From assembly GCA_041306185.1 (NCBI GenBank), contig JBFZFV010000060.1, forward strand, positions 1 through 46,531: a DNA stretch of 46,531 nucleotides, written 5' to 3'. Below the pieces are notes generated by a model. The model ran no database searches. It was given only the letters and a program-made list of their open reading frames with translations, and had not been told where the DNA came from. A program made the translations under genes and the position numbers. The DNA comes from Candidatus Zixiibacteriota bacterium. Lineage in GTDB: Bacteria; Zixibacteria; MSB-5A5; GN15; PGXB01. Positions 1 through 46,531 of the stretch are shown here, piece by piece (the stretch's first letter is position 1; each line of letters begins with the position of its first letter).

Positions 1-2
1 GG

Positions 3-878
3 GTGGCCGCGATGCAGACTTTGATCGAGCTTTTCCCCAACACCATGGATTTCTATATCAACACCGCGCTTAAAGACAGCGATTTCGTGGTAGTATCGCA
101 GGGGGTGGATTTAATCGGGGAGCATCAGCTTGAAAAGTATCTTCCTCAGTTATCGACTTTGATCGGCATGGGAACGGAAGCCCATCCGGATTTAAAACGA
201 TCCATTGTTGCGGCAGTGGGGGAATTCATTCCGGGAGAGCATGATTCTCTGGCGGAAGATATCTTGTACCATTGCCTGCTTGATGTGGATTATACGGTCA
301 GCAAGGAGGCGGCTCGGATTTACGAAGAAAAGGTCGGGGTGGACAAATCGTCGTTCGTGGGGAGTCCGCAGGGGCTGGCCAATGTCGGAACGATTAAGAA
401 ATTCCTTCAGAAATACGACGGCAATCCTTACGCCGTGATCCGGACCAGTCGCGGGGATATCTGGATCGAGCTGTTCAAGGATATCGCTCCCCTGACGGTG
501 TACAATTTCATCGACCTGGCGCAAGAAGGATTTTACGACAGGCTGATTTTTCATCGGGTCATTCCCAATTTCGTTATCCAGGGAGGGGATCCTCGGGGAG
601 ATGGCTGGGGCGGACCGGGGTACACCATCCGTTCGGAATTCAGCAATGTCACGTACGGACGGGGCTCGGTGGGGATGGCCTCATCGGGGAAGGATACCGA
701 AGGGTGCCAGTTTTTCATCACGCATTCGCCGCAGCCGCATCTCGATGCCCGGTACACCAATTTCGGGAAAGTGCATGAGGGGATGGACGTAGTCGACGCC
801 ATTGTCCGGGGGGATACGATCCTGGCGGTTTCGATTTACGATGCACCGCCGAAACATCCGATTGAAAAGAAAAAATGA
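3..878 (+). CDS. Peptidyl-prolyl cis-trans isomerase, cyclophilin type, with an N-terminal HEAT-like extension. 5' end truncated by the window edge.
   Basis: C-terminal approx. 170 aa carry cyclophilin signatures (FHRVIPNFVIQGGDP, GMASSGKDTEGCQFFIT). The ORF is open from the first base. Confidence 0.8.
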   Translation: MAAMQTLIELFPNTMDFYINTALKDSDFVVVSQGVDLIGEHQLEKYLPQLSTLIGMGTEAHPDLKRSIVAAVGEFIPGEHDSLAEDILYHCLLDVDYTVSKEAARIYEEKVGVDKSSFVGSPQGLANVGTIKKFLQKYDGNPYAVIRTSRGDIWIELFKDIAPLTVYNFIDLAQEGFYDRLIFHRVIPNFVIQGGDPRGDGWGGPGYTIRSEFSNVTYGRGSVGMASSGKDTEGCQFFITHSPQPHLDARYTNFGKVHEGMDVVDAIVRGDTILAVSIYDAPPKHPIEKKK

Positions 879-895
879 TATAAAGGAGCGGATTT

Positions 896-1390
896 ATGCC
901 GCAGCGGATAAAACAAAAGGTCATATCGATAAAACTTCCTCCAGATCTCAACATTATCATCGGGATGTCGCATTTCATCAAGACGGTCGAGGACCTGTAC
1001 GAAGTGATTATCGGGACAAACAACATGACGGAATTCGGGATTGCCTTTTGCGAGGCATCGGGACCGTGCCTGGTACGTTCGGATGGCAATAACGATGAAC
1101 TGATTGAAATGGCCGAGCAGTACGCGTATGATATCGCGTGCGGTCATTCGTTCGTGATTCTGTTGCGAAACGCTTACCCGATTAATTTTCTTCCGCGGAT
1201 CAAGCAAGTCCCGGAGATAGTTCGGATATTCTGCGCTACGTCCAACCCGGTGCAGGTGATTATTGCCGAGACCGGCCAGGGGCGGGGGTTAATGGGCGTG
1301 GTTGACGGGTACATGCCGAAGGGGATCGAGAAGGAAGCGGACAAAAAGAAGCGCCACAAGTTCCTGAGGGATATCGGGTATAAGAGATAA
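896..1390 (+). CDS. Conserved hypothetical protein. Possibly adenosine-specific-kinase-like family (PF04008); function uncertain.
   Basis: 164-aa ORF 17 nt after the cyclophilin stop, same strand, with a compact globular composition. Family assignment is from memory and weak. Confidence 0.5.
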   Translation: MPQRIKQKVISIKLPPDLNIIIGMSHFIKTVEDLYEVIIGTNNMTEFGIAFCEASGPCLVRSDGNNDELIEMAEQYAYDIACGHSFVILLRNAYPINFLPRIKQVPEIVRIFCATSNPVQVIIAETGQGRGLMGVVDGYMPKGIEKEADKKKRHKFLRDIGYKR

Positions 1391-1406
1391 ATTCCGGTAA
1401 TTATTC

Positions 1407-1916
1407 TTAATGCACTTCCGTGAAGTGGATGCGGTCGTCCTTGAGGCCGGCCCAGAAGGTGCGTACACGCACTCCGGTGAAATCACGCAGTATGGTCAGT
1501 GCTGCTTCTTTTAAGTCCAGTTTTCCTTTCAGCGGTATTTTGATATCATGGTGGTACCCCTGCATCTTTTCGTACCAGCTGCAATCCTCATGATTGATGA
1601 TAATCACCTGTTTCAGTTCACCCTCTTTTATGGCGAACTTGATCTGTTCCCAGAGGATCTTGAAATTCTTCGGCAGTAATGTCTGCACTCCGAAGGCATG
1701 CACCCCTCCGCCTATAATCAGAGGGGTGTATGTTTCGATGCCAAGCTCTTCGGTGATAAAGCGCCGGAAGGCCGTTTGAAAACGGGGATCGCCACAGTGG
1801 ATGACCAGGGTATGCGATTCGGCGCTGTCGATCTTATAGTGCGGGTTTCCATCGACCATGACATCCGGTTCGATTTCTTCGAGCGGTTCATCGTTGCGCA
1901 TGTTATGTCGCCGCAT
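1407..1916 (-). CDS. Small beta-carbonic-anhydrase-like protein. Last gene of the nfeD-flotillin operon.
   Basis: CxDxR (LVIHCGDPR) and HxxC (VIIINHEDC) motifs, each after a hydrophobic strand, spaced 68 aa apart as in beta-CA zinc sites. GGAG RBS 9 nt upstream. Start lies 6 nt after the flotillin stop. Confidence 0.45.
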   Translation of the reverse strand: MRRHNMRNDEPLEEIEPDVMVDGNPHYKIDSAESHTLVIHCGDPRFQTAFRRFITEELGIETYTPLIIGGGVHAFGVQTLLPKNFKILWEQIKFAIKEGELKQVIIINHEDCSWYEKMQGYHHDIKIPLKGKLDLKEAALTILRDFTGVRVRTFWAGLKDDRIHFTEVH

Positions 1917-1922
1917 GAGTCG

Positions 1923-3560
1923 TTACTCCGATTTCTTCGAAGATTTTGACGGAGCCGTCACGGGGCCCGCGGCACTCCCCATGAGGTCATCGGCCTTGAT
2001 GCCGACTTTGCCGAGGAGTTCGGAGATATCGATTCCCGCCGCCTTGGCCTGTTCCAGTAACTGGAAGAGCATGGTCGGTCCGACCTTGGTGAGGCGGTTC
2101 AAAGCTCCGCCGTTTTCACCGGATCCGCCGCTGTCGACCACCACCAGCTTATCGATGTTCCCCATCGGAGCGGCAATGGAGCCGAAGACCGAACCGAGCG
2201 ACTGTATCGCCTGCGGCAGGACTTTCAGCACTTCGAGCGTGATAGCGGCCTGGTTGAACTGCTGGTAAGCCTTGGCCAGCTCCGAAACGGAAACGGCGCG
2301 GGCGAGTCCCTGCTTTTCGATGACGGTCGCTTCGGCCAGACCCTTGCTCTGGGTGACATCGGCTTCGGCGATACCGGTGGCGCGGGTTGCCGAGGCAAGA
2401 CCTTCACCCTCGGCCTCGCGCTTGTGCTGTTCGGCGTCGGCGCGGGCAATCGTGGCGTACTTATCGCCGTCGGCGCGGGCCAGCTGTGACTGCTTGTACC
2501 CTTCGGCCTCCCTGATACTGGCATCGGCTCGGGCCTTGGCCGGCACGACGACTTCCGCCTCCTGCGATTTCTGCTCGCGCATAATATTCTGTTCTTCCAC
2601 CGAAATCTGGGAGCGGGACCGTTCTTCTTCGATTTTCACTTCGGCCACAATCACTTTTTGGCGTTCATTGGCCGACCAGAGGGGGCCGGCCTGTTCGGTG
2701 ATGGCCTTTTCGCGCGAGATTTCGGCCTGGTATTTCTGCACGGCGACTTCGGTATTCTTTTGCGCTTCGGCTTCGAGCCGCTTGTTTTCCTGGGCGACCA
2801 CTTCCGCTTCCCGTTCGGCGTCGGTGGCCTTCATTTTCGCTTCGGAGAGCGCCTGGGCCTCGCCGACCGCGGCGTCACGCTTGACTTCGGCAGTCCGCTT
2901 CTTACCGAGTGCTTCGATGAAGCCCTGCTCGTCCATAATCGACTGCGGGTTGAAAACGTCGATTTGCATTCCCAACCGTGCAAGGTCTTCGCCGGCTTCA
3001 CGGAGGACCTGCTGGCGGAAGGCTTCACGGTCTTTGATCAACTGATCGACGGTCAGTGTTCCGACCACGCCGCGGAGGTTGGCCTCGAGCGTTTCCCGGG
3101 CCACCGAGGAAATCTGTTCCGGTTTCATACCAAGGAAACGAGCCCCGGCGGCCAGGAGTGACTGGGCGTCATCCTTGAAACGGATGTTAGCGACCGCTTC
3201 AACGGTGACCAGAACCCCATCCACGTTCGGCATGTTGCGGACGAAAATCTGCGGAAGAGATATTTCGGTCAGGTCGAGGAATTGCACTTCCTCGATAATC
3301 GGTTTACGGATACGCCCACCGCCGGTGACCACCACGGTCCCGGGGGGCAGGACGGTTACGGTGGCGCCGGGCGCTTCGGTCGGAGATACTCTGATAGCGG
3401 CCCGCTTGCCGCTGCGGGCTCCGTAGAAGAACGCCGCTTTGTTGGGTGGGACCCGCACATAGAATGCGGATAATGTCCTGACCAGGACAAAGAATGCGAT
3501 GATAATGGCCAGCCCGATGACCGGCCAGGTCATGTAACCCAGGGAATTTGAAAACTCCAT
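1923..3560 (-). CDS. Flotillin-family SPFH/band-7 protein (FloT/YqiK-like).
   Basis: N-terminal TM, SPFH domain, long EA-rich coiled coil (AEVKRDAAVGEAQALSEAKMKATDAEREAEV...) and a flotillin C-terminus. I place the start at the ATG (MEFSNS...) that has an AGGAGG RBS, rather than the upstream in-frame ATG at 3584. Confidence 0.85.
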   Translation of the reverse strand: MEFSNSLGYMTWPVIGLAIIIAFFVLVRTLSAFYVRVPPNKAAFFYGARSGKRAAIRVSPTEAPGATVTVLPPGTVVVTGGGRIRKPIIEEVQFLDLTEISLPQIFVRNMPNVDGVLVTVEAVANIRFKDDAQSLLAAGARFLGMKPEQISSVARETLEANLRGVVGTLTVDQLIKDREAFRQQVLREAGEDLARLGMQIDVFNPQSIMDEQGFIEALGKKRTAEVKRDAAVGEAQALSEAKMKATDAEREAEVVAQENKRLEAEAQKNTEVAVQKYQAEISREKAITEQAGPLWSANERQKVIVAEVKIEEERSRSQISVEEQNIMREQKSQEAEVVVPAKARADASIREAEGYKQSQLARADGDKYATIARADAEQHKREAEGEGLASATRATGIAEADVTQSKGLAEATVIEKQGLARAVSVSELAKAYQQFNQAAITLEVLKVLPQAIQSLGSVFGSIAAPMGNIDKLVVVDSGGSGENGGALNRLTKVGPTMLFQLLEQAKAAGIDISELLGKVGIKADDLMGSAAGPVTAPSKSSKKSE

Positions 3561-3613
3561 AATATCGACCCTCCTGAGATCCAATCGAGTTTGTATTTAT
3601 GTTCTGTTCTATT

Positions 3614-4126
3614 CTATTCTATAGGCTGTACTGTCACGACACTTGCGGTTTTGGCGATGATCTTCACCGGGGTTCCCCGTTTGATTGCTTTCCCGTCCGC
3701 GGAGCGGGCCAGGAAGGTCAGTTCCCGTCCCCTGATGATACATGCAACCTGTCCGTTCCGGTTTTCGCCGATGGCGTCGATTAAATTGGCGGTCTGCCCG
3801 ATGATGTCTTCGTCGTTGACCGTGGAGCTTTCCTGGCTGGCGTAGAACGCCCGCAGGATGACCCATCCGACCAGGCCGACTATCGCCGCCCCTCCGACTC
3901 CCGCCATGGAGCACTGGAACATCGACCATTCGGTGGTGGAACGGGCTCCGAATCCGGTGGCACCGAACCCTACCAGGAGCAGGGCCACCAGCTTGATGCT
4001 GAAAACACCGTGGCCGTGACCGGCATCAGCGTCGGCATCGACGTCGAAATCGCTGTCTCCTCCGAAGAACAGGCTGATCACTAGAATCAAAAAGCCTATT
4101 CCGAAAATCGTTGCAAAGATAATCAT
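3614..4126 (-). CDS. NfeD-family membrane protein (YuaF/YqiJ-like), the usual flotillin partner.
   Basis: N-terminal TM helices, an acidic DxD-rich loop and a C-terminal OB-fold-like tail (GTPVKIIAKTASVVTVQPIE), immediately upstream of the flotillin gene. Start chosen at the second ATG, which has a GGAGGG RBS; the alternative is 4141. Confidence 0.75.
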   Translation of the reverse strand: MIIFATIFGIGFLILVISLFFGGDSDFDVDADADAGHGHGVFSIKLVALLLVGFGATGFGARSTTEWSMFQCSMAGVGGAAIVGLVGWVILRAFYASQESSTVNDEDIIGQTANLIDAIGENRNGQVACIIRGRELTFLARSADGKAIKRGTPVKIIAKTASVVTVQPIE

Positions 4127-4302
4127 GGATCGTCCCTCCATGAGTTGTTGTTATCTGTTAAATATACCAGAAAGAAATATGTTTTATTCGGTATTGCCAC
4201 TTACTTTTTGCAAATGGTGCCGGGTTCGGGCTCCCTCAATATGTGATAAACTATTTTATTGCCGCGCGTATTATCAAATGCAAGAATTAACAGTTTCCTA
4301 AT

Positions 4303-4785
4303 ATGAAAGGACCATTTATGGCGGAAGCGACTTTAAAAGATGCCGTTACGCATCTTCTGGCGGTTCTGCGGGAGGCCTTTGAGGGCCCCCCGGAAAAGTG
4401 GAGTTACTTTACCGATAGCGGGCCCGAAGCGGGCTTTTTCGGGACCATTGCCAAACTGACCGCGGAGCAGGCCTCGAAAAAGATCGGGAATACTTCCATA
4501 GCGGCCCATGTGCACCATACCAATTTCAGCCTGAAGGCCATGGCGGACTGGCTGCAGGGAAAGCGGGACCGGCTGGACTGGAAAGAGTCCTGGTCGGTCA
4601 GCACGGTCGATGAATCCGGCTGGGATGAAATGCGGAAACGGATGCATGATGAGTACCTCGAGGTGAAAAAGAGGATCGAGAGCGACGCCTGCCGCGACGA
4701 AATGTCGCTGGGGGGCGCGATCGGTTCGATGGCTCATTTCGGATATCACCTCGGGGCAGTGCGCCAGAAGACGGCATTCCTGTAA
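4303..4785 (+). CDS. DinB/YfiT-like four-helix-bundle protein (DinB_2 superfamily).
   Basis: 160 aa with scattered His residues, including a C-terminal HFGYHLG HxxxH motif. Divergent from nfeD. Confidence 0.5.
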   Translation: MKGPFMAEATLKDAVTHLLAVLREAFEGPPEKWSYFTDSGPEAGFFGTIAKLTAEQASKKIGNTSIAAHVHHTNFSLKAMADWLQGKRDRLDWKESWSVSTVDESGWDEMRKRMHDEYLEVKKRIESDACRDEMSLGGAIGSMAHFGYHLGAVRQKTAFL

Positions 4786-4895
4786 TCTCTGCGGATTTTT
4801 CTGGCAAGAAATCACGGACAATAGCGCTTGAACGCGTCGGAATCCCGGCAGGGAGCGCGACGTTCTAAGAGAAAATATCTTGTAGAGTCGTCTGC

Positions 4896-5396
4896 TTACC
4901 GGACGAAGTTAAGCTCGGTGTCTTTGACTTTTTGTTCGGCGGTGAGCCAGTCTTCCCGATCGTGACCATGTTCGAAACCACGACGTTCGTACAGGTTGTA
5001 AGCTACCTTTTGGACCAGTTGCACCGGCAGTTGCTCGTCGTGTGAGCCCAGCTCAAGCGAGGCTTTGATGCCATCGCTGGACACTACGGTGACGGTCATG
5101 TCGCGTCCCTGGGCGTCTTTTTCGAGAATGATTTTCGCCGGGTCCTTGAGTGTCACCACCGGTTCGGCGAGATGTTCGGGATCGTCGTTAGCGGTCATCA
5201 GCTGGATACCATCGATGAATCTCCCCCTTTTTTCCAGGACCATTCCCAGAAACGGGCGGTCTTCGAGCGGGATAGTTTTCTTTTCCCGTTTACGTTCATC
5301 GATGATGTTCAATTCGGCATGTCGGTACTGATTGGCGGCGTTGAACTGCCGTAAAAACTTGGCCCAGCTGTTGCGCTTTATTTCTTGAGTTACCAT
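4896..5396 (-). CDS. Hypothetical protein with a C-terminal DUF2934-like motif.
   Basis: C-terminal AYNLYERRGFEHGHDREDWLTAEQ matches the DUF2934 signature. AGGAGGGG RBS precedes the ATG at 5396; the track start at 5417 is a GTG lying inside the RBS. Confidence 0.6.
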   Translation of the reverse strand: MVTQEIKRNSWAKFLRQFNAANQYRHAELNIIDERKREKKTIPLEDRPFLGMVLEKRGRFIDGIQLMTANDDPEHLAEPVVTLKDPAKIILEKDAQGRDMTVTVVSSDGIKASLELGSHDEQLPVQLVQKVAYNLYERRGFEHGHDREDWLTAEQKVKDTELNFVR

Positions 5397-5480
5397 ATCC
5401 CCTCCTTGGAATTTCACTCAATGCGGCCATGAAGCCGCTATCCGTTTAATCGGCCTAATCCCCTAAATTATTATACGAAA

Positions 5481-6692
5481 TTAAATACGAATCCCGCCAG
5501 TCATTCCTGTGCGGACGAGTTCGATTACGGGAGCCTCGGTCGGACACCCCAAACGAAACGGGAACCAGTGACCAATTCCGGAACTGACATAGAGACGGGA
5601 TTTGGAATTTCCGTAGAGTCCCCAAAGATAGCGGTCGGTCATCGCCGAAAAAACGCTGCGGCCCCCGATTCCGACCTGTCCGCCGTGGGTGTGACCGGCC
5701 AGGGTCAGGTCAACTCCGAGTTCTCGAGCGCGGTCGAAACCCTCGGGTCGATGGGACATCAGGATTTTAAAGGAATCGCTTCCGGTCAGGCGCATGGTGG
5801 TATCGACGGTGTTCTTCAGGAATTCCGATGTATCCCGGTTCAGATACCGCGGGTCATCGGCGCCGCCTATATATATTGTTGCCCCGTTTGCGGATACGGT
5901 GATTCCTTCGTCAATCAGGAGGGGTATCGTGGAGCGGTCGAAAATTTGCCTGACTCGGGTAATTCCCCGATAATATTCATGATTCCCGAGCGACGCAAAA
6001 GTGCCCAGGCGGGGATTGAAGGATTCTGCGATCTTGAGGGCTTCGGGTAATATGGAAAGGTCATCAGAGATGTCGCCGGACATTAAAACTATATCCGGCT
6101 TGAGCTTAGCAGCCTCCGGGAAAATAGCCTCCCAGTCGTGGAGGAACTTGTAAATACCCAAATGGGAATCGGATAAATGCAAAATGCGGAGACCTTCGAG
6201 TTCCAGGGGAAGGTTGTCGAATTCCATTGGCAGGAGGTAAACCTTTGTATCGGTGTAGGATGCGGATACTCCGCCGGTCCCCGCTCCGATGGCCAGAAGG
6301 GGGAAAGCCGCGGCAACTCCCTGAAGGACGGTCCGGCGTTCGGGATCATGAAGATCGGAATCGGGAGCGGTTTCCTTTTTACGCCGAAGCCGCGCGTATA
6401 GACGGTCGGCCAGGCCGAGGAAGCCGGTCAAAGGAAGGACTATTATCATTCCGGTCATTATTACCAGGAAAGCGGCGGTCAGGGGGCCTCCGGTTTCGGT
6501 AAACAATGAAATGGTAAATTTGCGTCCATAGAACCAGAGGCAGGCGCTGATTATGGCAAAAAGCGGTAAAGCTATCGCCGACCAGCGGATCCAGCGGATT
6601 TTCCACCAGCGTTTGTTGAAAAACCGGAGCATCAGCAGGATGACAATTCCCCAGATAACTCCCAGCAATATTATGGTGTAGAAAAACCTCAT
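5481..6692 (-). CDS. Membrane-anchored calcineurin-like metallophosphoesterase.
   Basis: About 5 N-terminal TM helices, then MPE motifs (GDxSD-like LSDSHLG, GNHEY, LAGHTHGGQ). Confidence 0.8.
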   Translation of the reverse strand: MRFFYTIILLGVIWGIVILLMLRFFNKRWWKIRWIRWSAIALPLFAIISACLWFYGRKFTISLFTETGGPLTAAFLVIMTGMIIVLPLTGFLGLADRLYARLRRKKETAPDSDLHDPERRTVLQGVAAAFPLLAIGAGTGGVSASYTDTKVYLLPMEFDNLPLELEGLRILHLSDSHLGIYKFLHDWEAIFPEAAKLKPDIVLMSGDISDDLSILPEALKIAESFNPRLGTFASLGNHEYYRGITRVRQIFDRSTIPLLIDEGITVSANGATIYIGGADDPRYLNRDTSEFLKNTVDTTMRLTGSDSFKILMSHRPEGFDRARELGVDLTLAGHTHGGQVGIGGRSVFSAMTDRYLWGLYGNSKSRLYVSSGIGHWFPFRLGCPTEAPVIELVRTGMTGGIRI

Positions 6693-6954
6693 GCCTTTCT
6701 TATACGTTTAAAATTCGGAAGGTTCAAATTCCTGTCATATTATCGCCAATTACGAATAAATAACCGAGGCGAAAAACGGCGGTCTGCGAAAAATCCAAAA
6801 AGGGCTTGATTTTGGTGCGTTCTATTTAATAGATTGAATTGAAAATAACAGGTATTCCGTTGGGGGTGGCTTGACGCCTGAGATCATACCCCCATGACCT
6901 GATCCGGATAATACCGGCGTAGGAAAACGGAATTGCGCATTTGCAGCGCCTTTG

Positions 6955-6997
6955 TCCACTATGCCCGTGTTGTTCGGGCAGGTGGCGATTTTTTTTG
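6955..6997 (+). terminator. Intrinsic terminator or attenuator hairpin plus T8 tract, immediately upstream of the TonB-dependent receptor RBS.
   Basis: Stem CCAC(TA)TGCCCG / CGGGCAGGTGG with loop TGTTGTT, followed by TTTTTTTT, then GAAAGGAG and the ATG at 7011. Confidence 0.55.
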
Positions 6998-7010
6998 AAA
7001 GGAGTTTGCG

Positions 7011-9482
7011 ATGCGTTACCTGTCCGGAATCCTCATTATCACACTTTTACTCTGTTCGCCATTGGCGGCCTCGGTTATCGGAGGCAAAGTCATCGACGAC
7101 AACGGCGAACCGATCGAGGGGGTAAACATTCTGACCGACCTGTCGTCGGTCAGCGCCGTTACCGCCGAAGACGGCACGTTCAGCCTCGAAACCGGCTCGG
7201 CAAGGCCGGGGTATCTATCGTTCAGCCATGTCAGCTATCAGCCCAAAATGATCAAACTGGCCGGAAAGGAAATCCCGGAAGATTTCACGGTGGTGATGAC
7301 TCCGGCGGTTTATCCCGGTCAGAAGATCCGCGTTACCGCGATGCGGGCCGAGCGGGGGCTGACTCCGGTTCCATTTGCCGATTTCACCGAGGATGACGTC
7401 GAGCGGGATTATACCATCAGTGATTTCCCGGTGCTTTTGGAAACCACGCCCAACATGCAGGCGGTATCGTACACCGGGGGGATCGTGGGGGCCAGCGATT
7501 ACAAAATCCGGGGGTTCGGCTACAAGCAGATCGGGGTGTATATCAACGGGATTCCGTTGAACGATCCCGAGGACCGTTTCACCTACTTTTACGATCTCCC
7601 CGATTTCGCCTCCGAAGTGGCCGATATCCAGGTCCAGCGGGGGGTGGGGAATTCGCTGTACGGCGATGCCACTTTCGGCGGGTCGATCAATATCGCTTCG
7701 GAAGGGCTGGAGCGGTCGCGGGAGGTCAGCTTTTCGACCGGCTACGGTAAGTACACCGACAACAACAATTTCGTGTCGGATATGCGGAAAACCGCGCTGG
7801 AATATTCTTCAGGGTTAATCGACGGCCGCTGGTCTTTGGCGGCGCGGTATTCCGAGATGTACAGCGGAGGGTACCGCGAACATGCCTGGTACGACGGCTG
7901 GGCGTACTATCTGTCACTGTCGCGGCTGGACGAAAACATGTCCACGACCATAAATGTCTACGGTGGGCCGATGAAAGCGGCCCTGGCTTTCAGCGGGGTC
8001 GACCGGGCCACGCTGACATCCGACCGCCGCTATAACCCGGTCTCGTACGGCAATGAAATCGACGATTTCAACCAGCCTCACTACGAGCTGCACAATACTT
8101 ACAAGCTCGGAGATAATGCCACCCTGAAAAATACCCTGTATTATATCCGGGGAGAAGGGTATTACGAGCAGTTCAAGGAAGGGCAGGGTATTGCCGGATA
8201 CAATATTATCACGGACGATTTAATCGACCCGGCGCTGACCGAAATCGACTTGGTGCGGCAAAAATGGGTGGAGAAAAACCAGTACGGCTGGAATCCGCGC
8301 CTGGAACTGGAACATCACAAGGGAACACTGGCGTTCGGCGGAGCATTCTACTATTTCGATTCCGACCATTGGGGACAGGTGGTGTACGCCGAAAACGTCA
8401 TGGCCGATTCCATCGGTCCCCGGCACCGGTACTACAATTATTTCGGAGAGAAGTATTCGGCTTCGGTTTACGCCCTCGATTACTATTCGCTGACCGAAAA
8501 ACTCAGCCTTATGGGGAATCTGCAGCTTAGGTATTTACGGTACAAATTCGACAGCCGGGCCATGGGAGAACTTCCGGCCTATGACTATGATGTCAACTGG
8601 GTCTTTTTCTCGCCGCGGGCGGGGTTGACCTATCATGTGAATAGGAATACCGATTTGTACTTCAGTTTCGGTATGGCGTCGCGGGAACCGGCCGATGTCA
8701 CCATCTATGACGCCGAGGAAATCGGCACCGTGCCGAATCTCGAAGTCAAGCAGGTGATTGTCGGGCCGGGCAATGACACCTCCTATGTTTTCGGAGATCC
8801 GACCGTCGACCCGGAACGGGTGTACAATTTCGAGCTGGGGACCAACCTCAACGGACGGAATTACCGGGCCGGGCTGAACGCGTTCTGGATGGAATTCCGC
8901 AACGAAATTATCCCTGAAGGAAAGGTCGACGAGAACGGGCATCAGAAGGTCGGGAATGCCGATCGTTCCGTTCATGCGGGAGTGGAATTTGACGGGACTT
9001 TGCGTCTGTACGACCGGCTCAGCATCGGAGGCAACGCTTCGTACAATTTCAACCGCTTGCGGAAATATACCGTCTATCCCGATTACGATTACGACGGGAC
9101 AGTCGACGATACCCTCGATTATTCCGACAATGTCATCGGCGGATTCCCGGAATATCTCGCCAATTTGATTTTGGACTACAAGACCGATCGATATCGTCTA
9201 ACCTATCGTCTGCGGGGAATCGGGAAGCAGTATGTCGACAACGGCGAAACCGCAGTGCTGGCCATCGATCCCTATATCGTTTCATCGCTGTCGGCATCGG
9301 TATCGCTGGGAGCACTGGACGGGCTGGGAGTTTTAACTCTTTCGGGGCGAATCGACAACCTGTTCAACCAGGAATACGAAACTTCGGGTTATTCCTACTG
9401 GTGGGGGCCGGATCTGGTCGGCGAGTACTATATCGGGGCGGAACGGAGTGTCTACGTGCAATTGAAATGGGAGCTGAACTAA
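7011..9482 (+). CDS. TonB-dependent outer-membrane receptor with an N-terminal carboxypeptidase-regulatory-like domain.
   Basis: Signal peptide; CarbopepD_reg-like segment (GKVIDDNGEPIEGVNI); plug region (DFPVLLETTPNMQAV...GFGYKQIGVYINGIPLN); a long beta-barrel ending in an aromatic residue. Confidence 0.85.
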   Translation: MRYLSGILIITLLLCSPLAASVIGGKVIDDNGEPIEGVNILTDLSSVSAVTAEDGTFSLETGSARPGYLSFSHVSYQPKMIKLAGKEIPEDFTVVMTPAVYPGQKIRVTAMRAERGLTPVPFADFTEDDVERDYTISDFPVLLETTPNMQAVSYTGGIVGASDYKIRGFGYKQIGVYINGIPLNDPEDRFTYFYDLPDFASEVADIQVQRGVGNSLYGDATFGGSINIASEGLERSREVSFSTGYGKYTDNNNFVSDMRKTALEYSSGLIDGRWSLAARYSEMYSGGYREHAWYDGWAYYLSLSRLDENMSTTINVYGGPMKAALAFSGVDRATLTSDRRYNPVSYGNEIDDFNQPHYELHNTYKLGDNATLKNTLYYIRGEGYYEQFKEGQGIAGYNIITDDLIDPALTEIDLVRQKWVEKNQYGWNPRLELEHHKGTLAFGGAFYYFDSDHWGQVVYAENVMADSIGPRHRYYNYFGEKYSASVYALDYYSLTEKLSLMGNLQLRYLRYKFDSRAMGELPAYDYDVNWVFFSPRAGLTYHVNRNTDLYFSFGMASREPADVTIYDAEEIGTVPNLEVKQVIVGPGNDTSYVFGDPTVDPERVYNFELGTNLNGRNYRAGLNAFWMEFRNEIIPEGKVDENGHQKVGNADRSVHAGVEFDGTLRLYDRLSIGGNASYNFNRLRKYTVYPDYDYDGTVDDTLDYSDNVIGGFPEYLANLILDYKTDRYRLTYRLRGIGKQYVDNGETAVLAIDPYIVSSLSASVSLGALDGLGVLTLSGRIDNLFNQEYETSGYSYWWGPDLVGEYYIGAERSVYVQLKWELN

Positions 9483-9485
9483 CGC

Positions 9486-10853
9486 TTGGCGACGATTGAT
9501 TATATTATAATTCTTTTATATCTGGTTTCGATTCTTGCGGCCGGGTTGTGGAAAAGATCCGGCCGTGAAGAATCGGCCGGAAATTTCATTCTCGCGGGGA
9601 GGCAGTTAACCCTCCCCGCTTTCGTGGCCACCCTGGTATCGACCTGGTACGGCGGGATACTGGGGGTCGGAGAATTCAGCTATCGTTTCGGGCTTTCCAA
9701 CTGGTTTGTGTTCGGGCTGCCATACTATCTGGCGGCCCTTATTTTTGCGTTCTTTCTGGCCGGAAAAGCCCGCCGGGCCGAAGTGCTGACTATCCCGGAT
9801 CGCCTCGATGCCGTCTACGGCAAACCGGCGGCGGCGATCGGATCGATCGTCCTTTTTATCATGACCATCCCGGCGGCGTACGTTCTGATGCTGGCGGTAT
9901 TAATCGAAGTGCTGTTCGGCTGGCCGCTTTGGGTCGGGGTGCTGGTGGGGACCTTATTTTCAGTCATATACGTGCATTTCGGAGGATTCAATTCGGTGGT
10001 CAGAACCGATGTCCTGCAATTCTCTCTGATGTTTCTGGGATTTGCGATGCTCTTAGTATTTGCGGTGGCGAAATACGGAGGGCTCGGCTTTATAGAGGCC
10101 TCGGTTCCGCCGGAAAACCTCACCTGGCACGGCGGGAACAGCACCATCTATATTGCCATCTGGTATTTTATTGCTCTGCAGACTTTAATTGAGCCGTCGT
10201 TTCACCAGCGGTGCTATGCCGCAAAAAGCGAAAAGGTCGCCCGGAATGGAATCCTGATTTCGGTTTTATGCTGGTTCGTTTTTGACCTGCTGACGACCTC
10301 GTGCGGGATATATGCGCGAGCGATTTTGCCTCATCTCGACAATCCGGTGGCGTCTTATCCTGAGTTAGCCAGGGCAATTCTTCCGGTCGGACTGACCGGA
10401 ATCTTTGCCCTGGCTCTGCTGGCGACAGTGATGTCGACCATCGATTCTTATGCCTTTCTGGCCGCTTCGACTTTCGGGAGAGATATTGTCTGGCGGTTGT
10501 TCAAGGTCGGCGAAAACCGTATAACTTACTATACGCGGATAGGGCTGGTCGTTTCGGCGGTAATAGCGATTATAATCGCGCTTTTTTTTGAATCCATCGT
10601 GCAGTTGTGGCATCATTTCGGGTCGGTGGGGACTCCGGCGCTTTTGGTCCCGCTTCTGGCGGCATTTACCGGGAAGAAATACTATTCCGGGAGGGTGGCG
10701 GTCTGGTCGATCGTCCTGTCGGGAGGGCTATCCCTGGTCTGGTTGTTATCCAAGCACATGACCGCCGACGGTTCTTACTGGTTTGGAATCGAGCCGATTT
10801 TCCCCGGGCTGGCGGTTTCGGCGGCGATACTCCTCCTGGCACGTAAGCGCTAA
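9486..10853 (+). CDS. Sodium:solute symporter family transporter.
   Basis: About 13 TM helices and an SSF-like N-terminus (LAGRQLTLPAFVATLVSTWYGG). TTG start 4 nt after the receptor stop. Confidence 0.8.
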   Translation: MATIDYIIILLYLVSILAAGLWKRSGREESAGNFILAGRQLTLPAFVATLVSTWYGGILGVGEFSYRFGLSNWFVFGLPYYLAALIFAFFLAGKARRAEVLTIPDRLDAVYGKPAAAIGSIVLFIMTIPAAYVLMLAVLIEVLFGWPLWVGVLVGTLFSVIYVHFGGFNSVVRTDVLQFSLMFLGFAMLLVFAVAKYGGLGFIEASVPPENLTWHGGNSTIYIAIWYFIALQTLIEPSFHQRCYAAKSEKVARNGILISVLCWFVFDLLTTSCGIYARAILPHLDNPVASYPELARAILPVGLTGIFALALLATVMSTIDSYAFLAASTFGRDIVWRLFKVGENRITYYTRIGLVVSAVIAIIIALFFESIVQLWHHFGSVGTPALLVPLLAAFTGKKYYSGRVAVWSIVLSGGLSLVWLLSKHMTADGSYWFGIEPIFPGLAVSAAILLLARKR

Positions 10854-10932
10854 TAATCCCCTTGTCATCAGTGCTATTTTTCCGTAAATAGAACCGGGAC
10901 CGGTTGAATGAATCTTTTTTCCGGAGTGCGGT

Positions 10933-12105
10933 ATGTTCGATTTGAAGGCGATACAGGATTTTCTTAAGAAGGAAAAGCTCGACGGCTGGCTGTTAGCTGA
11001 TTTCCACGGACGGAACACCCTGATGATTGAATTTCTCGAGCTGGGTGGACATATCACCCGCCGGAATTTCTATTTTATTCCCTCGGATGGCGAGCCGACC
11101 GGGCTGATTCACAATATCGAACGAGACCGCTTTACTCAAGTTCCGGGGAATAAGATCTATTTTACGCCGTACCGCGATCTGGAAGAGCACCTGAAGAAAT
11201 TACTGGCCGGGAAAAATCGGGTGGCGATGGAGTATTCTCCGAATAACAGGCTTCCCTACATCGGGCTGGCCGATGCCGGGACGATCGAGCTGGTGCGATC
11301 ATTCGGCGTGGAGGTGGTATCGTCGGCGGATATTATCGGGAATTTCAAAGCCCGGCTGGATGAAGCTCAGGTAGAATCGCACAAGAAGGCGGCCTTTATT
11401 GTCAACGGCATCAAAGACAAGGCCTTTGCCTATATCGCGGAATCATTGAAAAGCGGAAAGGCGATCAACGAACGGATGGTGGTCGAATTCATCGAGCGGG
11501 AATTCGAAAGCGAAGGAATGATAAGGGATTTCGGGCCGATCGTGGCAGTCGAAAAAAATATCAGCAATCCTCATTATGATCCGCCGGAGCACGGTTCTTC
11601 CAAAATCGAACCGAATCAGCTGGTCCTGATCGACCTGTGGGCGAAATTCGATCTCGACAATGCCGTCTATGCCGACATGACCTGGATGGCATTTACCGGC
11701 AAAGAGGTGCCGGCCGAATATGCCAAAGAGTTTTCCATCGTGACCGGGGGACGGGATGCGGCGGTACAGTTTTTACGTGATAATATCGGCAAGAGCGCAG
11801 TGTTTGGTTACGAAGCCGACGACGCCTGCCGCAATTCTATCGCGGAGGCCGGGTTCGGAAAATACTTCTTTCACCGGACGGGGCATTCTATCGCGTCCGA
11901 AGTGCACGGCCCCGGGCCGAATATCGATAATATGGAAACGGAAGACCGCAGGAGGCTGCTTCCGGGGCATCTCTTTTCGGTCGAACCGGGGATTTACCTG
12001 GGGCCGCGAGGTTACCGCAGTGAAATCGATGTCCTGATAACCGAGAACGGCCCGGAAGTAACCACGCAGCCGATGCAGACCGAGATTATACCTTTGCTGG
12101 CATAG
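10933..12105 (+). CDS. M24-family Xaa-Pro aminopeptidase / creatinase-like peptidase.
   Basis: Creatinase-like N-domain and pita-bread C-domain with HRTGHSIASEVHGPGPNI and a final VEPGIY motif. Confidence 0.85.
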   Translation: MFDLKAIQDFLKKEKLDGWLLADFHGRNTLMIEFLELGGHITRRNFYFIPSDGEPTGLIHNIERDRFTQVPGNKIYFTPYRDLEEHLKKLLAGKNRVAMEYSPNNRLPYIGLADAGTIELVRSFGVEVVSSADIIGNFKARLDEAQVESHKKAAFIVNGIKDKAFAYIAESLKSGKAINERMVVEFIEREFESEGMIRDFGPIVAVEKNISNPHYDPPEHGSSKIEPNQLVLIDLWAKFDLDNAVYADMTWMAFTGKEVPAEYAKEFSIVTGGRDAAVQFLRDNIGKSAVFGYEADDACRNSIAEAGFGKYFFHRTGHSIASEVHGPGPNIDNMETEDRRRLLPGHLFSVEPGIYLGPRGYRSEIDVLITENGPEVTTQPMQTEIIPLLA

Positions 12106-12110
12106 GGACT

Positions 12111-12662
12111 ATGTACTTTACTCCCCGCATGGTGCAGACGGTGGCGGATCAGTACGGCTATCCGCCCGTGATAAATATGACCGCTCCGGTCGACCGCGAC
12201 GAATTCTATTTCATCAAATCGACTCAGTATTTCGGACGGTGTCACGATGTCACCATGTACATTTTCAAGGACAATCAAGTGATTGTCAATGCCAAGCACC
12301 ATTATCCGAGGGGGCTGTTTCGGGCTCCATCGGGCGGATTGAAACCGGGAGAAAGTTTCGAAGACGGAGTGTTTCGTGAGGCGTATGAAGAGACCGGGAC
12401 CATAATCGAACTGGATCGCTATCTTCTCCAGGTAAACGTTGATTTCGTTTTCGGCGATAAAAGCATCCCCTGGAGGAGTCATGTCATGACAGCTCGCTAT
12501 GTTTCGGGAGAACTCCATCCGATCGACACGCGGGAAATCCGCGAAGTGAAACTTGCAGATTTATCGGAATTCGACGATTTCCGACAGATTATCGAATATA
12601 TCGATTCCGGCGGGCTGAAATACCGCGCCCGGCTGCATGAAGAGGTCGTGAAACTGCTGTGA
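12111..12662 (+). CDS. NUDIX hydrolase.
   Basis: Nudix box GGLKPGESFEDGVFREAYEETG. Confidence 0.8.
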   Translation: MYFTPRMVQTVADQYGYPPVINMTAPVDRDEFYFIKSTQYFGRCHDVTMYIFKDNQVIVNAKHHYPRGLFRAPSGGLKPGESFEDGVFREAYEETGTIIELDRYLLQVNVDFVFGDKSIPWRSHVMTARYVSGELHPIDTREIREVKLADLSEFDDFRQIIEYIDSGGLKYRARLHEEVVKLL

Positions 12663-13195
12663 AATTGACCGTCGGCATGATGCTCGAGCCGTGGCTGGAT
12701 CCCCGGATCATAATCAAAGAGTCTGGAATCGAAGGGCGGGGAATGTTCGCCTCGGCGCCGATTAAAGCCGGTGAAAAAATCCTTCGCTGGGGAGGGATTG
12801 TGGTATCCGCAGAGGAATTGAAATCCGGCAAATTCAAATCTGAAACCGCCGCCATTATCGAAGACGGCATCTATCTTGTCGATATGAGTGACAATGTCAC
12901 CGCCGCGGCGGATTATTGTTTGAACCATTCCTGCGACCCGAACCTCTGGATGGAGGATGAAATCACTCTCGGCGCCCGCAGAGATATTTCGCCCGGGGAA
13001 GAATTGACTTCCGATTATGCCTTGTGGGAAACGAATCCATTGTGGAAGCTATTCCCATGCTGCTGCGGAAGCAATAACTGCCGCAGTAAAATCACCGGTG
13101 GCGATTGGCAGTTAACTGAACTTCGAGGACGCTATCGCGGTCATTTCATTCCGTATTTGAACCGGAAAATAAAACACGCTATTGATTGCCGGTAA
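12659..13195 (+). CDS. SET-domain protein (putative protein-lysine methyltransferase).
   Basis: NHSCDPN SET signature and a Cys-rich post-SET (CCCGSNNC). GTG start overlaps the NUDIX stop (GTGA). Confidence 0.75.
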   Translation: MKLTVGMMLEPWLDPRIIIKESGIEGRGMFASAPIKAGEKILRWGGIVVSAEELKSGKFKSETAAIIEDGIYLVDMSDNVTAAADYCLNHSCDPNLWMEDEITLGARRDISPGEELTSDYALWETNPLWKLFPCCCGSNNCRSKITGGDWQLTELRGRYRGHFIPYLNRKIKHAIDCR

Positions 13196-14045
13196 ATTCC
13201 ACGATACTTTCTTCCAGAAGACTATCGAATATGACAGGTGCATCCCACATAATAACGTGGCCGACATCGGGGACTATGTGTGCCCGGAATGACGGAACCA
13301 GTTTTTTGAAGGCCTCGATATTTGTCGGACGGGCATTGGAATTTATGGCGACCACCGGTACCTGCAATTTCTTCAAAGCCTGGCGGCAGTTATCGTTGGA
13401 CCAGTTCAAAGTCGCCCGGAGGGATTCTTCCCAGCCTTTTCCGGGCGCCCCCTTCAGTGTTGCCTTAATCTTTTGAAATGATTCTTCCGGGTTATTTTTG
13501 CAGAACGGTTTTATTTTCTCTATGGTCGGATTGGTTACCAGATCCATCATATAGGCCATGGTCTGGTCCATCATTTCCGTCGAGAAGTGCATATCGACAT
13601 CCTGCATATTGTCGACGAGGACGATTCCCAGGACAGGGTCGGGATTGGCATTGGCGGTTTCGACCGCTACCGGTCCTCCCATGGAAAACCCAACCAGGAC
13701 AACCTTCTGCAGTCCCAGTTTTGAGATGACGGCATTGACATCTCCGGCAAAGGCCGGGATGGACCATTCGCTGCGGTTGTTGCCGGACTGGCCGAACCCG
13801 GCCAGGTCGAGGGTCACCACGGTGTATTTTTTGGAAAAGTGCGCAACCTGCTCTTCCCAGATAGTCTTGTTGTTCGACCAGCCGTGGATGAATACCAGGG
13901 CCGGTTCGCCGGTCCCAAGTTTTTCAAATGAGATTTTGACTCCGTCGGGCGACATGGCGAAATTTCCGTCCCCGGAAGCGATGACTACTGCGGTTGAAAA
14001 CAGATAAATAGCCAAGCCGAATATAAATGACTTTTTAAGGTGCAT
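13179..14045 (-). CDS. Secreted alpha/beta-hydrolase-fold protein (lipase/esterase-like).
   Basis: Signal peptide and GFSMGG nucleophile elbow. GGGGG RBS. Confidence 0.8.
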   Translation of the reverse strand: MHLKKSFIFGLAIYLFSTAVVIASGDGNFAMSPDGVKISFEKLGTGEPALVFIHGWSNNKTIWEEQVAHFSKKYTVVTLDLAGFGQSGNNRSEWSIPAFAGDVNAVISKLGLQKVVLVGFSMGGPVAVETANANPDPVLGIVLVDNMQDVDMHFSTEMMDQTMAYMMDLVTNPTIEKIKPFCKNNPEESFQKIKATLKGAPGKGWEESLRATLNWSNDNCRQALKKLQVPVVAINSNARPTNIEAFKKLVPSFRAHIVPDVGHVIMWDAPVIFDSLLEESIVEFTGNQ

Positions 14046-14195
14046 TTGAACCCCCTAAAATTGAAAGGAAATTAATTTCCCCGCCGGGTTTGAAACCTTT
14101 CAATTTATACGGGGAAATTTGCCATATGATTAGGTTCTGTAACGGCGGATAAAATGTTCGAATAAACGAGATATCTTCTGATTGCCGAGGTGATA

Positions 14196-15395
14196 TTATG
14201 ACGGTTTAAGGGTGTCGACGGGGATTCTGTATTGATAAGGTTTGATAACAAAATCCCGGTAGTCGTAGGGGTTGCCGGTCATGCCGGCCTCGGCGGCCCG
14301 GGCGACATTATAGGCTTCGCGGGCCGTCATGTAATGCAATCTGAAGCCGGGATTGTCCCGATACTTCTTCTCCACCAGAGTCAGCATTTCATCCATTTCC
14401 GGGCCGAGGTTGGCTTCCATGCAACCTTTCTCGCACCCGTGAGTGTGTGGTCTGACAAATACCCAGTTGGGCCCTCCGAGAACATGAATATCCGCCTGAA
14501 CCCATTTATCGAACCGCTTAATACTCGGAGTCATATCGCAATATAAATCGCCGTCATCAATGGTGGGATGCAGGCCGAAGCGCCAATCGCTCCAGTCAAT
14601 GGCAATGGGGCCGGGAAATATCATAAGTCTGTCCGGACCGGGATCGATGCCGACGTGAGATATTTCCCCCTTATTATAGGATTTCGGACCGGGGTCGTCT
14701 TTGGCATAGAAGATTTTGTTGACTATGGCCGGCTGGGCGTCGGTGCAGAGGGCGGGAAAGGTGAAATCGGCGTAACAACCGAGCTCGATCAGAAGGTCGA
14801 TTTCATTATTTACTCCGCAAAAGTTTCTGCCGTTTTCTATGAGGGAATTATCCAGGGCGAAGTAACCGTGCACGAAAGCGAAGTGAATTTCGCCGTCTCC
14901 CGAAATCAGGGCCCCATGGGCCTGGAGAGAATCGATTCCGTCTCGGAATTTTTCCCGCAGGGATTCGGGAGTATCGTTGGCATGATGCAGGTGGACCTCG
15001 ATATCTCCGTATCCGCGGGCACAGATTCTAACCAGACTGTCGATCTGATATCCCTGGAATTGTTCGATGGGGTAAAAGAAAGTGCGCTGCAATTTGCGGC
15101 CGTCGCTGTCGATATGCTTATCCGCCAGGGCGGGATATTCCTGTGTCCATCTTCGAGTTCGCTCCAGGTTCTTTTCCGGCGACTTTCGCCCGGGTTCCCA
15201 ATGATCAATGACGGTGAAAATAATATCGACCGTGCCATCCATGCTGTTTCTGGACTGGGAGTTAAAATGATAGTCGCGGACCCACTTATGATATTTGCCA
15301 CGATAGATTTTCGTTATCGAAACCGCTCCGAGAATCATTATTCCTGCGGCCACGAAAAAGAATAAGTATCGACGCGCTCTTTTGCCGGCAATCAT
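14196..15395 (-). CDS. Membrane-anchored hypothetical protein, possibly a polysaccharide-deacetylase-like hydrolase.
   Basis: 399-aa ORF with an N-terminal TM helix and several His-rich motifs (EVHLHHAND, HTHGCEKGC). No confident family assignment. Confidence 0.55.
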   Translation of the reverse strand: MIAGKRARRYLFFFVAAGIMILGAVSITKIYRGKYHKWVRDYHFNSQSRNSMDGTVDIIFTVIDHWEPGRKSPEKNLERTRRWTQEYPALADKHIDSDGRKLQRTFFYPIEQFQGYQIDSLVRICARGYGDIEVHLHHANDTPESLREKFRDGIDSLQAHGALISGDGEIHFAFVHGYFALDNSLIENGRNFCGVNNEIDLLIELGCYADFTFPALCTDAQPAIVNKIFYAKDDPGPKSYNKGEISHVGIDPGPDRLMIFPGPIAIDWSDWRFGLHPTIDDGDLYCDMTPSIKRFDKWVQADIHVLGGPNWVFVRPHTHGCEKGCMEANLGPEMDEMLTLVEKKYRDNPGFRLHYMTAREAYNVARAAEAGMTGNPYDYRDFVIKPYQYRIPVDTLKPS

Positions 15396-15688
15396 TGGAT
15401 TTCACCAGGTCATTATTGCAGTTTTAAGTTATATCGGCAAAGCTCGGCAATAATATCCATGATTGTTATACCCAAACGCAACAAACTTAAAAATAACTAG
15501 CGGACCACCTGGTCGGGGGCGAGTGATGGCTTCATTCCAATCCATCGTGGGCAAGTTATCGGCGTATATGTGGGGCGGGACAGGGCCGCGACGCGTGAAA
15601 TCGCTTGACGGTTCGGGGAAAAAGGCTATATTGAAAAGCTATATTATTTGGAAAATTAAATTATAGAATGATAAATTAGGATACTAAG

Positions 15689-15841
15689 ATGAAACGCACA
15701 TTCCAGCCGTCGAATCGGAAGAAGCTGAACGACCACGGATTTCGGAAGCGGATGGAGACTCGTCAGGGACGCCAGGTATTGGCCCGGCGCCGTGCCAAAG
15801 GGCGGAAGCGACTGACAGTTTCCATAAAAAAGAAAAAATAA
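15689..15841 (+). CDS. rpmH: 50S ribosomal protein L34. Not in the ORF track because it is under 60 aa.
   Basis: I translated this by hand: [50 protein letters not shown]. Canonical L34 sequence, directly upstream of rnpA. Confidence 0.9.
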
Positions 15842-15843
15842 CC

Positions 15844-16170
15844 TTGGCCCGTCATAGTCTGAAGGGGAGTAAGATTATTCAATCCCTTTTAAAATCCGGA
15901 AAAGGCAGACGAAGCGGGCATTTGATTTTGTATCACCAAAGGCTGCCTGAATTCGCAAACGATTACGCCGGGGCTTATTTAATTCCGAAAAGTGCGGGGA
16001 CCGCAGTGGAACGGAATCGTCTGAAGCGGTGGCTTCGGGAGGATTTTCGGTTGCTGCAAAAGGAACATCCGATTTACGGAGCGTTCATTGTTCGCTTTTC
16101 CGGGACGGCGGCCGAGGTGGTTCACGGGGATTTGAGCGAATCTCTGAAGAAATTGATGGAATCGATTTAA
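15844..16170 (+). CDS. rnpA: Ribonuclease P protein component.
   Basis: [10 protein letters not shown] motif and conserved position after rpmH. TTG start 2 nt after the rpmH stop. Confidence 0.85.
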
Positions 16171-16174
16171 GTCG

Positions 16175-16426
16175 ATGGCAGTTAAGAATATATCAATATT
16201 CAGTTATCCCTTTCTGGCGATAATTTATATCTATCGATACACTCTCTCACCGATAATCGGAAACCAATGCCGGTTCTATCCGACCTGTTCCCATTATGCC
16301 GAAGAAGCTTTGAAAGAGCACGGAGCGCTCAAGGGTATCTGGCTGGCAATCAAGAGGATAGGCCGATGTCACCCCTGGCATGAGGGGGGTTATGATCCGG
16401 TTCCGGATAATGGGAAGATGGAATAA
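16175..16426 (+). CDS. yidD: Membrane protein insertion efficiency factor YidD.
   Basis: [15 protein letters not shown]...[13 protein letters not shown] signature. Confidence 0.9.
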
Positions 16427-16440
16427 ACGAGGATAGTTCA

Positions 16441-18210
16441 TTGGAAAAGAAAACGATTATTCTGGTAGTGGCGCTGGGGCTTCTGGTAATATTCTGGGTC
16501 CCGATAATGACAAAACTGGGGCTGATTGAACCCCCGAAACCGAGGCCGATCGAACAAGAGCAGGCGGCAACCTCACAGCCGCCTCAGGATACTGCCTCGC
16601 AACCTCAGCAACAGTCAGGTTCGACCACTCCGCCTCCTCCCTCGGGAATGCCGCCGAGGGATACCTCGAAGATTGTCAATCTCGAGCAACCGGAACCATT
16701 CGCAGACATCCCCGCCGAGACATTATTCGTGGAAACCAATGTCTGGGATATAGTTATGACTAACCGTGGAGGCGGACCGGTATCGCTTAAACTGAAGGAG
16801 TATCACTACTATCATCAGGAAGACAGTCTGGTCGAATTGCTTCCGTTTTGCGAACGACCGGTTCCGATGCTGGCTTTTAATAATGGGACTTTTGACGCCA
16901 ATCGTTTGGTTTACGAAACAAGTCTCCAGCCGGGAACTTACCGGGTAACCAGTGATCCGCTGGAAATCACTTTTCGGCATGTCGCCGACAACGGCGGGGC
17001 GATTATCAAGAAGTATCGCTTCTACCCGGATCGCTACGATTATGATTTGATTGTCTCGGGCGACAATATCATGCCGTTCAATTTCGGCAGCGAATATTCT
17101 CTGGTCTGGGATAATGGCTTCATTCCGACCGAACCGGACCCCAACGACGATTACAGTTACTTCTGGGCGATGGCGCAGATGGGGACGGAGCGGGAAAAAT
17201 TTGACGACTACGACGACAATAAGTTCAGCCTGACTCACGACGGTGAAACGCGATGGATCGCCAAGCGGTCGAAGTTTTTCTCGGCGATAATGGCGCCGAG
17301 GTCTCAGTATGGCACGGCGGCCATCGCGACCGGGCAAAAATTCCCGGTAACGATCAACGGGCAGAACATAACCGCCCGGATGCTGTCCATCGGGCTGGAA
17401 ATGGCCCTGCCGTACGCTCAGAATTTCAGCGACAGCTTTTCGGTATTCGCGGGGCCGGTCGATTATGAACTTCTGAAAAATTTCAATCCGGAAGTGACCG
17501 ACATCCTCGATATCGGGACCACTCCGTACGTGGGCTGGATAGTCAAAATATTCGCCGTTCCCATCATGTGGTTATTGCCCCGGATGTACGATTACGTTCC
17601 GAATTACGGGTTCGTCATCCTGCTGTTCGCATTGGCCATCAAGCTGATGACCATGCCGCTTTCGAAACGGATGGTGCGGTCGATGTCGGCGATGCGGGAT
17701 CTTCAGCCTAAAATGGAAGAGCTGAAGAAAAAGCACAAGAATAACCCGCAGGCGCTCAATCAGGCAATGATGAAGCTGTACAAGGAAGCAGGGGTAAATC
17801 CGCTTTCGGGGTGTCTCCCTTACCTGCCGCAGTTGCCCCTCTTTTTCGCGCTGTTCGCGGTGTTTCGCTCGACCGTTCTCTTGCGGCAGGCGCCGTTTAT
17901 TCTCTGGTGGGACGATCTTTCGCGCGGGGCGCAGGCGATAACCGATCCATACATTATCCTGGTTCTTCTGATGGTGGGGCTGATGTTCGTGCAGCAAAAG
18001 ATGACCATGACCGACCCCAAGAACAAGGCGCTGGTGTACTTAATGCCTTTGATTTTCGGGTTCTTCTTCTATAAGGCTTCGGCCGGGCTGGTGCTGTACT
18101 GGACCAGCTTCTCGCTTTTCTCCTGGATCGAACAGCTGGTGTTCGGGCGTCCGAGTCCGGCGGCCTCTATGGGGGCGGCGCCACCCGTGAAATCAAACGG
18201 CGGAAAATAG
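16441..18210 (+). CDS. yidC: Membrane protein insertase YidC.
   Basis: N-terminal TM, P/S/T/Q-rich linker, periplasmic domain, then the conserved 5-TM core (PIMWLLPRMYDY...LMTMPLS...KLYKEAGVNPLSGCLP). Confidence 0.9.
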   Translation: MEKKTIILVVALGLLVIFWVPIMTKLGLIEPPKPRPIEQEQAATSQPPQDTASQPQQQSGSTTPPPPSGMPPRDTSKIVNLEQPEPFADIPAETLFVETNVWDIVMTNRGGGPVSLKLKEYHYYHQEDSLVELLPFCERPVPMLAFNNGTFDANRLVYETSLQPGTYRVTSDPLEITFRHVADNGGAIIKKYRFYPDRYDYDLIVSGDNIMPFNFGSEYSLVWDNGFIPTEPDPNDDYSYFWAMAQMGTEREKFDDYDDNKFSLTHDGETRWIAKRSKFFSAIMAPRSQYGTAAIATGQKFPVTINGQNITARMLSIGLEMALPYAQNFSDSFSVFAGPVDYELLKNFNPEVTDILDIGTTPYVGWIVKIFAVPIMWLLPRMYDYVPNYGFVILLFALAIKLMTMPLSKRMVRSMSAMRDLQPKMEELKKKHKNNPQALNQAMMKLYKEAGVNPLSGCLPYLPQLPLFFALFAVFRSTVLLRQAPFILWWDDLSRGAQAITDPYIILVLLMVGLMFVQQKMTMTDPKNKALVYLMPLIFGFFFYKASAGLVLYWTSFSLFSWIEQLVFGRPSPAASMGAAPPVKSNGGK

Positions 18211-18220
18211 AACCTTATCC

Positions 18221-19630
18221 GTGGCCGGTAAATCAGTGCATGATACGTACGACCGCGAAGCGATCGCGGCTATAATTACCCCTCCCGGCGAGGGAGGGAT
18301 CGGGGCGATCCGCATTGCCGGGAACGGCTCGCACGAAGCACTGCGGGCAATATTCCGTCCCATCCATAGTCCAGGCGACAAATGGGAAAATTTCAGGCTG
18401 TACTACGGACACATGGTCGGGTCGGACGGGGAGGTCATCGACGAAGTCACCGCCGTGACCATGCCGGAAGATCAGTCGTACACCGGGCAGGAGCAGGCGG
18501 AAATATTCTGCCACGGCGGACAGGTGGTCCTGCGAAAAATTTTGGCAGAAATTACCGGACGGGGGATTCGTCCGGCCGAACCGGGAGAATTCACGCGGCG
18601 GGCGTTTCTTTCCGGGAGAATCGATCTGGCCAAAGCCGAAGCGGTGGCGGAACTGATCGCATCGAAGACCGAATATTCCTACAGCGTCGCGAAGAAGAAT
18701 CTTCTGGGGCAAATGTCGGATTATATCAACGATATCAGGGAAAACGCGATTCAACTTCTGGCGGAAATCGAGGCCTCGGTGGATTACCCCGAAGAAGACC
18801 TCGAACCGGCCGAACAGCTTAAACTGCTCGATCTAAACGACCTGATAATTAGCAAAACCAATGAACTGGCAATGACTTATCGCGGCGGGAAAATCATCAG
18901 GGAAGGATTCAATATCGCCATTGCGGGACGGCCCAACGCCGGGAAATCATCGCTGTTTAATCTCCTGCTGAATCAGACGAGAGCGATTGTGGCTCCGGTA
19001 CCGGGGACTACTCGCGATTATCTGACTGAATGGATCGACCTCGAAGGGATTGCCGTATCATTAACCGATACCGCCGGGCTAAGAAAGAAATCCGGGGAGA
19101 TTGAGAAGCTGGGGCAGAAAGCGGCACTGGAGATAATGAACCGGTCGGACTTGATTGTCTGGATTGCCGATGTTTCGCGCAAGCGTTGGACCGGAGAGCT
19201 TAAAACGGACCTGAAAGATTTCCCATATAGAGATAAGTTATTGATATTGCTGAACAAAGTCGACCTGATAGATGAGGCGTCGACATCCTACAAAAAACCG
19301 GCAGAAGCCCTGAGCAGAGCCCTGTATCTCTCCTGCAAGACCAAAAAAGGATTCGCGGAGCTGAAAAAAGAACTTCTTCGGCGAATCAAATCCGAAATGC
19401 CGGATCTGACCGACCGCCTGGTGGTAACTTCCGAACGCCACAAGCAGAAACTCGATATCGCCGGGAAAGCGTTTGAGAAAGCCGGGGAGCTGCTTCACCA
19501 GGGAGAATCTCCGGAGATAATCGCATTTGAGCTGAAGTCGGGAATCGACGCTATTGACGAAATCACGGGGCGTATATATAATGAGGAAATTTTAGACCGG
19601 ATCTTCGCGCAGTTCTGTATCGGGAAATAA
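18221..19630 (+). CDS. mnmE: tRNA modification GTPase MnmE.
   Basis: N-terminal domain (IAAIITPPGEGGIGAIRIAG), G domain (GRPNAGKSSLFN, DTAG, NKVD) and C-terminal CIGK. Confidence 0.9.
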   Translation: MAGKSVHDTYDREAIAAIITPPGEGGIGAIRIAGNGSHEALRAIFRPIHSPGDKWENFRLYYGHMVGSDGEVIDEVTAVTMPEDQSYTGQEQAEIFCHGGQVVLRKILAEITGRGIRPAEPGEFTRRAFLSGRIDLAKAEAVAELIASKTEYSYSVAKKNLLGQMSDYINDIRENAIQLLAEIEASVDYPEEDLEPAEQLKLLDLNDLIISKTNELAMTYRGGKIIREGFNIAIAGRPNAGKSSLFNLLLNQTRAIVAPVPGTTRDYLTEWIDLEGIAVSLTDTAGLRKKSGEIEKLGQKAALEIMNRSDLIVWIADVSRKRWTGELKTDLKDFPYRDKLLILLNKVDLIDEASTSYKKPAEALSRALYLSCKTKKGFAELKKELLRRIKSEMPDLTDRLVVTSERHKQKLDIAGKAFEKAGELLHQGESPEIIAFELKSGIDAIDEITGRIYNEEILDRIFAQFCIGK

Positions 19631-19668
19631 CTTTTCCGTAAGAAATGCAAATAATCCGTGAGGACGAA

Positions 19669-19684
19669 CGTTTCACGTGAAACA
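19669..19684. promoter_or_regulatory. parS centromere-like site, 15/16 match to TGTTTCACGTGAAACA.
   Basis: cGTTTCACGTGAAACA palindrome in the mnmE-mnmG spacer, abutting the mnmG ATG. Confidence 0.75.
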
Positions 19685-21567
19685 TGCGACAGCCAGATTT
19701 TGACATAATCGTTATCGGCGGAGGGCACGCTGGCGTAGAAGCGGCCCTGGCCGGGTCCCGCCTGGGAAAAAAAGTCGCCCTGGTGACTATGGACAAGAGC
19801 CGCCTGGCGCTGATGTCCTGCAATCCCTCCATAGGGGGCCTGGGGAAATCGCATATTGTGAAAGAGGTGGATGCCCTCGGGGGATTGATGGGAAAGGCCA
19901 CCGATGCCACCGGAATCCAGTTCCGAAGATTAAATCTGTCCCGTGGACCGGCAGTCTGGTCGACCCGGGCGCAGGCGGACCGGATCGGATACAACGAATA
20001 TGTCTGTAAGGCGGTCGAGGATGATCCCAATGTCGAGGTAATCGAAGCGACCGCCGGGGCGATTCTAACCGAGAACAATAAAATTACCGGGATCAAAACC
20101 GAAGAGGGCGAAAGTATCTCTTGCCGGGCCGTGATTGTCTGCACCGGAACTTTTCTCGGGGGGCTTATCCATATCGGAGATAAACAGATAAAAGCGGGCC
20201 GCCGAGGAGAAAAAGCGGCATACCAGCTGTCCGAATCATTCCTTTCACTCGGTTTCGAAGTCGGCCGGCTTAAAACGGGGACCCCTCCTCGGCTTGATGG
20301 CAGAACCATCGACTGGGCGCAATGCCAGATACAACCGGGCGAAGAACCGATTCCGTTTTTCTCTTATAAGACTCTTCCATATCATATTGAGCAAGTCCCG
20401 TGTCACCTTACTTACACTACCGATGAAACCAAGGCCATTATCCTGGCAAATCTGAAAAAATCGGCCATGTTTTCGGGACAGATAACATCAATCGGACCAA
20501 GATATTGCCCTTCGATTGAAGATAAAATCTTCCGTTTCAAGGATAAGCAGCGTCACCACATCTTTCTTGAGCCGGAAGGAAACGGTACCGATGAGATTTA
20601 TCCGAACGGCTTTTCGACCTCGCTTCCGGAAGATGTCCAGCTGGCCGCGGTAAGAACCATAACCGGTCTGGAAGAAGTGGTCATGACCAAGCCGGGTTAC
20701 GCCGTGGAATACGATTACTGCCCGGCCTACCAGATAAAAGCCTCGCTCGAGACCCGGCGGATAGCCGGATTATACTTCGCAGGGCAGTTGAACGGGACTT
20801 CCGGCTACGAAGAAGCGGCCGGGCAGGGGCTGATGGCCGGGATTAACGCTTCGCTCGCTATCGATAACGAACCGCCGCTGGTTCTGGACCGGGCCGAGAG
20901 TTATATCGGGGTGATGATCGACGATCTAATCACCCGGTCGACCACCGAACCGTACCGTATGTTTACTTCGCGGGCTGAATATCGCCTGGCGCTGCGGGAA
21001 GACAACGCCCGCGATCGTTTGTTCAAGTACGCGGAACGTTATGGCCTGATTGATAATAACGATATCGAAAGCTTCGCCCTTATGCAGAGGGAGACCGAAG
21101 CCGAGGTGTCACGCCTGCGGGATGTATTCATCCCTGTTGCCAAACTGGATGGCCTGGCGGAGAGATTCGTCAAGCGGGATGCCATTTCACTGGCGGAGCT
21201 GTTGAAAGTCCCCCGGGTCGGCTATGACCAGATAGAGCAATTTATCCCTAAAGGCGACGGTTTTTCGCATAACCCCGAAATCCGGGAGCGGGCGGCGGTG
21301 CAGATCCGCTACGAGGGATACATCGCCAAGCAGGAGCGGGAAGTGGCCAAGTTCCGAAGGCAAGAGGAAGAAATTATCCCCGGAAATATGGAATTCGCCT
21401 CGCTGACGGGGCTCCGCAACGAAGCTCGGGAGAAATTCACGAGGTTTCGCCCGACATCGCTGGGGCAGGCGGGGAGAATCGAAGGGGTGACGCGGGGGGA
21501 TCTGGCCGCTCTGGCCGTGCATATCAAAAAGTTTCGCACTCGTGAATTTCTATCGGCCGGAGAATGA
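19684..21567 (+). CDS. mnmG: tRNA uridine 5-carboxymethylaminomethyl modification enzyme MnmG (GidA).
   Basis: FAD-binding N-terminus (DIIVIGGGHAGVEAA), full length 627 aa, conserved position. Confidence 0.92.
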   Translation: MRQPDFDIIVIGGGHAGVEAALAGSRLGKKVALVTMDKSRLALMSCNPSIGGLGKSHIVKEVDALGGLMGKATDATGIQFRRLNLSRGPAVWSTRAQADRIGYNEYVCKAVEDDPNVEVIEATAGAILTENNKITGIKTEEGESISCRAVIVCTGTFLGGLIHIGDKQIKAGRRGEKAAYQLSESFLSLGFEVGRLKTGTPPRLDGRTIDWAQCQIQPGEEPIPFFSYKTLPYHIEQVPCHLTYTTDETKAIILANLKKSAMFSGQITSIGPRYCPSIEDKIFRFKDKQRHHIFLEPEGNGTDEIYPNGFSTSLPEDVQLAAVRTITGLEEVVMTKPGYAVEYDYCPAYQIKASLETRRIAGLYFAGQLNGTSGYEEAAGQGLMAGINASLAIDNEPPLVLDRAESYIGVMIDDLITRSTTEPYRMFTSRAEYRLALREDNARDRLFKYAERYGLIDNNDIESFALMQRETEAEVSRLRDVFIPVAKLDGLAERFVKRDAISLAELLKVPRVGYDQIEQFIPKGDGFSHNPEIRERAAVQIRYEGYIAKQEREVAKFRRQEEEIIPGNMEFASLTGLRNEAREKFTRFRPTSLGQAGRIEGVTRGDLAALAVHIKKFRTREFLSAGE

Positions 21568-22208
21568 TTCCGGTGGCCGAAAAACCCTCAAAAGATATTC
21601 CTTTATTCAGCAGTTCCAAGCTGCTATTGCAGTATCTGGACTTTCGAAAGCTCAATCATTACATCGACATGCTTGAAGAGGCAAACCGCCGGATCAATCT
21701 TGTTTCACGTGAAACATACCGGGATGACTTCTATCGTTTCACCGCCGACAGCCTTGTGCCTCTGGCTTTCGGGCATTCCCTGTCAGGGCGTTTTTTCGAT
21801 ATCGGGTCCGGTGGCGGTTTCCCTGCAATCCCTCTCCTTCTGGCCTCCCCGGCTTTGTTCGGGACCATGGTAGAGCGGACACAGAAAAAGGCGCGGTTTC
21901 TCGAGAGCGTTATCGCCTCTCTGCAGATCAATGCGGATGTAATTCCGCTGGATTTCACCGAGGCGGTGCGGACTTTCGACGGTCCGCCCTTTTCATTCGG
22001 GAGCATGAAATACGTCAGGCTCGATTCCCGAATCATGGCCGATGTTAAGAGGCTTTTGGTTTCGGGGGGGAAATTTTTTTATTTTTCCCGAATCGACCAG
22101 TCCTTTCCCAGGGAAATTACTTCAATTCCGCACGAAACGCTGGAATATTATCTCGATGGTACCGATGTAGTTCGCACTTTATCCGTATTTTCTTTCGGGA
22201 CCGCATAA
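21564..22208 (+). CDS. rsmG: 16S rRNA (guanine527-N7)-methyltransferase RsmG (GidB).
   Basis: SAM motif FDIGSGGGFPAIPL. ATGA overlap with the mnmG stop. Confidence 0.85.
   Translation: MIPVAEKPSKDIPLFSSSKLLLQYLDFRKLNHYIDMLEEANRRINLVSRETYRDDFYRFTADSLVPLAFGHSLSGRFFDIGSGGGFPAIPLLLASPALFGTMVERTQKKARFLESVIASLQINADVIPLDFTEAVRTFDGPPFSFGSMKYVRLDSRIMADVKRLLVSGGKFFYFSRIDQSFPREITSIPHETLEYYLDGTDVVRTLSVFSFGTA
21701..21716. promoter_or_regulatory. parS site, perfect 16-bp TGTTTCACGTGAAACA.
   Basis: Exact palindrome inside the rsmG coding sequence (encodes LVSRET). Confidence 0.8.
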
Positions 22209-22296
22209 GATTTTTATTGCCAATCCCTGCAAATTATAATAAGCTGCGTATTATTAAAATTTTAGACCGTTTTTTCCCGCGAGGACTTAAGTAAAA

Positions 22297-23055
22297 GTGG
22301 CAAAAATAATTGCAGTGGTCAATCAAAAGGGGGGCGTGGGTAAAACCACCACCGCGATCAATCTGTCGGCCTGCCTGGCCATGGCGGAACTGAATACTCT
22401 TTTGGTCGATTTCGATCCCCAGGCCAACACTACCTCCGGGGTCGGGTTCGACAAGGCGAAATTGGAGCATTCTGTCTATGATGTCCTGGTGGGGAGCAGG
22501 ACTTTCGCGGAAATCATTCTCGCCACCGACCTCGATCATCTGAAACTGGCGCCGTCGAACATTGCTCTGGTCGGGGCCGAGGTGGAGATGGTGCCGATTG
22601 CATCGCGCGAGCATATCCTGGCGCGGACGATTGCACCTATCGTGGACAAGTATGACTACATTATCATCGACTGCCCGCCGTCGCTGGGGCTTTTGACCCT
22701 CAACGCGCTCTGCGCCGCGAATTCGGTCCTCATACCGATCCAGTGCGAGTACTACGCGCTCGAGGGATTGAGCCAGCTTCTCAATACCATACAACTGGTG
22801 CAGAACAATCTCAACCCGTCGCTCGAAATCGAGGGGGTCCTGTTGACCATGTTCGACAGCAGGCTGAATCTGGCGCGCCAGGTGGCGGAAGAGGCTCGGA
22901 AATTTTTTAACGACCGGGTGTACAGCACGGTCATCAATCGCAATGTCCGGTTATCGGAGGCTCCCAGTTTCGGCAAGCCGATCATCATGTACGATATCTT
23001 GTCGACCGGAGCGGAAAATTATATGGCGCTGACCAAGGAGGTATTGAGCCGATGA
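22297..23055 (+). CDS. parA: Chromosome partitioning ATPase ParA/Soj.
   Basis: Deviant Walker A KGGVGKTT and typical ParA length and motifs. Confidence 0.92.
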   Translation: MAKIIAVVNQKGGVGKTTTAINLSACLAMAELNTLLVDFDPQANTTSGVGFDKAKLEHSVYDVLVGSRTFAEIILATDLDHLKLAPSNIALVGAEVEMVPIASREHILARTIAPIVDKYDYIIIDCPPSLGLLTLNALCAANSVLIPIQCEYYALEGLSQLLNTIQLVQNNLNPSLEIEGVLLTMFDSRLNLARQVAEEARKFFNDRVYSTVINRNVRLSEAPSFGKPIIMYDILSTGAENYMALTKEVLSR

Positions 23056-23906
23056 GCGGAAAGGTCGTGTTGGGGCGCGGACTGGAAGCCCTCATACCGA
23101 AAATAGAAAAGAAGGTCGAGGAAGGTACTTACGGTACAGTGCAAGAGATCGCGCTCGAGAAGATCGTGCCGAACCCGATGCAGCCGCGGAGGCAGTTCGA
23201 CGAAAAGGCGCTTGAGAGCATGGCCGAATCGGTCAAGAGCCAGGGGGTGCTGCAGCCGGTCCTCGTCCGTAAGAAAGATGACAAGTTCATTTTGATCGCC
23301 GGCGAAAGAAGATTCCGCGCGGCGAAACTGGCCGGGCTCAAAGCGGTCCCGGCGATTACCCTAGAACGCAAAGACGAAAGCGAAATGCTTCAGATGGCCC
23401 TGGTCGAAAATATCCAGCGGGAGGACCTCAATCCGATGGAGGAAGCCGAGGCTTACCGGCAGCTGGTCGACGAGGCGGGACTGACTCAGAACCGGATCGC
23501 CACCCAGGTCGGCAAAAGCCGCACCGCCATAGCCAATACCTTGCGGCTGTTGAATCTTCCGGACAAGATCAAGACTTTTATGAGGGAAGGAAAACTGACC
23601 GAGGGGCACGCCCGGGCGATTCTGGCCCTCGATAACGACCTGGCCCGGGTCCGCCTGGCCGAGAGGATCGTGGCCGAGAGTTTGTCGGTCCGGACCGCCG
23701 AAGATTCCGTGAAGAGGGTTAAGCGCCGCAAGCTTATTCCGAAAAAGAGAATACCGGCCATGGTCGATGCCGAGAATTATTTGAAGCAGCTTCTGGGGAC
23801 AGGTGTAAAAATATCGACCGGGTTGAAGAACGGAAAGATTGAAATCGAGTTTTACGGCGAGGAGGACCTCGATCGCATTCTCGATTTGTTCAGAAGGATT
23901 AGTTAG
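23052..23906 (+). CDS. parB: Chromosome partitioning protein ParB/Spo0J.
   Basis: ParB box GERRFRAA, HTH region and a C-terminal dimerisation domain. ATGA overlap with parA. Confidence 0.92.
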   Translation: MSGKVVLGRGLEALIPKIEKKVEEGTYGTVQEIALEKIVPNPMQPRRQFDEKALESMAESVKSQGVLQPVLVRKKDDKFILIAGERRFRAAKLAGLKAVPAITLERKDESEMLQMALVENIQREDLNPMEEAEAYRQLVDEAGLTQNRIATQVGKSRTAIANTLRLLNLPDKIKTFMREGKLTEGHARAILALDNDLARVRLAERIVAESLSVRTAEDSVKRVKRRKLIPKKRIPAMVDAENYLKQLLGTGVKISTGLKNGKIEIEFYGEEDLDRILDLFRRIS

Positions 23907-23912
23907 GCAGGT

Positions 23913-24707
23913 ATGCCGCAATCGAAATATTACAGCCTGCTTCTGGTTCCTGACGGGGTCGAAAACCCGCACGGGATTAAAATGCGGGCGTGGATGTTCA
24001 AAACCATCGTGGTTTTCTTTGCGCTATTGTTCGTGGGGTTGATCTTTTTCTTTTCATTTTACGGGAAAATCCTCGCGCGGGCCTCGATGGCTTCGGAATT
24101 GATTAAAGAGAACGAAGAGCTGAAACGGTACAAATATAAACTGACTCTGCTTGAAGAAAACATGAAGGAAACCCGCGAGCTGGTGTCGCGGATTTCGGCG
24201 CTGGCGGGAGTCGATTTTCAGATTCCGGAAATCCCGCCCGATTCCATCATTTTCGCGGAAATGGTTCAGACCAAACCGGCGGTTTTGGAACGATCTCTGG
24301 AGGTAAGCGTAAACATACCTGATGGTCTTCCGGTCGAAGGTTTCGTGACCCGGGGATTTTCGATCGAGCCGGATGACTATCATCCCGGAGTCGATATTGC
24401 CGGAGAAATCGGGACTACGATTCTGGCCACGGCCGGAGGGACGGTTTCTTTTGTGGGTGAAGACAGTGTCTATGGAAAGGTAGTGATAATCGATCATGAA
24501 AACGGGTTGTCGACCGTATACGGTCACAACAGCGAAATTCTGGTCGAGGTAGGACAGGAGGTTTTGGTCGGCAGCAGGGTGGCATTGCTGGGGAATTCGG
24601 GTAAATCGACCGCGCCTCATTTGCATTATGAATTAAGACAGGATGGAAAACCGGTAAACCCTTTAAACTTTATGTCGGAATATGAAGTACTCAGCAAACA
24701 AGAATGA
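23913..24707 (+). CDS. Membrane-anchored M23 (LytM-type) peptidase with a coiled-coil segment.
   Basis: N-terminal TM, coiled coil, and M23 catalytic motifs HPGVD (HxxxD) and HLHYELR (HxH). Confidence 0.85.
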   Translation: MPQSKYYSLLLVPDGVENPHGIKMRAWMFKTIVVFFALLFVGLIFFFSFYGKILARASMASELIKENEELKRYKYKLTLLEENMKETRELVSRISALAGVDFQIPEIPPDSIIFAEMVQTKPAVLERSLEVSVNIPDGLPVEGFVTRGFSIEPDDYHPGVDIAGEIGTTILATAGGTVSFVGEDSVYGKVVIIDHENGLSTVYGHNSEILVEVGQEVLVGSRVALLGNSGKSTAPHLHYELRQDGKPVNPLNFMSEYEVLSKQE

Positions 24708-24717
24708 CGGGGGCGTC

Positions 24718-25125
24718 ATGAATACCATTATCGGCAAGGATACCGTATTTACTGGGACATTCGACGTCAAGGGCGCGGTGCGTGTCGATGGGACGGTGAA
24801 AGGCAAAATAATCTGTACCGACACGGTAACGATCGGTTCGAGCGGTTATGTCGAGGCCGATATCGAAGCCTCGACGGTCGTCGTGGCCGGGAAAGTTGTC
24901 GGCAATCTTAATGCTTCGGAGCGCCTGGAACTCCAGGCTAAATCGGACGTAGAAGGAGACGTCAGGACCAAGTCGCTGGTAGTTGAGCAGGGAGCCAACT
25001 TCTGCGGCGGCTGCGCCATGAAGGAAGGCAAACATAACATGAAATTCCTTCCGCACGACGAGGAATCCGAAAAAGGGACAGCCCTTTTTGGCAAAGATAA
25101 AGAAGCCGAAGAAATTAAGAAATAG
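24718..25125 (+). CDS. Bactofilin (DUF583) cytoskeletal protein.
   Basis: Repeated G-x-V/I beta-helix windings (GTFDVKGAVRVDGTVKGKIICTDTVTIGSSGYVEADIEASTVVVAGKVVGNL...). Alternative in-frame start at 24682. Confidence 0.8.
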   Translation: MNTIIGKDTVFTGTFDVKGAVRVDGTVKGKIICTDTVTIGSSGYVEADIEASTVVVAGKVVGNLNASERLELQAKSDVEGDVRTKSLVVEQGANFCGGCAMKEGKHNMKFLPHDEESEKGTALFGKDKEAEEIKK

Positions 25126-25150
25126 TTAGCAGATTGCATTCCGGGTATTA

Positions 25151-25249
25151 TGTGGACAACTCCCCGATTTTGTGGAAAAGACCATAAGCATTTATCTTGT
25201 AATAATATAACGGGTATTATTTAAGAGAATATTCTTCGGTTTATCCACA
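25151..25249. promoter_or_regulatory. DnaA-box cluster in the AT-rich bactofilin-moxR spacer. Candidate oriC element or DnaA-regulated promoter.
   Basis: TTATCCACA is perfect at 25241-25249. TGTGGACAA (25151-25159) and TGTGGAAAA (25171-25179) are reverse-orientation 1-mismatch boxes. AT-rich flanks (aataatataa, tattatttaagagaatattc). Confidence 0.45.
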
Positions 25250-25363
25250 AGTTACTATCTACAATAAAGTTAGGGATTTATTAGGATTCTGACCGAATAG
25301 TCTTCAAACATAAGTCCGGTTTTCCCCAGGTGGATTCATAGGACGTTTCAGTAAGGATATCCG

Positions 25364-26362
25364 ATGTCTGTAAAAACCGACGACCTCCAAGCAGTAGAAC
25401 AACTTAATTCATCATACAATCATATCAAATCCGAAATCGCCAAGGTCATTGTCGGCCAGGATAAAGTAATCGAGCAATTATTAATTGCACTATTGTCCGC
25501 CGGACATTGCCTGCTGGTCGGGGTGCCGGGACTGGCGAAAACTCTGCTGATTTCCACGCTGGCGAACGTTCTTGATCTTAAATTCAATCGGATACAGTTC
25601 ACTCCCGATTTAATGCCATCCGACATTACCGGTACCGAAATTATCGAAGAAGACCGGTCGTCCGGTAAGCGGGCGTTCAAATTCGTTAAGGGGCCTGTAT
25701 TCGCGAATGTGATTCTCGCCGATGAAATTAACCGGACTCCGCCGAAAACACAGGCGGCATTGTTGCAGGCGATGCAGGAGCACGAAGTAACCGCGGCCGG
25801 AGAGACTTACACTCTGGAAGAACCCTTTTTCGTCCTGGCGACCCAGAACCCGATTGAGCAGGAAGGAACCTATCCTCTCCCCGAAGCCCAGCTCGACCGG
25901 TTCATGTTTAATATTTTTGTCGATTATCCTTCCGAAGCGGAGGAGCAGCAGATAGTCAAGAGCACCACCGTTATCCCCGAGCACAAGCTCGATAAGCTAT
26001 TGACCGGTAATAATATAATCGATTTCCAAAGGCTCGTTCGGCGGGTCCCGGTATCCGATCATTTGATTGGCTACGCCGTCGAACTGGCTCGGGCCACTCG
26101 TCCCGAAAACGGCTCACTTGATTTTATCAAGAACTGGGTTTCCTGGGGAGCGGGACCTCGCGCCTCGCAATACATGATCCTCGCGGCCAAGACCAGAGCG
26201 ATTCTGGATGGCCGGCCGACTCCGGGTCCTGAAGATGTCCGCTTTGCGGCTCTGCCGGTATTGCGTCACCGGATTGTGACTTCGTTCAACGCCGAGGCCG
26301 AAGGAATCGACACCCGCGCCATCGTGAACAAGTTATTGGAGACGGTAAAGCCGCGAGGCTGA
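25364..26362 (+). CDS. MoxR-family AAA+ ATPase.
   Basis: Walker A GVPGLAKT, Walker B VILADEINR and a MoxR-type C-terminus. Its usual DUF58 partner lies 6.5 kb downstream. Confidence 0.88.
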   Translation: MSVKTDDLQAVEQLNSSYNHIKSEIAKVIVGQDKVIEQLLIALLSAGHCLLVGVPGLAKTLLISTLANVLDLKFNRIQFTPDLMPSDITGTEIIEEDRSSGKRAFKFVKGPVFANVILADEINRTPPKTQAALLQAMQEHEVTAAGETYTLEEPFFVLATQNPIEQEGTYPLPEAQLDRFMFNIFVDYPSEAEEQQIVKSTTVIPEHKLDKLLTGNNIIDFQRLVRRVPVSDHLIGYAVELARATRPENGSLDFIKNWVSWGAGPRASQYMILAAKTRAILDGRPTPGPEDVRFAALPVLRHRIVTSFNAEAEGIDTRAIVNKLLETVKPRG

Positions 26363-26385
26363 GAATCTTTCGAATCGAATTTCAA

Positions 26386-26413
26386 GGCAGGCTTATCGCC
26401 TGCCTATTTTTTT
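26386..26413 (+). terminator. Rho-independent terminator after moxR.
   Basis: GGCAGGC-ttatc-GCCTGCC followed by tattttttt. Confidence 0.7.
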
Positions 26414-26561
26414 GTGCAATCAATACCTGGCTTATCCTGTTTGCTGGCATAAGATTGGATGGCATATAATGGATTTTTGAAGTGCATTTTCGTACGCGAT
26501 TTATTATAATCCATTCAAACTTGGGCGGATATAAAAATGAACCATAAACAGGAGGTTTTGT

Positions 26562-27275
26562 ATGGCTGAAGAACAGGTCGGCTGCGGAAGGCCTACCGGC
26601 TCCGTGGTGGGGGAACCCGCTGCAGATACCGCTGCCGAACAGAAACCGACCTCCGGAGAGGAGAAGCACATGGTAACGGCAAGGGTCGGGGCCAAGGCCC
26701 CCGATTTTGCGGCTCCCGCCTATCACCACGGGAAATTTATCAATGTCAAGCTCTCGGATTACCTCGGCAAATGGGTGATGATCTGCTTCTATCCGGGCGA
26801 TTTCACGTTTGTCTGACCGACCGAATTGTCGACGGTCGCCGGCAAGCTTGATGAATTTAAGGAACTCGGAGTCGAAATACTTTCGATTTCAACCGACAGT
26901 CAGTTCGTCCATAAAATCTGGGACGAAGAAGAACTCAAGAAAATGACCAAAGACGGCATCCTATGGCCGATGATTTCCGACGGATCCGGAGCAATCGGCA
27001 AGGTGTACGGAGTGTACGACGAGGCCGGAGGGATCGACGTGCGGGGAAGATTTTTGATCGACCCGGACGGAGTCATCCAGGCGATCGAAATCCTCACGCC
27101 GCCGGTTGGGCGGAAAGTGAGCGAATCGATTCGCCAGGTGAAAGCCTTCCAGCATGTCCGTAAGATGAAGGGGGCGGAAGCCTGTCCGGCCGGATGGGAA
27201 CCGGGCCTGCCGACTTTGAAACCGGGTCCGGACCTGGTGGGGAAAGTCTGGAAAGTCTGGAAACCGACGGAATAG
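26562..27275 (+). CDS. Selenocysteine-containing 2-Cys peroxiredoxin (AhpC/Prx1 family; PrxU-like). TGA at 26814-26816 is read as Sec.
   Basis: Translation FYPGDFTFV-[TGA]-PTELSTVAG matches the Prx active-site motif FYPLDFTFVCPTE, with TGA exactly at the peroxidatic Cys. The reading frame continues through the conserved core into a resolving Cys (EACPAGW). AGGAGG RBS before the ATG at 26562; an alternative start at 26670 gives [13 protein letters not shown]. The track splits this into 26562..26816 and 26826..27275, same frame. Confidence 0.75.
26818..26838 (+). promoter_or_regulatory. Candidate bacterial SECIS hairpin, 2 nt downstream of the in-frame UGA.
   Basis: CGACCG-aattgtcga-CGGTCG forms a 6-bp stem with a 9-nt loop, which is where bSECIS elements sit. 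Confidence 0.4.
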
Positions 27276-27313
27276 TCCTTAGCGAAATTCGTATTTTCGA
27301 CTACGTTATTATT

Positions 27314-27349
27314 ACGGCGTCAGGAATAAAGCCCTGCCGCCGTTTTTTT
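27314..27349 (+). terminator. Rho-independent terminator after the peroxiredoxin.
   Basis: GC-rich stem (acggcgtcagg...ccctgccgccg) followed by ttttttt. Confidence 0.6.
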
Positions 27350-27453
27350 GTGAATTCATCCTCGGTCAAACCCCCTTGCCAAAAATGGATAATTTGTTAT
27401 ATTTATTGGTCTCTTTATCAATTTAATTAGGCGAATTTGAGCGGGAGTAGATT

Positions 27454-29808
27454 ATGTGTTTCACAAAAACCCTGAAAGCATTTTCCCTCGCGGTTGCATT
27501 TTGTTTCTTGAATCCGATGTCGTCTCGGTGTACCGACAATTTTTCGTTCACTGACAAAGAAACGTTTAATCCGGAAGATATTTACTGGCAGGATGGGATG
27601 GGCATTCCGGGAGTGAATGGCGACGTCAATGCCATGATTGTCTATAAAGGCAACCTGATCGTCGGGGGCAGTTTCAACATTGCAGGAAACGAAAGGGCCC
27701 AGAGCATTGCCATGTGGGACGGCCGGGAATGGAGATCTATAGGTGTAATCGAATATTCGGCCGAGGACAATTGGGGGGTTGTTTTTTCATTTACTGAACA
27801 CAAAGGTAACCTAATCGTGGGCGGGACCTTTGGAATCGCCGGCGGAATTGAATGCCGGAATATAGCATCATGGAACGGGAAGGAATGGTCACCGGTTGGT
27901 GGCGGAGTCGATAAAGAAGTCCGGGCTTTGACTGTATACAAAGGCCAGTTGATTGCCGGCGGCTATTTTGGTGAAGCAGGCGGCGTCGCAGCCAATAATA
28001 TTGCGGCCTGGGAAGGGACAAATTGGCGTCCGCTCCAAGTCGGGACCAATAATCATGTGATGTCGTTAATGGTGTACAATGACATGCTCATTGCCGGAGG
28101 TTCCTTCGATAGCGCGGGCAATATTCCAGCCGAATACATTGCTGCATGGGATGGCGAAGTTTGGAATACGCTCAATTCGGAATTCGATCTTACCGTCTAT
28201 GCGCTGGAAACGTATAAGGGCTGTCTTGTTGCCGGAGGAATATTTTCCGGGGGTATTGCTCAATGGGACGGTAAGACCTGGTCCTATCTGCAATCCGATT
28301 CCGGTGTTGCAGTTCAAACCTTGTGTAAGTTCGACGGAGAATTGACTGTCGGGGGGTATTTCAGTCAAATCGGAGAAATAGCAGCAAATAAAGTGGCGTC
28401 GTGGAATGGGCATAGATGGAAGGCACTGGGGAATATTGCTGCCGTTTTCGTTTGGGATTTGGAGGTATATGACGGGGAATTGATTTGCGGCAGCGGCTTG
28501 ACTCGTGGGCCGTATTGCTGGGACGGGGAAAACTGGGAGCAAATGGGTGACGGTATCAATGAACGGGTCACGCAGTTTTTCGAATACAACGGAAATTTAA
28601 TCGTCGCCGGATGGTTTACTCATATTGGCAATATAAAAGCGAATGGAATTGCGTTATGGAATGGCGAGGAATGGCTTGCCATGGGTAAAGGACTTAATGG
28701 TGATACCAGAGCCCTGGCCGTTTTCAAAGACACCCTGATAGCCGGCGGAAGATACTACGATTATGATCCTAATGAATATTGGTATCTTTCCAAATGGGAC
28801 GGCGAATCATGGGTAAAGATTGAAACTGCGCTTGATGGTCAGGTGAACGCCCTTACGGTATATAATGATCGATTGATTATCGGCGGAAGATTCAATACGG
28901 CAGGAATAGAAGATACTCGCGGCATAGTCTCATGGGACGGTAATGAATGGTTTCCGCTTGGGAGCGGTCTTGACGGGCGCGATTTATTTGAGTTGTATGT
29001 CTATGGCGGTGATTTGATCGCGGCGGGAAGTTATATATTTCAATCACCATCAAACGCGCGGGTGATAGCGAAATGGAATGGAGTCGAGTGGTCAGCGATG
29101 GGAATCTATCCGTTTAGTCCGAAATTAAAAGTTAGAGCCCTCACTGAATTTGAAGGAAATCTGATTGCGTGCGGAAATTTGGAGCAATCCATTGCTCATA
29201 CGACTGAATTGAAATCCTGGGATGGAACCGATTGGAATTTTATCGACTATCTGGATACAGCCGAGGTATTAACTGCCGGTGTCTTTGACGATCATCTGGT
29301 TATTGGAGGGGATTTCGATCTCACCGAACGCAGCGTTAAGGACAACCTGTTGTCATGGGAGAATGGAGAATGGGAAAAATTCGGCTCCGGCCTAAATGGT
29401 TATGTTAGGACATTTTTTACCTATCAGGATAAATTGTATGTCGGTGGTAATTTTACGACCGCCGGGGATAAGGTCTCGCCATACCTTGCGGTATGGACCA
29501 AGCAGCCGACCGATATCGATGACGAAAGTACCCCGGTTCTGCCTCGGGAATTCGCGCTGAATCAAAATTACCCTAACCCCTTCAACCCCACTACGAGAAT
29601 TTCGTTTTCACTTCCGGTGCGGGGTCATGTGACGCTCAGCGTCTACAATATCATGGGGCAGAAGGTGGCGACGCTTGCTGATGGAGTATTCGGAGCCGGG
29701 ACTCACGATGTTACCTGGGATGCCTCGGAATTTTCCAGCGGAATATATTTTTGCCGCCTGGCCGTCGGAGACTTCGAACAAACCCGGAAGATGGTGCTGG
29801 TGAAGTAG
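27454..29808 (+). CDS. Secreted 14-repeat Kelch-like beta-propeller protein with a T9SS C-terminal sorting domain.
   Basis: Signal peptide. Fourteen repeats of about 47 aa with consensus G.N..V.AL.VY.G.LI.GG.F..AG....N.IA.WDG..W..LG. The C-terminal 85 aa (29551-29805) are QNYPNPFNPTTRISF...SGIYFCRL...RKMVLVK, a type-A T9SS CTD. Confidence 0.85.
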   Translation: MCFTKTLKAFSLAVAFCFLNPMSSRCTDNFSFTDKETFNPEDIYWQDGMGIPGVNGDVNAMIVYKGNLIVGGSFNIAGNERAQSIAMWDGREWRSIGVIEYSAEDNWGVVFSFTEHKGNLIVGGTFGIAGGIECRNIASWNGKEWSPVGGGVDKEVRALTVYKGQLIAGGYFGEAGGVAANNIAAWEGTNWRPLQVGTNNHVMSLMVYNDMLIAGGSFDSAGNIPAEYIAAWDGEVWNTLNSEFDLTVYALETYKGCLVAGGIFSGGIAQWDGKTWSYLQSDSGVAVQTLCKFDGELTVGGYFSQIGEIAANKVASWNGHRWKALGNIAAVFVWDLEVYDGELICGSGLTRGPYCWDGENWEQMGDGINERVTQFFEYNGNLIVAGWFTHIGNIKANGIALWNGEEWLAMGKGLNGDTRALAVFKDTLIAGGRYYDYDPNEYWYLSKWDGESWVKIETALDGQVNALTVYNDRLIIGGRFNTAGIEDTRGIVSWDGNEWFPLGSGLDGRDLFELYVYGGDLIAAGSYIFQSPSNARVIAKWNGVEWSAMGIYPFSPKLKVRALTEFEGNLIACGNLEQSIAHTTELKSWDGTDWNFIDYLDTAEVLTAGVFDDHLVIGGDFDLTERSVKDNLLSWENGEWEKFGSGLNGYVRTFFTYQDKLYVGGNFTTAGDKVSPYLAVWTKQPTDIDDESTPVLPREFALNQNYPNPFNPTTRISFSLPVRGHVTLSVYNIMGQKVATLADGVFGAGTHDVTWDASEFSSGIYFCRLAVGDFEQTRKMVLVK
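27570..29500 (+). repeat. Array of 14 tandem Kelch-like repeats of about 140 nt each (protein-coding).
   Basis: The W(D/N)G..W...G motif recurs 14 times at about 47-aa spacing. Approximate coordinates. Confidence 0.6.
29551..29805 (+). other. T9SS type-A C-terminal sorting domain (Por_Secre_tail-like) of the Kelch propeller protein.
   Basis: NYPNPFNP...L.VYN..GQ.V.....G....G.H.V.WD....SGIYF.R....KMVLVK at the extreme C-terminus. Confidence 0.8.
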
Positions 29809-29837
29809 CACAGGCTTAAGCATATGTAACCAATTAA

Positions 29838-29865
29838 GGGCGGGCCAATTATCCGCCCTTTTTTT
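29838..29865 (+). terminator. Rho-independent terminator.
   Basis: GGGCGG-gccaattat-CCGCCC followed by ttttttt. Confidence 0.75.
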
Positions 29866-30017
29866 ATGGTTCCGTTGTCCTCACTATGATTGTTTATATA
29901 TAAACCACTGTCCTGATATCAATTGACAAGTTTTGTTGTTTAATCTTTCTTTATCCAGATCATTTGGCATCAGTCGTTAATCTTCTAAACCAAAACTTTT
30001 TAAACTGGAGGAGTACT

Positions 30018-31619
30018 ATGTGCAGGTCGCTTAAGGTGTTTTGTGCACTGGTAGCGCTGGGCTTTGCTTTCATTTGTGCTATTGCTGTTGATGCCGAAAA
30101 CGGTGCCAGCGGACAAGCAATCCCGGTCAATCATTCATATAATTCGGTTGATTCCAGGTACGATGGATTGGTCGGGTACTGGAATTTCGATGAAGGTATT
30201 GGCGATATGGCCTATGACCACAGCGGAAATAACAATAACGGAATTTTGCGGAACGGGCCCGGCTGGGCCGCGGGTATTTCAGGGCATTGCCTGGAATTCG
30301 ATGGGATCGACGACTTCGTGGAAATCCTCGATGCCCCAGGACTGGATATTAGTGGAACTGAAATTACCTTCACGGCGTGGGTAAAATCTCCGGCATATCA
30401 TGATTTAGGCTGGATCATGGGAAAGGGGCGGGCAGGTGACTGGAATGAAATGGTCTGGTGGCTACTACCCAGAAGCAATGGTTCCGTCCGATATGCCATT
30501 AAATCAGGAGGATCGACAATCGAGCAACTGGATATTCCGGTCGGTTTGACTCCGGAAGTCTGGCATCATGTCGGGGTAGTGTACGACGGGTCATATATGC
30601 GATTTTACATCGACGGCAGTGAGGCCGATAATGCTCCGAAAACCGGAAACCTGAATACGAACGACGCCTCGATCATCATCGGTTGGGACGCCTGGGCTTT
30701 ATCGAACTACTATTTTGGATCGATCGACGAGGTGAAAATATATTCCAGGGCCCTATCTCCCTCCGAAATGGAAAGCGAATACAGACTGAATATGCCGGCA
30801 CTTTATCTCAATTTTGATGAAGCATCCGGCGATATCGCTTTCGATCAAAGTGGTAACGGAAATAACGGAACTCTGACCGGCGGGACAACCAGGGCATCTG
30901 GTATATCAGGGAGGGCCGCTCAATTTGACGGTATCGACGATTATGTGATTATCCCGGATGCGGTCAGTCTTGACATTTCGGGATATGAAATCACCTTTAT
31001 GGCCTGGGTATATTCCTCGCACTATAATGATTATGGCTATATCATGGGCAAAGGAGAAGTCGGTCCCTGGGAAAATATGGTTTGGTGGCTTTTACCCAGA
31101 ACCAGCGGCGCCGTACGCTACGCCATTAAGTCGGGTGGATCGACCATAGAACAACTGGAAATTCCGGCAGGGCTGACAACCAATGTATGGCATCACACAG
31201 CGGTGGTGTATGACGGTTCCGAAATGAAATTTTTCCTCGACGGTGTCCAGAAAGATTCCGCCCCGAAAACCGGGTTGCTGGATGTAAACGACGCGCCTAT
31301 TTACATGGGTTTGGATGCCTGGAATCCGAGCCACCATTACCTGGGATTGATTGATGAAGCAAAGGTTTTTGCGGCGGCATATCCGGAAATAAAACTAAGA
31401 GAGCATTTTTTTCAGAAAAGATGCGGCGATCTGGACGGAAACGGCATTATCAACATTCTCGATATCATAGATCTCGTAAATTATAAGTTCAAAGGGGGAC
31501 CGGCTCCGGAAGACTTGGGGGTGGCCGATTGTGATGGAAATGGAAGCCTGAACGTTCTTGATATAGTAATGATGGTGAATTATAAATTCAAGGGAGGCAC
31601 GAGGCCGGTCTGCATGTGA
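30018..31619 (+). CDS. Secreted protein with two tandem LamG/ConA-like lectin domains (Laminin_G_3-like) and a C-terminal type-I dockerin. No T9SS CTD.
   Basis: GGAGGA RBS and signal peptide (MCRSLKVFCALVALGFAFICAIA). Two copies of about 205 aa each with L.GYWNFDEG.GD.A.D.SGN.NNG...G and WHH..VVYDGS. The C-terminus (31419-31616) is DLDGNGIINILDIIDLVNYKFKGG + DCDGNGSLNVLDIVMMVNYKFKGG, two Ca-binding-loop segments. Track start 29964 is less likely. Confidence 0.85.
   Translation: MCRSLKVFCALVALGFAFICAIAVDAENGASGQAIPVNHSYNSVDSRYDGLVGYWNFDEGIGDMAYDHSGNNNNGILRNGPGWAAGISGHCLEFDGIDDFVEILDAPGLDISGTEITFTAWVKSPAYHDLGWIMGKGRAGDWNEMVWWLLPRSNGSVRYAIKSGGSTIEQLDIPVGLTPEVWHHVGVVYDGSYMRFYIDGSEADNAPKTGNLNTNDASIIIGWDAWALSNYYFGSIDEVKIYSRALSPSEMESEYRLNMPALYLNFDEASGDIAFDQSGNGNNGTLTGGTTRASGISGRAAQFDGIDDYVIIPDAVSLDISGYEITFMAWVYSSHYNDYGYIMGKGEVGPWENMVWWLLPRTSGAVRYAIKSGGSTIEQLEIPAGLTTNVWHHTAVVYDGSEMKFFLDGVQKDSAPKTGLLDVNDAPIYMGLDAWNPSHHYLGLIDEAKVFAAAYPEIKLREHFFQKRCGDLDGNGIINILDIIDLVNYKFKGGPAPEDLGVADCDGNGSLNVLDIVMMVNYKFKGGTRPVCM
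30170..31400 (+). repeat. Tandem duplication of the LamG-like domain (two copies of about 620 nt, roughly 60% aa identity).
   Basis: Motifs FDGIDD[FY]V, ITF[TM]AWV, MGKG..G.W.NMVWWLLPR, RYAIKSGGSTIEQL[DE]IP.GLT..VWHH.[GA]VVYDGS are collinear between residues about 55-265 and 265-470. Confidence 0.7.
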
Positions 31620-31663
31620 TTGACAGTTTGGCGGATCATTAAGCTAAATAGCTCGCTTTTAAA

Positions 31664-31700
31664 TAGCGTCGGGTATATTTACCGACGCTATTATTTTCTT
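31664..31700 (+). terminator. Hairpin plus T-rich tail after the LamG-dockerin gene. Member of the GCGTC(R)GG hairpin family.
   Basis: TAGCGTCGG-gtatattta-CCGACGCTA followed by ttattttctt. Confidence 0.6.
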
Positions 31701-31765
31701 GCCCTCGTGAAGTCGCGTATCTTATTATTAATAAAGGATATTTATATCTCACAAAGGAGTCAGGG

Positions 31766-32392
31766 ATGATTGAGGGATACAGGTTATCGAAACTGCCGAA
31801 ATACGGCAAAACATTCGTCGCGGCGTTTGCACTATTACTGATCGGAGTGGTCCTCTGGATGGTTTTCCTCGGGGCCATGGAATCCGGCATGATCGGAACC
31901 TCCGATGAACTTGCCGGAAGCGACATCATTCAGGAAGGAGCCCATCAGGGAGAAGTGGAAATTCCTGAAGAAGAAGCGATCGAACCGCTGATAGAAGATT
32001 CCGAACTGGTGACCGCTCCGAACTGGTCCGATTCCGGGGAACAGCGGGTAATCACCGAGGCCGATACCTCCGCTTTCCTCGACACCGAACCGGCGGTGCC
32101 GTTCCGGGATGCTTTCGAAAGCAACCTGGAATGGTCGATGGAACATTTTGCGTCGGAGCTTTTGCTCTTTTTCGCGGCCGGGCTGTTGTTTCTGTTCACC
32201 GGTTATTCCGATAGGCTCAAGCGGTTTTTGTATATCTGGCTGGGGATTTTGATTTTCGTTCACGCCATCGGGATGGCCGGAATGGGTTTCTGCTGGCCGG
32301 CGAATGCCATCATGTACGTGGTCGGGCCGCTGATCCTGTTGACTTTCCTGGTCATGGCGGTGATGATTTTGAAAGACCTCGGCCGTAATTAG
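31766..32392 (+). CDS. Hypothetical membrane protein (1 N-terminal + 2 C-terminal TM helices, acidic middle).
   Basis: AAAGGAG RBS, 208 aa, clear TM segments. Confidence 0.6.
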   Translation: MIEGYRLSKLPKYGKTFVAAFALLLIGVVLWMVFLGAMESGMIGTSDELAGSDIIQEGAHQGEVEIPEEEAIEPLIEDSELVTAPNWSDSGEQRVITEADTSAFLDTEPAVPFRDAFESNLEWSMEHFASELLLFFAAGLLFLFTGYSDRLKRFLYIWLGILIFVHAIGMAGMGFCWPANAIMYVVGPLILLTFLVMAVMILKDLGRN

Positions 32393-32512
32393 ATTTTCAT
32401 CTCGCCCTGATAATCCGGCTATTGAAAAAGGGGTATCGGGCCGATACTTAATTTATAGGGCTTGAGGCCCAAATATGTCAGCCAAACTCGCAACCGGGAG
32501 CCGGACAGGAAG

Positions 32513-32773
32513 ATGAAAGAGAAATTTGTCACGCTGTTTATTCGCGCCTTGAAAGAGGGGGATTACGACGAAATCGAACGCCTCCTCGAATACATGAACA
32601 ACCACAAAGACCATTATGCCGCCATCGCGCGGGAAATGGGTGACGACGATTTCGACCGGCTCGAAGAAGCCTACCAGTTTGGAGCCCGGAAGAAGGGGTT
32701 CTTCAACGATGCTCAGCGGGACAAAATAATCCGGTTCACCAAGGGGCTGGAAAAAGCATCATACGCGTATTAG
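32513..32773 (+). CDS. Small hypothetical protein. Alternative start at 32462.
   Basis: 86-103 aa open frame of helical, charged composition (EIERLLEYMNNHKDHYAAIAREMGDDDFDRLEEAYQFG). Confidence 0.4.
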   Translation: MKEKFVTLFIRALKEGDYDEIERLLEYMNNHKDHYAAIAREMGDDDFDRLEEAYQFGARKKGFFNDAQRDKIIRFTKGLEKASYAY

Positions 32774-32806
32774 GATTTAAGACAGTTCCAATTTCTTATT
32801 GGGAAT

Positions 32807-32849
32807 GCGTCAGGTCACCGCTCGCAAAGCCTCGCTAAGGACCTGACGC
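32807..32849 (+). repeat. Intergenic hairpin element, copy A of the GCGTC(R)GGTCAC...GACC(Y)GACGCAACT family.
   Basis: GCGTCAGGTC - 23-nt loop - GACCTGACGC, a perfect 10-bp stem with no U tail. The flanks GGTCAC and GCAACT are shared with copy B. Confidence 0.6.
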
Positions 32850-32908
32850 AACTTCAAATACCCAAATATTTTTCAGCTTAACGAGCCTCAATTGAGTATT
32901 ATATCTAT

Positions 32909-33805
32909 ATGGCGACCGATTACCGCAGATACCTCGATCCCGAAATCGTCGGCAAACTGAAAGGGATGGAACTCCGCGCCCGGATGGTAGTGGAGGGATT
33001 CATCGCCGGGCTGCATAAGTCTCCGTACCACGGCTTTTCGGTGGAATTCGCCGAACATCGTCAATACATGCCGGGAGACAACATCCGGAATATCGACTGG
33101 AAAGTTTTCGCCAAGTCTGACCGCTACTATATCAAGCAGTACGAAGAAGAAACCAATCTGAAAGGCTATCTCCTATTGGACTGCTCGGCCTCGATGGGTT
33201 ACACTTCCGGCGGGACGGTCAAGCTGGAATATGCTTCGCTCCTGGCGGCATCACTGTCGTTCATGATGCTGAAACAGCGGGATGCGGTGGGACTGGTGAC
33301 CTTCGATGAAAAGATTCGGCGCTATATTCCTCCGCGGTCGAAATCGGGGCATATCCATGTGATGCTTCAGGAACTGGCCAACCAGAAAGCCTCGGACAAG
33401 ACCGACATCGCTTCGGCTCTCCACGAAATGGCGGAACGGATTTCCCGCCGGGGGCTGGTGGTTATCTTCTCGGATTTACTCGACGACCCTCACGAAATAA
33501 TATCGGGGTTGAAGCATTTCCGGCATAAGAAGCACGAAGTCATTCTTTTTCATATCCTCGATCCCCGCGAGCGGGATTTCGCTTTCCCGCAGGAAGCGAT
33601 TTTCAAGGATTTGGAAACCGGCGAAGAACTGACCACCCTTCCGTGGCAGATCCGCAAACACTTCAAAGAAGCAACCGAGGCTTTTTCATCCCGGATTGCC
33701 GCGGAATGCCGGCAGAGTCGGATCGATTATCACCTCATCGACACTTCGATGCCGTTCGACAAAGCCCTCTACGCCTTCCTGGCCAAACGGGAACGGCTGT
33801 ATTGA
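32909..33805 (+). CDS. DUF58 (vWA-like) protein. The usual MoxR partner.
   Basis: YHGFSVEFAEHRQYMPGDNIRNIDWKVFAKSDRYYIKQYEEE DUF58 signature. Confidence 0.85.
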   Translation: MATDYRRYLDPEIVGKLKGMELRARMVVEGFIAGLHKSPYHGFSVEFAEHRQYMPGDNIRNIDWKVFAKSDRYYIKQYEEETNLKGYLLLDCSASMGYTSGGTVKLEYASLLAASLSFMMLKQRDAVGLVTFDEKIRRYIPPRSKSGHIHVMLQELANQKASDKTDIASALHEMAERISRRGLVVIFSDLLDDPHEIISGLKHFRHKKHEVILFHILDPRERDFAFPQEAIFKDLETGEELTTLPWQIRKHFKEATEAFSSRIAAECRQSRIDYHLIDTSMPFDKALYAFLAKRERLY

Positions 33806-33924
33806 TATATTAAATCTTTCCATTATTTCGAATTTCCTTGACCCCTTTCCGAACAAAACCTATATAAGTCCTTGCTTGAAATTGAAATATACCCTAACCC
33901 AAAACTAACCGACGGAGTGTAAAT

Positions 33925-34197
33925 TTGGCTATGAAGAGAACTTGCTTTTTATATATATTTTCGGCCGCCTTTGCGGCCTGCATGGGGCTGGCCTTTATGA
34001 CCGGTTGCGGTTCGAATGACCCGAACGCGGAGGCTAAGAAGATTCTGGAGGACCGCTGCCAGATGTGTCATGATCTTCCGCAGAAGAACATGAAAGCCCC
34101 GGAAGAATGGAAGCCGTTTCTGGAAGGACATGCCGCCCGGGCCGAGCTGACTCAGGAACAGGTCGAAACCCTGGCGAAATATCTGGCCGCCAGATAA
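33925..34197 (+). CDS. Small lipoprotein mono-heme c-type cytochrome.
   Basis: Lipobox LAFMTGCGS and a single CxxCH (RCQMCHD), 90 aa. Confidence 0.6.
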   Translation: MAMKRTCFLYIFSAAFAACMGLAFMTGCGSNDPNAEAKKILEDRCQMCHDLPQKNMKAPEEWKPFLEGHAARAELTQEQVETLAKYLAAR

Positions 34198-34263
34198 TTT
34201 TATGGGAACCAACTTAACTGCCGCAGGTAGAATGGTGAAGCGGACGGGGACGGGACAATCATC

Positions 34264-36663
34264 GTGACCAAGTATTCATTACGCAGTCTTTATACGGCTT
34301 TGCTGATGGTGCTGATTTTCGGCGCAGTCGGTAAGGCCGCTGTTCTTGAGGGGACAGTCCGGGACTTGGATTCCGGCGACCCGATTCCACAGGCGACCAT
34401 TCGCGTTCTCAACACCGGCCTGACCGCCATGGCCAACGACGACGGCCGCTACCGGCTCAAACTCAAGCCGGGATTATATAACCTCAAGTTCAGCCATATC
34501 GCGCATTATTCCGGAACCGAATATGTCAATATCCCCGAAGGGGATACCACTGTGATACTCGATATCGGCCTCAAGCCAAGCACGATTATCCTGAAAAAAA
34601 TCACCGCTTATTCCAAACGGTACGGGCCGGGCGAAAGAATCATCCTCGAAGCCATCAAACGGAAACAGGAAATACTCGACAAGCTGAAATCGTACACCTT
34701 CGATGCTTACAGCAAAGTGGTGGCATCGGACCACAGCAAATCCGCCGAAGAAATCCTGGTTATCCTCGAAAGCCAGGTACAGGCATACTGGCAAAAGCCG
34801 AACGATTTCAAGGAAGTGATCCTGGCCCGAAGACAGACGGCCAATATCGATGCCGCAGAGAACCTTCTGTCGGTAGGGCAGCTTTTAAATTTTAACCAGA
34901 ATCGTCTCGACCTGGGGAGGTACAATGTCGTATCTCCGACCGCCGAGGATGCCCTGGATCATTACAATTATTATCTGGCAGATACCTTGTACTTCGATGG
35001 CGCCCCGGTATTCCGGCTGGAAATCGAACCGAAGAACGAAACCGAGCCCCTTTTCGCCGGGACGATCGACATCGCCGACAGCACCTATGAAGTGGTGGGG
35101 GTCGACGTGACCTTCAGCAAAGGATTCGATACCCGGTTCATGAAAGATATCCGCTATACCCAGACTTATGCCGAATTCCAGAACGAAATCTGGATGCCGG
35201 TCGAAATCCGCTTCACGGCGCTATTGAAACTCGGCATTCCGGCCTTCCCGGATATCGATGTCGATTACGCGGCAACCCTGCACAATTACACTTTCACGGT
35301 CGAAGAACCGGAGAGGGTCTTTGACGGCTACGTTATCGAAGTCGCTCCGGACGCCGACGCCGCCGACACTTTGATCTGGGCCAGGGCGCAAATCACTCCG
35401 TTAACCGAATATGAGAAATCCGAGTACAATCGGATTGATTCGGTTGAAAATGCTCCGAAACCGCTGGCCCAGCAAGCCCTGATATATGGGCTGGGTGCGG
35501 TTTTCGTGGCGATGTTCGAGCCGAGTATCTTCCATTTTAGCCGTGTTGAAGGAGCCTACCTGGGACTGCCGCTGGATTTCAAGTTCTTTAATGACCGGCT
35601 TACCACGAAACTGGAAACAGGCTATGCTTTCGACGCCAAGCTCTGGCAGCATCGCTACGGCCTGGAGTACCGGCTCAACAATATCCCGGAAGTCAGCATC
35701 GGCGGAGAATACCGCAAGCAGGTAACAAAAAGAACGGTCCTGCACCATCCTTTCGCCGACCTAAGTAACACCGCAGGAGCGCTGTACGATGGCCACGATC
35801 CGGACGACTACTACCTCAAGGAAGGCTTTACGCTCAATATAAAGGGCTCGCCCGTGCGCAAGACCAGGGTAGAATTGAGCTATAACGATTATCTGGAATC
35901 TTCACTGGCCAAAACCACCGATTTTACCCTTGACGACTGGTTCGATTCGGACAAGAACGATTCCATCGTGGACCATCGCGACAACCCTGCGATTATGGAC
36001 GGCCGGCTGCGGTCGGTCGGAGCCAATTTCAGCTGGGATAACCGTCCCCTGATAAAGGACAAAGGAATCGTGAAAAAACTCCCGATTACCGAATACACCG
36101 CGTTCGGACTCGGTATCGAAGTGGCCGACCCGGATTTAATCGACAACGATTTCGAATTCACCCGGATGACCGCAACGGCGTTTCGGCGGCAGCGGTTTTT
36201 CAACCTGGGGATAACCAATATTTTCGTCACGGCCGGGTGGTCCGATAAGTTCCTCCCTCCGCAGCACTATTTCACGCAGGATTTCGGAGAGGGCTTCATG
36301 ATTTCGCGCCTCCGCTTCAAGACCCTCGGAAACAAGACCTTTTTGGGCGACCGGGCGGTTTCGTTCTATGTCGATCATAATTTCGGGAGGACCCTCTTCA
36401 TGAAGAGCGGCATTCCGCTTGTGAAGGATATCCCCTTTTCGCTGGGCGTGCACGGCGGAGGATTCCTGACCCGGTTCGAACATCAGCCCGGAATCTTTTA
36501 TGACGAACATTACCTCGCGGCGAAGAACTGGTATCGGGAATTCGGGTTTTCGATTACCGGGATTACGATCTTCGATATCGGAGTCTATTTCACCTGGCAG
36601 TTATCGGATTATAATACTAACGATTTCTCGGTCAACATGAATATGGGGTTGCTGCAGTTTTAG
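34264..36663 (+). CDS. Large secreted protein with an N-terminal CarboxypepD_reg-like domain and a beta-rich body (DUF5686-like, Bacteroidota-type).
   Basis: Signal peptide, then VLEGTVRDLDSGDPIPQATIRVLNTGLTAMANDDGRYRLKLKPGLYNLKFSHIAHY; a long aromatic-rich C-terminal region ending GLLQF. Confidence 0.7.
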   Translation: MTKYSLRSLYTALLMVLIFGAVGKAAVLEGTVRDLDSGDPIPQATIRVLNTGLTAMANDDGRYRLKLKPGLYNLKFSHIAHYSGTEYVNIPEGDTTVILDIGLKPSTIILKKITAYSKRYGPGERIILEAIKRKQEILDKLKSYTFDAYSKVVASDHSKSAEEILVILESQVQAYWQKPNDFKEVILARRQTANIDAAENLLSVGQLLNFNQNRLDLGRYNVVSPTAEDALDHYNYYLADTLYFDGAPVFRLEIEPKNETEPLFAGTIDIADSTYEVVGVDVTFSKGFDTRFMKDIRYTQTYAEFQNEIWMPVEIRFTALLKLGIPAFPDIDVDYAATLHNYTFTVEEPERVFDGYVIEVAPDADAADTLIWARAQITPLTEYEKSEYNRIDSVENAPKPLAQQALIYGLGAVFVAMFEPSIFHFSRVEGAYLGLPLDFKFFNDRLTTKLETGYAFDAKLWQHRYGLEYRLNNIPEVSIGGEYRKQVTKRTVLHHPFADLSNTAGALYDGHDPDDYYLKEGFTLNIKGSPVRKTRVELSYNDYLESSLAKTTDFTLDDWFDSDKNDSIVDHRDNPAIMDGRLRSVGANFSWDNRPLIKDKGIVKKLPITEYTAFGLGIEVADPDLIDNDFEFTRMTATAFRRQRFFNLGITNIFVTAGWSDKFLPPQHYFTQDFGEGFMISRLRFKTLGNKTFLGDRAVSFYVDHNFGRTLFMKSGIPLVKDIPFSLGVHGGGFLTRFEHQPGIFYDEHYLAAKNWYREFGFSITGITIFDIGVYFTWQLSDYNTNDFSVNMNMGLLQF

Positions 36664-36670
36664 GTTTGAG

Positions 36671-36728
36671 GCGTCGGGTCACAATTTCGGATTCGATATT
36701 GCCCAACTCCGAAATCAAGACCCGACGC
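36671..36728 (+). repeat. Intergenic hairpin element, copy B of the GCGTC(R)GG family, with a nested inner hairpin.
   Basis: GCGTCGGGTC ...(AATTTCGGA...TCCGAAAT)... GACCCGACGC. Relative to copy A it carries a compensatory A-T to G-C change at the sixth stem pair. Confidence 0.6.
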
Positions 36729-36741
36729 AACTGAAAAGCAT

Positions 36742-36778
36742 GCGGTCAGGTCGCTTCCGGGTCTGACCGCCTTTTTTA
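36742..36778. terminator. Bidirectional rho-independent terminator between convergent genes.
   Basis: GCGGTCAG-gtcgcttccggg-CTGACCGC followed by cttttttatt. A-rich on the other side. Confidence 0.75.
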
Positions 36779-37696
36779 TTATTTTTCTTTCAATGCCGAT
36801 ACAATCAGGTTTTCCAGGTCCTGTTCCGAAGCGGGATAGGGCTTGACGGTCAGGATTTCTTTCGGCGTGATTTCAATCAGCCGCTCGGCGGCCTCGCTTT
36901 CGAGGGCGTCGTTGTTCAGCACCAGCAGGGTTGGAGTCCTCAGGGGCACCAGATCGTCGGCGGAAGTCCGGTCGTACGGAAAGTTGGAAATTTTCTTGAA
37001 CCACCAGTAATAGATGCCGTTGGCAAAAGGTATTTCGAACACATCCGTTTTTTCGATCCGGTCGGCCATCCAGCGTTTCCCCGTTAAAAACGGCGAAATA
37101 AGAATCGTGCGGTCGATGCGGCTTTCATCGAGAGACGCTTTCATGGCGGCGTCGGCGCCGACTCCGAACCCGACTGCGATCAAGGGATGAATTAAACCTT
37201 CGTGGATATTCAAATCGGCCACCAGGTCGACCAGGTCGTCGGCTTCGTATCTTCCGGCGGTATGCCAGATTCCGCCCGAAAGCCCGCAGGCCCGCTGGTC
37301 GTAAGCGACGACATTGAAGCCCTCAGCCAGAATCGCCTTTATATAAGGTAACAGGGAAGTTCGGTCGGTATCTCCGGCATGAACCAGGACCGCCAAACCC
37401 AGCGCGGAATCGAACGCCCCGCCGTCGACTTTGAAATAGAGCGTGGCGAGGTTGATGTTGTCGCGGCTGACCAGGGTTAATGTGTCCGGATTAAGTCCAT
37501 TTTCCACGAAAAACGAGGGATTGTTGGCGAGCACATATTCGGGATCCTCGAATTCTTCTTTCTCAGGGCGGGCCATCAGGTCCGGGACATTGACCAGAGG
37601 GGCGATGATATAAAAGATAATAAATAGTATAACGAGGACCAGGACCGTTACGGTCTGGACGATTTCCTTGGTTTTTTTGCTCATTAATTTGGCCAT
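36779..37696 (-). CDS. Membrane-anchored alpha/beta-hydrolase-fold protein with Gly at the nucleophile position (possible pseudo-enzyme).
   Basis: N-terminal TM and alpha/beta-hydrolase topology. The nucleophile-elbow position reads AVGFGVGADAAM (GxGxG rather than GxSxG). Confidence 0.7.
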   Translation of the reverse strand: MAKLMSKKTKEIVQTVTVLVLVILFIIFYIIAPLVNVPDLMARPEKEEFEDPEYVLANNPSFFVENGLNPDTLTLVSRDNINLATLYFKVDGGAFDSALGLAVLVHAGDTDRTSLLPYIKAILAEGFNVVAYDQRACGLSGGIWHTAGRYEADDLVDLVADLNIHEGLIHPLIAVGFGVGADAAMKASLDESRIDRTILISPFLTGKRWMADRIEKTDVFEIPFANGIYYWWFKKISNFPYDRTSADDLVPLRTPTLLVLNNDALESEAAERLIEITPKEILTVKPYPASEQDLENLIVSALKEK

Positions 37697-37947
37697 TTTC
37701 GCAAGTATCCCTTATGTGGAGTTAGGAGTTGGGTCAAAAATATAACGGGTCACGGCTTAAACCAAGCTTAAACTCGCGGCATTAGGGAGAAAATCTTGAC
37801 CAAAATGTATCAGGGTGATTTTTAATAAGTTACATAAAAATTCCGAAAAATGATTGCCGGGCGGGTCAAGAAATGGCTTAAATGAGCCAAAAGCCGCTAT
37901 TTTAGCGGTCTGCTTAATTTTTTGGCAGATTTAGGGAACTTTTTCTA

Positions 37948-37976
37948 TTGACAGGCAGTGACTTTGGGCTTATATT
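37948..37976 (+). promoter_or_regulatory. Sigma70-like promoter: TTGACA, 17-nt spacer, TATATT.
   Basis: ttgaca-ggcagtgactttgggct-tatatt. It would give an approx. 340-nt leader for the 38325 gene. The host may use a different consensus. Confidence 0.4.
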
Positions 37977-38324
37977 CCATTCGCGTAATGAATAAGTGTA
38001 AAGTCCGCAGAAAAACCTTGTTAACGTAATAAGGTGATATTGGTCTTCAAATATCTCTAAAGTACAAAAGTTTAAGTAACTTTAGACTACTCCATTCAAT
38101 TGGTGGCGGGGGGACCGCCAGAAAATTGGAACCTACGAGTTGCAGGTCTGTTTGATTGTGACCGGCTGAACTAAATGGTAATAATACCGATAACATTCAG
38201 TAATAACAATTTAGCTTCCACAGATTTGCGGATTTTTGGGAATTTTTCCAAAGGACGAGGAATAAGAGCTTAATTCGCTAAGGGATTACTTTGGGACCAA
38301 AAAACCTAATTTAGGGAGGATGGA

Positions 38325-39593
38325 ATGCTCGCATTACATCTCAAAAAAGCAAGGTTGCTCAGCTTTAGCGGATTGCTGACGATACTGATTGTTCTGGCCA
38401 TTTCGACCCCGGCCCAATCCGTGGATTTAATTGTCGATATCCGAGACACCACCGGCACCGCCGGCGAAATCGGCTCGGCAGTATCTGTTTACATGGATAA
38501 TTTCAATCAGGAGATTGCGGCCTACACATTGTGGATTGTGTTGAGTAATCCCCATATCCTGAAATTCAATACCGTCTTGGATACGCTCGAGTACGAGCAT
38601 TTCTACTCCTACACTGAATTCGATCCCCTCAATCCCGACAGCGCCATCGATTCGGTCGAGGCTTCTTTATACTGGGTCTGTCAGGACTGGGAGGGGCAAA
38701 CCTGCACCGATTCCATTCAGATGCTCGGATATTATCATTGCAACAACTACGCCATCCCCGGAGATATTACCAGCTGTACCGACTCCACTTTTATCGACGG
38801 CTATGACGTCTTTTATCTTGAGGAACGGGCGGCCTACCGAGGCACCTTCGATACTACCGGAACTTTGACTTCGGGTTGGGAGCGGGTGGAAACCAGGTCG
38901 GTCGGTGTGGCCGGGACCGAAGGTTTCAATATGGTGATTTCCGCTCTGGCCAATGAAGCCGCGCCCCCCTATACTCCCGGAATCCCAATTCAATCCGGCT
39001 CTGATACTCCATTGATAAGAATCAAAGGGGATGTTTTCGACATCGCCCCCGACGATACCAACCGCACCGTCAATATTACTATAGCATTAGGCACCCTTGA
39101 TTATTTCGGATTCTCCGATGAAGCGGGGAATTCCATCGGGATCGTCACCGACACGGTTATCGACACATTCTATTATGAATGTTACGATTGGGTCCCGCCG
39201 GTTCCTCCGCTCACCGATTCCACCTGCGGATGGTGGGAGCGCGTTCAGGAAGAGCCCGAAGGGGGCGCCGACAGCATGAGGATCGTTTATAAGCCGGTGG
39301 GGCACCTCGATACCAATCTGGTGAAGGTTTATAGCGGGATATTTACCGTACTGGCCGGCGTTTGCGGCGATGTCAGCGGTCCCCAGTCGGGGGTCCCGGA
39401 CGATAATGTCAATATTCTGGATATCATCTTTTTGGTGAATTATAAATTTAAGGGAGGGGCGGCGCCGATATATTTGGCGATGGGGGACACCAATTGCGAT
39501 ATTTCGGTCAACATCCTCGATATCGTCAGGATGGTGAACTTTAAATTCAAGAACGGCCCGGATTTAATTTGTTGTCCGGCCTTGTGGCCGTGA
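38325..39593 (+). CDS. Secreted protein with an N-terminal cohesin-like beta-sandwich and a C-terminal type-I dockerin pair. No T9SS CTD.
   Basis: GGGAGGA RBS and signal peptide. The N-terminus VDLIVDIRDTTGTAGEIGSAVSVYMDNFNQEIAAYTLWIVLSNP resembles the start of a cohesin. The C-terminus (39363-39590) is DDNVNILDIIFLVNYKFKGG + NCDISVNILDIVRMVNFKFKNG, the same dockerin class as the LamG protein. Confidence 0.8.
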   Translation: MLALHLKKARLLSFSGLLTILIVLAISTPAQSVDLIVDIRDTTGTAGEIGSAVSVYMDNFNQEIAAYTLWIVLSNPHILKFNTVLDTLEYEHFYSYTEFDPLNPDSAIDSVEASLYWVCQDWEGQTCTDSIQMLGYYHCNNYAIPGDITSCTDSTFIDGYDVFYLEERAAYRGTFDTTGTLTSGWERVETRSVGVAGTEGFNMVISALANEAAPPYTPGIPIQSGSDTPLIRIKGDVFDIAPDDTNRTVNITIALGTLDYFGFSDEAGNSIGIVTDTVIDTFYYECYDWVPPVPPLTDSTCGWWERVQEEPEGGADSMRIVYKPVGHLDTNLVKVYSGIFTVLAGVCGDVSGPQSGVPDDNVNILDIIFLVNYKFKGGAAPIYLAMGDTNCDISVNILDIVRMVNFKFKNGPDLICCPALWP

Positions 39594-39940
39594 TTGCCGG
39601 ATTTTAACATCCGGCTCGCACGGGCCTAACAAAAATGTGCTTTAGTGGGTAAGTAAGTGAGTATGCAATCAATAATCGCAATTAAAGTTAACCTTTAACT
39701 GACAATGAGAGAAAGGAGGTGGCACTTAAAAGAGGTAATTTCTTTATAACACGCGCTCAAGAGAAAGAAACCTGTTGTACTAACCTTTGTTTCTTCATGA
39801 AATTGCCCGATTTCTGATTGGCTTGTGGCTCTCGCTGATTGGAACTCTAAAAGGTGATTTCGAACCCTGAGGGGGAAAAGACTCGAGTTTCGAGTTTAAA
39901 ATCGAATGTTAATGTTAACGAATCAAAATAGGAGCACACG

Positions 39941-42559
39941 ATGAAACGGCTTACTTTATTATTTGCCTTATCGTTTGTCCTTCTTTCTTTTGGGCTTTCT
40001 AATGCAGTTGAATGGGATACCTACATTGCACCCAGCAATTTCTGGGATAATGGCGGAACTCCGACACTCCAGGGCAATGCTTCCATCGTCGCTGAAATCC
40101 GCGGCGGTAACGTCCAGGATCCGCTCGGTCTGTCCGGCTTTAACTTCAATTGCATGATCTATGGCACCGGCGACCTTACCAGCGTAACCCTTACGGGTGA
40201 TTATGGTTTGGAAGATAACGAGGCCTTCACTCCGATCATTGGTCTCGAAGAAGACTGGAGCGTCTTTACCTGGGGCTTCACTTTCTACTACGAAGATGGC
40301 TTTGATGGCGTCCTTCCCGATACCTTCGCTCATTCCGTAGTATCGGCTGGAGCCGTGGGTTGGGATGAAACGGCAATTACTACGAAGTATTTGATCCACA
40401 TGACTCTCCCGTTCGCCGATGAAACCCCGGCTGGTGAGCTTTGCTTCACCAATGTTGTCGGCCATCCGAATGGTGACCACGACTGGCTGTTCCCGGAAAC
40501 TGCCACCTTTGCTTCGATTTGCTATCCGGTTGCGGTTTCTCCGGATCTTCCTCCGGTAGTTGATTGCGACGCTCTGCCGCCTCAAATGACGACTCAGCAT
40601 CATGTTGCTTTCAATTTGGCCGGAATCCCGGTTTCTGACCCGGATGGACAGCAGGTTACTTCTGTTACTGCTACCAAGGGTACTGTAACCTATACTGCAG
40701 GTGCCCCGACCTTCAGCTGGACCTATGATCCTCCGTGCTCGGAAGTCGGTCAGTCTGTATCGGTCGTATTCCAGGCTCATAATGCTCTTGACGGCCCGAC
40801 CTGCACCGTTGACCTGGTTGTCAACAACACCGCTCCGGAGATTGCCGGCGACTGCGGCGAAACCATGACTGTCGGCACCACTTCCGGTGGTACCGCTCAG
40901 TTTACGGCCACCGATGATAACAGCGGCGACACCAAAGACTGGTCGATTACCGATTTTGGAGGCCATCCTGGCCCTATTACCGTTGATCCGACTGGTTTGG
41001 TTAACTTTGCCGCTGCCGCCGAAGGCGATTATGTTGTCGAAGTTACCGTGACCGATTGCGCTGGTGACACTGATGCTTGCACCTTCACCATTCACTCGGT
41101 TGGCGAACTTCCCTTCGTGATTGCGATTGAGAAGGAAGAAGGCCCGGAAGGCCTTGGCGCCTATCAGGGTATGCACACCCAGGTTGACGTTGTGAAGGTT
41201 TCCGGTACCGAAGAAATCATGGGCTTTGATTTCCTCATTGCCTATGATGCTACCGCTCTGGCCTTCACCGGCGCTATCGCCGGCCCGATGTTCTCCATGG
41301 CCGAGCCGTGGGAATATTTTACCTTCAGCTATGGTCCTAACGGTTATTGCGGCGCTGGCTGCCCGACCGGTATGATCCAGGTTGTCGGTATTGCCGACCA
41401 GAACAATGGCCCGGCTCATCCGTCAACGTTCTTCGTTCCTGATGACACGGTCCTGTTCAGCCTCGACTTCCTGGTTTCCAGCGATTACACTCTGGAATGC
41501 CAGTATATCCCGGTTCAGTTCTTCTACATGGATTGCGGCGACAACTCGCTCGCTTTCCACAAGCAGGTTTGGGTTGATTACGATGTTCGCCAGGCGATTG
41601 CCACCGATGTCCGCGGTTACGACGGTACTGCGGATGGCTATCTGATTCCGCCGACCTTCGAATTCCCGACCTTCGCGATCGACACTTCGGTCTGTATCAA
41701 CGAACTGGAAGAGAATTTGAAGAAGTGGCCTGTTCCTTTCATCACGCTGTTCAACGGCGGCGTTGATATCATCTGCGTAGAAGATATCGACGATCGCGGT
41801 GACGTCAACCTCAACGGCGTTTCTTACGAAATTGCCGACGCGGTTGTCTTCACGAACTACTTCCTGTATGGAATGGCTGCCTTCACGATCAACCCGGCCG
41901 GTCAGAAAGCTGCCACCGACGTCAACGCCGACGGTGTCATCCTTTCGGTTGCCGACCTTGTTTACTTGATTCGTGTAGTCGTTGGCGATGCTCTGCCGCA
42001 TCCGAAGATCAACCCGGTTGCCACCCCGGCTCAGATTGCTCAGAACGGCGACGTTCTCAGTGTTGATGCCGAGCTCGGCGCTGCGGCCTTCGTGGTCGAA
42101 GGAGAAGTCCTTGGTTTGGCTTCCGGTTCGCAGGGTATGGAACTGAAGACCACCGTTCGTGACGGTCTCACCTATGGTGTCATCTACAGCTTCGACAAGA
42201 ACGCGACCTTCAGCGGCGAATTCCTGAACATCAACGGCCGTCTGGCCTCGATCGAAGGCGCCAACTATGAAGGCGCTCCGATGAAGTTCGTCGCTCTGCC
42301 GACTGCTTTCTCGGTTAAGAACTATCCGAACCCGTTCAACCCGACCACCACTATCGAAATGGCTCTCCCGGTTGCCTCCAACTGGACCCTTTCGGTCTAC
42401 AACGTGGCCGGCCAGAAGGTTAAGGATTTCAACGGTTACAGCGAAGCCGGTACTGTCAAGGTCGTCTTTGATGCTACCAGCTATGCTTCCGGTATTTACT
42501 TCTATAAGTTCCAGGCTGATCAGACTGAGATCACCAAGAAAATGGTCCTTATTAAGTAA
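39941..42559 (+). CDS. Scaffoldin-like surface protein: signal peptide, Ig/cadherin-like domains, cohesin-like domain, dockerin-like repeat pair, T9SS CTD. Candidate abundantly expressed surface-layer component.
   Basis: AGGAG RBS and SP MKRLTLLFALSFVLLSFGLSNA. Cohesin-like segment at about 41099-41557 (...EIMGFDFLIAYDATALAFTGAIAG...IQVVGIADQNNG...VLFSLDFLV...IPVQFFYMDCGDN). Dockerin-like GDVNLNGVSYEIADAVVFTNYF + TDVNADGVILSVADLVYLIRVV. CTD at 42308-42556 (KNYPNPFNPTTTIEMALP...SGIYFYKF...KKMVLIK). Codon usage is distinct (GGT/GGC, GCT/GCC, CTT third positions). Strong terminator immediately downstream. Confidence 0.85.
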   Translation: MKRLTLLFALSFVLLSFGLSNAVEWDTYIAPSNFWDNGGTPTLQGNASIVAEIRGGNVQDPLGLSGFNFNCMIYGTGDLTSVTLTGDYGLEDNEAFTPIIGLEEDWSVFTWGFTFYYEDGFDGVLPDTFAHSVVSAGAVGWDETAITTKYLIHMTLPFADETPAGELCFTNVVGHPNGDHDWLFPETATFASICYPVAVSPDLPPVVDCDALPPQMTTQHHVAFNLAGIPVSDPDGQQVTSVTATKGTVTYTAGAPTFSWTYDPPCSEVGQSVSVVFQAHNALDGPTCTVDLVVNNTAPEIAGDCGETMTVGTTSGGTAQFTATDDNSGDTKDWSITDFGGHPGPITVDPTGLVNFAAAAEGDYVVEVTVTDCAGDTDACTFTIHSVGELPFVIAIEKEEGPEGLGAYQGMHTQVDVVKVSGTEEIMGFDFLIAYDATALAFTGAIAGPMFSMAEPWEYFTFSYGPNGYCGAGCPTGMIQVVGIADQNNGPAHPSTFFVPDDTVLFSLDFLVSSDYTLECQYIPVQFFYMDCGDNSLAFHKQVWVDYDVRQAIATDVRGYDGTADGYLIPPTFEFPTFAIDTSVCINELEENLKKWPVPFITLFNGGVDIICVEDIDDRGDVNLNGVSYEIADAVVFTNYFLYGMAAFTINPAGQKAATDVNADGVILSVADLVYLIRVVVGDALPHPKINPVATPAQIAQNGDVLSVDAELGAAAFVVEGEVLGLASGSQGMELKTTVRDGLTYGVIYSFDKNATFSGEFLNINGRLASIEGANYEGAPMKFVALPTAFSVKNYPNPFNPTTTIEMALPVASNWTLSVYNVAGQKVKDFNGYSEAGTVKVVFDATSYASGIYFYKFQADQTEITKKMVLIK
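42308..42556 (+). other. T9SS type-A C-terminal sorting domain of scaffoldin-like protein 1.
   Basis: Same motif architecture (KNYPNPFNPTTTI...SGIYFYKF...KKMVLIK). Confidence 0.8.
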
Positions 42560-42577
42560 GACCGCATAAACTACTGT

Positions 42578-42611
42578 GGGGAGGGGAGTCACCCTCCCCG
42601 CAGGTTTTTTT
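42578..42611 (+). terminator. Strong rho-independent terminator.
   Basis: GGGGAGGG-gagtca-CCCTCCCC followed by gcaggttttttt. Confidence 0.85.
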
Positions 42612-42681
42612 AAAGGAGTGCTAACGGCAGATTAGTTAACGAATAAAAGAATAGAGAGAATATAGCAGGAAAGATCGGATG

Positions 42682-42736
42682 GCCCTTAAGTCGAGTAGTT
42701 CAAAGGATCCCGCAAGGATTAGGGGCTTTTTTATTT
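42682..42736 (+). terminator. Orphan terminator-like hairpin plus U tract about 100 nt after the previous terminator. Possible 3' end of a small RNA.
   Basis: GCCCTTAA - 30-nt loop (with inner GATCC-cgcaa-GGATT stem) - TTAGGGGC, followed by ttttttatttt. Confidence 0.4.
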
Positions 42737-43077
42737 TAAGGCAGGGATTGCCAACATTGTACATACTTGCACTGCTTTGCAACTTTCTTGAAGAAAATTT
42801 GAGAAATATCACGAGTGACCTTATACCCTCACCTCTAATCAGAGAAATGTTAATCAAAGGTTGCTTATAAGGCCGTCGCTAAGGGACTGAAGAAAGAACT
42901 GTAATTTTGTAAGGTTTTGTCCGCCATACTATAAAGGACGCAGTTCGGTACCAAACGGCGCTGGAAACGGATTGGGCCTGTAAGTATAAGAGTGACCGGA
43001 GAATTGAAAAATATTTGGTCTGGTTATTGCTCGGTTAAGAGTTGATTTTCTGTCCGGGCTTTGAGGAGTAATAGGGT

Positions 43078-45069
43078 TTGCAAGAGCGAATTATCACAAA
43101 AACAGCGGCTTTTCTGGTTGTCCTGATGGCATTTTGGGGAGGAGCCGAGGTTTCGGCGGCCGGACACGCTCCGGAATTTCGGGCGATTTCGAATCCGACA
43201 ATTTACGAAGGAGAAACCTTGACGGTTGAACTTAGAGCCACCGATTCCGACAGCGAACCGCTTGTTATTAATATGGTTACACGGCCCTTAGGCGCGAGTC
43301 TCAACGACCACGGAAACGGCACCGCGACCTTTGTCTGGAACGCCGCTTTTGACGGTCCCAACAGCTCGCTTAGCTCTCCGTTCGAAGTGACTTTCCGGGT
43401 CAGCGACGGAAACCTGGCCGACCTTACGACGATGAAAATTACCGTTTTGAATAATAACCGCAAGCCGGTCATCGACCCCGTAGGTGAAATAGATTTCATG
43501 GCTGGCGATCTGGTTGCATTTAACATTTCCGGAGCCGATCCGGACAACGACCCGCTTTCCTGGCGGATTCTGGAAGGTCCTGAGGGACTTACACTTGACG
43601 GGACAGGCCGGGCCAGCCAGGTAACCTGGGATTCAGAATATGCCGATTCCGGCAGTTTTGCTGTTAAAATGGCACTTAGTGATATTTATGGCGCCTCGGA
43701 TACCGCCGATTTTGCGATAACTCTCGAAGGACAAACCGTTTACGCTCTTACGGTCGGCGAGGCTACCGGATACCCCACGGAAATGGTCGATGTCGATGTC
43801 TATCTCGACAACCTGGAACCTATTTCGGGACTGAATCTGCTGGTCCACTACGATGTTTCGGCCCTGATTCTCGGAGCGATTTCCGAAGCCGGGACCCGTA
43901 TCGAAGATTTCGAATATTTTACCTATTACCTCAATTACCTCAATCAGCCGGGACATATCAAAGTTATCGCGATTGCGGACAAGAACAATCCCTCGGTCAC
44001 CCTGGCTCCCGGGTCCGGTTCGATTCTGACAATGCGCTATGCCATCACCAGCGATTATAACTATTCGGGGTTTGCGATCCCGATCCAGTTTGCCTTCGAA
44101 GATATCTTCACGCTCAACGACAACACCCTGACCGACCCGAACGGAGCCAAAATTCCGCAGGAGGCGATCGTTTATGACAACGGTTCGGTCCTGATCAAAA
44201 TCGCGGACGTGAATTCCGTCGGCGATATCAATCTCAACGGAGTCAATTTCGAAATTTCCGATGTCGTGTACTATACCAATTTCTATATCTACCCGTCGGG
44301 TTATCCGCTCAATGCCGAGCAGCGGGCCAACGCCGACGTTAACCGGGACGGAGTCAGTCCTTCGATTGCGGACCTGGTTTACATGATTCACTATATCGTC
44401 AATCGCGGGACCACTTCCGCCAAGCCCCGTTATTTCGGGAATCCGGCGGCGGTCGCGGTGCAAAACCGGGACGGCGTTTTCAGTTTCGCTTACGAGAGCG
44501 GAGTCGAAATCGGCGGCCTGGCCGTGACGGTTGTTTCCGGCGATACGGAACTGGCCGAGCAGGACATCGTCAGCACCATGGAACAAAACGGCATGACGGT
44601 CAAGAAGAGCGTCGAAAACGGCACGGTGCGGCTGATCGCCTACAGCGACAGCGGGCGGCATCTTGACGGCGGCGTCAACGAATTTTTGAAAATCAAGAGT
44701 AATGCCAATATAAATTTAGTCGACTTTCAGCTATCCACGATCGAGGGGGCGCTGATCCCGGTAACGCTCAAGGACGAGGGTATACTTCCGGAAGGATTCC
44801 GGCTTTATCAGAATTATCCCAATCCCTTCAATCCCGTTACCGAGATTCGCTTCGTAGTCCCCGTCGATTCGAAAGTGGAACTGACGGTATTCAATGTCCT
44901 GGGGCAACAGATACGCTCGCTTGCTTCGGGACGGCTTCCGGCCGGAAGTCATACCGTCACCTGGGACGGGACGGACGACGAGGGGACCCCGGTTTCGAGC
45001 GGCATATATTTCTACCGGTTATCGGCCGGAGAATATCAGGACAGGAAAAAAATGGTTCTCCTTAAGTGA
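43078..45069 (+). CDS. Paralogous scaffoldin-like surface protein: Ig/cadherin-like domains, cohesin-like domain, dockerin-like pair, T9SS CTD.
   Basis: TTG start with GAGGAG RBS; SP MQERIITKTAAFLVVLMAFWGGAEVSAA. Cohesin-like segment (TVYALTVGEATGYPTEMVDVDVYLDNLEPISGLNLLVHYDVSALILGAI...IKVIAIADKNNP...ILTMRYAI...IPIQFAFED). Dockerin-like GDINLNGVNFEISDVVYYTNFY + ADVNRDGVSPSIADLVYMIHYIV. CTD at 44797-45066 (QNYPNPFNPVTEIRF...SGIYFYRL...KKMVLLK). Confidence 0.85.
   Translation: MQERIITKTAAFLVVLMAFWGGAEVSAAGHAPEFRAISNPTIYEGETLTVELRATDSDSEPLVINMVTRPLGASLNDHGNGTATFVWNAAFDGPNSSLSSPFEVTFRVSDGNLADLTTMKITVLNNNRKPVIDPVGEIDFMAGDLVAFNISGADPDNDPLSWRILEGPEGLTLDGTGRASQVTWDSEYADSGSFAVKMALSDIYGASDTADFAITLEGQTVYALTVGEATGYPTEMVDVDVYLDNLEPISGLNLLVHYDVSALILGAISEAGTRIEDFEYFTYYLNYLNQPGHIKVIAIADKNNPSVTLAPGSGSILTMRYAITSDYNYSGFAIPIQFAFEDIFTLNDNTLTDPNGAKIPQEAIVYDNGSVLIKIADVNSVGDINLNGVNFEISDVVYYTNFYIYPSGYPLNAEQRANADVNRDGVSPSIADLVYMIHYIVNRGTTSAKPRYFGNPAAVAVQNRDGVFSFAYESGVEIGGLAVTVVSGDTELAEQDIVSTMEQNGMTVKKSVENGTVRLIAYSDSGRHLDGGVNEFLKIKSNANINLVDFQLSTIEGALIPVTLKDEGILPEGFRLYQNYPNPFNPVTEIRFVVPVDSKVELTVFNVLGQQIRSLASGRLPAGSHTVTWDGTDDEGTPVSSGIYFYRLSAGEYQDRKKMVLLK
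44797..45066 (+). other. T9SS type-A C-terminal sorting domain of scaffoldin-like protein 2.
   Basis: QNYPNPFNPVTEI...SGIYFYRL...RKKMVLLK. Confidence 0.8.
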
Positions 45070-45128
45070 GGTTTCAATATATGAATCGCGAAAAATATTT
45101 GAATAAGAATAAGCATTCGAGGTCGTTC

Positions 45129-46531
45129 ATGAAACGATGGCGTTCTCCATTGGTATTTCTGATTTTCCTGTTGATGTTTTCCGGCGCGGCTCACGCGGAT
45201 ACGGTAACCGATACTATAAATTATAAATTACAAGTGGTAGGCTTCGGTAATAATGGTACGGGTTCCAATGTAATTTATGGCGAAGCTGGCGATACAATAG
45301 CGGTCCCCATATTAATCCAGAATCAACTGGCACTGGCGGGGTTTTTGATTCGCTTCACATATCCGTCCACTGTATTGGAACCGGTTTGGGCCGATAATTG
45401 TCCTTCGGATACCTGCGGGGGATTCTGCTGCGACCCCAATGATCCGCAATTAAATCCTGATGGGGGAATTTTTGACAGCGTGCGGGCAGTTGAACGAGGG
45501 CTCAGATCGGTTACCACTAATGTTGTGTATGCCGATTTGTGCGGATTGGTGTCGGACACCTTTTATAGTATAACTGCCCGCCATTTCCCGAATGACGACA
45601 GTATGCATGCAAATGTTATCATCATGAATATGTTTCCGACGCATACCTCCCAAAATAGCTGTGAAGATAACTACTTCAGGTGGCAGGTAATTGGAGCCGG
45701 TCCTCTTGATACCGTGGCCAGGGTATATTTTAGGGTCCGTGATGGCATATCGCCCGATGCTTTTGGCCTATTTGTAGTAAGAGATTTTATCGGGTCGAGC
45801 TCCAATGGTTGGGATAATCAATTTGCCGATTCAGCGGGACAATTAAATATTAAGCCAATCTGGGGGACCACCGAAACCGCCCCCATAGGTTACTTTGATG
45901 TGGGTGATCCCGGCACCGGTGGCGGCGAACCGAACTGGGATACCTGTACTTATGGAATATGTCAAACAACGCTGGGCGCGGATACCTGCTGTCTACCTTC
46001 GTCTAATCGCCAGCCGGTAGTAACGGTTGCGAATACCAGTTATACCATCGATCAGGGGACAGCAGTATCGTTTACGGTTAATGCCACCGATGCCGACGGC
46101 GATTTCCTGACTCTTCTGGCAATCGATGCCCCGACCGGAGCCAACATCACCCCGAGCAACCCGGTTACCGGAAACGGAAGCGCCTCGATGACTTTCAACT
46201 GGACCCCGAGTTTCAGCCAGTCCGGAACCTACAGCATCATCTTCCGAGCCACCGACGAAAACAATGCCGTCGGGCAACGAACCGTTTCGATTACGGTCAA
46301 CGAACTGGATATCGACCGGCTCTTCTCGACTTCGGCGTACGGAGCGAAACCGGTAGGCGGAATTCCCGGAGCTACTCCGGTAGCCTTCCCGATCGACCTG
46401 GTGTCATCGCGGACCGTCTACGGTATTCAGTTCGACATGATATATCCTTACACGATTGCGGAACTGGATTCGATCGTGGTCACCGACCGGACTCCGGAAT
46501 ACATTGTATATGAAAATATCGGCGACTATCC
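45129..46531 (+). CDS. Multi-cohesin scaffoldin-like protein, 3' end truncated by the window edge. Absent from the supplied ORF track.
   Basis: I translated this by hand, and the frame stays open to the end. SP MKRWRSPLVFLIFLLMFSGAAHA. Cohesin-like segment (YKLQVVGFGNNGTGSNVIYGEAGDTIAVPILIQNQLALAGFLIRFTYPSTVLEP). Cadherin/Ig-like segment (PVVTVANTSYTIDQGTAVSFTVNATDADGDFL...TYSIIFRATDENNAVGQRTVSITVNE). A second cohesin-like segment begins (IPGATPVAFPIDLVSSRTVYGIQFDMIYPYTIAELDSIVV). An in-frame ATG at 45081 is an alternative start. Confidence 0.75.
   Translation, partial: MKRWRSPLVFLIFLLMFSGAAHADTVTDTINYKLQVVGFGNNGTGSNVIYGEAGDTIAVPILIQNQLALAGFLIRFTYPSTVLEPVWADNCPSDTCGGFCCDPNDPQLNPDGGIFDSVRAVERGLRSVTTNVVYADLCGLVSDTFYSITARHFPNDDSMHANVIIMNMFPTHTSQNSCEDNYFRWQVIGAGPLDTVARVYFRVRDGISPDAFGLFVVRDFIGSSSNGWDNQFADSAGQLNIKPIWGTTETAPIGYFDVGDPGTGGGEPNWDTCTYGICQTTLGADTCCLPSSNRQPVVTVANTSYTIDQGTAVSFTVNATDADGDFLTLLAIDAPTGANITPSNPVTGNGSASMTFNWTPSFSQSGTYSIIFRATDENNAVGQRTVSITVNELDIDRLFSTSAYGAKPVGGIPGATPVAFPIDLVSSRTVYGIQFDMIYPYTIAELDSIVVTDRTPEYIVYENIGDY

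Follow-up and report, generated by a model that had tools for sequence, protein, structure and literature searches.

A PrxU-family peroxiredoxin gene with an in-frame UGA, very probably read as selenocysteine, and its covariation-defined SECIS element in a probable Zixibacteria genome

Positions 26562-27275 of the window, by which we mean the whole 46.5-kb stretch of DNA analysed here, very probably hold an intact monocistronic gene for a selenocysteine (Sec)-containing, thioredoxin-dependent peroxiredoxin (Prx) of the PrxU family with a Prx1/AhpC fold, in which a UGA codon is read as Sec. The first-pass annotation had proposed a Sec peroxiredoxin of the PrxU kind at this locus, and that proposal is now supported by the curated PrxU profile NF040737, by a TGA that is universal among the relatives compared, by a covarying SECIS element and by identical independent copies of the gene. 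Our analysis adds a SECIS defined by covariation, a resolved start codon and an invariant N-terminal Cys. The features on which the argument draws are the following.

26385-26405, plus strand: terminator-like hairpin and T-run with an 8-bp stem, 6 pairs G-C, lying 3' of the upstream moxR
26550-26555, plus strand: Shine-Dalgarno sequence AGGAGG, 6 nt 5' of ATG 26562, read directly from the sequence
26562-27275, plus strand: prxU coding sequence of 237 codons and a TAG stop (27273-27275), with predicted Sec at codon 85
26580-26615, plus strand: N-terminal motif G7-C8-x-R10-P11-T12-G13-x-V-V-G17-E18, conserved in the family
26583-26585, plus strand: codon for the invariant Cys8, which may serve as a further redox or resolving Cys
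26784-26786, plus strand: codon for Cys75 (ICFYPGD), a family-specific invariant Cys 10 residues N-terminal of Sec
26814-26816, plus strand: UGA, the predicted Sec codon 85, occupying the peroxidatic site in PxxxTxxU
26818-26838, plus strand: first-proposed hairpin CGACCG/CGGUCG, a real complementarity unsupported as a functional element
26827-26844, plus strand: family-conserved minihelix, the predicted SECIS, its stem formed by 26827-26833 with 26838-26844 and marked by covariation
26834-26837, plus strand: tetraloop GGUC of the predicted SECIS, with G26835 and U26836 invariant
27183-27185, plus strand: codon for Cys208 (EACPAGW), the C-terminal resolving Cys that is canonical for a typical 2-Cys Prx
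27314-27349, plus strand: intrinsic-terminator-like hairpin (27314-27343) and U-run, about 40 nt past the prxU stop

The open reading frame list splits prxU into 26562..26816 (84 aa) and 26826..27275 (149 aa, with a TTG start), and translation confirms the earlier reading that the two pieces share one frame and are parted only by the TGA at 26814-26816. This TGA is the sole in-frame interruption between ATG 26562 and the TAG stop; the 237 codons hold no other stop and no frameshift, and the protein keeps all 45 of the 45 family-invariant residues. The expectation that automatic annotation would fragment the gene was likewise borne out, as public records hold only the 84-aa and 149-aa pieces: other assemblies call the same two fragments, and the NCBI record consists of the 149-aa piece alone. 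Upstream, the moxR reading frame ends at 26362 and is followed by the terminator-like hairpin at 26385-26405, which suggests that prxU is a separate transcription unit. The downstream terminator has a minimum free energy (MFE) of -21.8 kcal/mol (z = -2.78; folded segment 27276-27356).

The start codon, previously described as ambiguous, can be assigned by comparison with the family. The AGGAGG that had been noted ahead of ATG 26562 is indeed present, and direct reading also finds GAGGAG 6 nt 5' of ATG 26670, which is codon 37 of the same frame. Because the PrxU profile spans the N-terminal extension, covering residues 6-236, and because Cys8 is invariant, we place the start of prxU at ATG 26562 and regard the extension, on the strength of its conservation, as functional. 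The characterization of these 36 residues as low-complexity is incomplete, since they carry the invariant Cys8 within a GCxRPTG motif. A minor short PrxU isoform may nevertheless arise from ATG 26670.

Protein searches were run with the in-frame TGA entered as Cys in a 237-aa query. The NCBIfam equivalog NF040737 (peroxi_PrxU), labelled "thioredoxin-dependent peroxiredoxin", matched with 382.8 bits against a cutoff of 270 (E = 6.2e-115), and residues 6-236 corresponded to profile positions 2-232 of 233, N-terminal extension included. Pfam returned AhpC-TSA (PF00578, 118.4 bits) and 1-cysPrx_C (PF10417, 28.1 bits). The AhpC equivalog TIGR03137 scored 196.5 bits, under its cutoff of 272, which places the protein outside AhpC proper, and no AhpF-like gene was found among the annotated ORFs that flank prxU. 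Among solved structures, typical 2-Cys Prx/AhpC proteins match best (E about 1e-48). In alignments to two of these, 4fh8 and 1we0, the TGA column coincides with the peroxidatic Cys of FYPLDFTFVCPTE, in agreement with the position first suggested for it, and the EACPAGW of the window protein, rightly recognized earlier as holding a resolving Cys, aligns with their CPAGW resolving motif. The active-site set of P78, T82, U85 and R161 is complete, with U85 the residue encoded by the TGA. An AlphaFold2 model of a Cys-type homologue (P0010, not the window protein itself) gave a Prx core with pLDDT above 90 and a target TM-score near 0.9 against 5zte, 1qmv and 1n8j; its N-terminal motif has a pLDDT of about 61-64, and the linker falls below 50 and is disordered. 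The PrxU family is accordingly predicted, from this model, to have the typical 2-Cys Prx1 fold.

We drew the best 80 full-length relatives (60-78% identity) from 185,579 species-representative genomes; they belong to Ignavibacteria, Zixibacteria, Spirochaetota, Desulfobacterota, Acidobacteriota, Chloroflexota, Calditrichota, Marinimicrobia and others, two of the closest being Zixibacteria MAGs. TGA occupies the Sec column in 81 of the 81 genes formed by these relatives and the window gene. As the query carried Cys, the ranking of relatives could not have favoured TGA. The following residue is Pro in 30 members, Ala in 50 and Ser in 1; the window protein reads U-P-T-E, and the commoner form is U-A-T-E. 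When every pair of frames joined by a TGA was screened across the window for additional selenoproteins, prxU alone emerged. One minus-strand TGA-joined pair, 39968-42592, was considered and rejected; it has no Pfam match and is the shadow of a plus-strand T9SS protein at 39941-42559.

The SECIS was defined from an ungapped, codon-registered alignment of the 48 nt from each UGA in the 81 genes (78 distinct sequences). With the first base of the UGA as column 1, the stem is formed by columns 14-20 with 25-31 and encloses a tetraloop at columns 21-24, so that the minihelix starts 13 nt past the first UGA base. Covariation in this stem is 0.336-0.425 as opposed to 0.10-0.14 after shuffling, with none of 500 shuffles reaching the observed value, and controls slid along the alignment reached at most 0.142 against 0.336. 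Doubly compensated cells number 73, compared with 21.8 +/- 3.5 in shuffled alignments (again 0/500). Double changes occur at four pairs: all four Watson-Crick types are present at pair 15-30, and pair 18-27 is G-C in 48 sequences, A-U in 23, C-G in 4, U-A in 2 and unpaired in 1. The outer loop bases 21 and 24 also covary, being G-C in 59 sequences, A-U in 19 and unpaired in none, and within the loop G22 and U23 are invariant across the 81 genes. Pairs 15-30, 18-27 and 21-24 join third-codon positions, and therefore protein coding cannot explain their covariation. We accordingly identify 26827-26844, from the comparison of sequences, as the predicted SECIS of prxU, to which SelB would bind.

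The first-pass annotation had placed a 6-bp hairpin at 26818-26838, where SECIS elements sit. The complementarity it had seen is real (CGACCG at 26818-26823 with CGGTCG at 26833-26838); the SECIS role does not stand. Formed by columns 5-10 with 20-25, this hairpin is 87% paired, yet four of its six pairs never vary and the variable ones are unpaired in 28 and 30 of the 78 distinct sequences. Its covariation is 0.063, which 59 of 500 shuffles attain, as against 0.056 shuffled. Only one of the two hairpins can form at a time, since the 26818-26838 stem consumes the GGUC loop. Single-sequence folding of the region after the UGA was no better than shuffles (z = -0.3 and -0.9) and hence could not decide between them. 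Rfam, searched with a relaxed E-value, gave nothing but chance matches to miRNA and snoRNA models and no SECIS family.

The published bacterial SECIS (bSECIS) consensus separates the two hairpins further. It has a 3-9 nt apical loop and a 4-16 bp upper stem (PMC13188914; Zhang and Gladyshev model), a G within the first two apical-loop positions and a UGA-to-loop distance of 16-37 nt (PMC13188914), together with an MFE at or below -7.5 kcal/mol (PMC13188914). The family hairpin agrees with this in its 4-nt loop, which begins GG, in its 7-8 bp stem (with one A·C mismatch in the window), the extra pair U26826-A26845 extending the stem in the window copy, and in its UGA-to-loop distance of 17 nt (26817-26833), inside the 16-37 nt range. 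The 26818-26838 hairpin agrees in loop size (9 nt) and stem length (6 bp); however, its loop AAUUGUCGA starts with AA, with G at neither of these positions, and only 7 nt separate it from the UGA. With no covariation, and with the spacing and loop rules broken, it is ruled out as the SECIS.

The window copy of the family SECIS is weak. Column 19 (26832) is G in 79 of the 81 members, as part of a GCG codon for Ala91, a residue at least 90% conserved; the window copy has A there, in an ACG codon for Thr91. The codon change leaves A26832 opposite C26839 as a mismatch next to the loop-closing pair, in a position where 79 of 81 members pair G with C, and so weakens the hairpin; of the other members only one, L079, shares the mismatch. 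The minimal hairpin in the window comes to -5.1 kcal/mol, with the A·C uncounted as a pair, and so lies above the -7.5 kcal/mol of the bSECIS consensus, compared with a family median of -9.6 kcal/mol, which makes it the 7th weakest of 81, a set in which 60 lie at or below -7.5 kcal/mol. Restoring G at 26832 brings it to -12.3 kcal/mol, the value of the closest relative (L001). The competing hairpin at 26818-26838 comes to -8.1 kcal/mol in the window, where its family median is -3.8 kcal/mol. Given that six members have still weaker hairpins and that all 45 invariant residues are intact, we read the A·C mismatch as a tolerated variant rather than as decay, although it possibly lowers the efficiency of Sec insertion.

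This weakness is the main point in favour of a pseudogene, either a Cys-type Prx struck by a TGC or TGT to TGA mutation or a selenoprotein gene in decay with an eroding SECIS. The mismatch falls at an otherwise almost constant G-C pair, the hairpin is among the weakest, and public annotation shows the locus as two fragments. We nonetheless consider this very unlikely, as TGA is the ancestral state of the clade (81/81), the remaining 237-codon frame is undamaged with every invariant residue kept, the same mismatch arose independently in L079 alongside the six members with weaker hairpins, and one of the contigs with an identical prxU belongs to a different strain, whose 17 SNPs over 6,450 bp all lie outside the gene.

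It might alternatively be supposed that the UGA is read through by near-cognate tRNAs independently of SelB, as Cys or Trp at a low level, so that mainly a Cys-Prx or a truncated product is made and the hairpin merely slows the ribosome. The weak SECIS of the window member would suit this, as would the fact that Sec machinery was not found in the 46.5-kb window. The invariant G-U in the loop, the covariation of the stem and a spacing like that of fdhF point instead to a specific protein-RNA contact, and in a lineage not using Sec one would expect TGC or TGT to have become fixed, as happened in the Cys-type relatives; we therefore give this alternative very little credence.

An assembly or sequencing error at 26814-26816, with TGC or TGT as the true codon, is effectively refuted and its probability negligible, for the whole gene including the TGA is identical in two contigs (L081 and L082) from JGI samples 3300027726 and 3300009082, and TGA is found in all homologous genes of the best 80 relatives. 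Equally negligible is an alternative genetic code in which TGA means Trp or Gly (code 4 or 25): although 85 of the best 120 protein database matches have Trp at the peroxidatic position (a further 27 are true Cys forms), these Trp entries are gene-caller artefacts, in which TGA was translated by code 4 on short contigs; Trp is unable to act as a peroxidatic residue, a conserved SECIS would be needless under code 4, and TGA terminates the full-length, well-defined window genes mnmG (21565-21567), M23 peptidase (24705-24707) and LamG/dockerin (31617-31619), which excludes both codes.

Taking prxU, then, as an intact Sec-Prx gene, we propose the following model for its expression and activity. 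When the ribosome reaches the UGA at 26814-26816, the GGUC minihelix, with its exposed G-U, would recruit SelB-GTP-Sec-tRNASec, SelB dependence being presumed, and the codon would be decoded as Sec during translation. The Sec85 selenolate, seated in the PxxxTxxU/Arg site (P78, T82, U85, R161), would attack peroxide and become a selenenic acid, which could then be resolved to a selenenylsulfide by either Cys208 of the partner subunit or Cys8 of the flexible N-terminal arm. Reduction of the selenenylsulfide, presumably by thioredoxin, would regenerate the enzyme.

The conservation of the N-terminal arm bears on which Cys may take part. Among the 81 genomic sequences Cys8 is present in 81, G7 in 77, R10 in 62, P11 in 63, T12 in 73, G13 in 79 and G17 in 74, and the motif is followed by a linker, charged and variable, of some 20 residues. 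Cys8 is also invariant in a second, independent set of about 80 metagenome proteins, and Firmicutes Cys-type relatives retain the N-terminal Cys. Cys75 is likewise invariant in the PrxU family. The C-terminal resolving Cys (Cys208 in the window) occurs in 27 of 81 members, with Thr in its place in 49. Tentatively, and with some doubt, we suggest that PrxU forms a mechanistically distinct subclass in which Cys8 or Cys75, not the C-terminal Cys, resolves the selenenic acid or relays electrons. If true, this would explain the loss of the C-terminal resolving Cys in two thirds of the members. An N-terminal Cys has been reported as the resolving residue of a few Prx1-type enzymes, and no description of the GCxRPTG N-terminal Cys motif was found in the searchable literature.

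The window is an origin-proximal chromosomal segment with the gene order rnpA, yidC, mnmE, mnmG, rsmG, parA, parB, M23 peptidase, bactofilin, moxR and prxU, and with several genes for T9SS-tailed secreted proteins downstream of prxU. All named best matches of the window MnmG are from Zixibacteria (65-71% identity), and the host is probably, judging from such sequence matches, a Zixibacteria MAG. The neighbours of prxU show no synteny common with the 80 relatives. No selA, selB or selD was found among the annotated ORFs of the 46.5-kb window, nor any tRNA, tRNA-Sec included, and it is from prxU itself that we infer Sec machinery in the host.

Recognition of such genes matters because prxU is routinely cut in two by gene finders, and joining the pieces restores a complete antioxidant enzyme. 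The SECIS offers a signature for re-annotation of PrxU genes, namely UGA, 10 nt, a 7-bp stem and a GGUC or AGUU loop. Furthermore, prxU flags a probable Zixibacteria lineage as a Sec user, which bears on how bacteria of anoxic sediments depend on selenium and defend themselves against oxidative stress.

Peroxiredoxins with Sec in place of Cys are already documented, as had been pointed out for this locus; they have been catalogued since 2001-2006 and have a curated NCBI equivalog. Sohling et al. (Biol Chem 382:979) reportedly described in 2001 the Sec-containing PrxU of Eubacterium (Peptoclostridium) acidaminophilum. "Peroxiredoxin (Prx), TxxU" is listed as standard in catalogues of prokaryotic selenoproteomes, and a 2006 survey ranked Sec-Prx as the fifth most frequent family, with members in Syntrophus, Geobacter, Anaeromyxobacter, Alkaliphilus and others. 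The gene described here is a member of this established family in a probable Zixibacteria host, and it leaves current understanding of the family unchanged.

Compared with these known systems, the window protein resembles the PrxU of E. acidaminophilum and NF040737 in its UGA at the peroxidatic position, its predicted Prx1/AhpC fold and its full-length match to the profile. It differs from the former in its host, which is a probable Zixibacteria MAG and not an amino-acid fermenter of the Clostridia, and from most PrxU members in having U-P-T-E (30/81) and in retaining the C-terminal resolving Cys. With typical 2-Cys Prx/AhpC proteins (4fh8, 1we0, 1qmv, 1n8j) it shares the FYPxDFTFV[C/U]PTE active site and the CPAGW motif, and it is set apart from them by Sec for Cys, by the 36-residue N-terminal arm and by the invariant Cys8 and Cys75. 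At the RNA level the closest comparison is with the SECIS of E. coli fdhF, whose minihelix covers nt 15-31 and requires G23 and U24 (PMC8659212). The PrxU hairpin has nearly the same geometry: it occupies nt 14-31, presents G22 and U23 in place of G23 and U24, and likewise lies inside the coding sequence with a small apical loop. In contrast to fdhF, the PrxU consensus lacks a bulged U like U17 of fdhF, and the outer bases of its tetraloop covary as G-C or A-U.

Two cysteines outside the canonical peroxiredoxin (Prx) pair set the selenocysteine peroxiredoxin PrxU apart. Both are specific to the PrxU family and invariant in its alignments A2 (81 genomic sequences) and A3 (a second set, of metagenome proteins), and in prxU they are encoded at:

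26583-26585, + strand, Cys8 codon
26784-26786, + strand, Cys75 codon

The canonical C-terminal resolving cysteine, moreover, is missing from two thirds of the members in the family alignments. Because two extra invariant cysteines coincide with frequent loss of this residue, the sequences suggest that PrxU proteins may use a resolving or relay cysteine of a non-canonical kind.

The first-pass annotation had regarded ATG 26670 (codon 37) as giving a canonical Prx N-terminus. A GAGGAG resembling a ribosome-binding site lies within prxU, 6 nt 5' of this ATG (region 26656-26672); a short product, which would lack the N-terminal cysteine arm, is conceivable. Further downstream, codon 91 has changed from GCG to ACG, replacing an alanine that is at least 90% conserved in the family with threonine (Ala91 to Thr) and also disrupting the G-C pair 26832/26839 of the SECIS element. 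The identical codon change has arisen independently in L079, one of the 80 genomic PrxU relatives.

In 85 of the 120 best database homologues of PrxU, the catalytic residue is given as Trp, within FTFVWATE or FTFVWPTE. Each such Trp is a Sec UGA codon read with code 4 on a short contig, and the PrxU selenoprotein family is systematically mis-annotated in public metagenome protein sets.

A second selenoprotein was considered on the minus strand at 39968-42592, where long ORFs of 389 aa and 483 aa are separated by a single TGA, and was rejected. The pair mirrors an 872-aa plus-strand gene (39941-42559), and Pfam matches (to the T9SS sorting domain and Big_9) occur only in the product of the latter, so the two minus-strand ORFs are its shadow.

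This plus-strand gene belongs to a cluster of large secreted proteins (27454-29808, 29964-31619, 39941-42559 and 43078-45069) that carry T9SS sorting domains at the C terminus; the cluster also includes one LamG protein bearing a dockerin domain. This gene content fits a host from the FCB group (Zixibacteria). The classic origin-proximal set rnpA, yidC, mnmE, mnmG, rsmG, parA and parB occupies 15844-23906, and the chromosomal replication origin probably lies nearby. Elsewhere, a riboswitch directly precedes a TonB-dependent receptor gene (7011-9482), itself followed by a sodium:solute symporter gene (9486-10853):

6852-6942, + strand, TPP riboswitch (Rfam RF00059, 72.5 bits)

The interval 7011-10853 is probably a riboswitch-controlled operon for uptake of thiamine or a thiamine precursor.

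Two further genes lie on either side of prxU:

25364-26362, moxR (MoxR AAA+ ATPase)
32909-33805, DUF58/VWA gene

It is possible that prxU is connected with an aerotolerance locus. In Bat-type aerotolerance operons the MoxR AAA+ ATPase gene usually adjoins the DUF58/VWA gene; here the two lie approximately 6.5 kb apart, with prxU and two secreted-protein genes between them.

Follow-up and report, generated by a model that had tools for sequence, protein, structure and literature searches.

Two dockerin classes in a candidate T9SS-linked cohesin-dockerin locus of a Zixibacteria-like bacterium

Genes and modules of the window

In the window, which is the whole stretch of 46,531 nucleotides that was analysed, a LamG gene and members of a four-gene cluster encode four dockerins (two of each of two classes), three modules with a cohesin fold and a pair of T9SS C-terminal sorting domains (CTDs).

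29964..31619, + strand: LamG gene; secreted protein with two LamG domains (Laminin_G_3) and a class-1 dockerin at its end, without T9SS CTD
31419..31616, + strand: class-1 dockerin of the LamG protein, aa 486-551 (doc1 HMM 94 bits)
38325..39593, + strand: cluster gene 1 (38325 protein); signal peptide, cohesin and class-1 dockerin, without CTD
38421..39353, + strand: cohesin-fold module of the 38325 protein, about aa 33-343
39360..39590, + strand: class-1 dockerin of the 38325 protein (doc1 HMM 97 bits)
39941..42559, + strand: cluster gene 2 (39941 protein)
41093..41776, + strand: cohesin-fold module of the 39941 protein, aa 385-612
41777..42016, + strand: class-2 dockerin of the 39941 protein, aa 613-692
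42020..42298, + strand: conserved X module of the 39941 protein, aa 694-786 (xmod HMM 68 bits)
42299..42556, + strand: T9SS type A C-terminal sorting domain of the 39941 protein (TIGR04183 43.8 bits)
43078..45069, + strand: cluster gene 3 (43078 protein)
43714..44199, + strand: cohesin module of the 43078 protein, about aa 213-375 (coh HMM 111 bits)
44200..44433, + strand: class-2 dockerin of the 43078 protein, aa 375-452 (doc2 HMM 94.6 bits)
44788..45066, + strand: T9SS type A C-terminal sorting domain of the 43078 protein (TIGR04183 36.4 bits)
45129..46531, + strand: cluster gene 4, cut by the window end

The 39941 protein consists of a signal peptide, an N-terminal region, a Big_9 Ig domain, the cohesin, the class-2 dockerin, the X module and the CTD, and the 43078 protein of a signal peptide, Big_9/cadherin-like Ig repeats, the cohesin, the class-2 dockerin, a region of about 118 amino acids and the CTD. 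The visible part of gene 4 encodes a signal peptide, an N-terminal beta-rich region, a Big_9 Ig domain and the start of a further beta-rich region. A sequence-only reading had placed four dockerin-like segments between 31419 and 45066; all four lie where it put them, and its two class-2 strings were recovered from the 39941 and 43078 proteins. When HMMs specific to each class were run over all six frames of the whole window (E ≤ 1e-4), they returned exactly these four modules (doc1 at 94 and 97 bits, doc2 at 135 and 95 bits) and no further dockerin.

CTDs were assigned where the TIGR04183 or PF18962 model matched above its curated cutoff (23 for TIGR04183) at the extreme C-terminus. Both TIGR04183 matches exceed this cutoff and run to the last residues, and domain model searches gave no CTD match in the LamG or 38325 protein, in agreement with the earlier statement that class-1 proteins lack a CTD.

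The cohesin modules have the nine-stranded jelly-roll fold and match solved cohesins. As an isolated segment, the 43078 cohesin scores 25.7 bits against Pfam Cohesin (PF00963), over the gathering threshold (GA) of 24.1; the 39941 and 38325 segments gave no PF00963 match at E ≤ 10, and precomputed Cohesin matches in homologues from related loci are weak or faint. The 38325 cohesin, which had gone unnoticed in the first reading, carries long beta-hairpin insertions and belongs to a sequence family distinct from that of the other two (coh38 versus coh in hhalign: only 48%, E 1.8e-4). The window ORFs encode neither glycoside hydrolase nor other CAZyme domains, and no enzyme with a dockerin was found among them. 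The window therefore does not represent a cellulosome sensu stricto, since its sole dockerin cargo is the protein with two LamG domains and each protein has a single cohesin.

Two homologous dockerin classes

In both classes, an EF-hand-like Ca loop (D-x-[DN]-x-[DN]-G ... D) and the helix after it make up one segment, and two such segments stand in tandem, with loop 1 of the 38325 protein as the exception. Both classes are homologous to solved dockerins and share their fold. The conserved D/N positions suggest that the modules bind calcium.

The LamG protein ends in ...CGDLDGNGIINILDIIDLVNYKFKGGPAPEDLGVADCDGNGSLNVLDIVMMVNYKFKGGTRPVCM, with two loops of 12 residues, VNYKFKGG after each, and Cys486 and Cys550 flanking the module. 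Pfam reports Laminin_G_3 (1.6e-47) and Dockerin_1 (29.2 bits, over the GA of 22.9), and in a phmmer search of the PDB this single sequence matched dockerins 8x39 (6e-10) and 5nrk_B (2.7e-6) and also calmodulin EF-hands (1e-5 to 1e-3). The 38325 protein ends in ...CGDVSGPQSGVPDDNVNILDIIFLVNYKFKGG...GDTNCDISVNILDIVRMVNFKFKNGPDLICC, with the tails VNYKFKGG and VNFKFKNG; its Dockerin_1 (PF00404) score of 18.4 bits is under GA, but most of its homologues do carry PF00404. The canonical 12-residue loops ascribed to class 1 as a whole are present in the LamG protein but not in the 38325 protein, in which loop 1 has a 6-residue insertion, common to its closest relatives in the family alignment, and loop 2 is without Gly6. 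Across the class-1 family, the loops are 12 residues long in 26/29 (loop 1) and 20/20 (loop 2) instances, and the two halves of the module are near-identical to each other. The VNYKFKGG tail had been called unusual, yet it is the norm for dockerins of this clade: [FY]KGG occurs in 56 of 120 matches, and a Cys lies within the last 8 residues of 114 of them. The class-1 profile matched 22 PDB chains containing dockerins (best 6e-7), and class-1 proteins are already annotated as Dockerin_1 in Pfam and as dockerin type I in NCBI.

The class-2 dockerins read GDVNLNGVSYEIAD... / TDVNADGVILSVAD... in the 39941 protein, with loops of 13 residues, and GDINLNGVNFEISD... / ADVNRDGVSPSIAD... in the 43078 protein. 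The proposed one-residue-longer loop is borne out by the family, in which loop 1 has 13 residues in 322/339 instances and loop 2 in 254/255, and the two halves differ from each other, unlike those of class 1. The split into two classes is thus real rather than due to chance, with loop lengths of 13 versus 12 across the families. The idea would have failed if class 2 were not homologous to dockerins; alignment and profile comparison show that it is. The two class profiles align at 95.6% (hhalign, E 1.2e-8), the doc1 HMM cross-matches the 43078 class-2 dockerin at 19.5 bits, and the top four PDB matches of the class-2 profile among 177,635 sequences were all dockerins (E 1.4e-3 to 1.6e-2), each of the four alignments needing a 1-residue gap in both loops. 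Against PF00404 (GA 22.9), the 39941 module reaches 14.4 bits when the whole protein is scanned and 20.1 bits in isolation, the 43078 module gave no match at E ≤ 1, and 15 of 28 class-2 modules matched at E ≤ 1 (best 9.9e-5). At the sequence level, these comparisons show class 2 to be a large dockerin subfamily without annotation that Pfam scores below threshold. It comprises at least 1,234 clusters at 50% identity (E ≤ 1e-10), and its proteins are named in public records only as "T9SS sorting domain protein" or "hypothetical".

Module order and a conserved four-gene cluster

The architecture census covered 266 class-2 proteins with 341 doc2 instances. A cohesin directly precedes doc2 in 284 of the 341 cases (median gap 1 aa) and the X module follows in 271, such that Coh-Doc2-X behaves as a single repeat, with one to four doc2 copies per protein. 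The terminal module is a CTD in 209 proteins and a class-1 dockerin in 37; doc2 is the final module only in proteins that appear truncated. Class 2 had been described as sitting just upstream of the CTD, but a 93-residue conserved X module intervenes in the 39941 protein and about 118 residues in the 43078 protein. The X module itself had no PDB sequence match at E ≤ 10. Mean pairwise identity is 60% for doc2, 40% for the cohesin, 29% for the X module and 44% for the CTD. Proteins with doc2-doc2-doc1 and without cohesin exist (11/146), 19 doc2 instances lie near the N-terminus, and coh-coh-doc2 proteins contain cohesins without a following Doc2; therefore, free plugs as well as free sockets exist.

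In about 50 of 83 loci, coh-doc2-xmod-ctd has a Coh38-Doc1 gene as its immediate upstream neighbour, and downstream there is usually a second coh-doc2-ctd gene and then a fourth gene with dockerin and CTD. The genes 38325 (Coh-Doc1), 39941 (Ig-Coh-Doc2-X-CTD) and 43078 (Ig-Coh-Doc2-CTD) together with the fourth gene thus form a cluster conserved across about 50 genomes. The gene-4 product is 47% identical over 463 aa to an orthologue (E 1e-134; Big_9 39.3 bits), and complete orthologues extend beyond the part visible here, with a dockerin of a third class, a Pfam cohesin and a T9SS CTD. The MAGs are labelled Zixibacteria, Ignavibacteriales or Calditrichota, in partial disagreement with one another.

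Specificity, assembly and known systems

Since the two dockerin classes are homologous but distinct in sequence, more than one binding specificity is plausible. We hypothesize, with about even confidence, that the region is part of a non-cellulosomal, T9SS-linked cohesin-dockerin surface assembly in a Zixibacteria-like bacterium. CTD proteins would be exported by the T9SS and then retained on the outer membrane, and class 1 would act as a terminal recruiting plug that joins proteins without a CTD to a cohesin on an anchored one; the proteins so recruited would be the LamG lectin-like protein and the Coh-Doc1 adaptor in this window, and whole (Coh-Doc2-X)n chains in relatives. Class 1 in place of the CTD would set the hierarchy, and class 2 would be an internal dockerin variant giving a rigid Coh-Doc2-X building block. 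Because it is the most conserved module of the family, class 2 most likely contacts a shared partner in trans, for which the distinct cohesin of the adjacent Coh-Doc1 gene is a first guess, and such contacts would tie the anchored units together as a hetero-oligomer or lattice. The specificities of the classes may differ through loop length and helix residues. Counting against this model, the CTD-less class-1 proteins have a Sec signal only and would still have to cross the outer membrane, and no dockerin-bearing enzymes were found in the window.

A further point against contact in trans is that the near-zero linker and the predicted two-domain model of the 39941 cohesin and class-2 dockerin (pTM 0.78; pLDDT 81-92 across the junction) are equally compatible with a cis arrangement, in which class 2 packs on the cohesin of its own chain. 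Class 2 might then be a Ca-stabilised intramolecular module that packs on the preceding cohesin or stiffens the Coh-X junction, its trans partner having been lost or never having existed, with class 1 as the only working plug. The single-repeat behaviour of Coh-Doc2-X and the unlike class-2 halves, set against near-identical class-1 halves, are consistent with this explanation. However, class 2 also occurs without a preceding cohesin and cohesins without a following Doc2, and Doc2 is far more conserved than the adjacent cohesin, contrary to what co-evolution with this neighbour alone would lead one to expect. We regard this explanation as doubtful, though worth keeping in view.

It was also suggested that the classes parallel the type-I/type-II split that sets assembly order in cellulosomes, with cargo class 1 and scaffoldin class 2 binding separate cohesin classes; the class-2 partner would be a dedicated cohesin class on another anchoring protein. 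The existence of two homologous, clearly separated classes with fixed loop lengths stands, the cluster has at least two cohesin sequence families, and the strong conservation of class 2 is as expected of a module fitting a common partner. The parallel does not extend to the position, anchoring role or type-II similarity of class 2. Type-II dockerins are C-terminal on scaffoldins and are preceded by an X module, whereas class 2 is internal, follows a cohesin, is itself followed by X and is repeated up to four times per protein, and its placement as a type-II dockerin was rejected. A closer relationship to type-II dockerins was likewise rejected: the significant PDB matches of its profile (3ul4_B, 4dh2_B, 4fl4_A and 4uyq_B) are type-I or type-I-like, and the type-II chains 2b59_B and 5k39_B were matched only by the class-1 search. 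Furthermore, the T9SS CTD already anchors the class-2 carriers, which leaves no need for class 2 in an anchoring tier, and since proteins of otherwise like make-up end in either the CTD or class 1, class 1 is the better candidate for setting a hierarchy. Given the additional cohesin in the 38325 protein and the third dockerin class in gene 4, both of which were missed, two tiers are probably too few. Overall, a type-I/type-II-like order seems unlikely.

A more elaborate form of the surface assembly, for which we see only a slim chance, is that the four-gene cluster builds a defined hetero-oligomeric surface fibre or lattice of Coh-Doc blocks via orthogonal Doc1, Doc2 and Doc3, with class 1 replacing the CTD by piggy-back export. 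In the periplasm, CTD-less proteins would dock on a CTD protein's cohesin and cross the T9SS as a folded complex, and this would account for the exchange of class 1 for CTD, and vice versa, at the end of otherwise matching proteins. Repeats of a generic EF-hand-like Ca-binding or adhesion type on independent adhesins, resembling dockerins but without cohesin-dockerin pairing, would accommodate the sub-threshold Pfam scores of class 2, the calmodulin matches of class 1 and the lack of enzymes in the cluster, but we consider them extremely improbable.

The proposed surface assembly can be compared with known systems. The clostridial type-I/type-II system (e.g., C. thermocellum enzymes-CipA-SdbA/OlpB) shares the cohesin jelly-roll, the duplicated Ca-loop/helix dockerin, more than one dockerin sequence class per organism, terminal dockerins on non-scaffold proteins and a suggested hierarchical surface assembly. 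It differs in that the host here is diderm, the anchor is a T9SS CTD rather than SLH or sortase, class 2 is internal and repeated, directly after the cohesin and before the X module, no CAZymes are found in the window, and each window protein has one cohesin instead of a tandem array. In Ruminococcus flavefaciens group-1 dockerins, which are found in no other species and sit at the C-terminus of enzymes, only the second repeat has 13 residues (Rincon et al. 2010, PMC2930009; 5m2o_B), whereas here both repeats do, in an internal module of Zixibacteria-like MAGs. The dockerin of Ruminococcus bromii Amy4 (amylosome) recognises the cohesin of its own protein, giving multimers (PMC4611034), and with both modules on one polypeptide is a precedent for self- or hetero-polymerising Coh-Doc proteins. 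However, Amy4 is an enzyme (GH13) of a Gram-positive host, and its dockerin lies at the C-terminus, apart from the cohesin, while the proteins here are non-enzymatic, with the dockerin abutting the cohesin and a CTD or second dockerin class at the end. For the Cloacimonadota "Ca. Stygibacter", a CTD-anchored scaffoldin with dockerin-bearing enzymes was proposed, in a description that mentions neither a dockerin of a second class nor a Coh-Doc fusion nor a conserved cluster of four genes (PMC8542988). That organism is likewise an FCB-group diderm with Sec signals on dockerin proteins and a T9SS-type CTD on the cohesin protein for surface attachment, but its cohesins are arrayed in tandem, together with CBMs, on a single large scaffoldin, and its dockerins are borne by hydrolases. 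The class-2 subfamily, the Coh-Doc2-X repeat and the T9SS linkage were not found in the literature searched; Peer et al. 2009, which is cited in PMC8542988 and is said to treat non-cellulosomal cohesin/dockerin modules, itself lay outside that search. The A. fulgidus cohesin 2xdh is an example of such a non-cellulosomal module.

Among high-affinity protein "Lego", cohesin-dockerin pairs have been studied best and are in wide synthetic-biology use, and almost all that is known of them comes from Gram-positive cellulolytic Firmicutes. Here, a subfamily with 13-residue loops in both repeats lies directly after a cohesin, and the four-gene cluster that contains it is conserved in a diderm phylum without cultured members. 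Should the classes prove orthogonal, they would provide new specific pairs for designer assemblies and a first handle on Zixibacteria cell-surface organisation, possibly including how CTD-less proteins get there.

Dockerin modules and genes of the window

When class-specific HMMs built from family alignments were run over all six frames of the whole window (E ≤ 1e-4), exactly four dockerin modules were recovered, falling into two sequence classes. The dockerin strings quoted in a sequence-only reading of this DNA were all found in place, and its statement that the class-2 calcium loop is one residue longer was borne out across the families: the loop has 13 residues in 322 of 339 and 254 of 255 class-2 instances, as against 12 residues in 26 of 29 and 20 of 20 class-1 instances, so that loop length is a fixed character of each class. 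The module of the 43078 protein (proteins are named here by gene start) belongs to class 2, with raw scores of 94.6 bits for the class-2 and 19.5 bits for the class-1 model.

Genes and features of the window
16441-25125, origin-proximal housekeeping block (yidC, mnmE, mnmG, rsmG, parA, parB, M23 peptidase, bactofilin)
29964-31619, + strand, LamG protein gene: two LamG domains, then a C-terminal dockerin
31419-31616, + strand, class-1 dockerin of the LamG protein (HMM 94 bits)
31419-31421 and 31611-31613, + strand, its flanking Cys486 and Cys550
38325-39593, + strand, first cluster gene (422 aa)
39360-39581, + strand, class-1 dockerin of the 38325 protein (HMM 97 bits)
39363-39365 and 39567-39572, + strand, its flanking Cys347 and Cys415-416
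39941-42559, + strand, second cluster gene (872 aa)
41777-42016, + strand, class-2 dockerin of the 39941 protein (HMM 135 bits)
42020-42298, + strand, X module of the 39941 protein (family alignment A5)
43078-45069, + strand, third cluster gene (663 aa)
44200-44433, + strand, class-2 dockerin of the 43078 protein (HMM 95 bits)
45129-46531, + strand, fourth cluster gene, running off the window end

General models recover little of this. In scans of the full proteins with Pfam Dockerin_1, only the LamG protein exceeded the threshold (29.2 bits vs. 22.9); the 38325 protein reached 18.4 bits, the 39941 protein 14.4 bits and the 43078 protein gave no match, the class-2 dockerins thus yielding sub-threshold matches only. 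The NCBIfam scan of the full proteins returned no dockerin or cohesin match, and no cohesin was found by the direct Pfam scan either. When isolated, the cohesin segment of the 43078 protein scored 25.7 bits against the Pfam Cohesin threshold of 24.1. The 38325 protein consists of a signal peptide, a cohesin that the sequence-only reading had overlooked, and a class-1 dockerin. Compared with the cohesins of the 39941 and 43078 proteins (hhalign, 48%, E 1.8e-4), the 38325 cohesin is, at the level of sequence, a member of a different family. As had been claimed, the class-2 proteins end in a T9SS C-terminal sorting domain (CTD; TIGR04183, 43.8 and 36.4 bits), which the class-1 proteins lack; the latter carry a Sec signal only.

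The genes lying between these four are unrelated (a membrane protein, a DUF58/VWA protein, a DUF5686 outer-membrane protein and a hydrolase), and no carbohydrate-active enzyme was found anywhere in the window. The window is chromosomal, with yidC-mnmE-mnmG-rsmG-parA-parB nearby. Cumulative GC skew rises almost continuously, with small dips at about 2-4, 34-36 and 40-42 kb; since there is no sustained reversal, neither a replication origin nor a terminus switch can be seen in the window. As a rule, MoxR and DUF58 genes are neighbours. Here, the stretch between the MoxR-type AAA ATPase (25364-26362) and the DUF58/VWA protein (32909-33805) holds the LamG-dockerin gene, a gene for a T9SS beta-propeller protein (27454-29808), a peroxiredoxin-like ORF and two ORFs for which Pfam gave no match. 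The peroxiredoxin (AhpC/TSA) ORF (26826-27275, + strand) starts with TTG and matches profile positions 48-123 only; it may be N-terminally truncated or have a mis-set start. Three ORFs on the - strand (39968-41419, 41423-42592 and 43633-44661; 483, 389 and 342 aa) lie wholly within the 39941 and 43078 genes, and their translations are of low complexity, with many R, G and N residues. Most likely, they are mechanical ORFs opposite real genes.

Two dockerin classes

Class 1 is the ordinary dockerin of this clade. At E ≤ 1e-5, its profile matched 419 proteins, almost all of which bear the PF00404 annotation and some of which NCBI names 'dockerin type I repeat-containing protein [Zixiibacteriota]'; in the PDB it matched 22 chains with a dockerin (best 6e-7). 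PF00404 is likewise found in most homologues of the 38325 protein. The KFKGG tail, which had been thought unusual, is not so here, because the family consensus is CGD...NILDI..LINY.YKGGP.P...C and [FY]KGG occurs in 56 of 120 family matches (CGD in 81). The modules are flanked by an invariant Cys right before the first GD and by another Cys within the final eight residues (114/120). An 'intramolecular clasp' has been described for some dockerins, and this Cys pair may be a putative disulphide version of it. Loop 1 of the 38325 dockerin (39375-39419) contains a six-residue insertion (GDVSGPQSGVPDDNVNILD) that its closest relatives (P0122-P0126) share and remoter members of the family lack; calcium site 1 may be altered or lost.

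For class 2, a family profile was needed, since a single sequence gave nothing significant in the PDB: the dockerin 4dh2_B had an E-value of 0.26 and ranked behind an alanine racemase. By contrast, a profile of 28 modules (alignment A2) searched against 177,635 PDB sequences returned dockerins in all top four places (3ul4_B, 1.4e-3; 4dh2_B, 2.7e-3; 4fl4_A, 0.012; 4uyq_B, 0.016), and in every alignment each of the two dockerin loops needed a gap of one residue. Comparison of the class-1 (A4) and class-2 profiles aligned 60 columns at 95.6% probability (E 1.2e-8), and these single-residue insertions appeared again. Therefore, judged by its profile matches, class 2 is a dockerin, and the homology on which the sequence-only reading had staked its proposal is upheld. 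That the segments belong to the CTD, or that they are EF-hands unrelated to dockerins, is ruled out by the intervening X module, the dockerin fold and the lack of EF-hand profile matches.

Class 2 is a large subfamily without annotation. Among 1.84 billion cluster representatives, its profile matched 1,540 proteins at E ≤ 1e-3, of which 1,234 remained at E ≤ 1e-10; a single protein may hold as many as five copies. PF00404 was precomputed for only three of the 120 best homologues of the cohesin-class-2 region, and in each of the three it came from an extra C-terminal class-1 dockerin. A census of the domains in 266 class-2 proteins with 341 class-2 dockerins showed that a cohesin precedes the dockerin in 284 instances (median gap, one residue) and that X, a conserved module about 95 residues long, follows it in 271. 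This cohesin-dockerin-X unit may be repeated up to 3-4 times, and cohesin-dockerin-X-CTD is the dominant architecture. Of the 266 proteins, 209 have a T9SS CTD as their last module and 37 a class-1 dockerin; class 2 takes the final position only in truncated-looking proteins. The same bodies of repeated units end in either a CTD or a class-1 dockerin (e.g., P0085, P0100, P0120); P0301 and P0305 have a CTD plus an internal class-1-like match. The census also contains proteins with an extra cohesin lacking a class-2 dockerin.

Class 2 had been placed just upstream of the CTD, which does not hold: a 93-residue X module intervenes in the 39941 protein, and about 118 unassigned residues occupy the corresponding place in the 43078 protein. 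The X module had no PDB sequence match at E ≤ 10 and no similarity to the cohesin and CTD profiles (hhalign).

A conserved four-gene cluster

Named homologues come nearly all from Zixibacteria MAGs. In the relative GCA_041306145.1, the 422-aa protein recurs at 98% identity, with the same 872-aa gene next downstream, and Big_9/cohesin/CTD genes again lie downstream of 38325 homologues that share 39% and 33% identity. Scanning a single genome for each species gave 527 relatives of the cohesin-class-2 region. In a six-frame census, a 38325-type cohesin-class-1 gene is followed by a cohesin-class-2-X-CTD gene at about 50 of 83 loci, usually succeeded by a second gene of this kind (with or without X) and then by a fourth that encodes a dockerin together with a CTD. 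The window has the same order, namely 38325, 39941, 43078 and the cut gene at 45129, which is 47% identical to the fourth gene of locus L008 over 463 aa (E 1e-134).

Complete orthologues of the fourth gene (L008, 12057-14561; L004, 11962-14520; L010, 11988-14441) encode a third dockerin class (YGDVNLDKQVNVADMVNVVAYIIGNYGL...ADIVQDGIVNVVDLIGIINTVFG), which is internal, has 12-residue loops and scores up to 24.3 bits with Pfam Dockerin_1. In these three, Pfam Cohesin matches after the dockerin (L008, L010) or at the N-terminus (L004), and the CTD is always the C-terminal end. In hhalign comparisons, neither beta-rich part of the cut gene, N-terminal or C-terminal, matched cohesin significantly (probability ≤1.5%); the orthologues' Pfam Cohesin matches lie at positions other than these parts.

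Locus L002 keeps the order DUF58 - DUF5686 - ... - cohesin-class 1. Many MAGs (loci L006, L007, L010, L012, L017 and others) combine a near-identical cluster organisation with the label 'uncultured Ignavibacteriales/Ignavibacteriaceae', 'Planctomycetales' or 'Calditrichota', while Zixibacteria is the label of their closest relatives. This means that the family is spread over more than one phylum or that the automatically assigned MAG labels cannot be trusted.

Possible roles of the dockerin classes

The sequence-only reading likened the two classes to the type-I/type-II split of cellulosomes. The division into two classes stands; the analogy itself is imprecise. In cellulosomes, the type-II dockerin is a C-terminal module preceded by an X module, and it anchors the scaffoldin. 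Here, by contrast, the T9SS CTD provides the anchor, class 2 is internal and directly follows a cohesin, class 1 alternates with the CTD, and PDB profile searches revealed no special similarity of class 2 to type-II dockerins.

It is plausible that the dockerin classes have more than one binding specificity. On the reading we favour, class 1 would be a terminal recruiting plug for proteins without a CTD, used by the LamG cargo, by the cohesin-class-1 adaptor and, in relatives, by entire chains of cohesin-class-2-X units. Class 2 would be an internal plug in a rigid cohesin-dockerin-X block, probably binding a shared partner in trans, for which the cohesin of the syntenic 38325 protein is the obvious candidate, and the third class would add one more specificity. 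The main rival explanation is that class 2 is purely structural and packs in cis, which is favoured by the one-residue linker to the cohesin and the confident cohesin-dockerin junction in the predicted model. Against it speak the existence of cohesin-less proteins with two class-2 and one class-1 dockerins and the stronger conservation of class 2 (mean pairwise identity 60%) than of the neighbouring cohesin (40%). Class 2 is the most conserved module overall, the CTD having 44% and X 29%.

Parts of this arrangement are known elsewhere. A 13-residue calcium repeat is known only from the second repeat of Ruminococcus flavefaciens group-1 dockerins (PMC2930009), a cohesin and a dockerin in one protein make multimerisation possible, as in R. 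bromii Amy4 (PMC4611034), and a CTD-anchored scaffoldin with dockerin enzymes has been proposed for Cloacimonadota (PMC8542988). Our literature search for Zixibacteria with dockerin, cohesin or cellulosome found no paper making the link. Taken together, what we describe is a lineage-specific subfamily of internal dockerins and a conserved cohesin-dockerin gene cluster tied to the T9SS.

Follow-up and report, generated by a model that had tools for sequence, protein, structure and literature searches.

REP, BIME and REPIN elements and their RAYT (REP-associated tyrosine transposase) genes, best known from Escherichia coli and Pseudomonas, are the closest described relatives of the hairpins analysed here. 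As these sources describe them (PMC3116915, PMC3479197, PMC6006769), such elements are extragenic imperfect palindromes with an unpaired tag at the 5' foot, present in many copies both as singletons and as clusters or doublets of alternating orientation, and the same appears to hold for our family. Just as the BIMEs of E. coli have Y and Z types, this family alternates A-type and B-type copies; as in the REP-RAYT systems of E. coli and Pseudomonas, a HUH/Y1 gene, apparently at a single locus, is bracketed by inverted copies; and, as with classical REPs, the copies are found mainly at the 3' ends of genes. However, the classical tag is GT[AG]G, whereas the tag here is GTT, and the hairpin has two parts separated by a YT/GT internal loop: a basal stem of 10 bp, which is conserved, and a distal helix of ∼5–25 bp, which is free. 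Classical REP families are genus- or species-specific, whereas the basal core of this family is near-identical across metagenome-assembled genomes (MAGs) of several phylum labels, and it occurs in Zixibacteria, Ignavibacteria and Calditrichaeota that are uncultured.

Some RAYT subclasses are already accepted as having atypical structures without GTAG (PMC6006769). One of them, TnpA-Y1 subclass 2.6 (Bertels RAYT group 5), is described as occurring mostly in Bacteroidetes and as flanked by 'atypical secondary structures' (PMC6006769). The tyrosine motif given for it, YIH[QNAD]NP, accommodates the YIH[QN]NP of the RAYTs found here (PMC6006769), and by the same description the two also have in common a WQ-type motif (WQ, WN or WM followed by PR in our proteins), a host in the FCB group and flanking hairpins without GTAG, further copies of which are found elsewhere in the genome. 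They differ in the residue before HUH, which is S or T here (PSHLH, PTHLH) and N in subclass 2.6, and in length (∼160 aa here versus a mean of 179). This comparison is one of motifs and descriptions, as the portion of the PMC6006769 text that was searched does not give the sequence of the flanking structures.

Two further systems invite comparison. The CGTC-tagged REPs (Di Nocera et al., 2013; PMC3733652) are likewise small palindromes that contain CGTC, often form head-to-head dimers and have Chlorobi and Bacteroidetes among their hosts. Their CGTC, however, is an unpaired terminal tag, whereas here it is paired in the stem and variable (CCGTC, GTGTC, GCGGC); their stems of 8–9 bp with loops of 4–5 nt make a much shorter hairpin, and they have no associated transposase (PMC3733652), in contrast to the RAYT found here. 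The subterminal hairpins of IS200/IS605 elements (IS608, ISDra2), in which a Y1 HUH transposase recognizes a hairpin in single-stranded DNA together with an adjacent guide, offer a possible analogy, and our family, too, accepts G.T wobbles on just one of the strands.

Hairpins in the window

The family covariance model, run with filters off on the window (the whole 46.5-kb stretch of DNA analysed), matched two copies, A and B, both singletons and neither part of a REPIN doublet. The features referred to below are:

31664..31690, plus strand: copy C, candidate intrinsic terminator; hairpin TAGCGTCGG/CCGACGCTA of 9–11 bp with T-rich tail TTATTTTCTT
32807..32852, minus strand: probable REP copy A ('A-type'), 46 nt; family model 47.7 bits, E ∼ 1e-13
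32909..33805, plus strand: DUF58/VWA gene, downstream of copy A
34264..36663, plus strand: DUF5686/CarboxypepD_reg gene
36671..36731, minus strand: probable REP copy B ('B-type'), repeat I3, 61 nt; family model 61.5 bits, E ∼ 1e-18
36742..36778, plus strand: canonical intrinsic terminator, GCGGTCAGGTC...GGTCTGACCGC and then a T run; 11 pairs, tail CTTTTTTATT

Read on the minus strand, copy A consists of GTT (32852–32850) and the basal stem P1, GCGTCAGGTC/GACCTGACGC (32849–32840 with 32816–32807), whose arms are separated by a 23-nt loop with the degenerate inner region CCTTAGCGAGGCTTTGCGAGCGGTGA. It lies 34 nt past the stop of a small ORF (ending at 32773) and 56 nt before the start of the DUF58 gene (32909), which served as the anchor for comparing orthologous loci. 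Copy B consists of GTT (36731–36729), P1 GCGTCGGGTC/GACCCGACGC (36728–36719 with 36680–36671), a TT/GT internal loop and an inner helix AATTTCGGA/TCCGAAAT. On the minus strand this helix is P2, ATTTCGGA/TCCGAAAT (36715–36708 with 36691–36684), lengthened by one additional A-T pair (36716 with 36683) and closed by a G.T wobble. Copy B is located 8 nt past the stop codon of the DUF5686 gene (36663) and directly before the terminator, which stands between it and a convergent hydrolase gene and has no match to the family model. The coordinates and sequences of A, B and C agree with the first-pass annotation, which was also right that A and B are intergenic and directly follow stop codons of plus-strand genes, and that their stems differ by a change from A-T to G-C that preserves pairing; this change is at position 6. 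A and B have GCGTCRGGTCAC and GACCYGACGCAACT in common (an exact match). Their lengths are within the ∼20–65 nt of REP palindromes. Folded as DNA, A and B are far more stable than expected (z = -3.6 to -6.2; none of 200 shuffles was as stable).

The same annotation had counted copy C, 45 nt past the stop of a gene for a 551-aa laminin-G/dockerin protein, as a third member of the family. Copy C folds well as DNA (z = -6.3; 0 of 200 shuffles as good). Yet it scores only 11.8–13.4 bits (E = 0.04–0.7) with the family model, compared with 47.7 and 61.5 bits for A and B, lacks both the GGTC core and the GTT tag, and has only GCGTCGG in common with A and B. It was therefore rejected as a family member, which leaves two members in the window instead of three; copy C looks like a separate, unrelated hairpin, an ordinary intrinsic terminator.

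The location of A and B immediately past stop codons would also fit cis-acting RNA elements of the plus-strand mRNAs, such as 3'-UTR stabilizers, attenuators or terminators, or sites for an RNase or RNA-binding protein. Both fold stably as plus-strand RNA (-21.1 and -29.7 kcal/mol, respectively). REPs of E. coli stabilize upstream mRNA and affect translation if they are ∼15 nt or less from the stop codon, a range that includes copy B. On the other hand, copy A has no U tract, copy B precedes a separate canonical terminator, and the Rfam comparison proposed in the first-pass annotation returned nothing at A, B or C, either at the gathering threshold or at E-values of up to 10.

Copies in other genomes and structure of the hairpin

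Other genomes were searched for the exact pattern GCGTCNGGTCAC-N15-45-GACCNGACGCAACT, in which 22 bases are specified. Judged by sequence, A and B are homologous far beyond chance because this pattern was found at 35 loci outside the window, whereas a simple arithmetic estimate gives ∼2. The loci belong to MAGs labelled Zixibacteria, Ignavibacteria(les), Calditrichaeota and FCB group, with one labelled Acidoferrum; MAG CAZLBP01 alone carries at least five exact copies and further model matches. At a threshold of 29 bits or more, the covariance model recovered 61 non-overlapping copies from 36 sources, clustered and in both orientations. By a crude ORF call, 47 of these 61 are intergenic; copies between divergent genes are rare (4/45), and copies flanked by co-directional genes show no preferred orientation relative to them (13 versus 17), which argues against a cis-acting RNA. 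Neighbouring copies are spaced 21–300 nt apart and include inverted pairs separated by ∼21 nt (L014 and L030) and arrays in which A-type(-) and B-type(+) copies alternate (L063 and L097–L101). Copy B resembles copies in L020 and L041 and the B-type REP upstream of the RAYT gene in L063.

The functional unit, in the window read on the minus strand, comprises 5'-GTT, the 10-bp stem NNGTCAGGTC, the YT/GT internal loop and an inner hairpin that varies and covaries. Sequence conservation covers the inner 8 bp of P1 (GTCAGGTC/GACCTGAC), the GTT tag and the internal loop. By contrast, the outer 2 bp of P1 keep their pairing with free sequence (CG 33, GC 21, UA 3, AU 2), and the distal hairpin is free in both sequence and length. 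GTT occurs as an unpaired tag in all 66 copies of the alignment (A6), preceded by a variable base and standing where the canonical GT[AG]G would be expected at the 5' foot. Pairing in the inner hairpin is well supported: in the first set of copies, collected with the exact pattern, 83 cells were changed on both sides versus 31 in shuffles, and 91% were paired versus 27–43% with the partners slid. As this set was ascertained by the exact P1 pattern, the invariance of P1 in it is circular. A second set was ascertained through RAYT loci and then the family model, with no exact stem required; it gave covariation of 181 versus 54, with the outer P1 pairs covarying too, although it corrects the circularity only partly because the first set had served to train the model. 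The proposal that structure rather than sequence is under selection holds only for the outermost two pairs of the stem and for the inner hairpin; in the inner 8 bp, GTT and the internal loop it is the sequence that is conserved.

The first-pass annotation read the hairpins on the plus strand. Their reverse complement folds better, and its G.T wobbles are A.C mismatches on the plus strand. Of 56 family copies, 46 are more stable on the GTT strand (Wilcoxon p = 5e-6), and this strand has 84 G.T pairs versus 20 on the opposite one. This strand-specific asymmetry hints at a single-stranded substrate and is a further point against cis-acting RNA elements of the plus-strand mRNAs.

Two other explanations bear on these data. 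The resemblance of A and B might be chance similarity of GC-rich hairpins, or they might be integron attC-like recombination sites, which likewise follow the stop codons of cassettes and in which a GTT is conserved; attC sites are marked by paired R''(RYYYAAC) and R'(GTTRRRY) boxes, cassette arrays and an integron integrase. In the window, the bare 8-mer GCGTCRGG is indeed not over-represented (6 versus 4.3 expected). Chance, however, does not account for 35 exact matches with 22 specified bases or for model E-values of 1e-13 to 1e-18. In attC sites GTT would have a partner, whereas here it is unpaired and no complementary AAC is present at the far end, where columns 121–123 of A6 are unconserved; moreover, no integrase was found in the loci, the 21–300 nt between copies is not cassette-sized, and the flanked gene encodes a RAYT. 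The exact matches, the RAYT-flanking copies and the absent AAC partner refute both explanations, to which we assign next to no probability.

RAYT genes bracketed by the hairpins

In three MAGs (L033, L042 and L022), family copies flank a 160-aa ORF that scores 95.1 bits (cutoff 80) with the NCBIfam model NF047646, 'REP-associated tyrosine transposase', and 29.3 bits (cutoff 23) with PF01797 (Y1_Tnp); PSHLH/PTHLH and YIHxNP are invariant in the RAYT alignment (A3). Among metagenomic homologues with at least 43% identity, ∼24 of 30 loci have inverted flanking copies, with a plus-orientation copy no more than ∼120 nt upstream (∼10 nt in most) and a minus-orientation copy just downstream. No flanking model matches were seen at metagenomic loci of homologues with ∼30% identity.

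A related RAYT, P0001, whose only PDB match is E. coli TnpArep (4ER8), in an alignment that matches the HUH, WQPR and YIxxNP motifs, is present in a sister MAG and in the two JGI metagenomes in which the window occurs (3300027762 and 3300009082). The gene has a B-type copy upstream and an A-type copy downstream, and the RAYT of the population co-occurring with the window has 9–12 REP copies within 2 kb around the gene. The inner 26 nt of this downstream copy, as of the REPs beside the RAYT in L063, are identical to those of copy A of the window; in at least one neighbouring A-type copy both P1 differences are matched by a change in the opposite arm, which preserves pairing. P0001 is tentatively linked to the organism of the window by sample co-occurrence, by the sister MAG and by REP subtypes that they share, whereas similarity in tetranucleotides gave no information.

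The Y1_Tnp fold of the flanked protein, and the label 'transposase' that homologues bear in some sources, raise the question of whether the hairpins are the left and right ends of an active IS200/IS605-type element, with A and B as solo ends or palindrome-associated MITEs instead of REPs of a domesticated RAYT; the chemistry and the recognition of hairpins in single-stranded DNA would be the same. The protein, however, passes the RAYT equivalog model (95 versus 80) and fails the IS200 model (20 bits, cutoff 55). The hairpins around the RAYT gene are mutually inverted, whereas the ends of IS200/IS605 elements are described as having their hairpins on the same strand (PMC6006769). In the loci examined, the gene has no tnpB beside it and is far outnumbered by hairpin copies, and an identical RAYT with the same neighbours occupies one conserved chromosomal position in seven contigs from different samples. 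We consider an origin as IS ends very unlikely.

Orthologous sites and proposed mechanism

In a close relative (L109), the DUF58 protein is 90% identical and gene order is the same, yet both A and B are absent: an 80-nt block containing A is missing, and only 26 nt separate the genes where the window has B and the terminator. The family model has no matches in L109–L112, and in L113 an independent copy in the opposite orientation lies upstream of DUF58. The near-identical strains L001–L008 all have A and/or B where the contigs extend over the sites, so no recent movement was seen.

Such empty sites, like the clustering of copies around a transposase gene, make it improbable that A and B are cis-acting RNA elements selected for that role. 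The mRNA-stability or terminator role offered in the first-pass annotation was not borne out as a dedicated cis-regulatory function, given the unbiased orientation and the sites empty in a close relative; its REP/BIME-like option, by contrast, is supported by copies in other genomes and hairpin-flanked RAYT genes. The homology, covarying structure, strand asymmetry, clustered multi-copy spread, RAYT-REP bracket and orthologous presence and absence are direct observations. We put at ∼0.88 the probability that A and B are REP elements of a REP-RAYT system in Zixibacteria and neighbouring FCB-group lineages.

By analogy with E. coli TnpArep and IS200/IS605 TnpA, the presumably single-copy HUH/Y1 RAYT would bind the hairpin in single-stranded DNA, with GTT at its foot as a putative counterpart of the GTAG guide or tag. 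It would then cleave and rejoin DNA beside the hairpin, and copies could thereby spread to intergenic sites, chiefly those at gene 3' ends; the family may still be mobile. A protein or RNase recognition motif, as also suggested previously, would apply in the specific sense of a presumed RAYT recognition site. Transcribed hairpins in plus-strand mRNAs could act as 3' stabilizers and B, 8 nt past a stop, could disturb translation termination; such RNA effects may be by-products and do not explain the family.

The REP class is already known, whereas this family, with its GTT tag, two-part hairpin and cross-phylum core, appears undescribed. It is conceivable, if rather doubtful, that a single REP-RAYT partnership predates the split of the FCB-group phyla and has persisted since, or moves between phyla, and is retained by the host instead of being a lineage-specific selfish repeat; if so, the host might use it, for example, in single-stranded DNA processing at forks, genome structuring or control of mRNA ends. 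The core of GTT, GTCAGGTC/GACCTGAC and the YT/GT loop is near-identical in Zixibacteria, Ignavibacteria, Calditrichaeota and an Acidobacterium, according to MAG labels, and the RAYTs beside such near-identical cores are only 45–57% identical.

The hairpins of the window and their family

The first-pass annotation described three intergenic hairpins as one family. All three are present in the sequence at the positions it gave, and each is much more stable than its dinucleotide shuffles (z from -3.6 to -6.3).

Hairpins in the window (read on the + strand)
32807-32849, copy A: arms GCGTCAGGTC / GACCTGACGC, 23 nt between
36671-36728, copy B: arms GCGTCGGGTC / GACCCGACGC, 38 nt between; inner helix AATTTCGGA/TCCGAAAT
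31664-31690, copy C: arms TAGCGTCGG / CCGACGCTA, 9 nt between, then TTATTTTCTT

Copies A and B have exact blocks of 12 nt and 14 nt in common. Apart from A and B themselves, 8-mer and 12-14-mer counts across the window are at chance level (the 8-mer core was observed six times, with 4.3 expected), and the window by itself gives no statistical support for a hairpin family. Comparison with Rfam, which had been suggested for these hairpins, returned no family at A, B or C at either gathering or permissive thresholds (E up to 10), and a tRNA/tmRNA scan of the window found none.

The search beyond the window that had likewise been suggested did find further copies: the pattern GCGTCNGGTCAC, 15-45 nt, GACCNGACGCAACT, searched in one genome per bacterial species, matched exactly at 35 loci versus approximately two by chance (our own calculation). 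The hosts are metagenome-assembled genomes (MAGs) labelled Zixibacteria, Ignavibacteria/Ignavibacteriales, Calditrichaeota and 'FCB group', plus one Acidoferrum, and several MAGs carry 3-5 exact copies. The covariance model built from the exact-pattern copies, as the annotation had also proposed (hereafter the family model), gives copy A 47.7 bits and copy B 61.5 bits. With a floor of 29 bits, its matches in the window and the 35 loci amount to 61 copies that do not overlap; these occur in both orientations, and a stretch of a few hundred bases often contains several. Copy C reaches only 11.8-13.4 bits (E = 0.04-0.7; whole window, filters off) and has nothing but GCGTCGG in common with the family, from which these scores exclude it, so that A and B alone are left of the original three. 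With its T-rich tail, 45 nt past a stop codon, copy C is most plausibly an ordinary intrinsic terminator.

A MAG with the label Candidatus Acidoferrum (Acidobacteriota) has three REP copies on one contig (4516-4552, 6415-6475 and 6499-6537 of locus L036); their occurrence outside the FCB group reflects either horizontal transfer or a mis-binned contig.

Strand, structure and consensus

Between the conserved arms lies a hairpin that differs wholly in sequence and length from copy to copy and shows strong covariation. Its positions are paired in 91% of alignment cells, compared with 27-43% when the partners are slid, and the exact-pattern copies contain 83 doubly changed cells versus 31 in shuffles. 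The strand that begins with GTT, which is the minus strand of the window, is the more stable one in 46 of 56 distinct copies (Wilcoxon p = 5e-6) and has 84 G.T pairs versus 20 on the opposite strand. At the covarying stem position noted in the first-pass annotation, the GTT strand has A-U in 26 copies, G-C in six and G.U in four, the last being A.C mismatches on the strand originally read. The informative strand is the reverse complement of that one. The flanks common to A and B are real and are accounted for by stem ends and the conserved loop and tag: GGTCAC consists of the end of the basal stem and the bases complementary to a conserved GT internal loop, and GCAAC(T) of a stem end and the bases complementary to a conserved unpaired GTT.

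To avoid search-pattern bias, the consensus was derived from 67 copies taken from loci encoding a REP-associated tyrosine transposase (RAYT). In these copies the GTT tag is invariant (66/66), as are the T and the G of the YT/GT internal loop, and the inner eight stem pairs (GTCAGGTC/GACCTGAC) show almost no variation. The outermost pair is compensated (CG 33, GC 21, UA 3, AU 2), as is the second (CG 43, UA 17, AU 3), and the distal helix opens with G.T and covaries freely after it. Selection therefore acts on the base sequence of the tag and the basal core, whereas in the remaining parts only pairing is selected. Thus, the earlier proposal that structure rather than sequence is selected holds for the distal helix and the two outer pairs and fails for the inner eight pairs, the GTT and the loop. 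This is the pattern that would be expected of a protein-recognised hairpin. Several copies, including RAYT-flanking ones, have no distal helix, the basal stem being closed by a short loop (L033 4136-4184; L049 2442-2493 and 2996-3047; L060 2447-2500 and 2985-3038), so that this helix is dispensable for family membership. The candidacy of attC sites was rejected on the same alignment.

RAYT genes bracketed by the repeats

At locus L033, five REP copies surround a 160-aa ORF that scores 95.1 bits against NCBIfam NF047646 'REP-associated tyrosine transposase' (cutoff 80), matches Pfam Y1_Tnp and reaches only 20 bits against the IS200 transposase model (cutoff 55). Its homologues at L042 and L022 (47-55% identity) are bracketed by REPs too; the latter forms a minimal REP-RAYT-REP unit of 614 nt (L022 1110-1723, Zixibacteria MAG UBA10806), inserted precisely at the junction of the two genes that make up a split transketolase. 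The three-protein RAYT alignment, used to scan metagenomes, gave 52 loci. Where identity was at least 43%, approximately 24 of 30 loci had a + model match upstream, ending no more than ~120 nt and mostly no more than ~10 nt before the start codon, and a - match directly after the stop; RAYT homologues of ~30% identity had no flanking model matches. The REP/BIME-like option raised in the first-pass annotation is thereby borne out, inverted REPs around a RAYT gene being the defining signature of the REP-RAYT system (PMC3116915, PMC6006769).

One such protein is the 159-aa P0001, whose sole relative among solved structures is Escherichia coli TnpArep (4ER8; the HUH, WQPR and YIxxNP motifs align). 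Contigs that encode it come from JGI samples 3300027762 and 3300009082, both of the metagenomes that contain the window's genes, and it is also encoded in MAG GCA_041306325.1, from the submission series of the MAGs with those genes. Upstream of this RAYT lies a B-type copy (GTTGCGGCAGGTCCTGATTTTGGAG...CCAAAATTGTGACCTGCCGC) and downstream an A-type copy that matches window copy A at every one of its inner 26 nt; at least one neighbouring A-type copy departs from the stem of A at two pairs, G-C to C-G and G-C to T-A, with pairing kept in both. Beyond these lie more A/B doublets, in numbers that vary by strain. The tetranucleotide correlation between the RAYT contig and the window (r = 0.83) is within the range of the window's own chunks and of other Zixibacteria alike, and GCA_041306325.1 was absent from the matches listed in look-ups of the window's proteins. 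The P0001 RAYT and the window likely belong to the same genome.

Downstream of this RAYT, a 188-nt unit (an A-type REP and a B-type REP that carries an insertion) occurs in tandem, with two copies in some strains or samples and three in others, which is a copy-number polymorphism of a BIME-like array.

Tandem arrays of the 188-nt unit
L097 3480-3850
L099 1234-1790
L100 988-1355
L101 914-1470

The DNA directly downstream of the array (L097 4001-6480; also L098-L101) has 36% GC versus 52% in the window, encodes a Hypoth_Ymh-domain protein and a 180-aa protein without a Pfam match, and possibly represents a foreign island beside the RAYT.

The present analysis establishes the homology, the hairpin structure and its strand asymmetry, the clustering of copies, the RAYT bracket and the presence or absence at orthologous sites. 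By analogy with E. coli TnpArep and IS200/IS605 TnpA (PMC3479197, PMC6006769), the RAYT would bind the folded GTT strand in single-stranded DNA, read the tag at the foot of the hairpin, and cleave and rejoin nearby, thereby dispersing copies.

The REP-RAYT class is well known; the present family has two mildly unusual traits: its tag is GTT, in place of the GT[AG]G of canonical REPs, and its recognition core is shared by MAGs from several assigned phyla, a breadth of conservation that is unusual for REPs. The closest described RAYT group by motifs is subclass 2.6 (Bertels group 5), mostly from Bacteroidetes and with a YIH[QN]NP motif, the flanks of which are described only as 'atypical secondary structures' (PMC6006769). 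The CGTC-tagged REP superfamily, considered on account of the GCGTC stem, was rejected: CGTC is paired and variable here, and those REPs differ in architecture and come without a transposase (PMC3733652). In the library searched, no paper pairs Zixibacteria with RAYTs. Nearly all work on REP-RAYT systems has been in Proteobacteria, and the present family extends them to uncultured Zixibacteria and Ignavibacteria; the clearly defined element with GTT is a concrete substrate for asking how RAYTs read hairpins, and the cross-phylum core bears on the question of whether these systems are ancient, vertically kept host partners. The covariance model could serve to mask or annotate REPs in FCB-group MAGs, in which they are a probable cause of contig breaks.

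Genomic placement and other features of the window

Where contigs of near-identical strains span the two sites, A and/or B is present in every case. In the relative L109, which has the same gene order and a DUF58 protein of 90% identity, the 80-nt block containing A is missing and only 26 nt separate the convergent genes at the site of B and its terminator. The family model found no match in the relatives L109-L112; L113 has an independent copy directly before the DUF58 gene, oriented the other way and next to another upstream neighbour. The repeats as a whole show no preferred orientation with respect to co-directional neighbours (13 versus 17). By a crude ORF call, 47 of the 61 are intergenic, and divergent gene pairs enclose just 4 of 45. 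This pattern agrees with mobile repeats that are dispersed and are tolerated at 3' ends. A dedicated cis-regulatory RNA is not supported, given the unbiased orientation and the absence of A and B from the orthologous sites of L109, and a motif acting as + strand RNA was rejected as the main explanation on the strand comparison together with the orientation statistics. The two puzzling conserved hairpins are thereby explained as ordinary mobile repeats, and annotating them as a new regulatory RNA is unwarranted.

Copy A is co-transcribed, between two + strand genes, and B lies 8 nt beyond a stop codon, ahead of a canonical terminator. REPs of E. coli placed in this way can make upstream mRNA more stable or disturb translation termination, and by analogy secondary RNA-level effects of A and B are possible. 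The stem of the terminator after B (36742-36778, +; GCGGTCAGGTC/GGTCTGACCGC) resembles the REP basal stem core GTCAGGTC, and a similar REP-like hairpin follows the REP at locus L013 (GGCGTCAGGGAC...); the likeness may be due to chance or to a decayed second REP, and the family model gives this terminator no score.

Two corresponding loci in other genomes differ in other respects. In the otherwise near-identical strain L003 (7356-9560; GCA_041306245.1), DUF5686 is called at 734 aa versus 799 and the locus is 195 nt shorter, through either an in-frame deletion or an assembly difference. In the relative L110 (3070-4990; DUF58 87% identity), a restriction-modification pair (an N6_N4_Mtase/SNase fusion and RE_MjaI) lies directly upstream of DUF58, at the site that holds a small ORF and REP A in the window.

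Elsewhere, positions 15690-23906 carry rpmH, rnpA, yidD, yidC, mnmE, mnmG, rsmG, parA and parB, a cluster of origin-proximal style. There is no dnaA beside rpmH, its place being taken by a 399-aa ORF without a Pfam match on the opposite strand (14196-15395), and the GC skew stays positive over 1 to ~33 kb and does not switch anywhere in the window. The sole Rfam match reported is a TPP riboswitch (6852-6942, +; RF00059, 72.5 bits versus a gathering score of 54.3), directly upstream of genes for a TonB-dependent receptor (7011-9482) and a sodium:solute symporter (9486-10853), with which it likely forms a thiamine-uptake operon.
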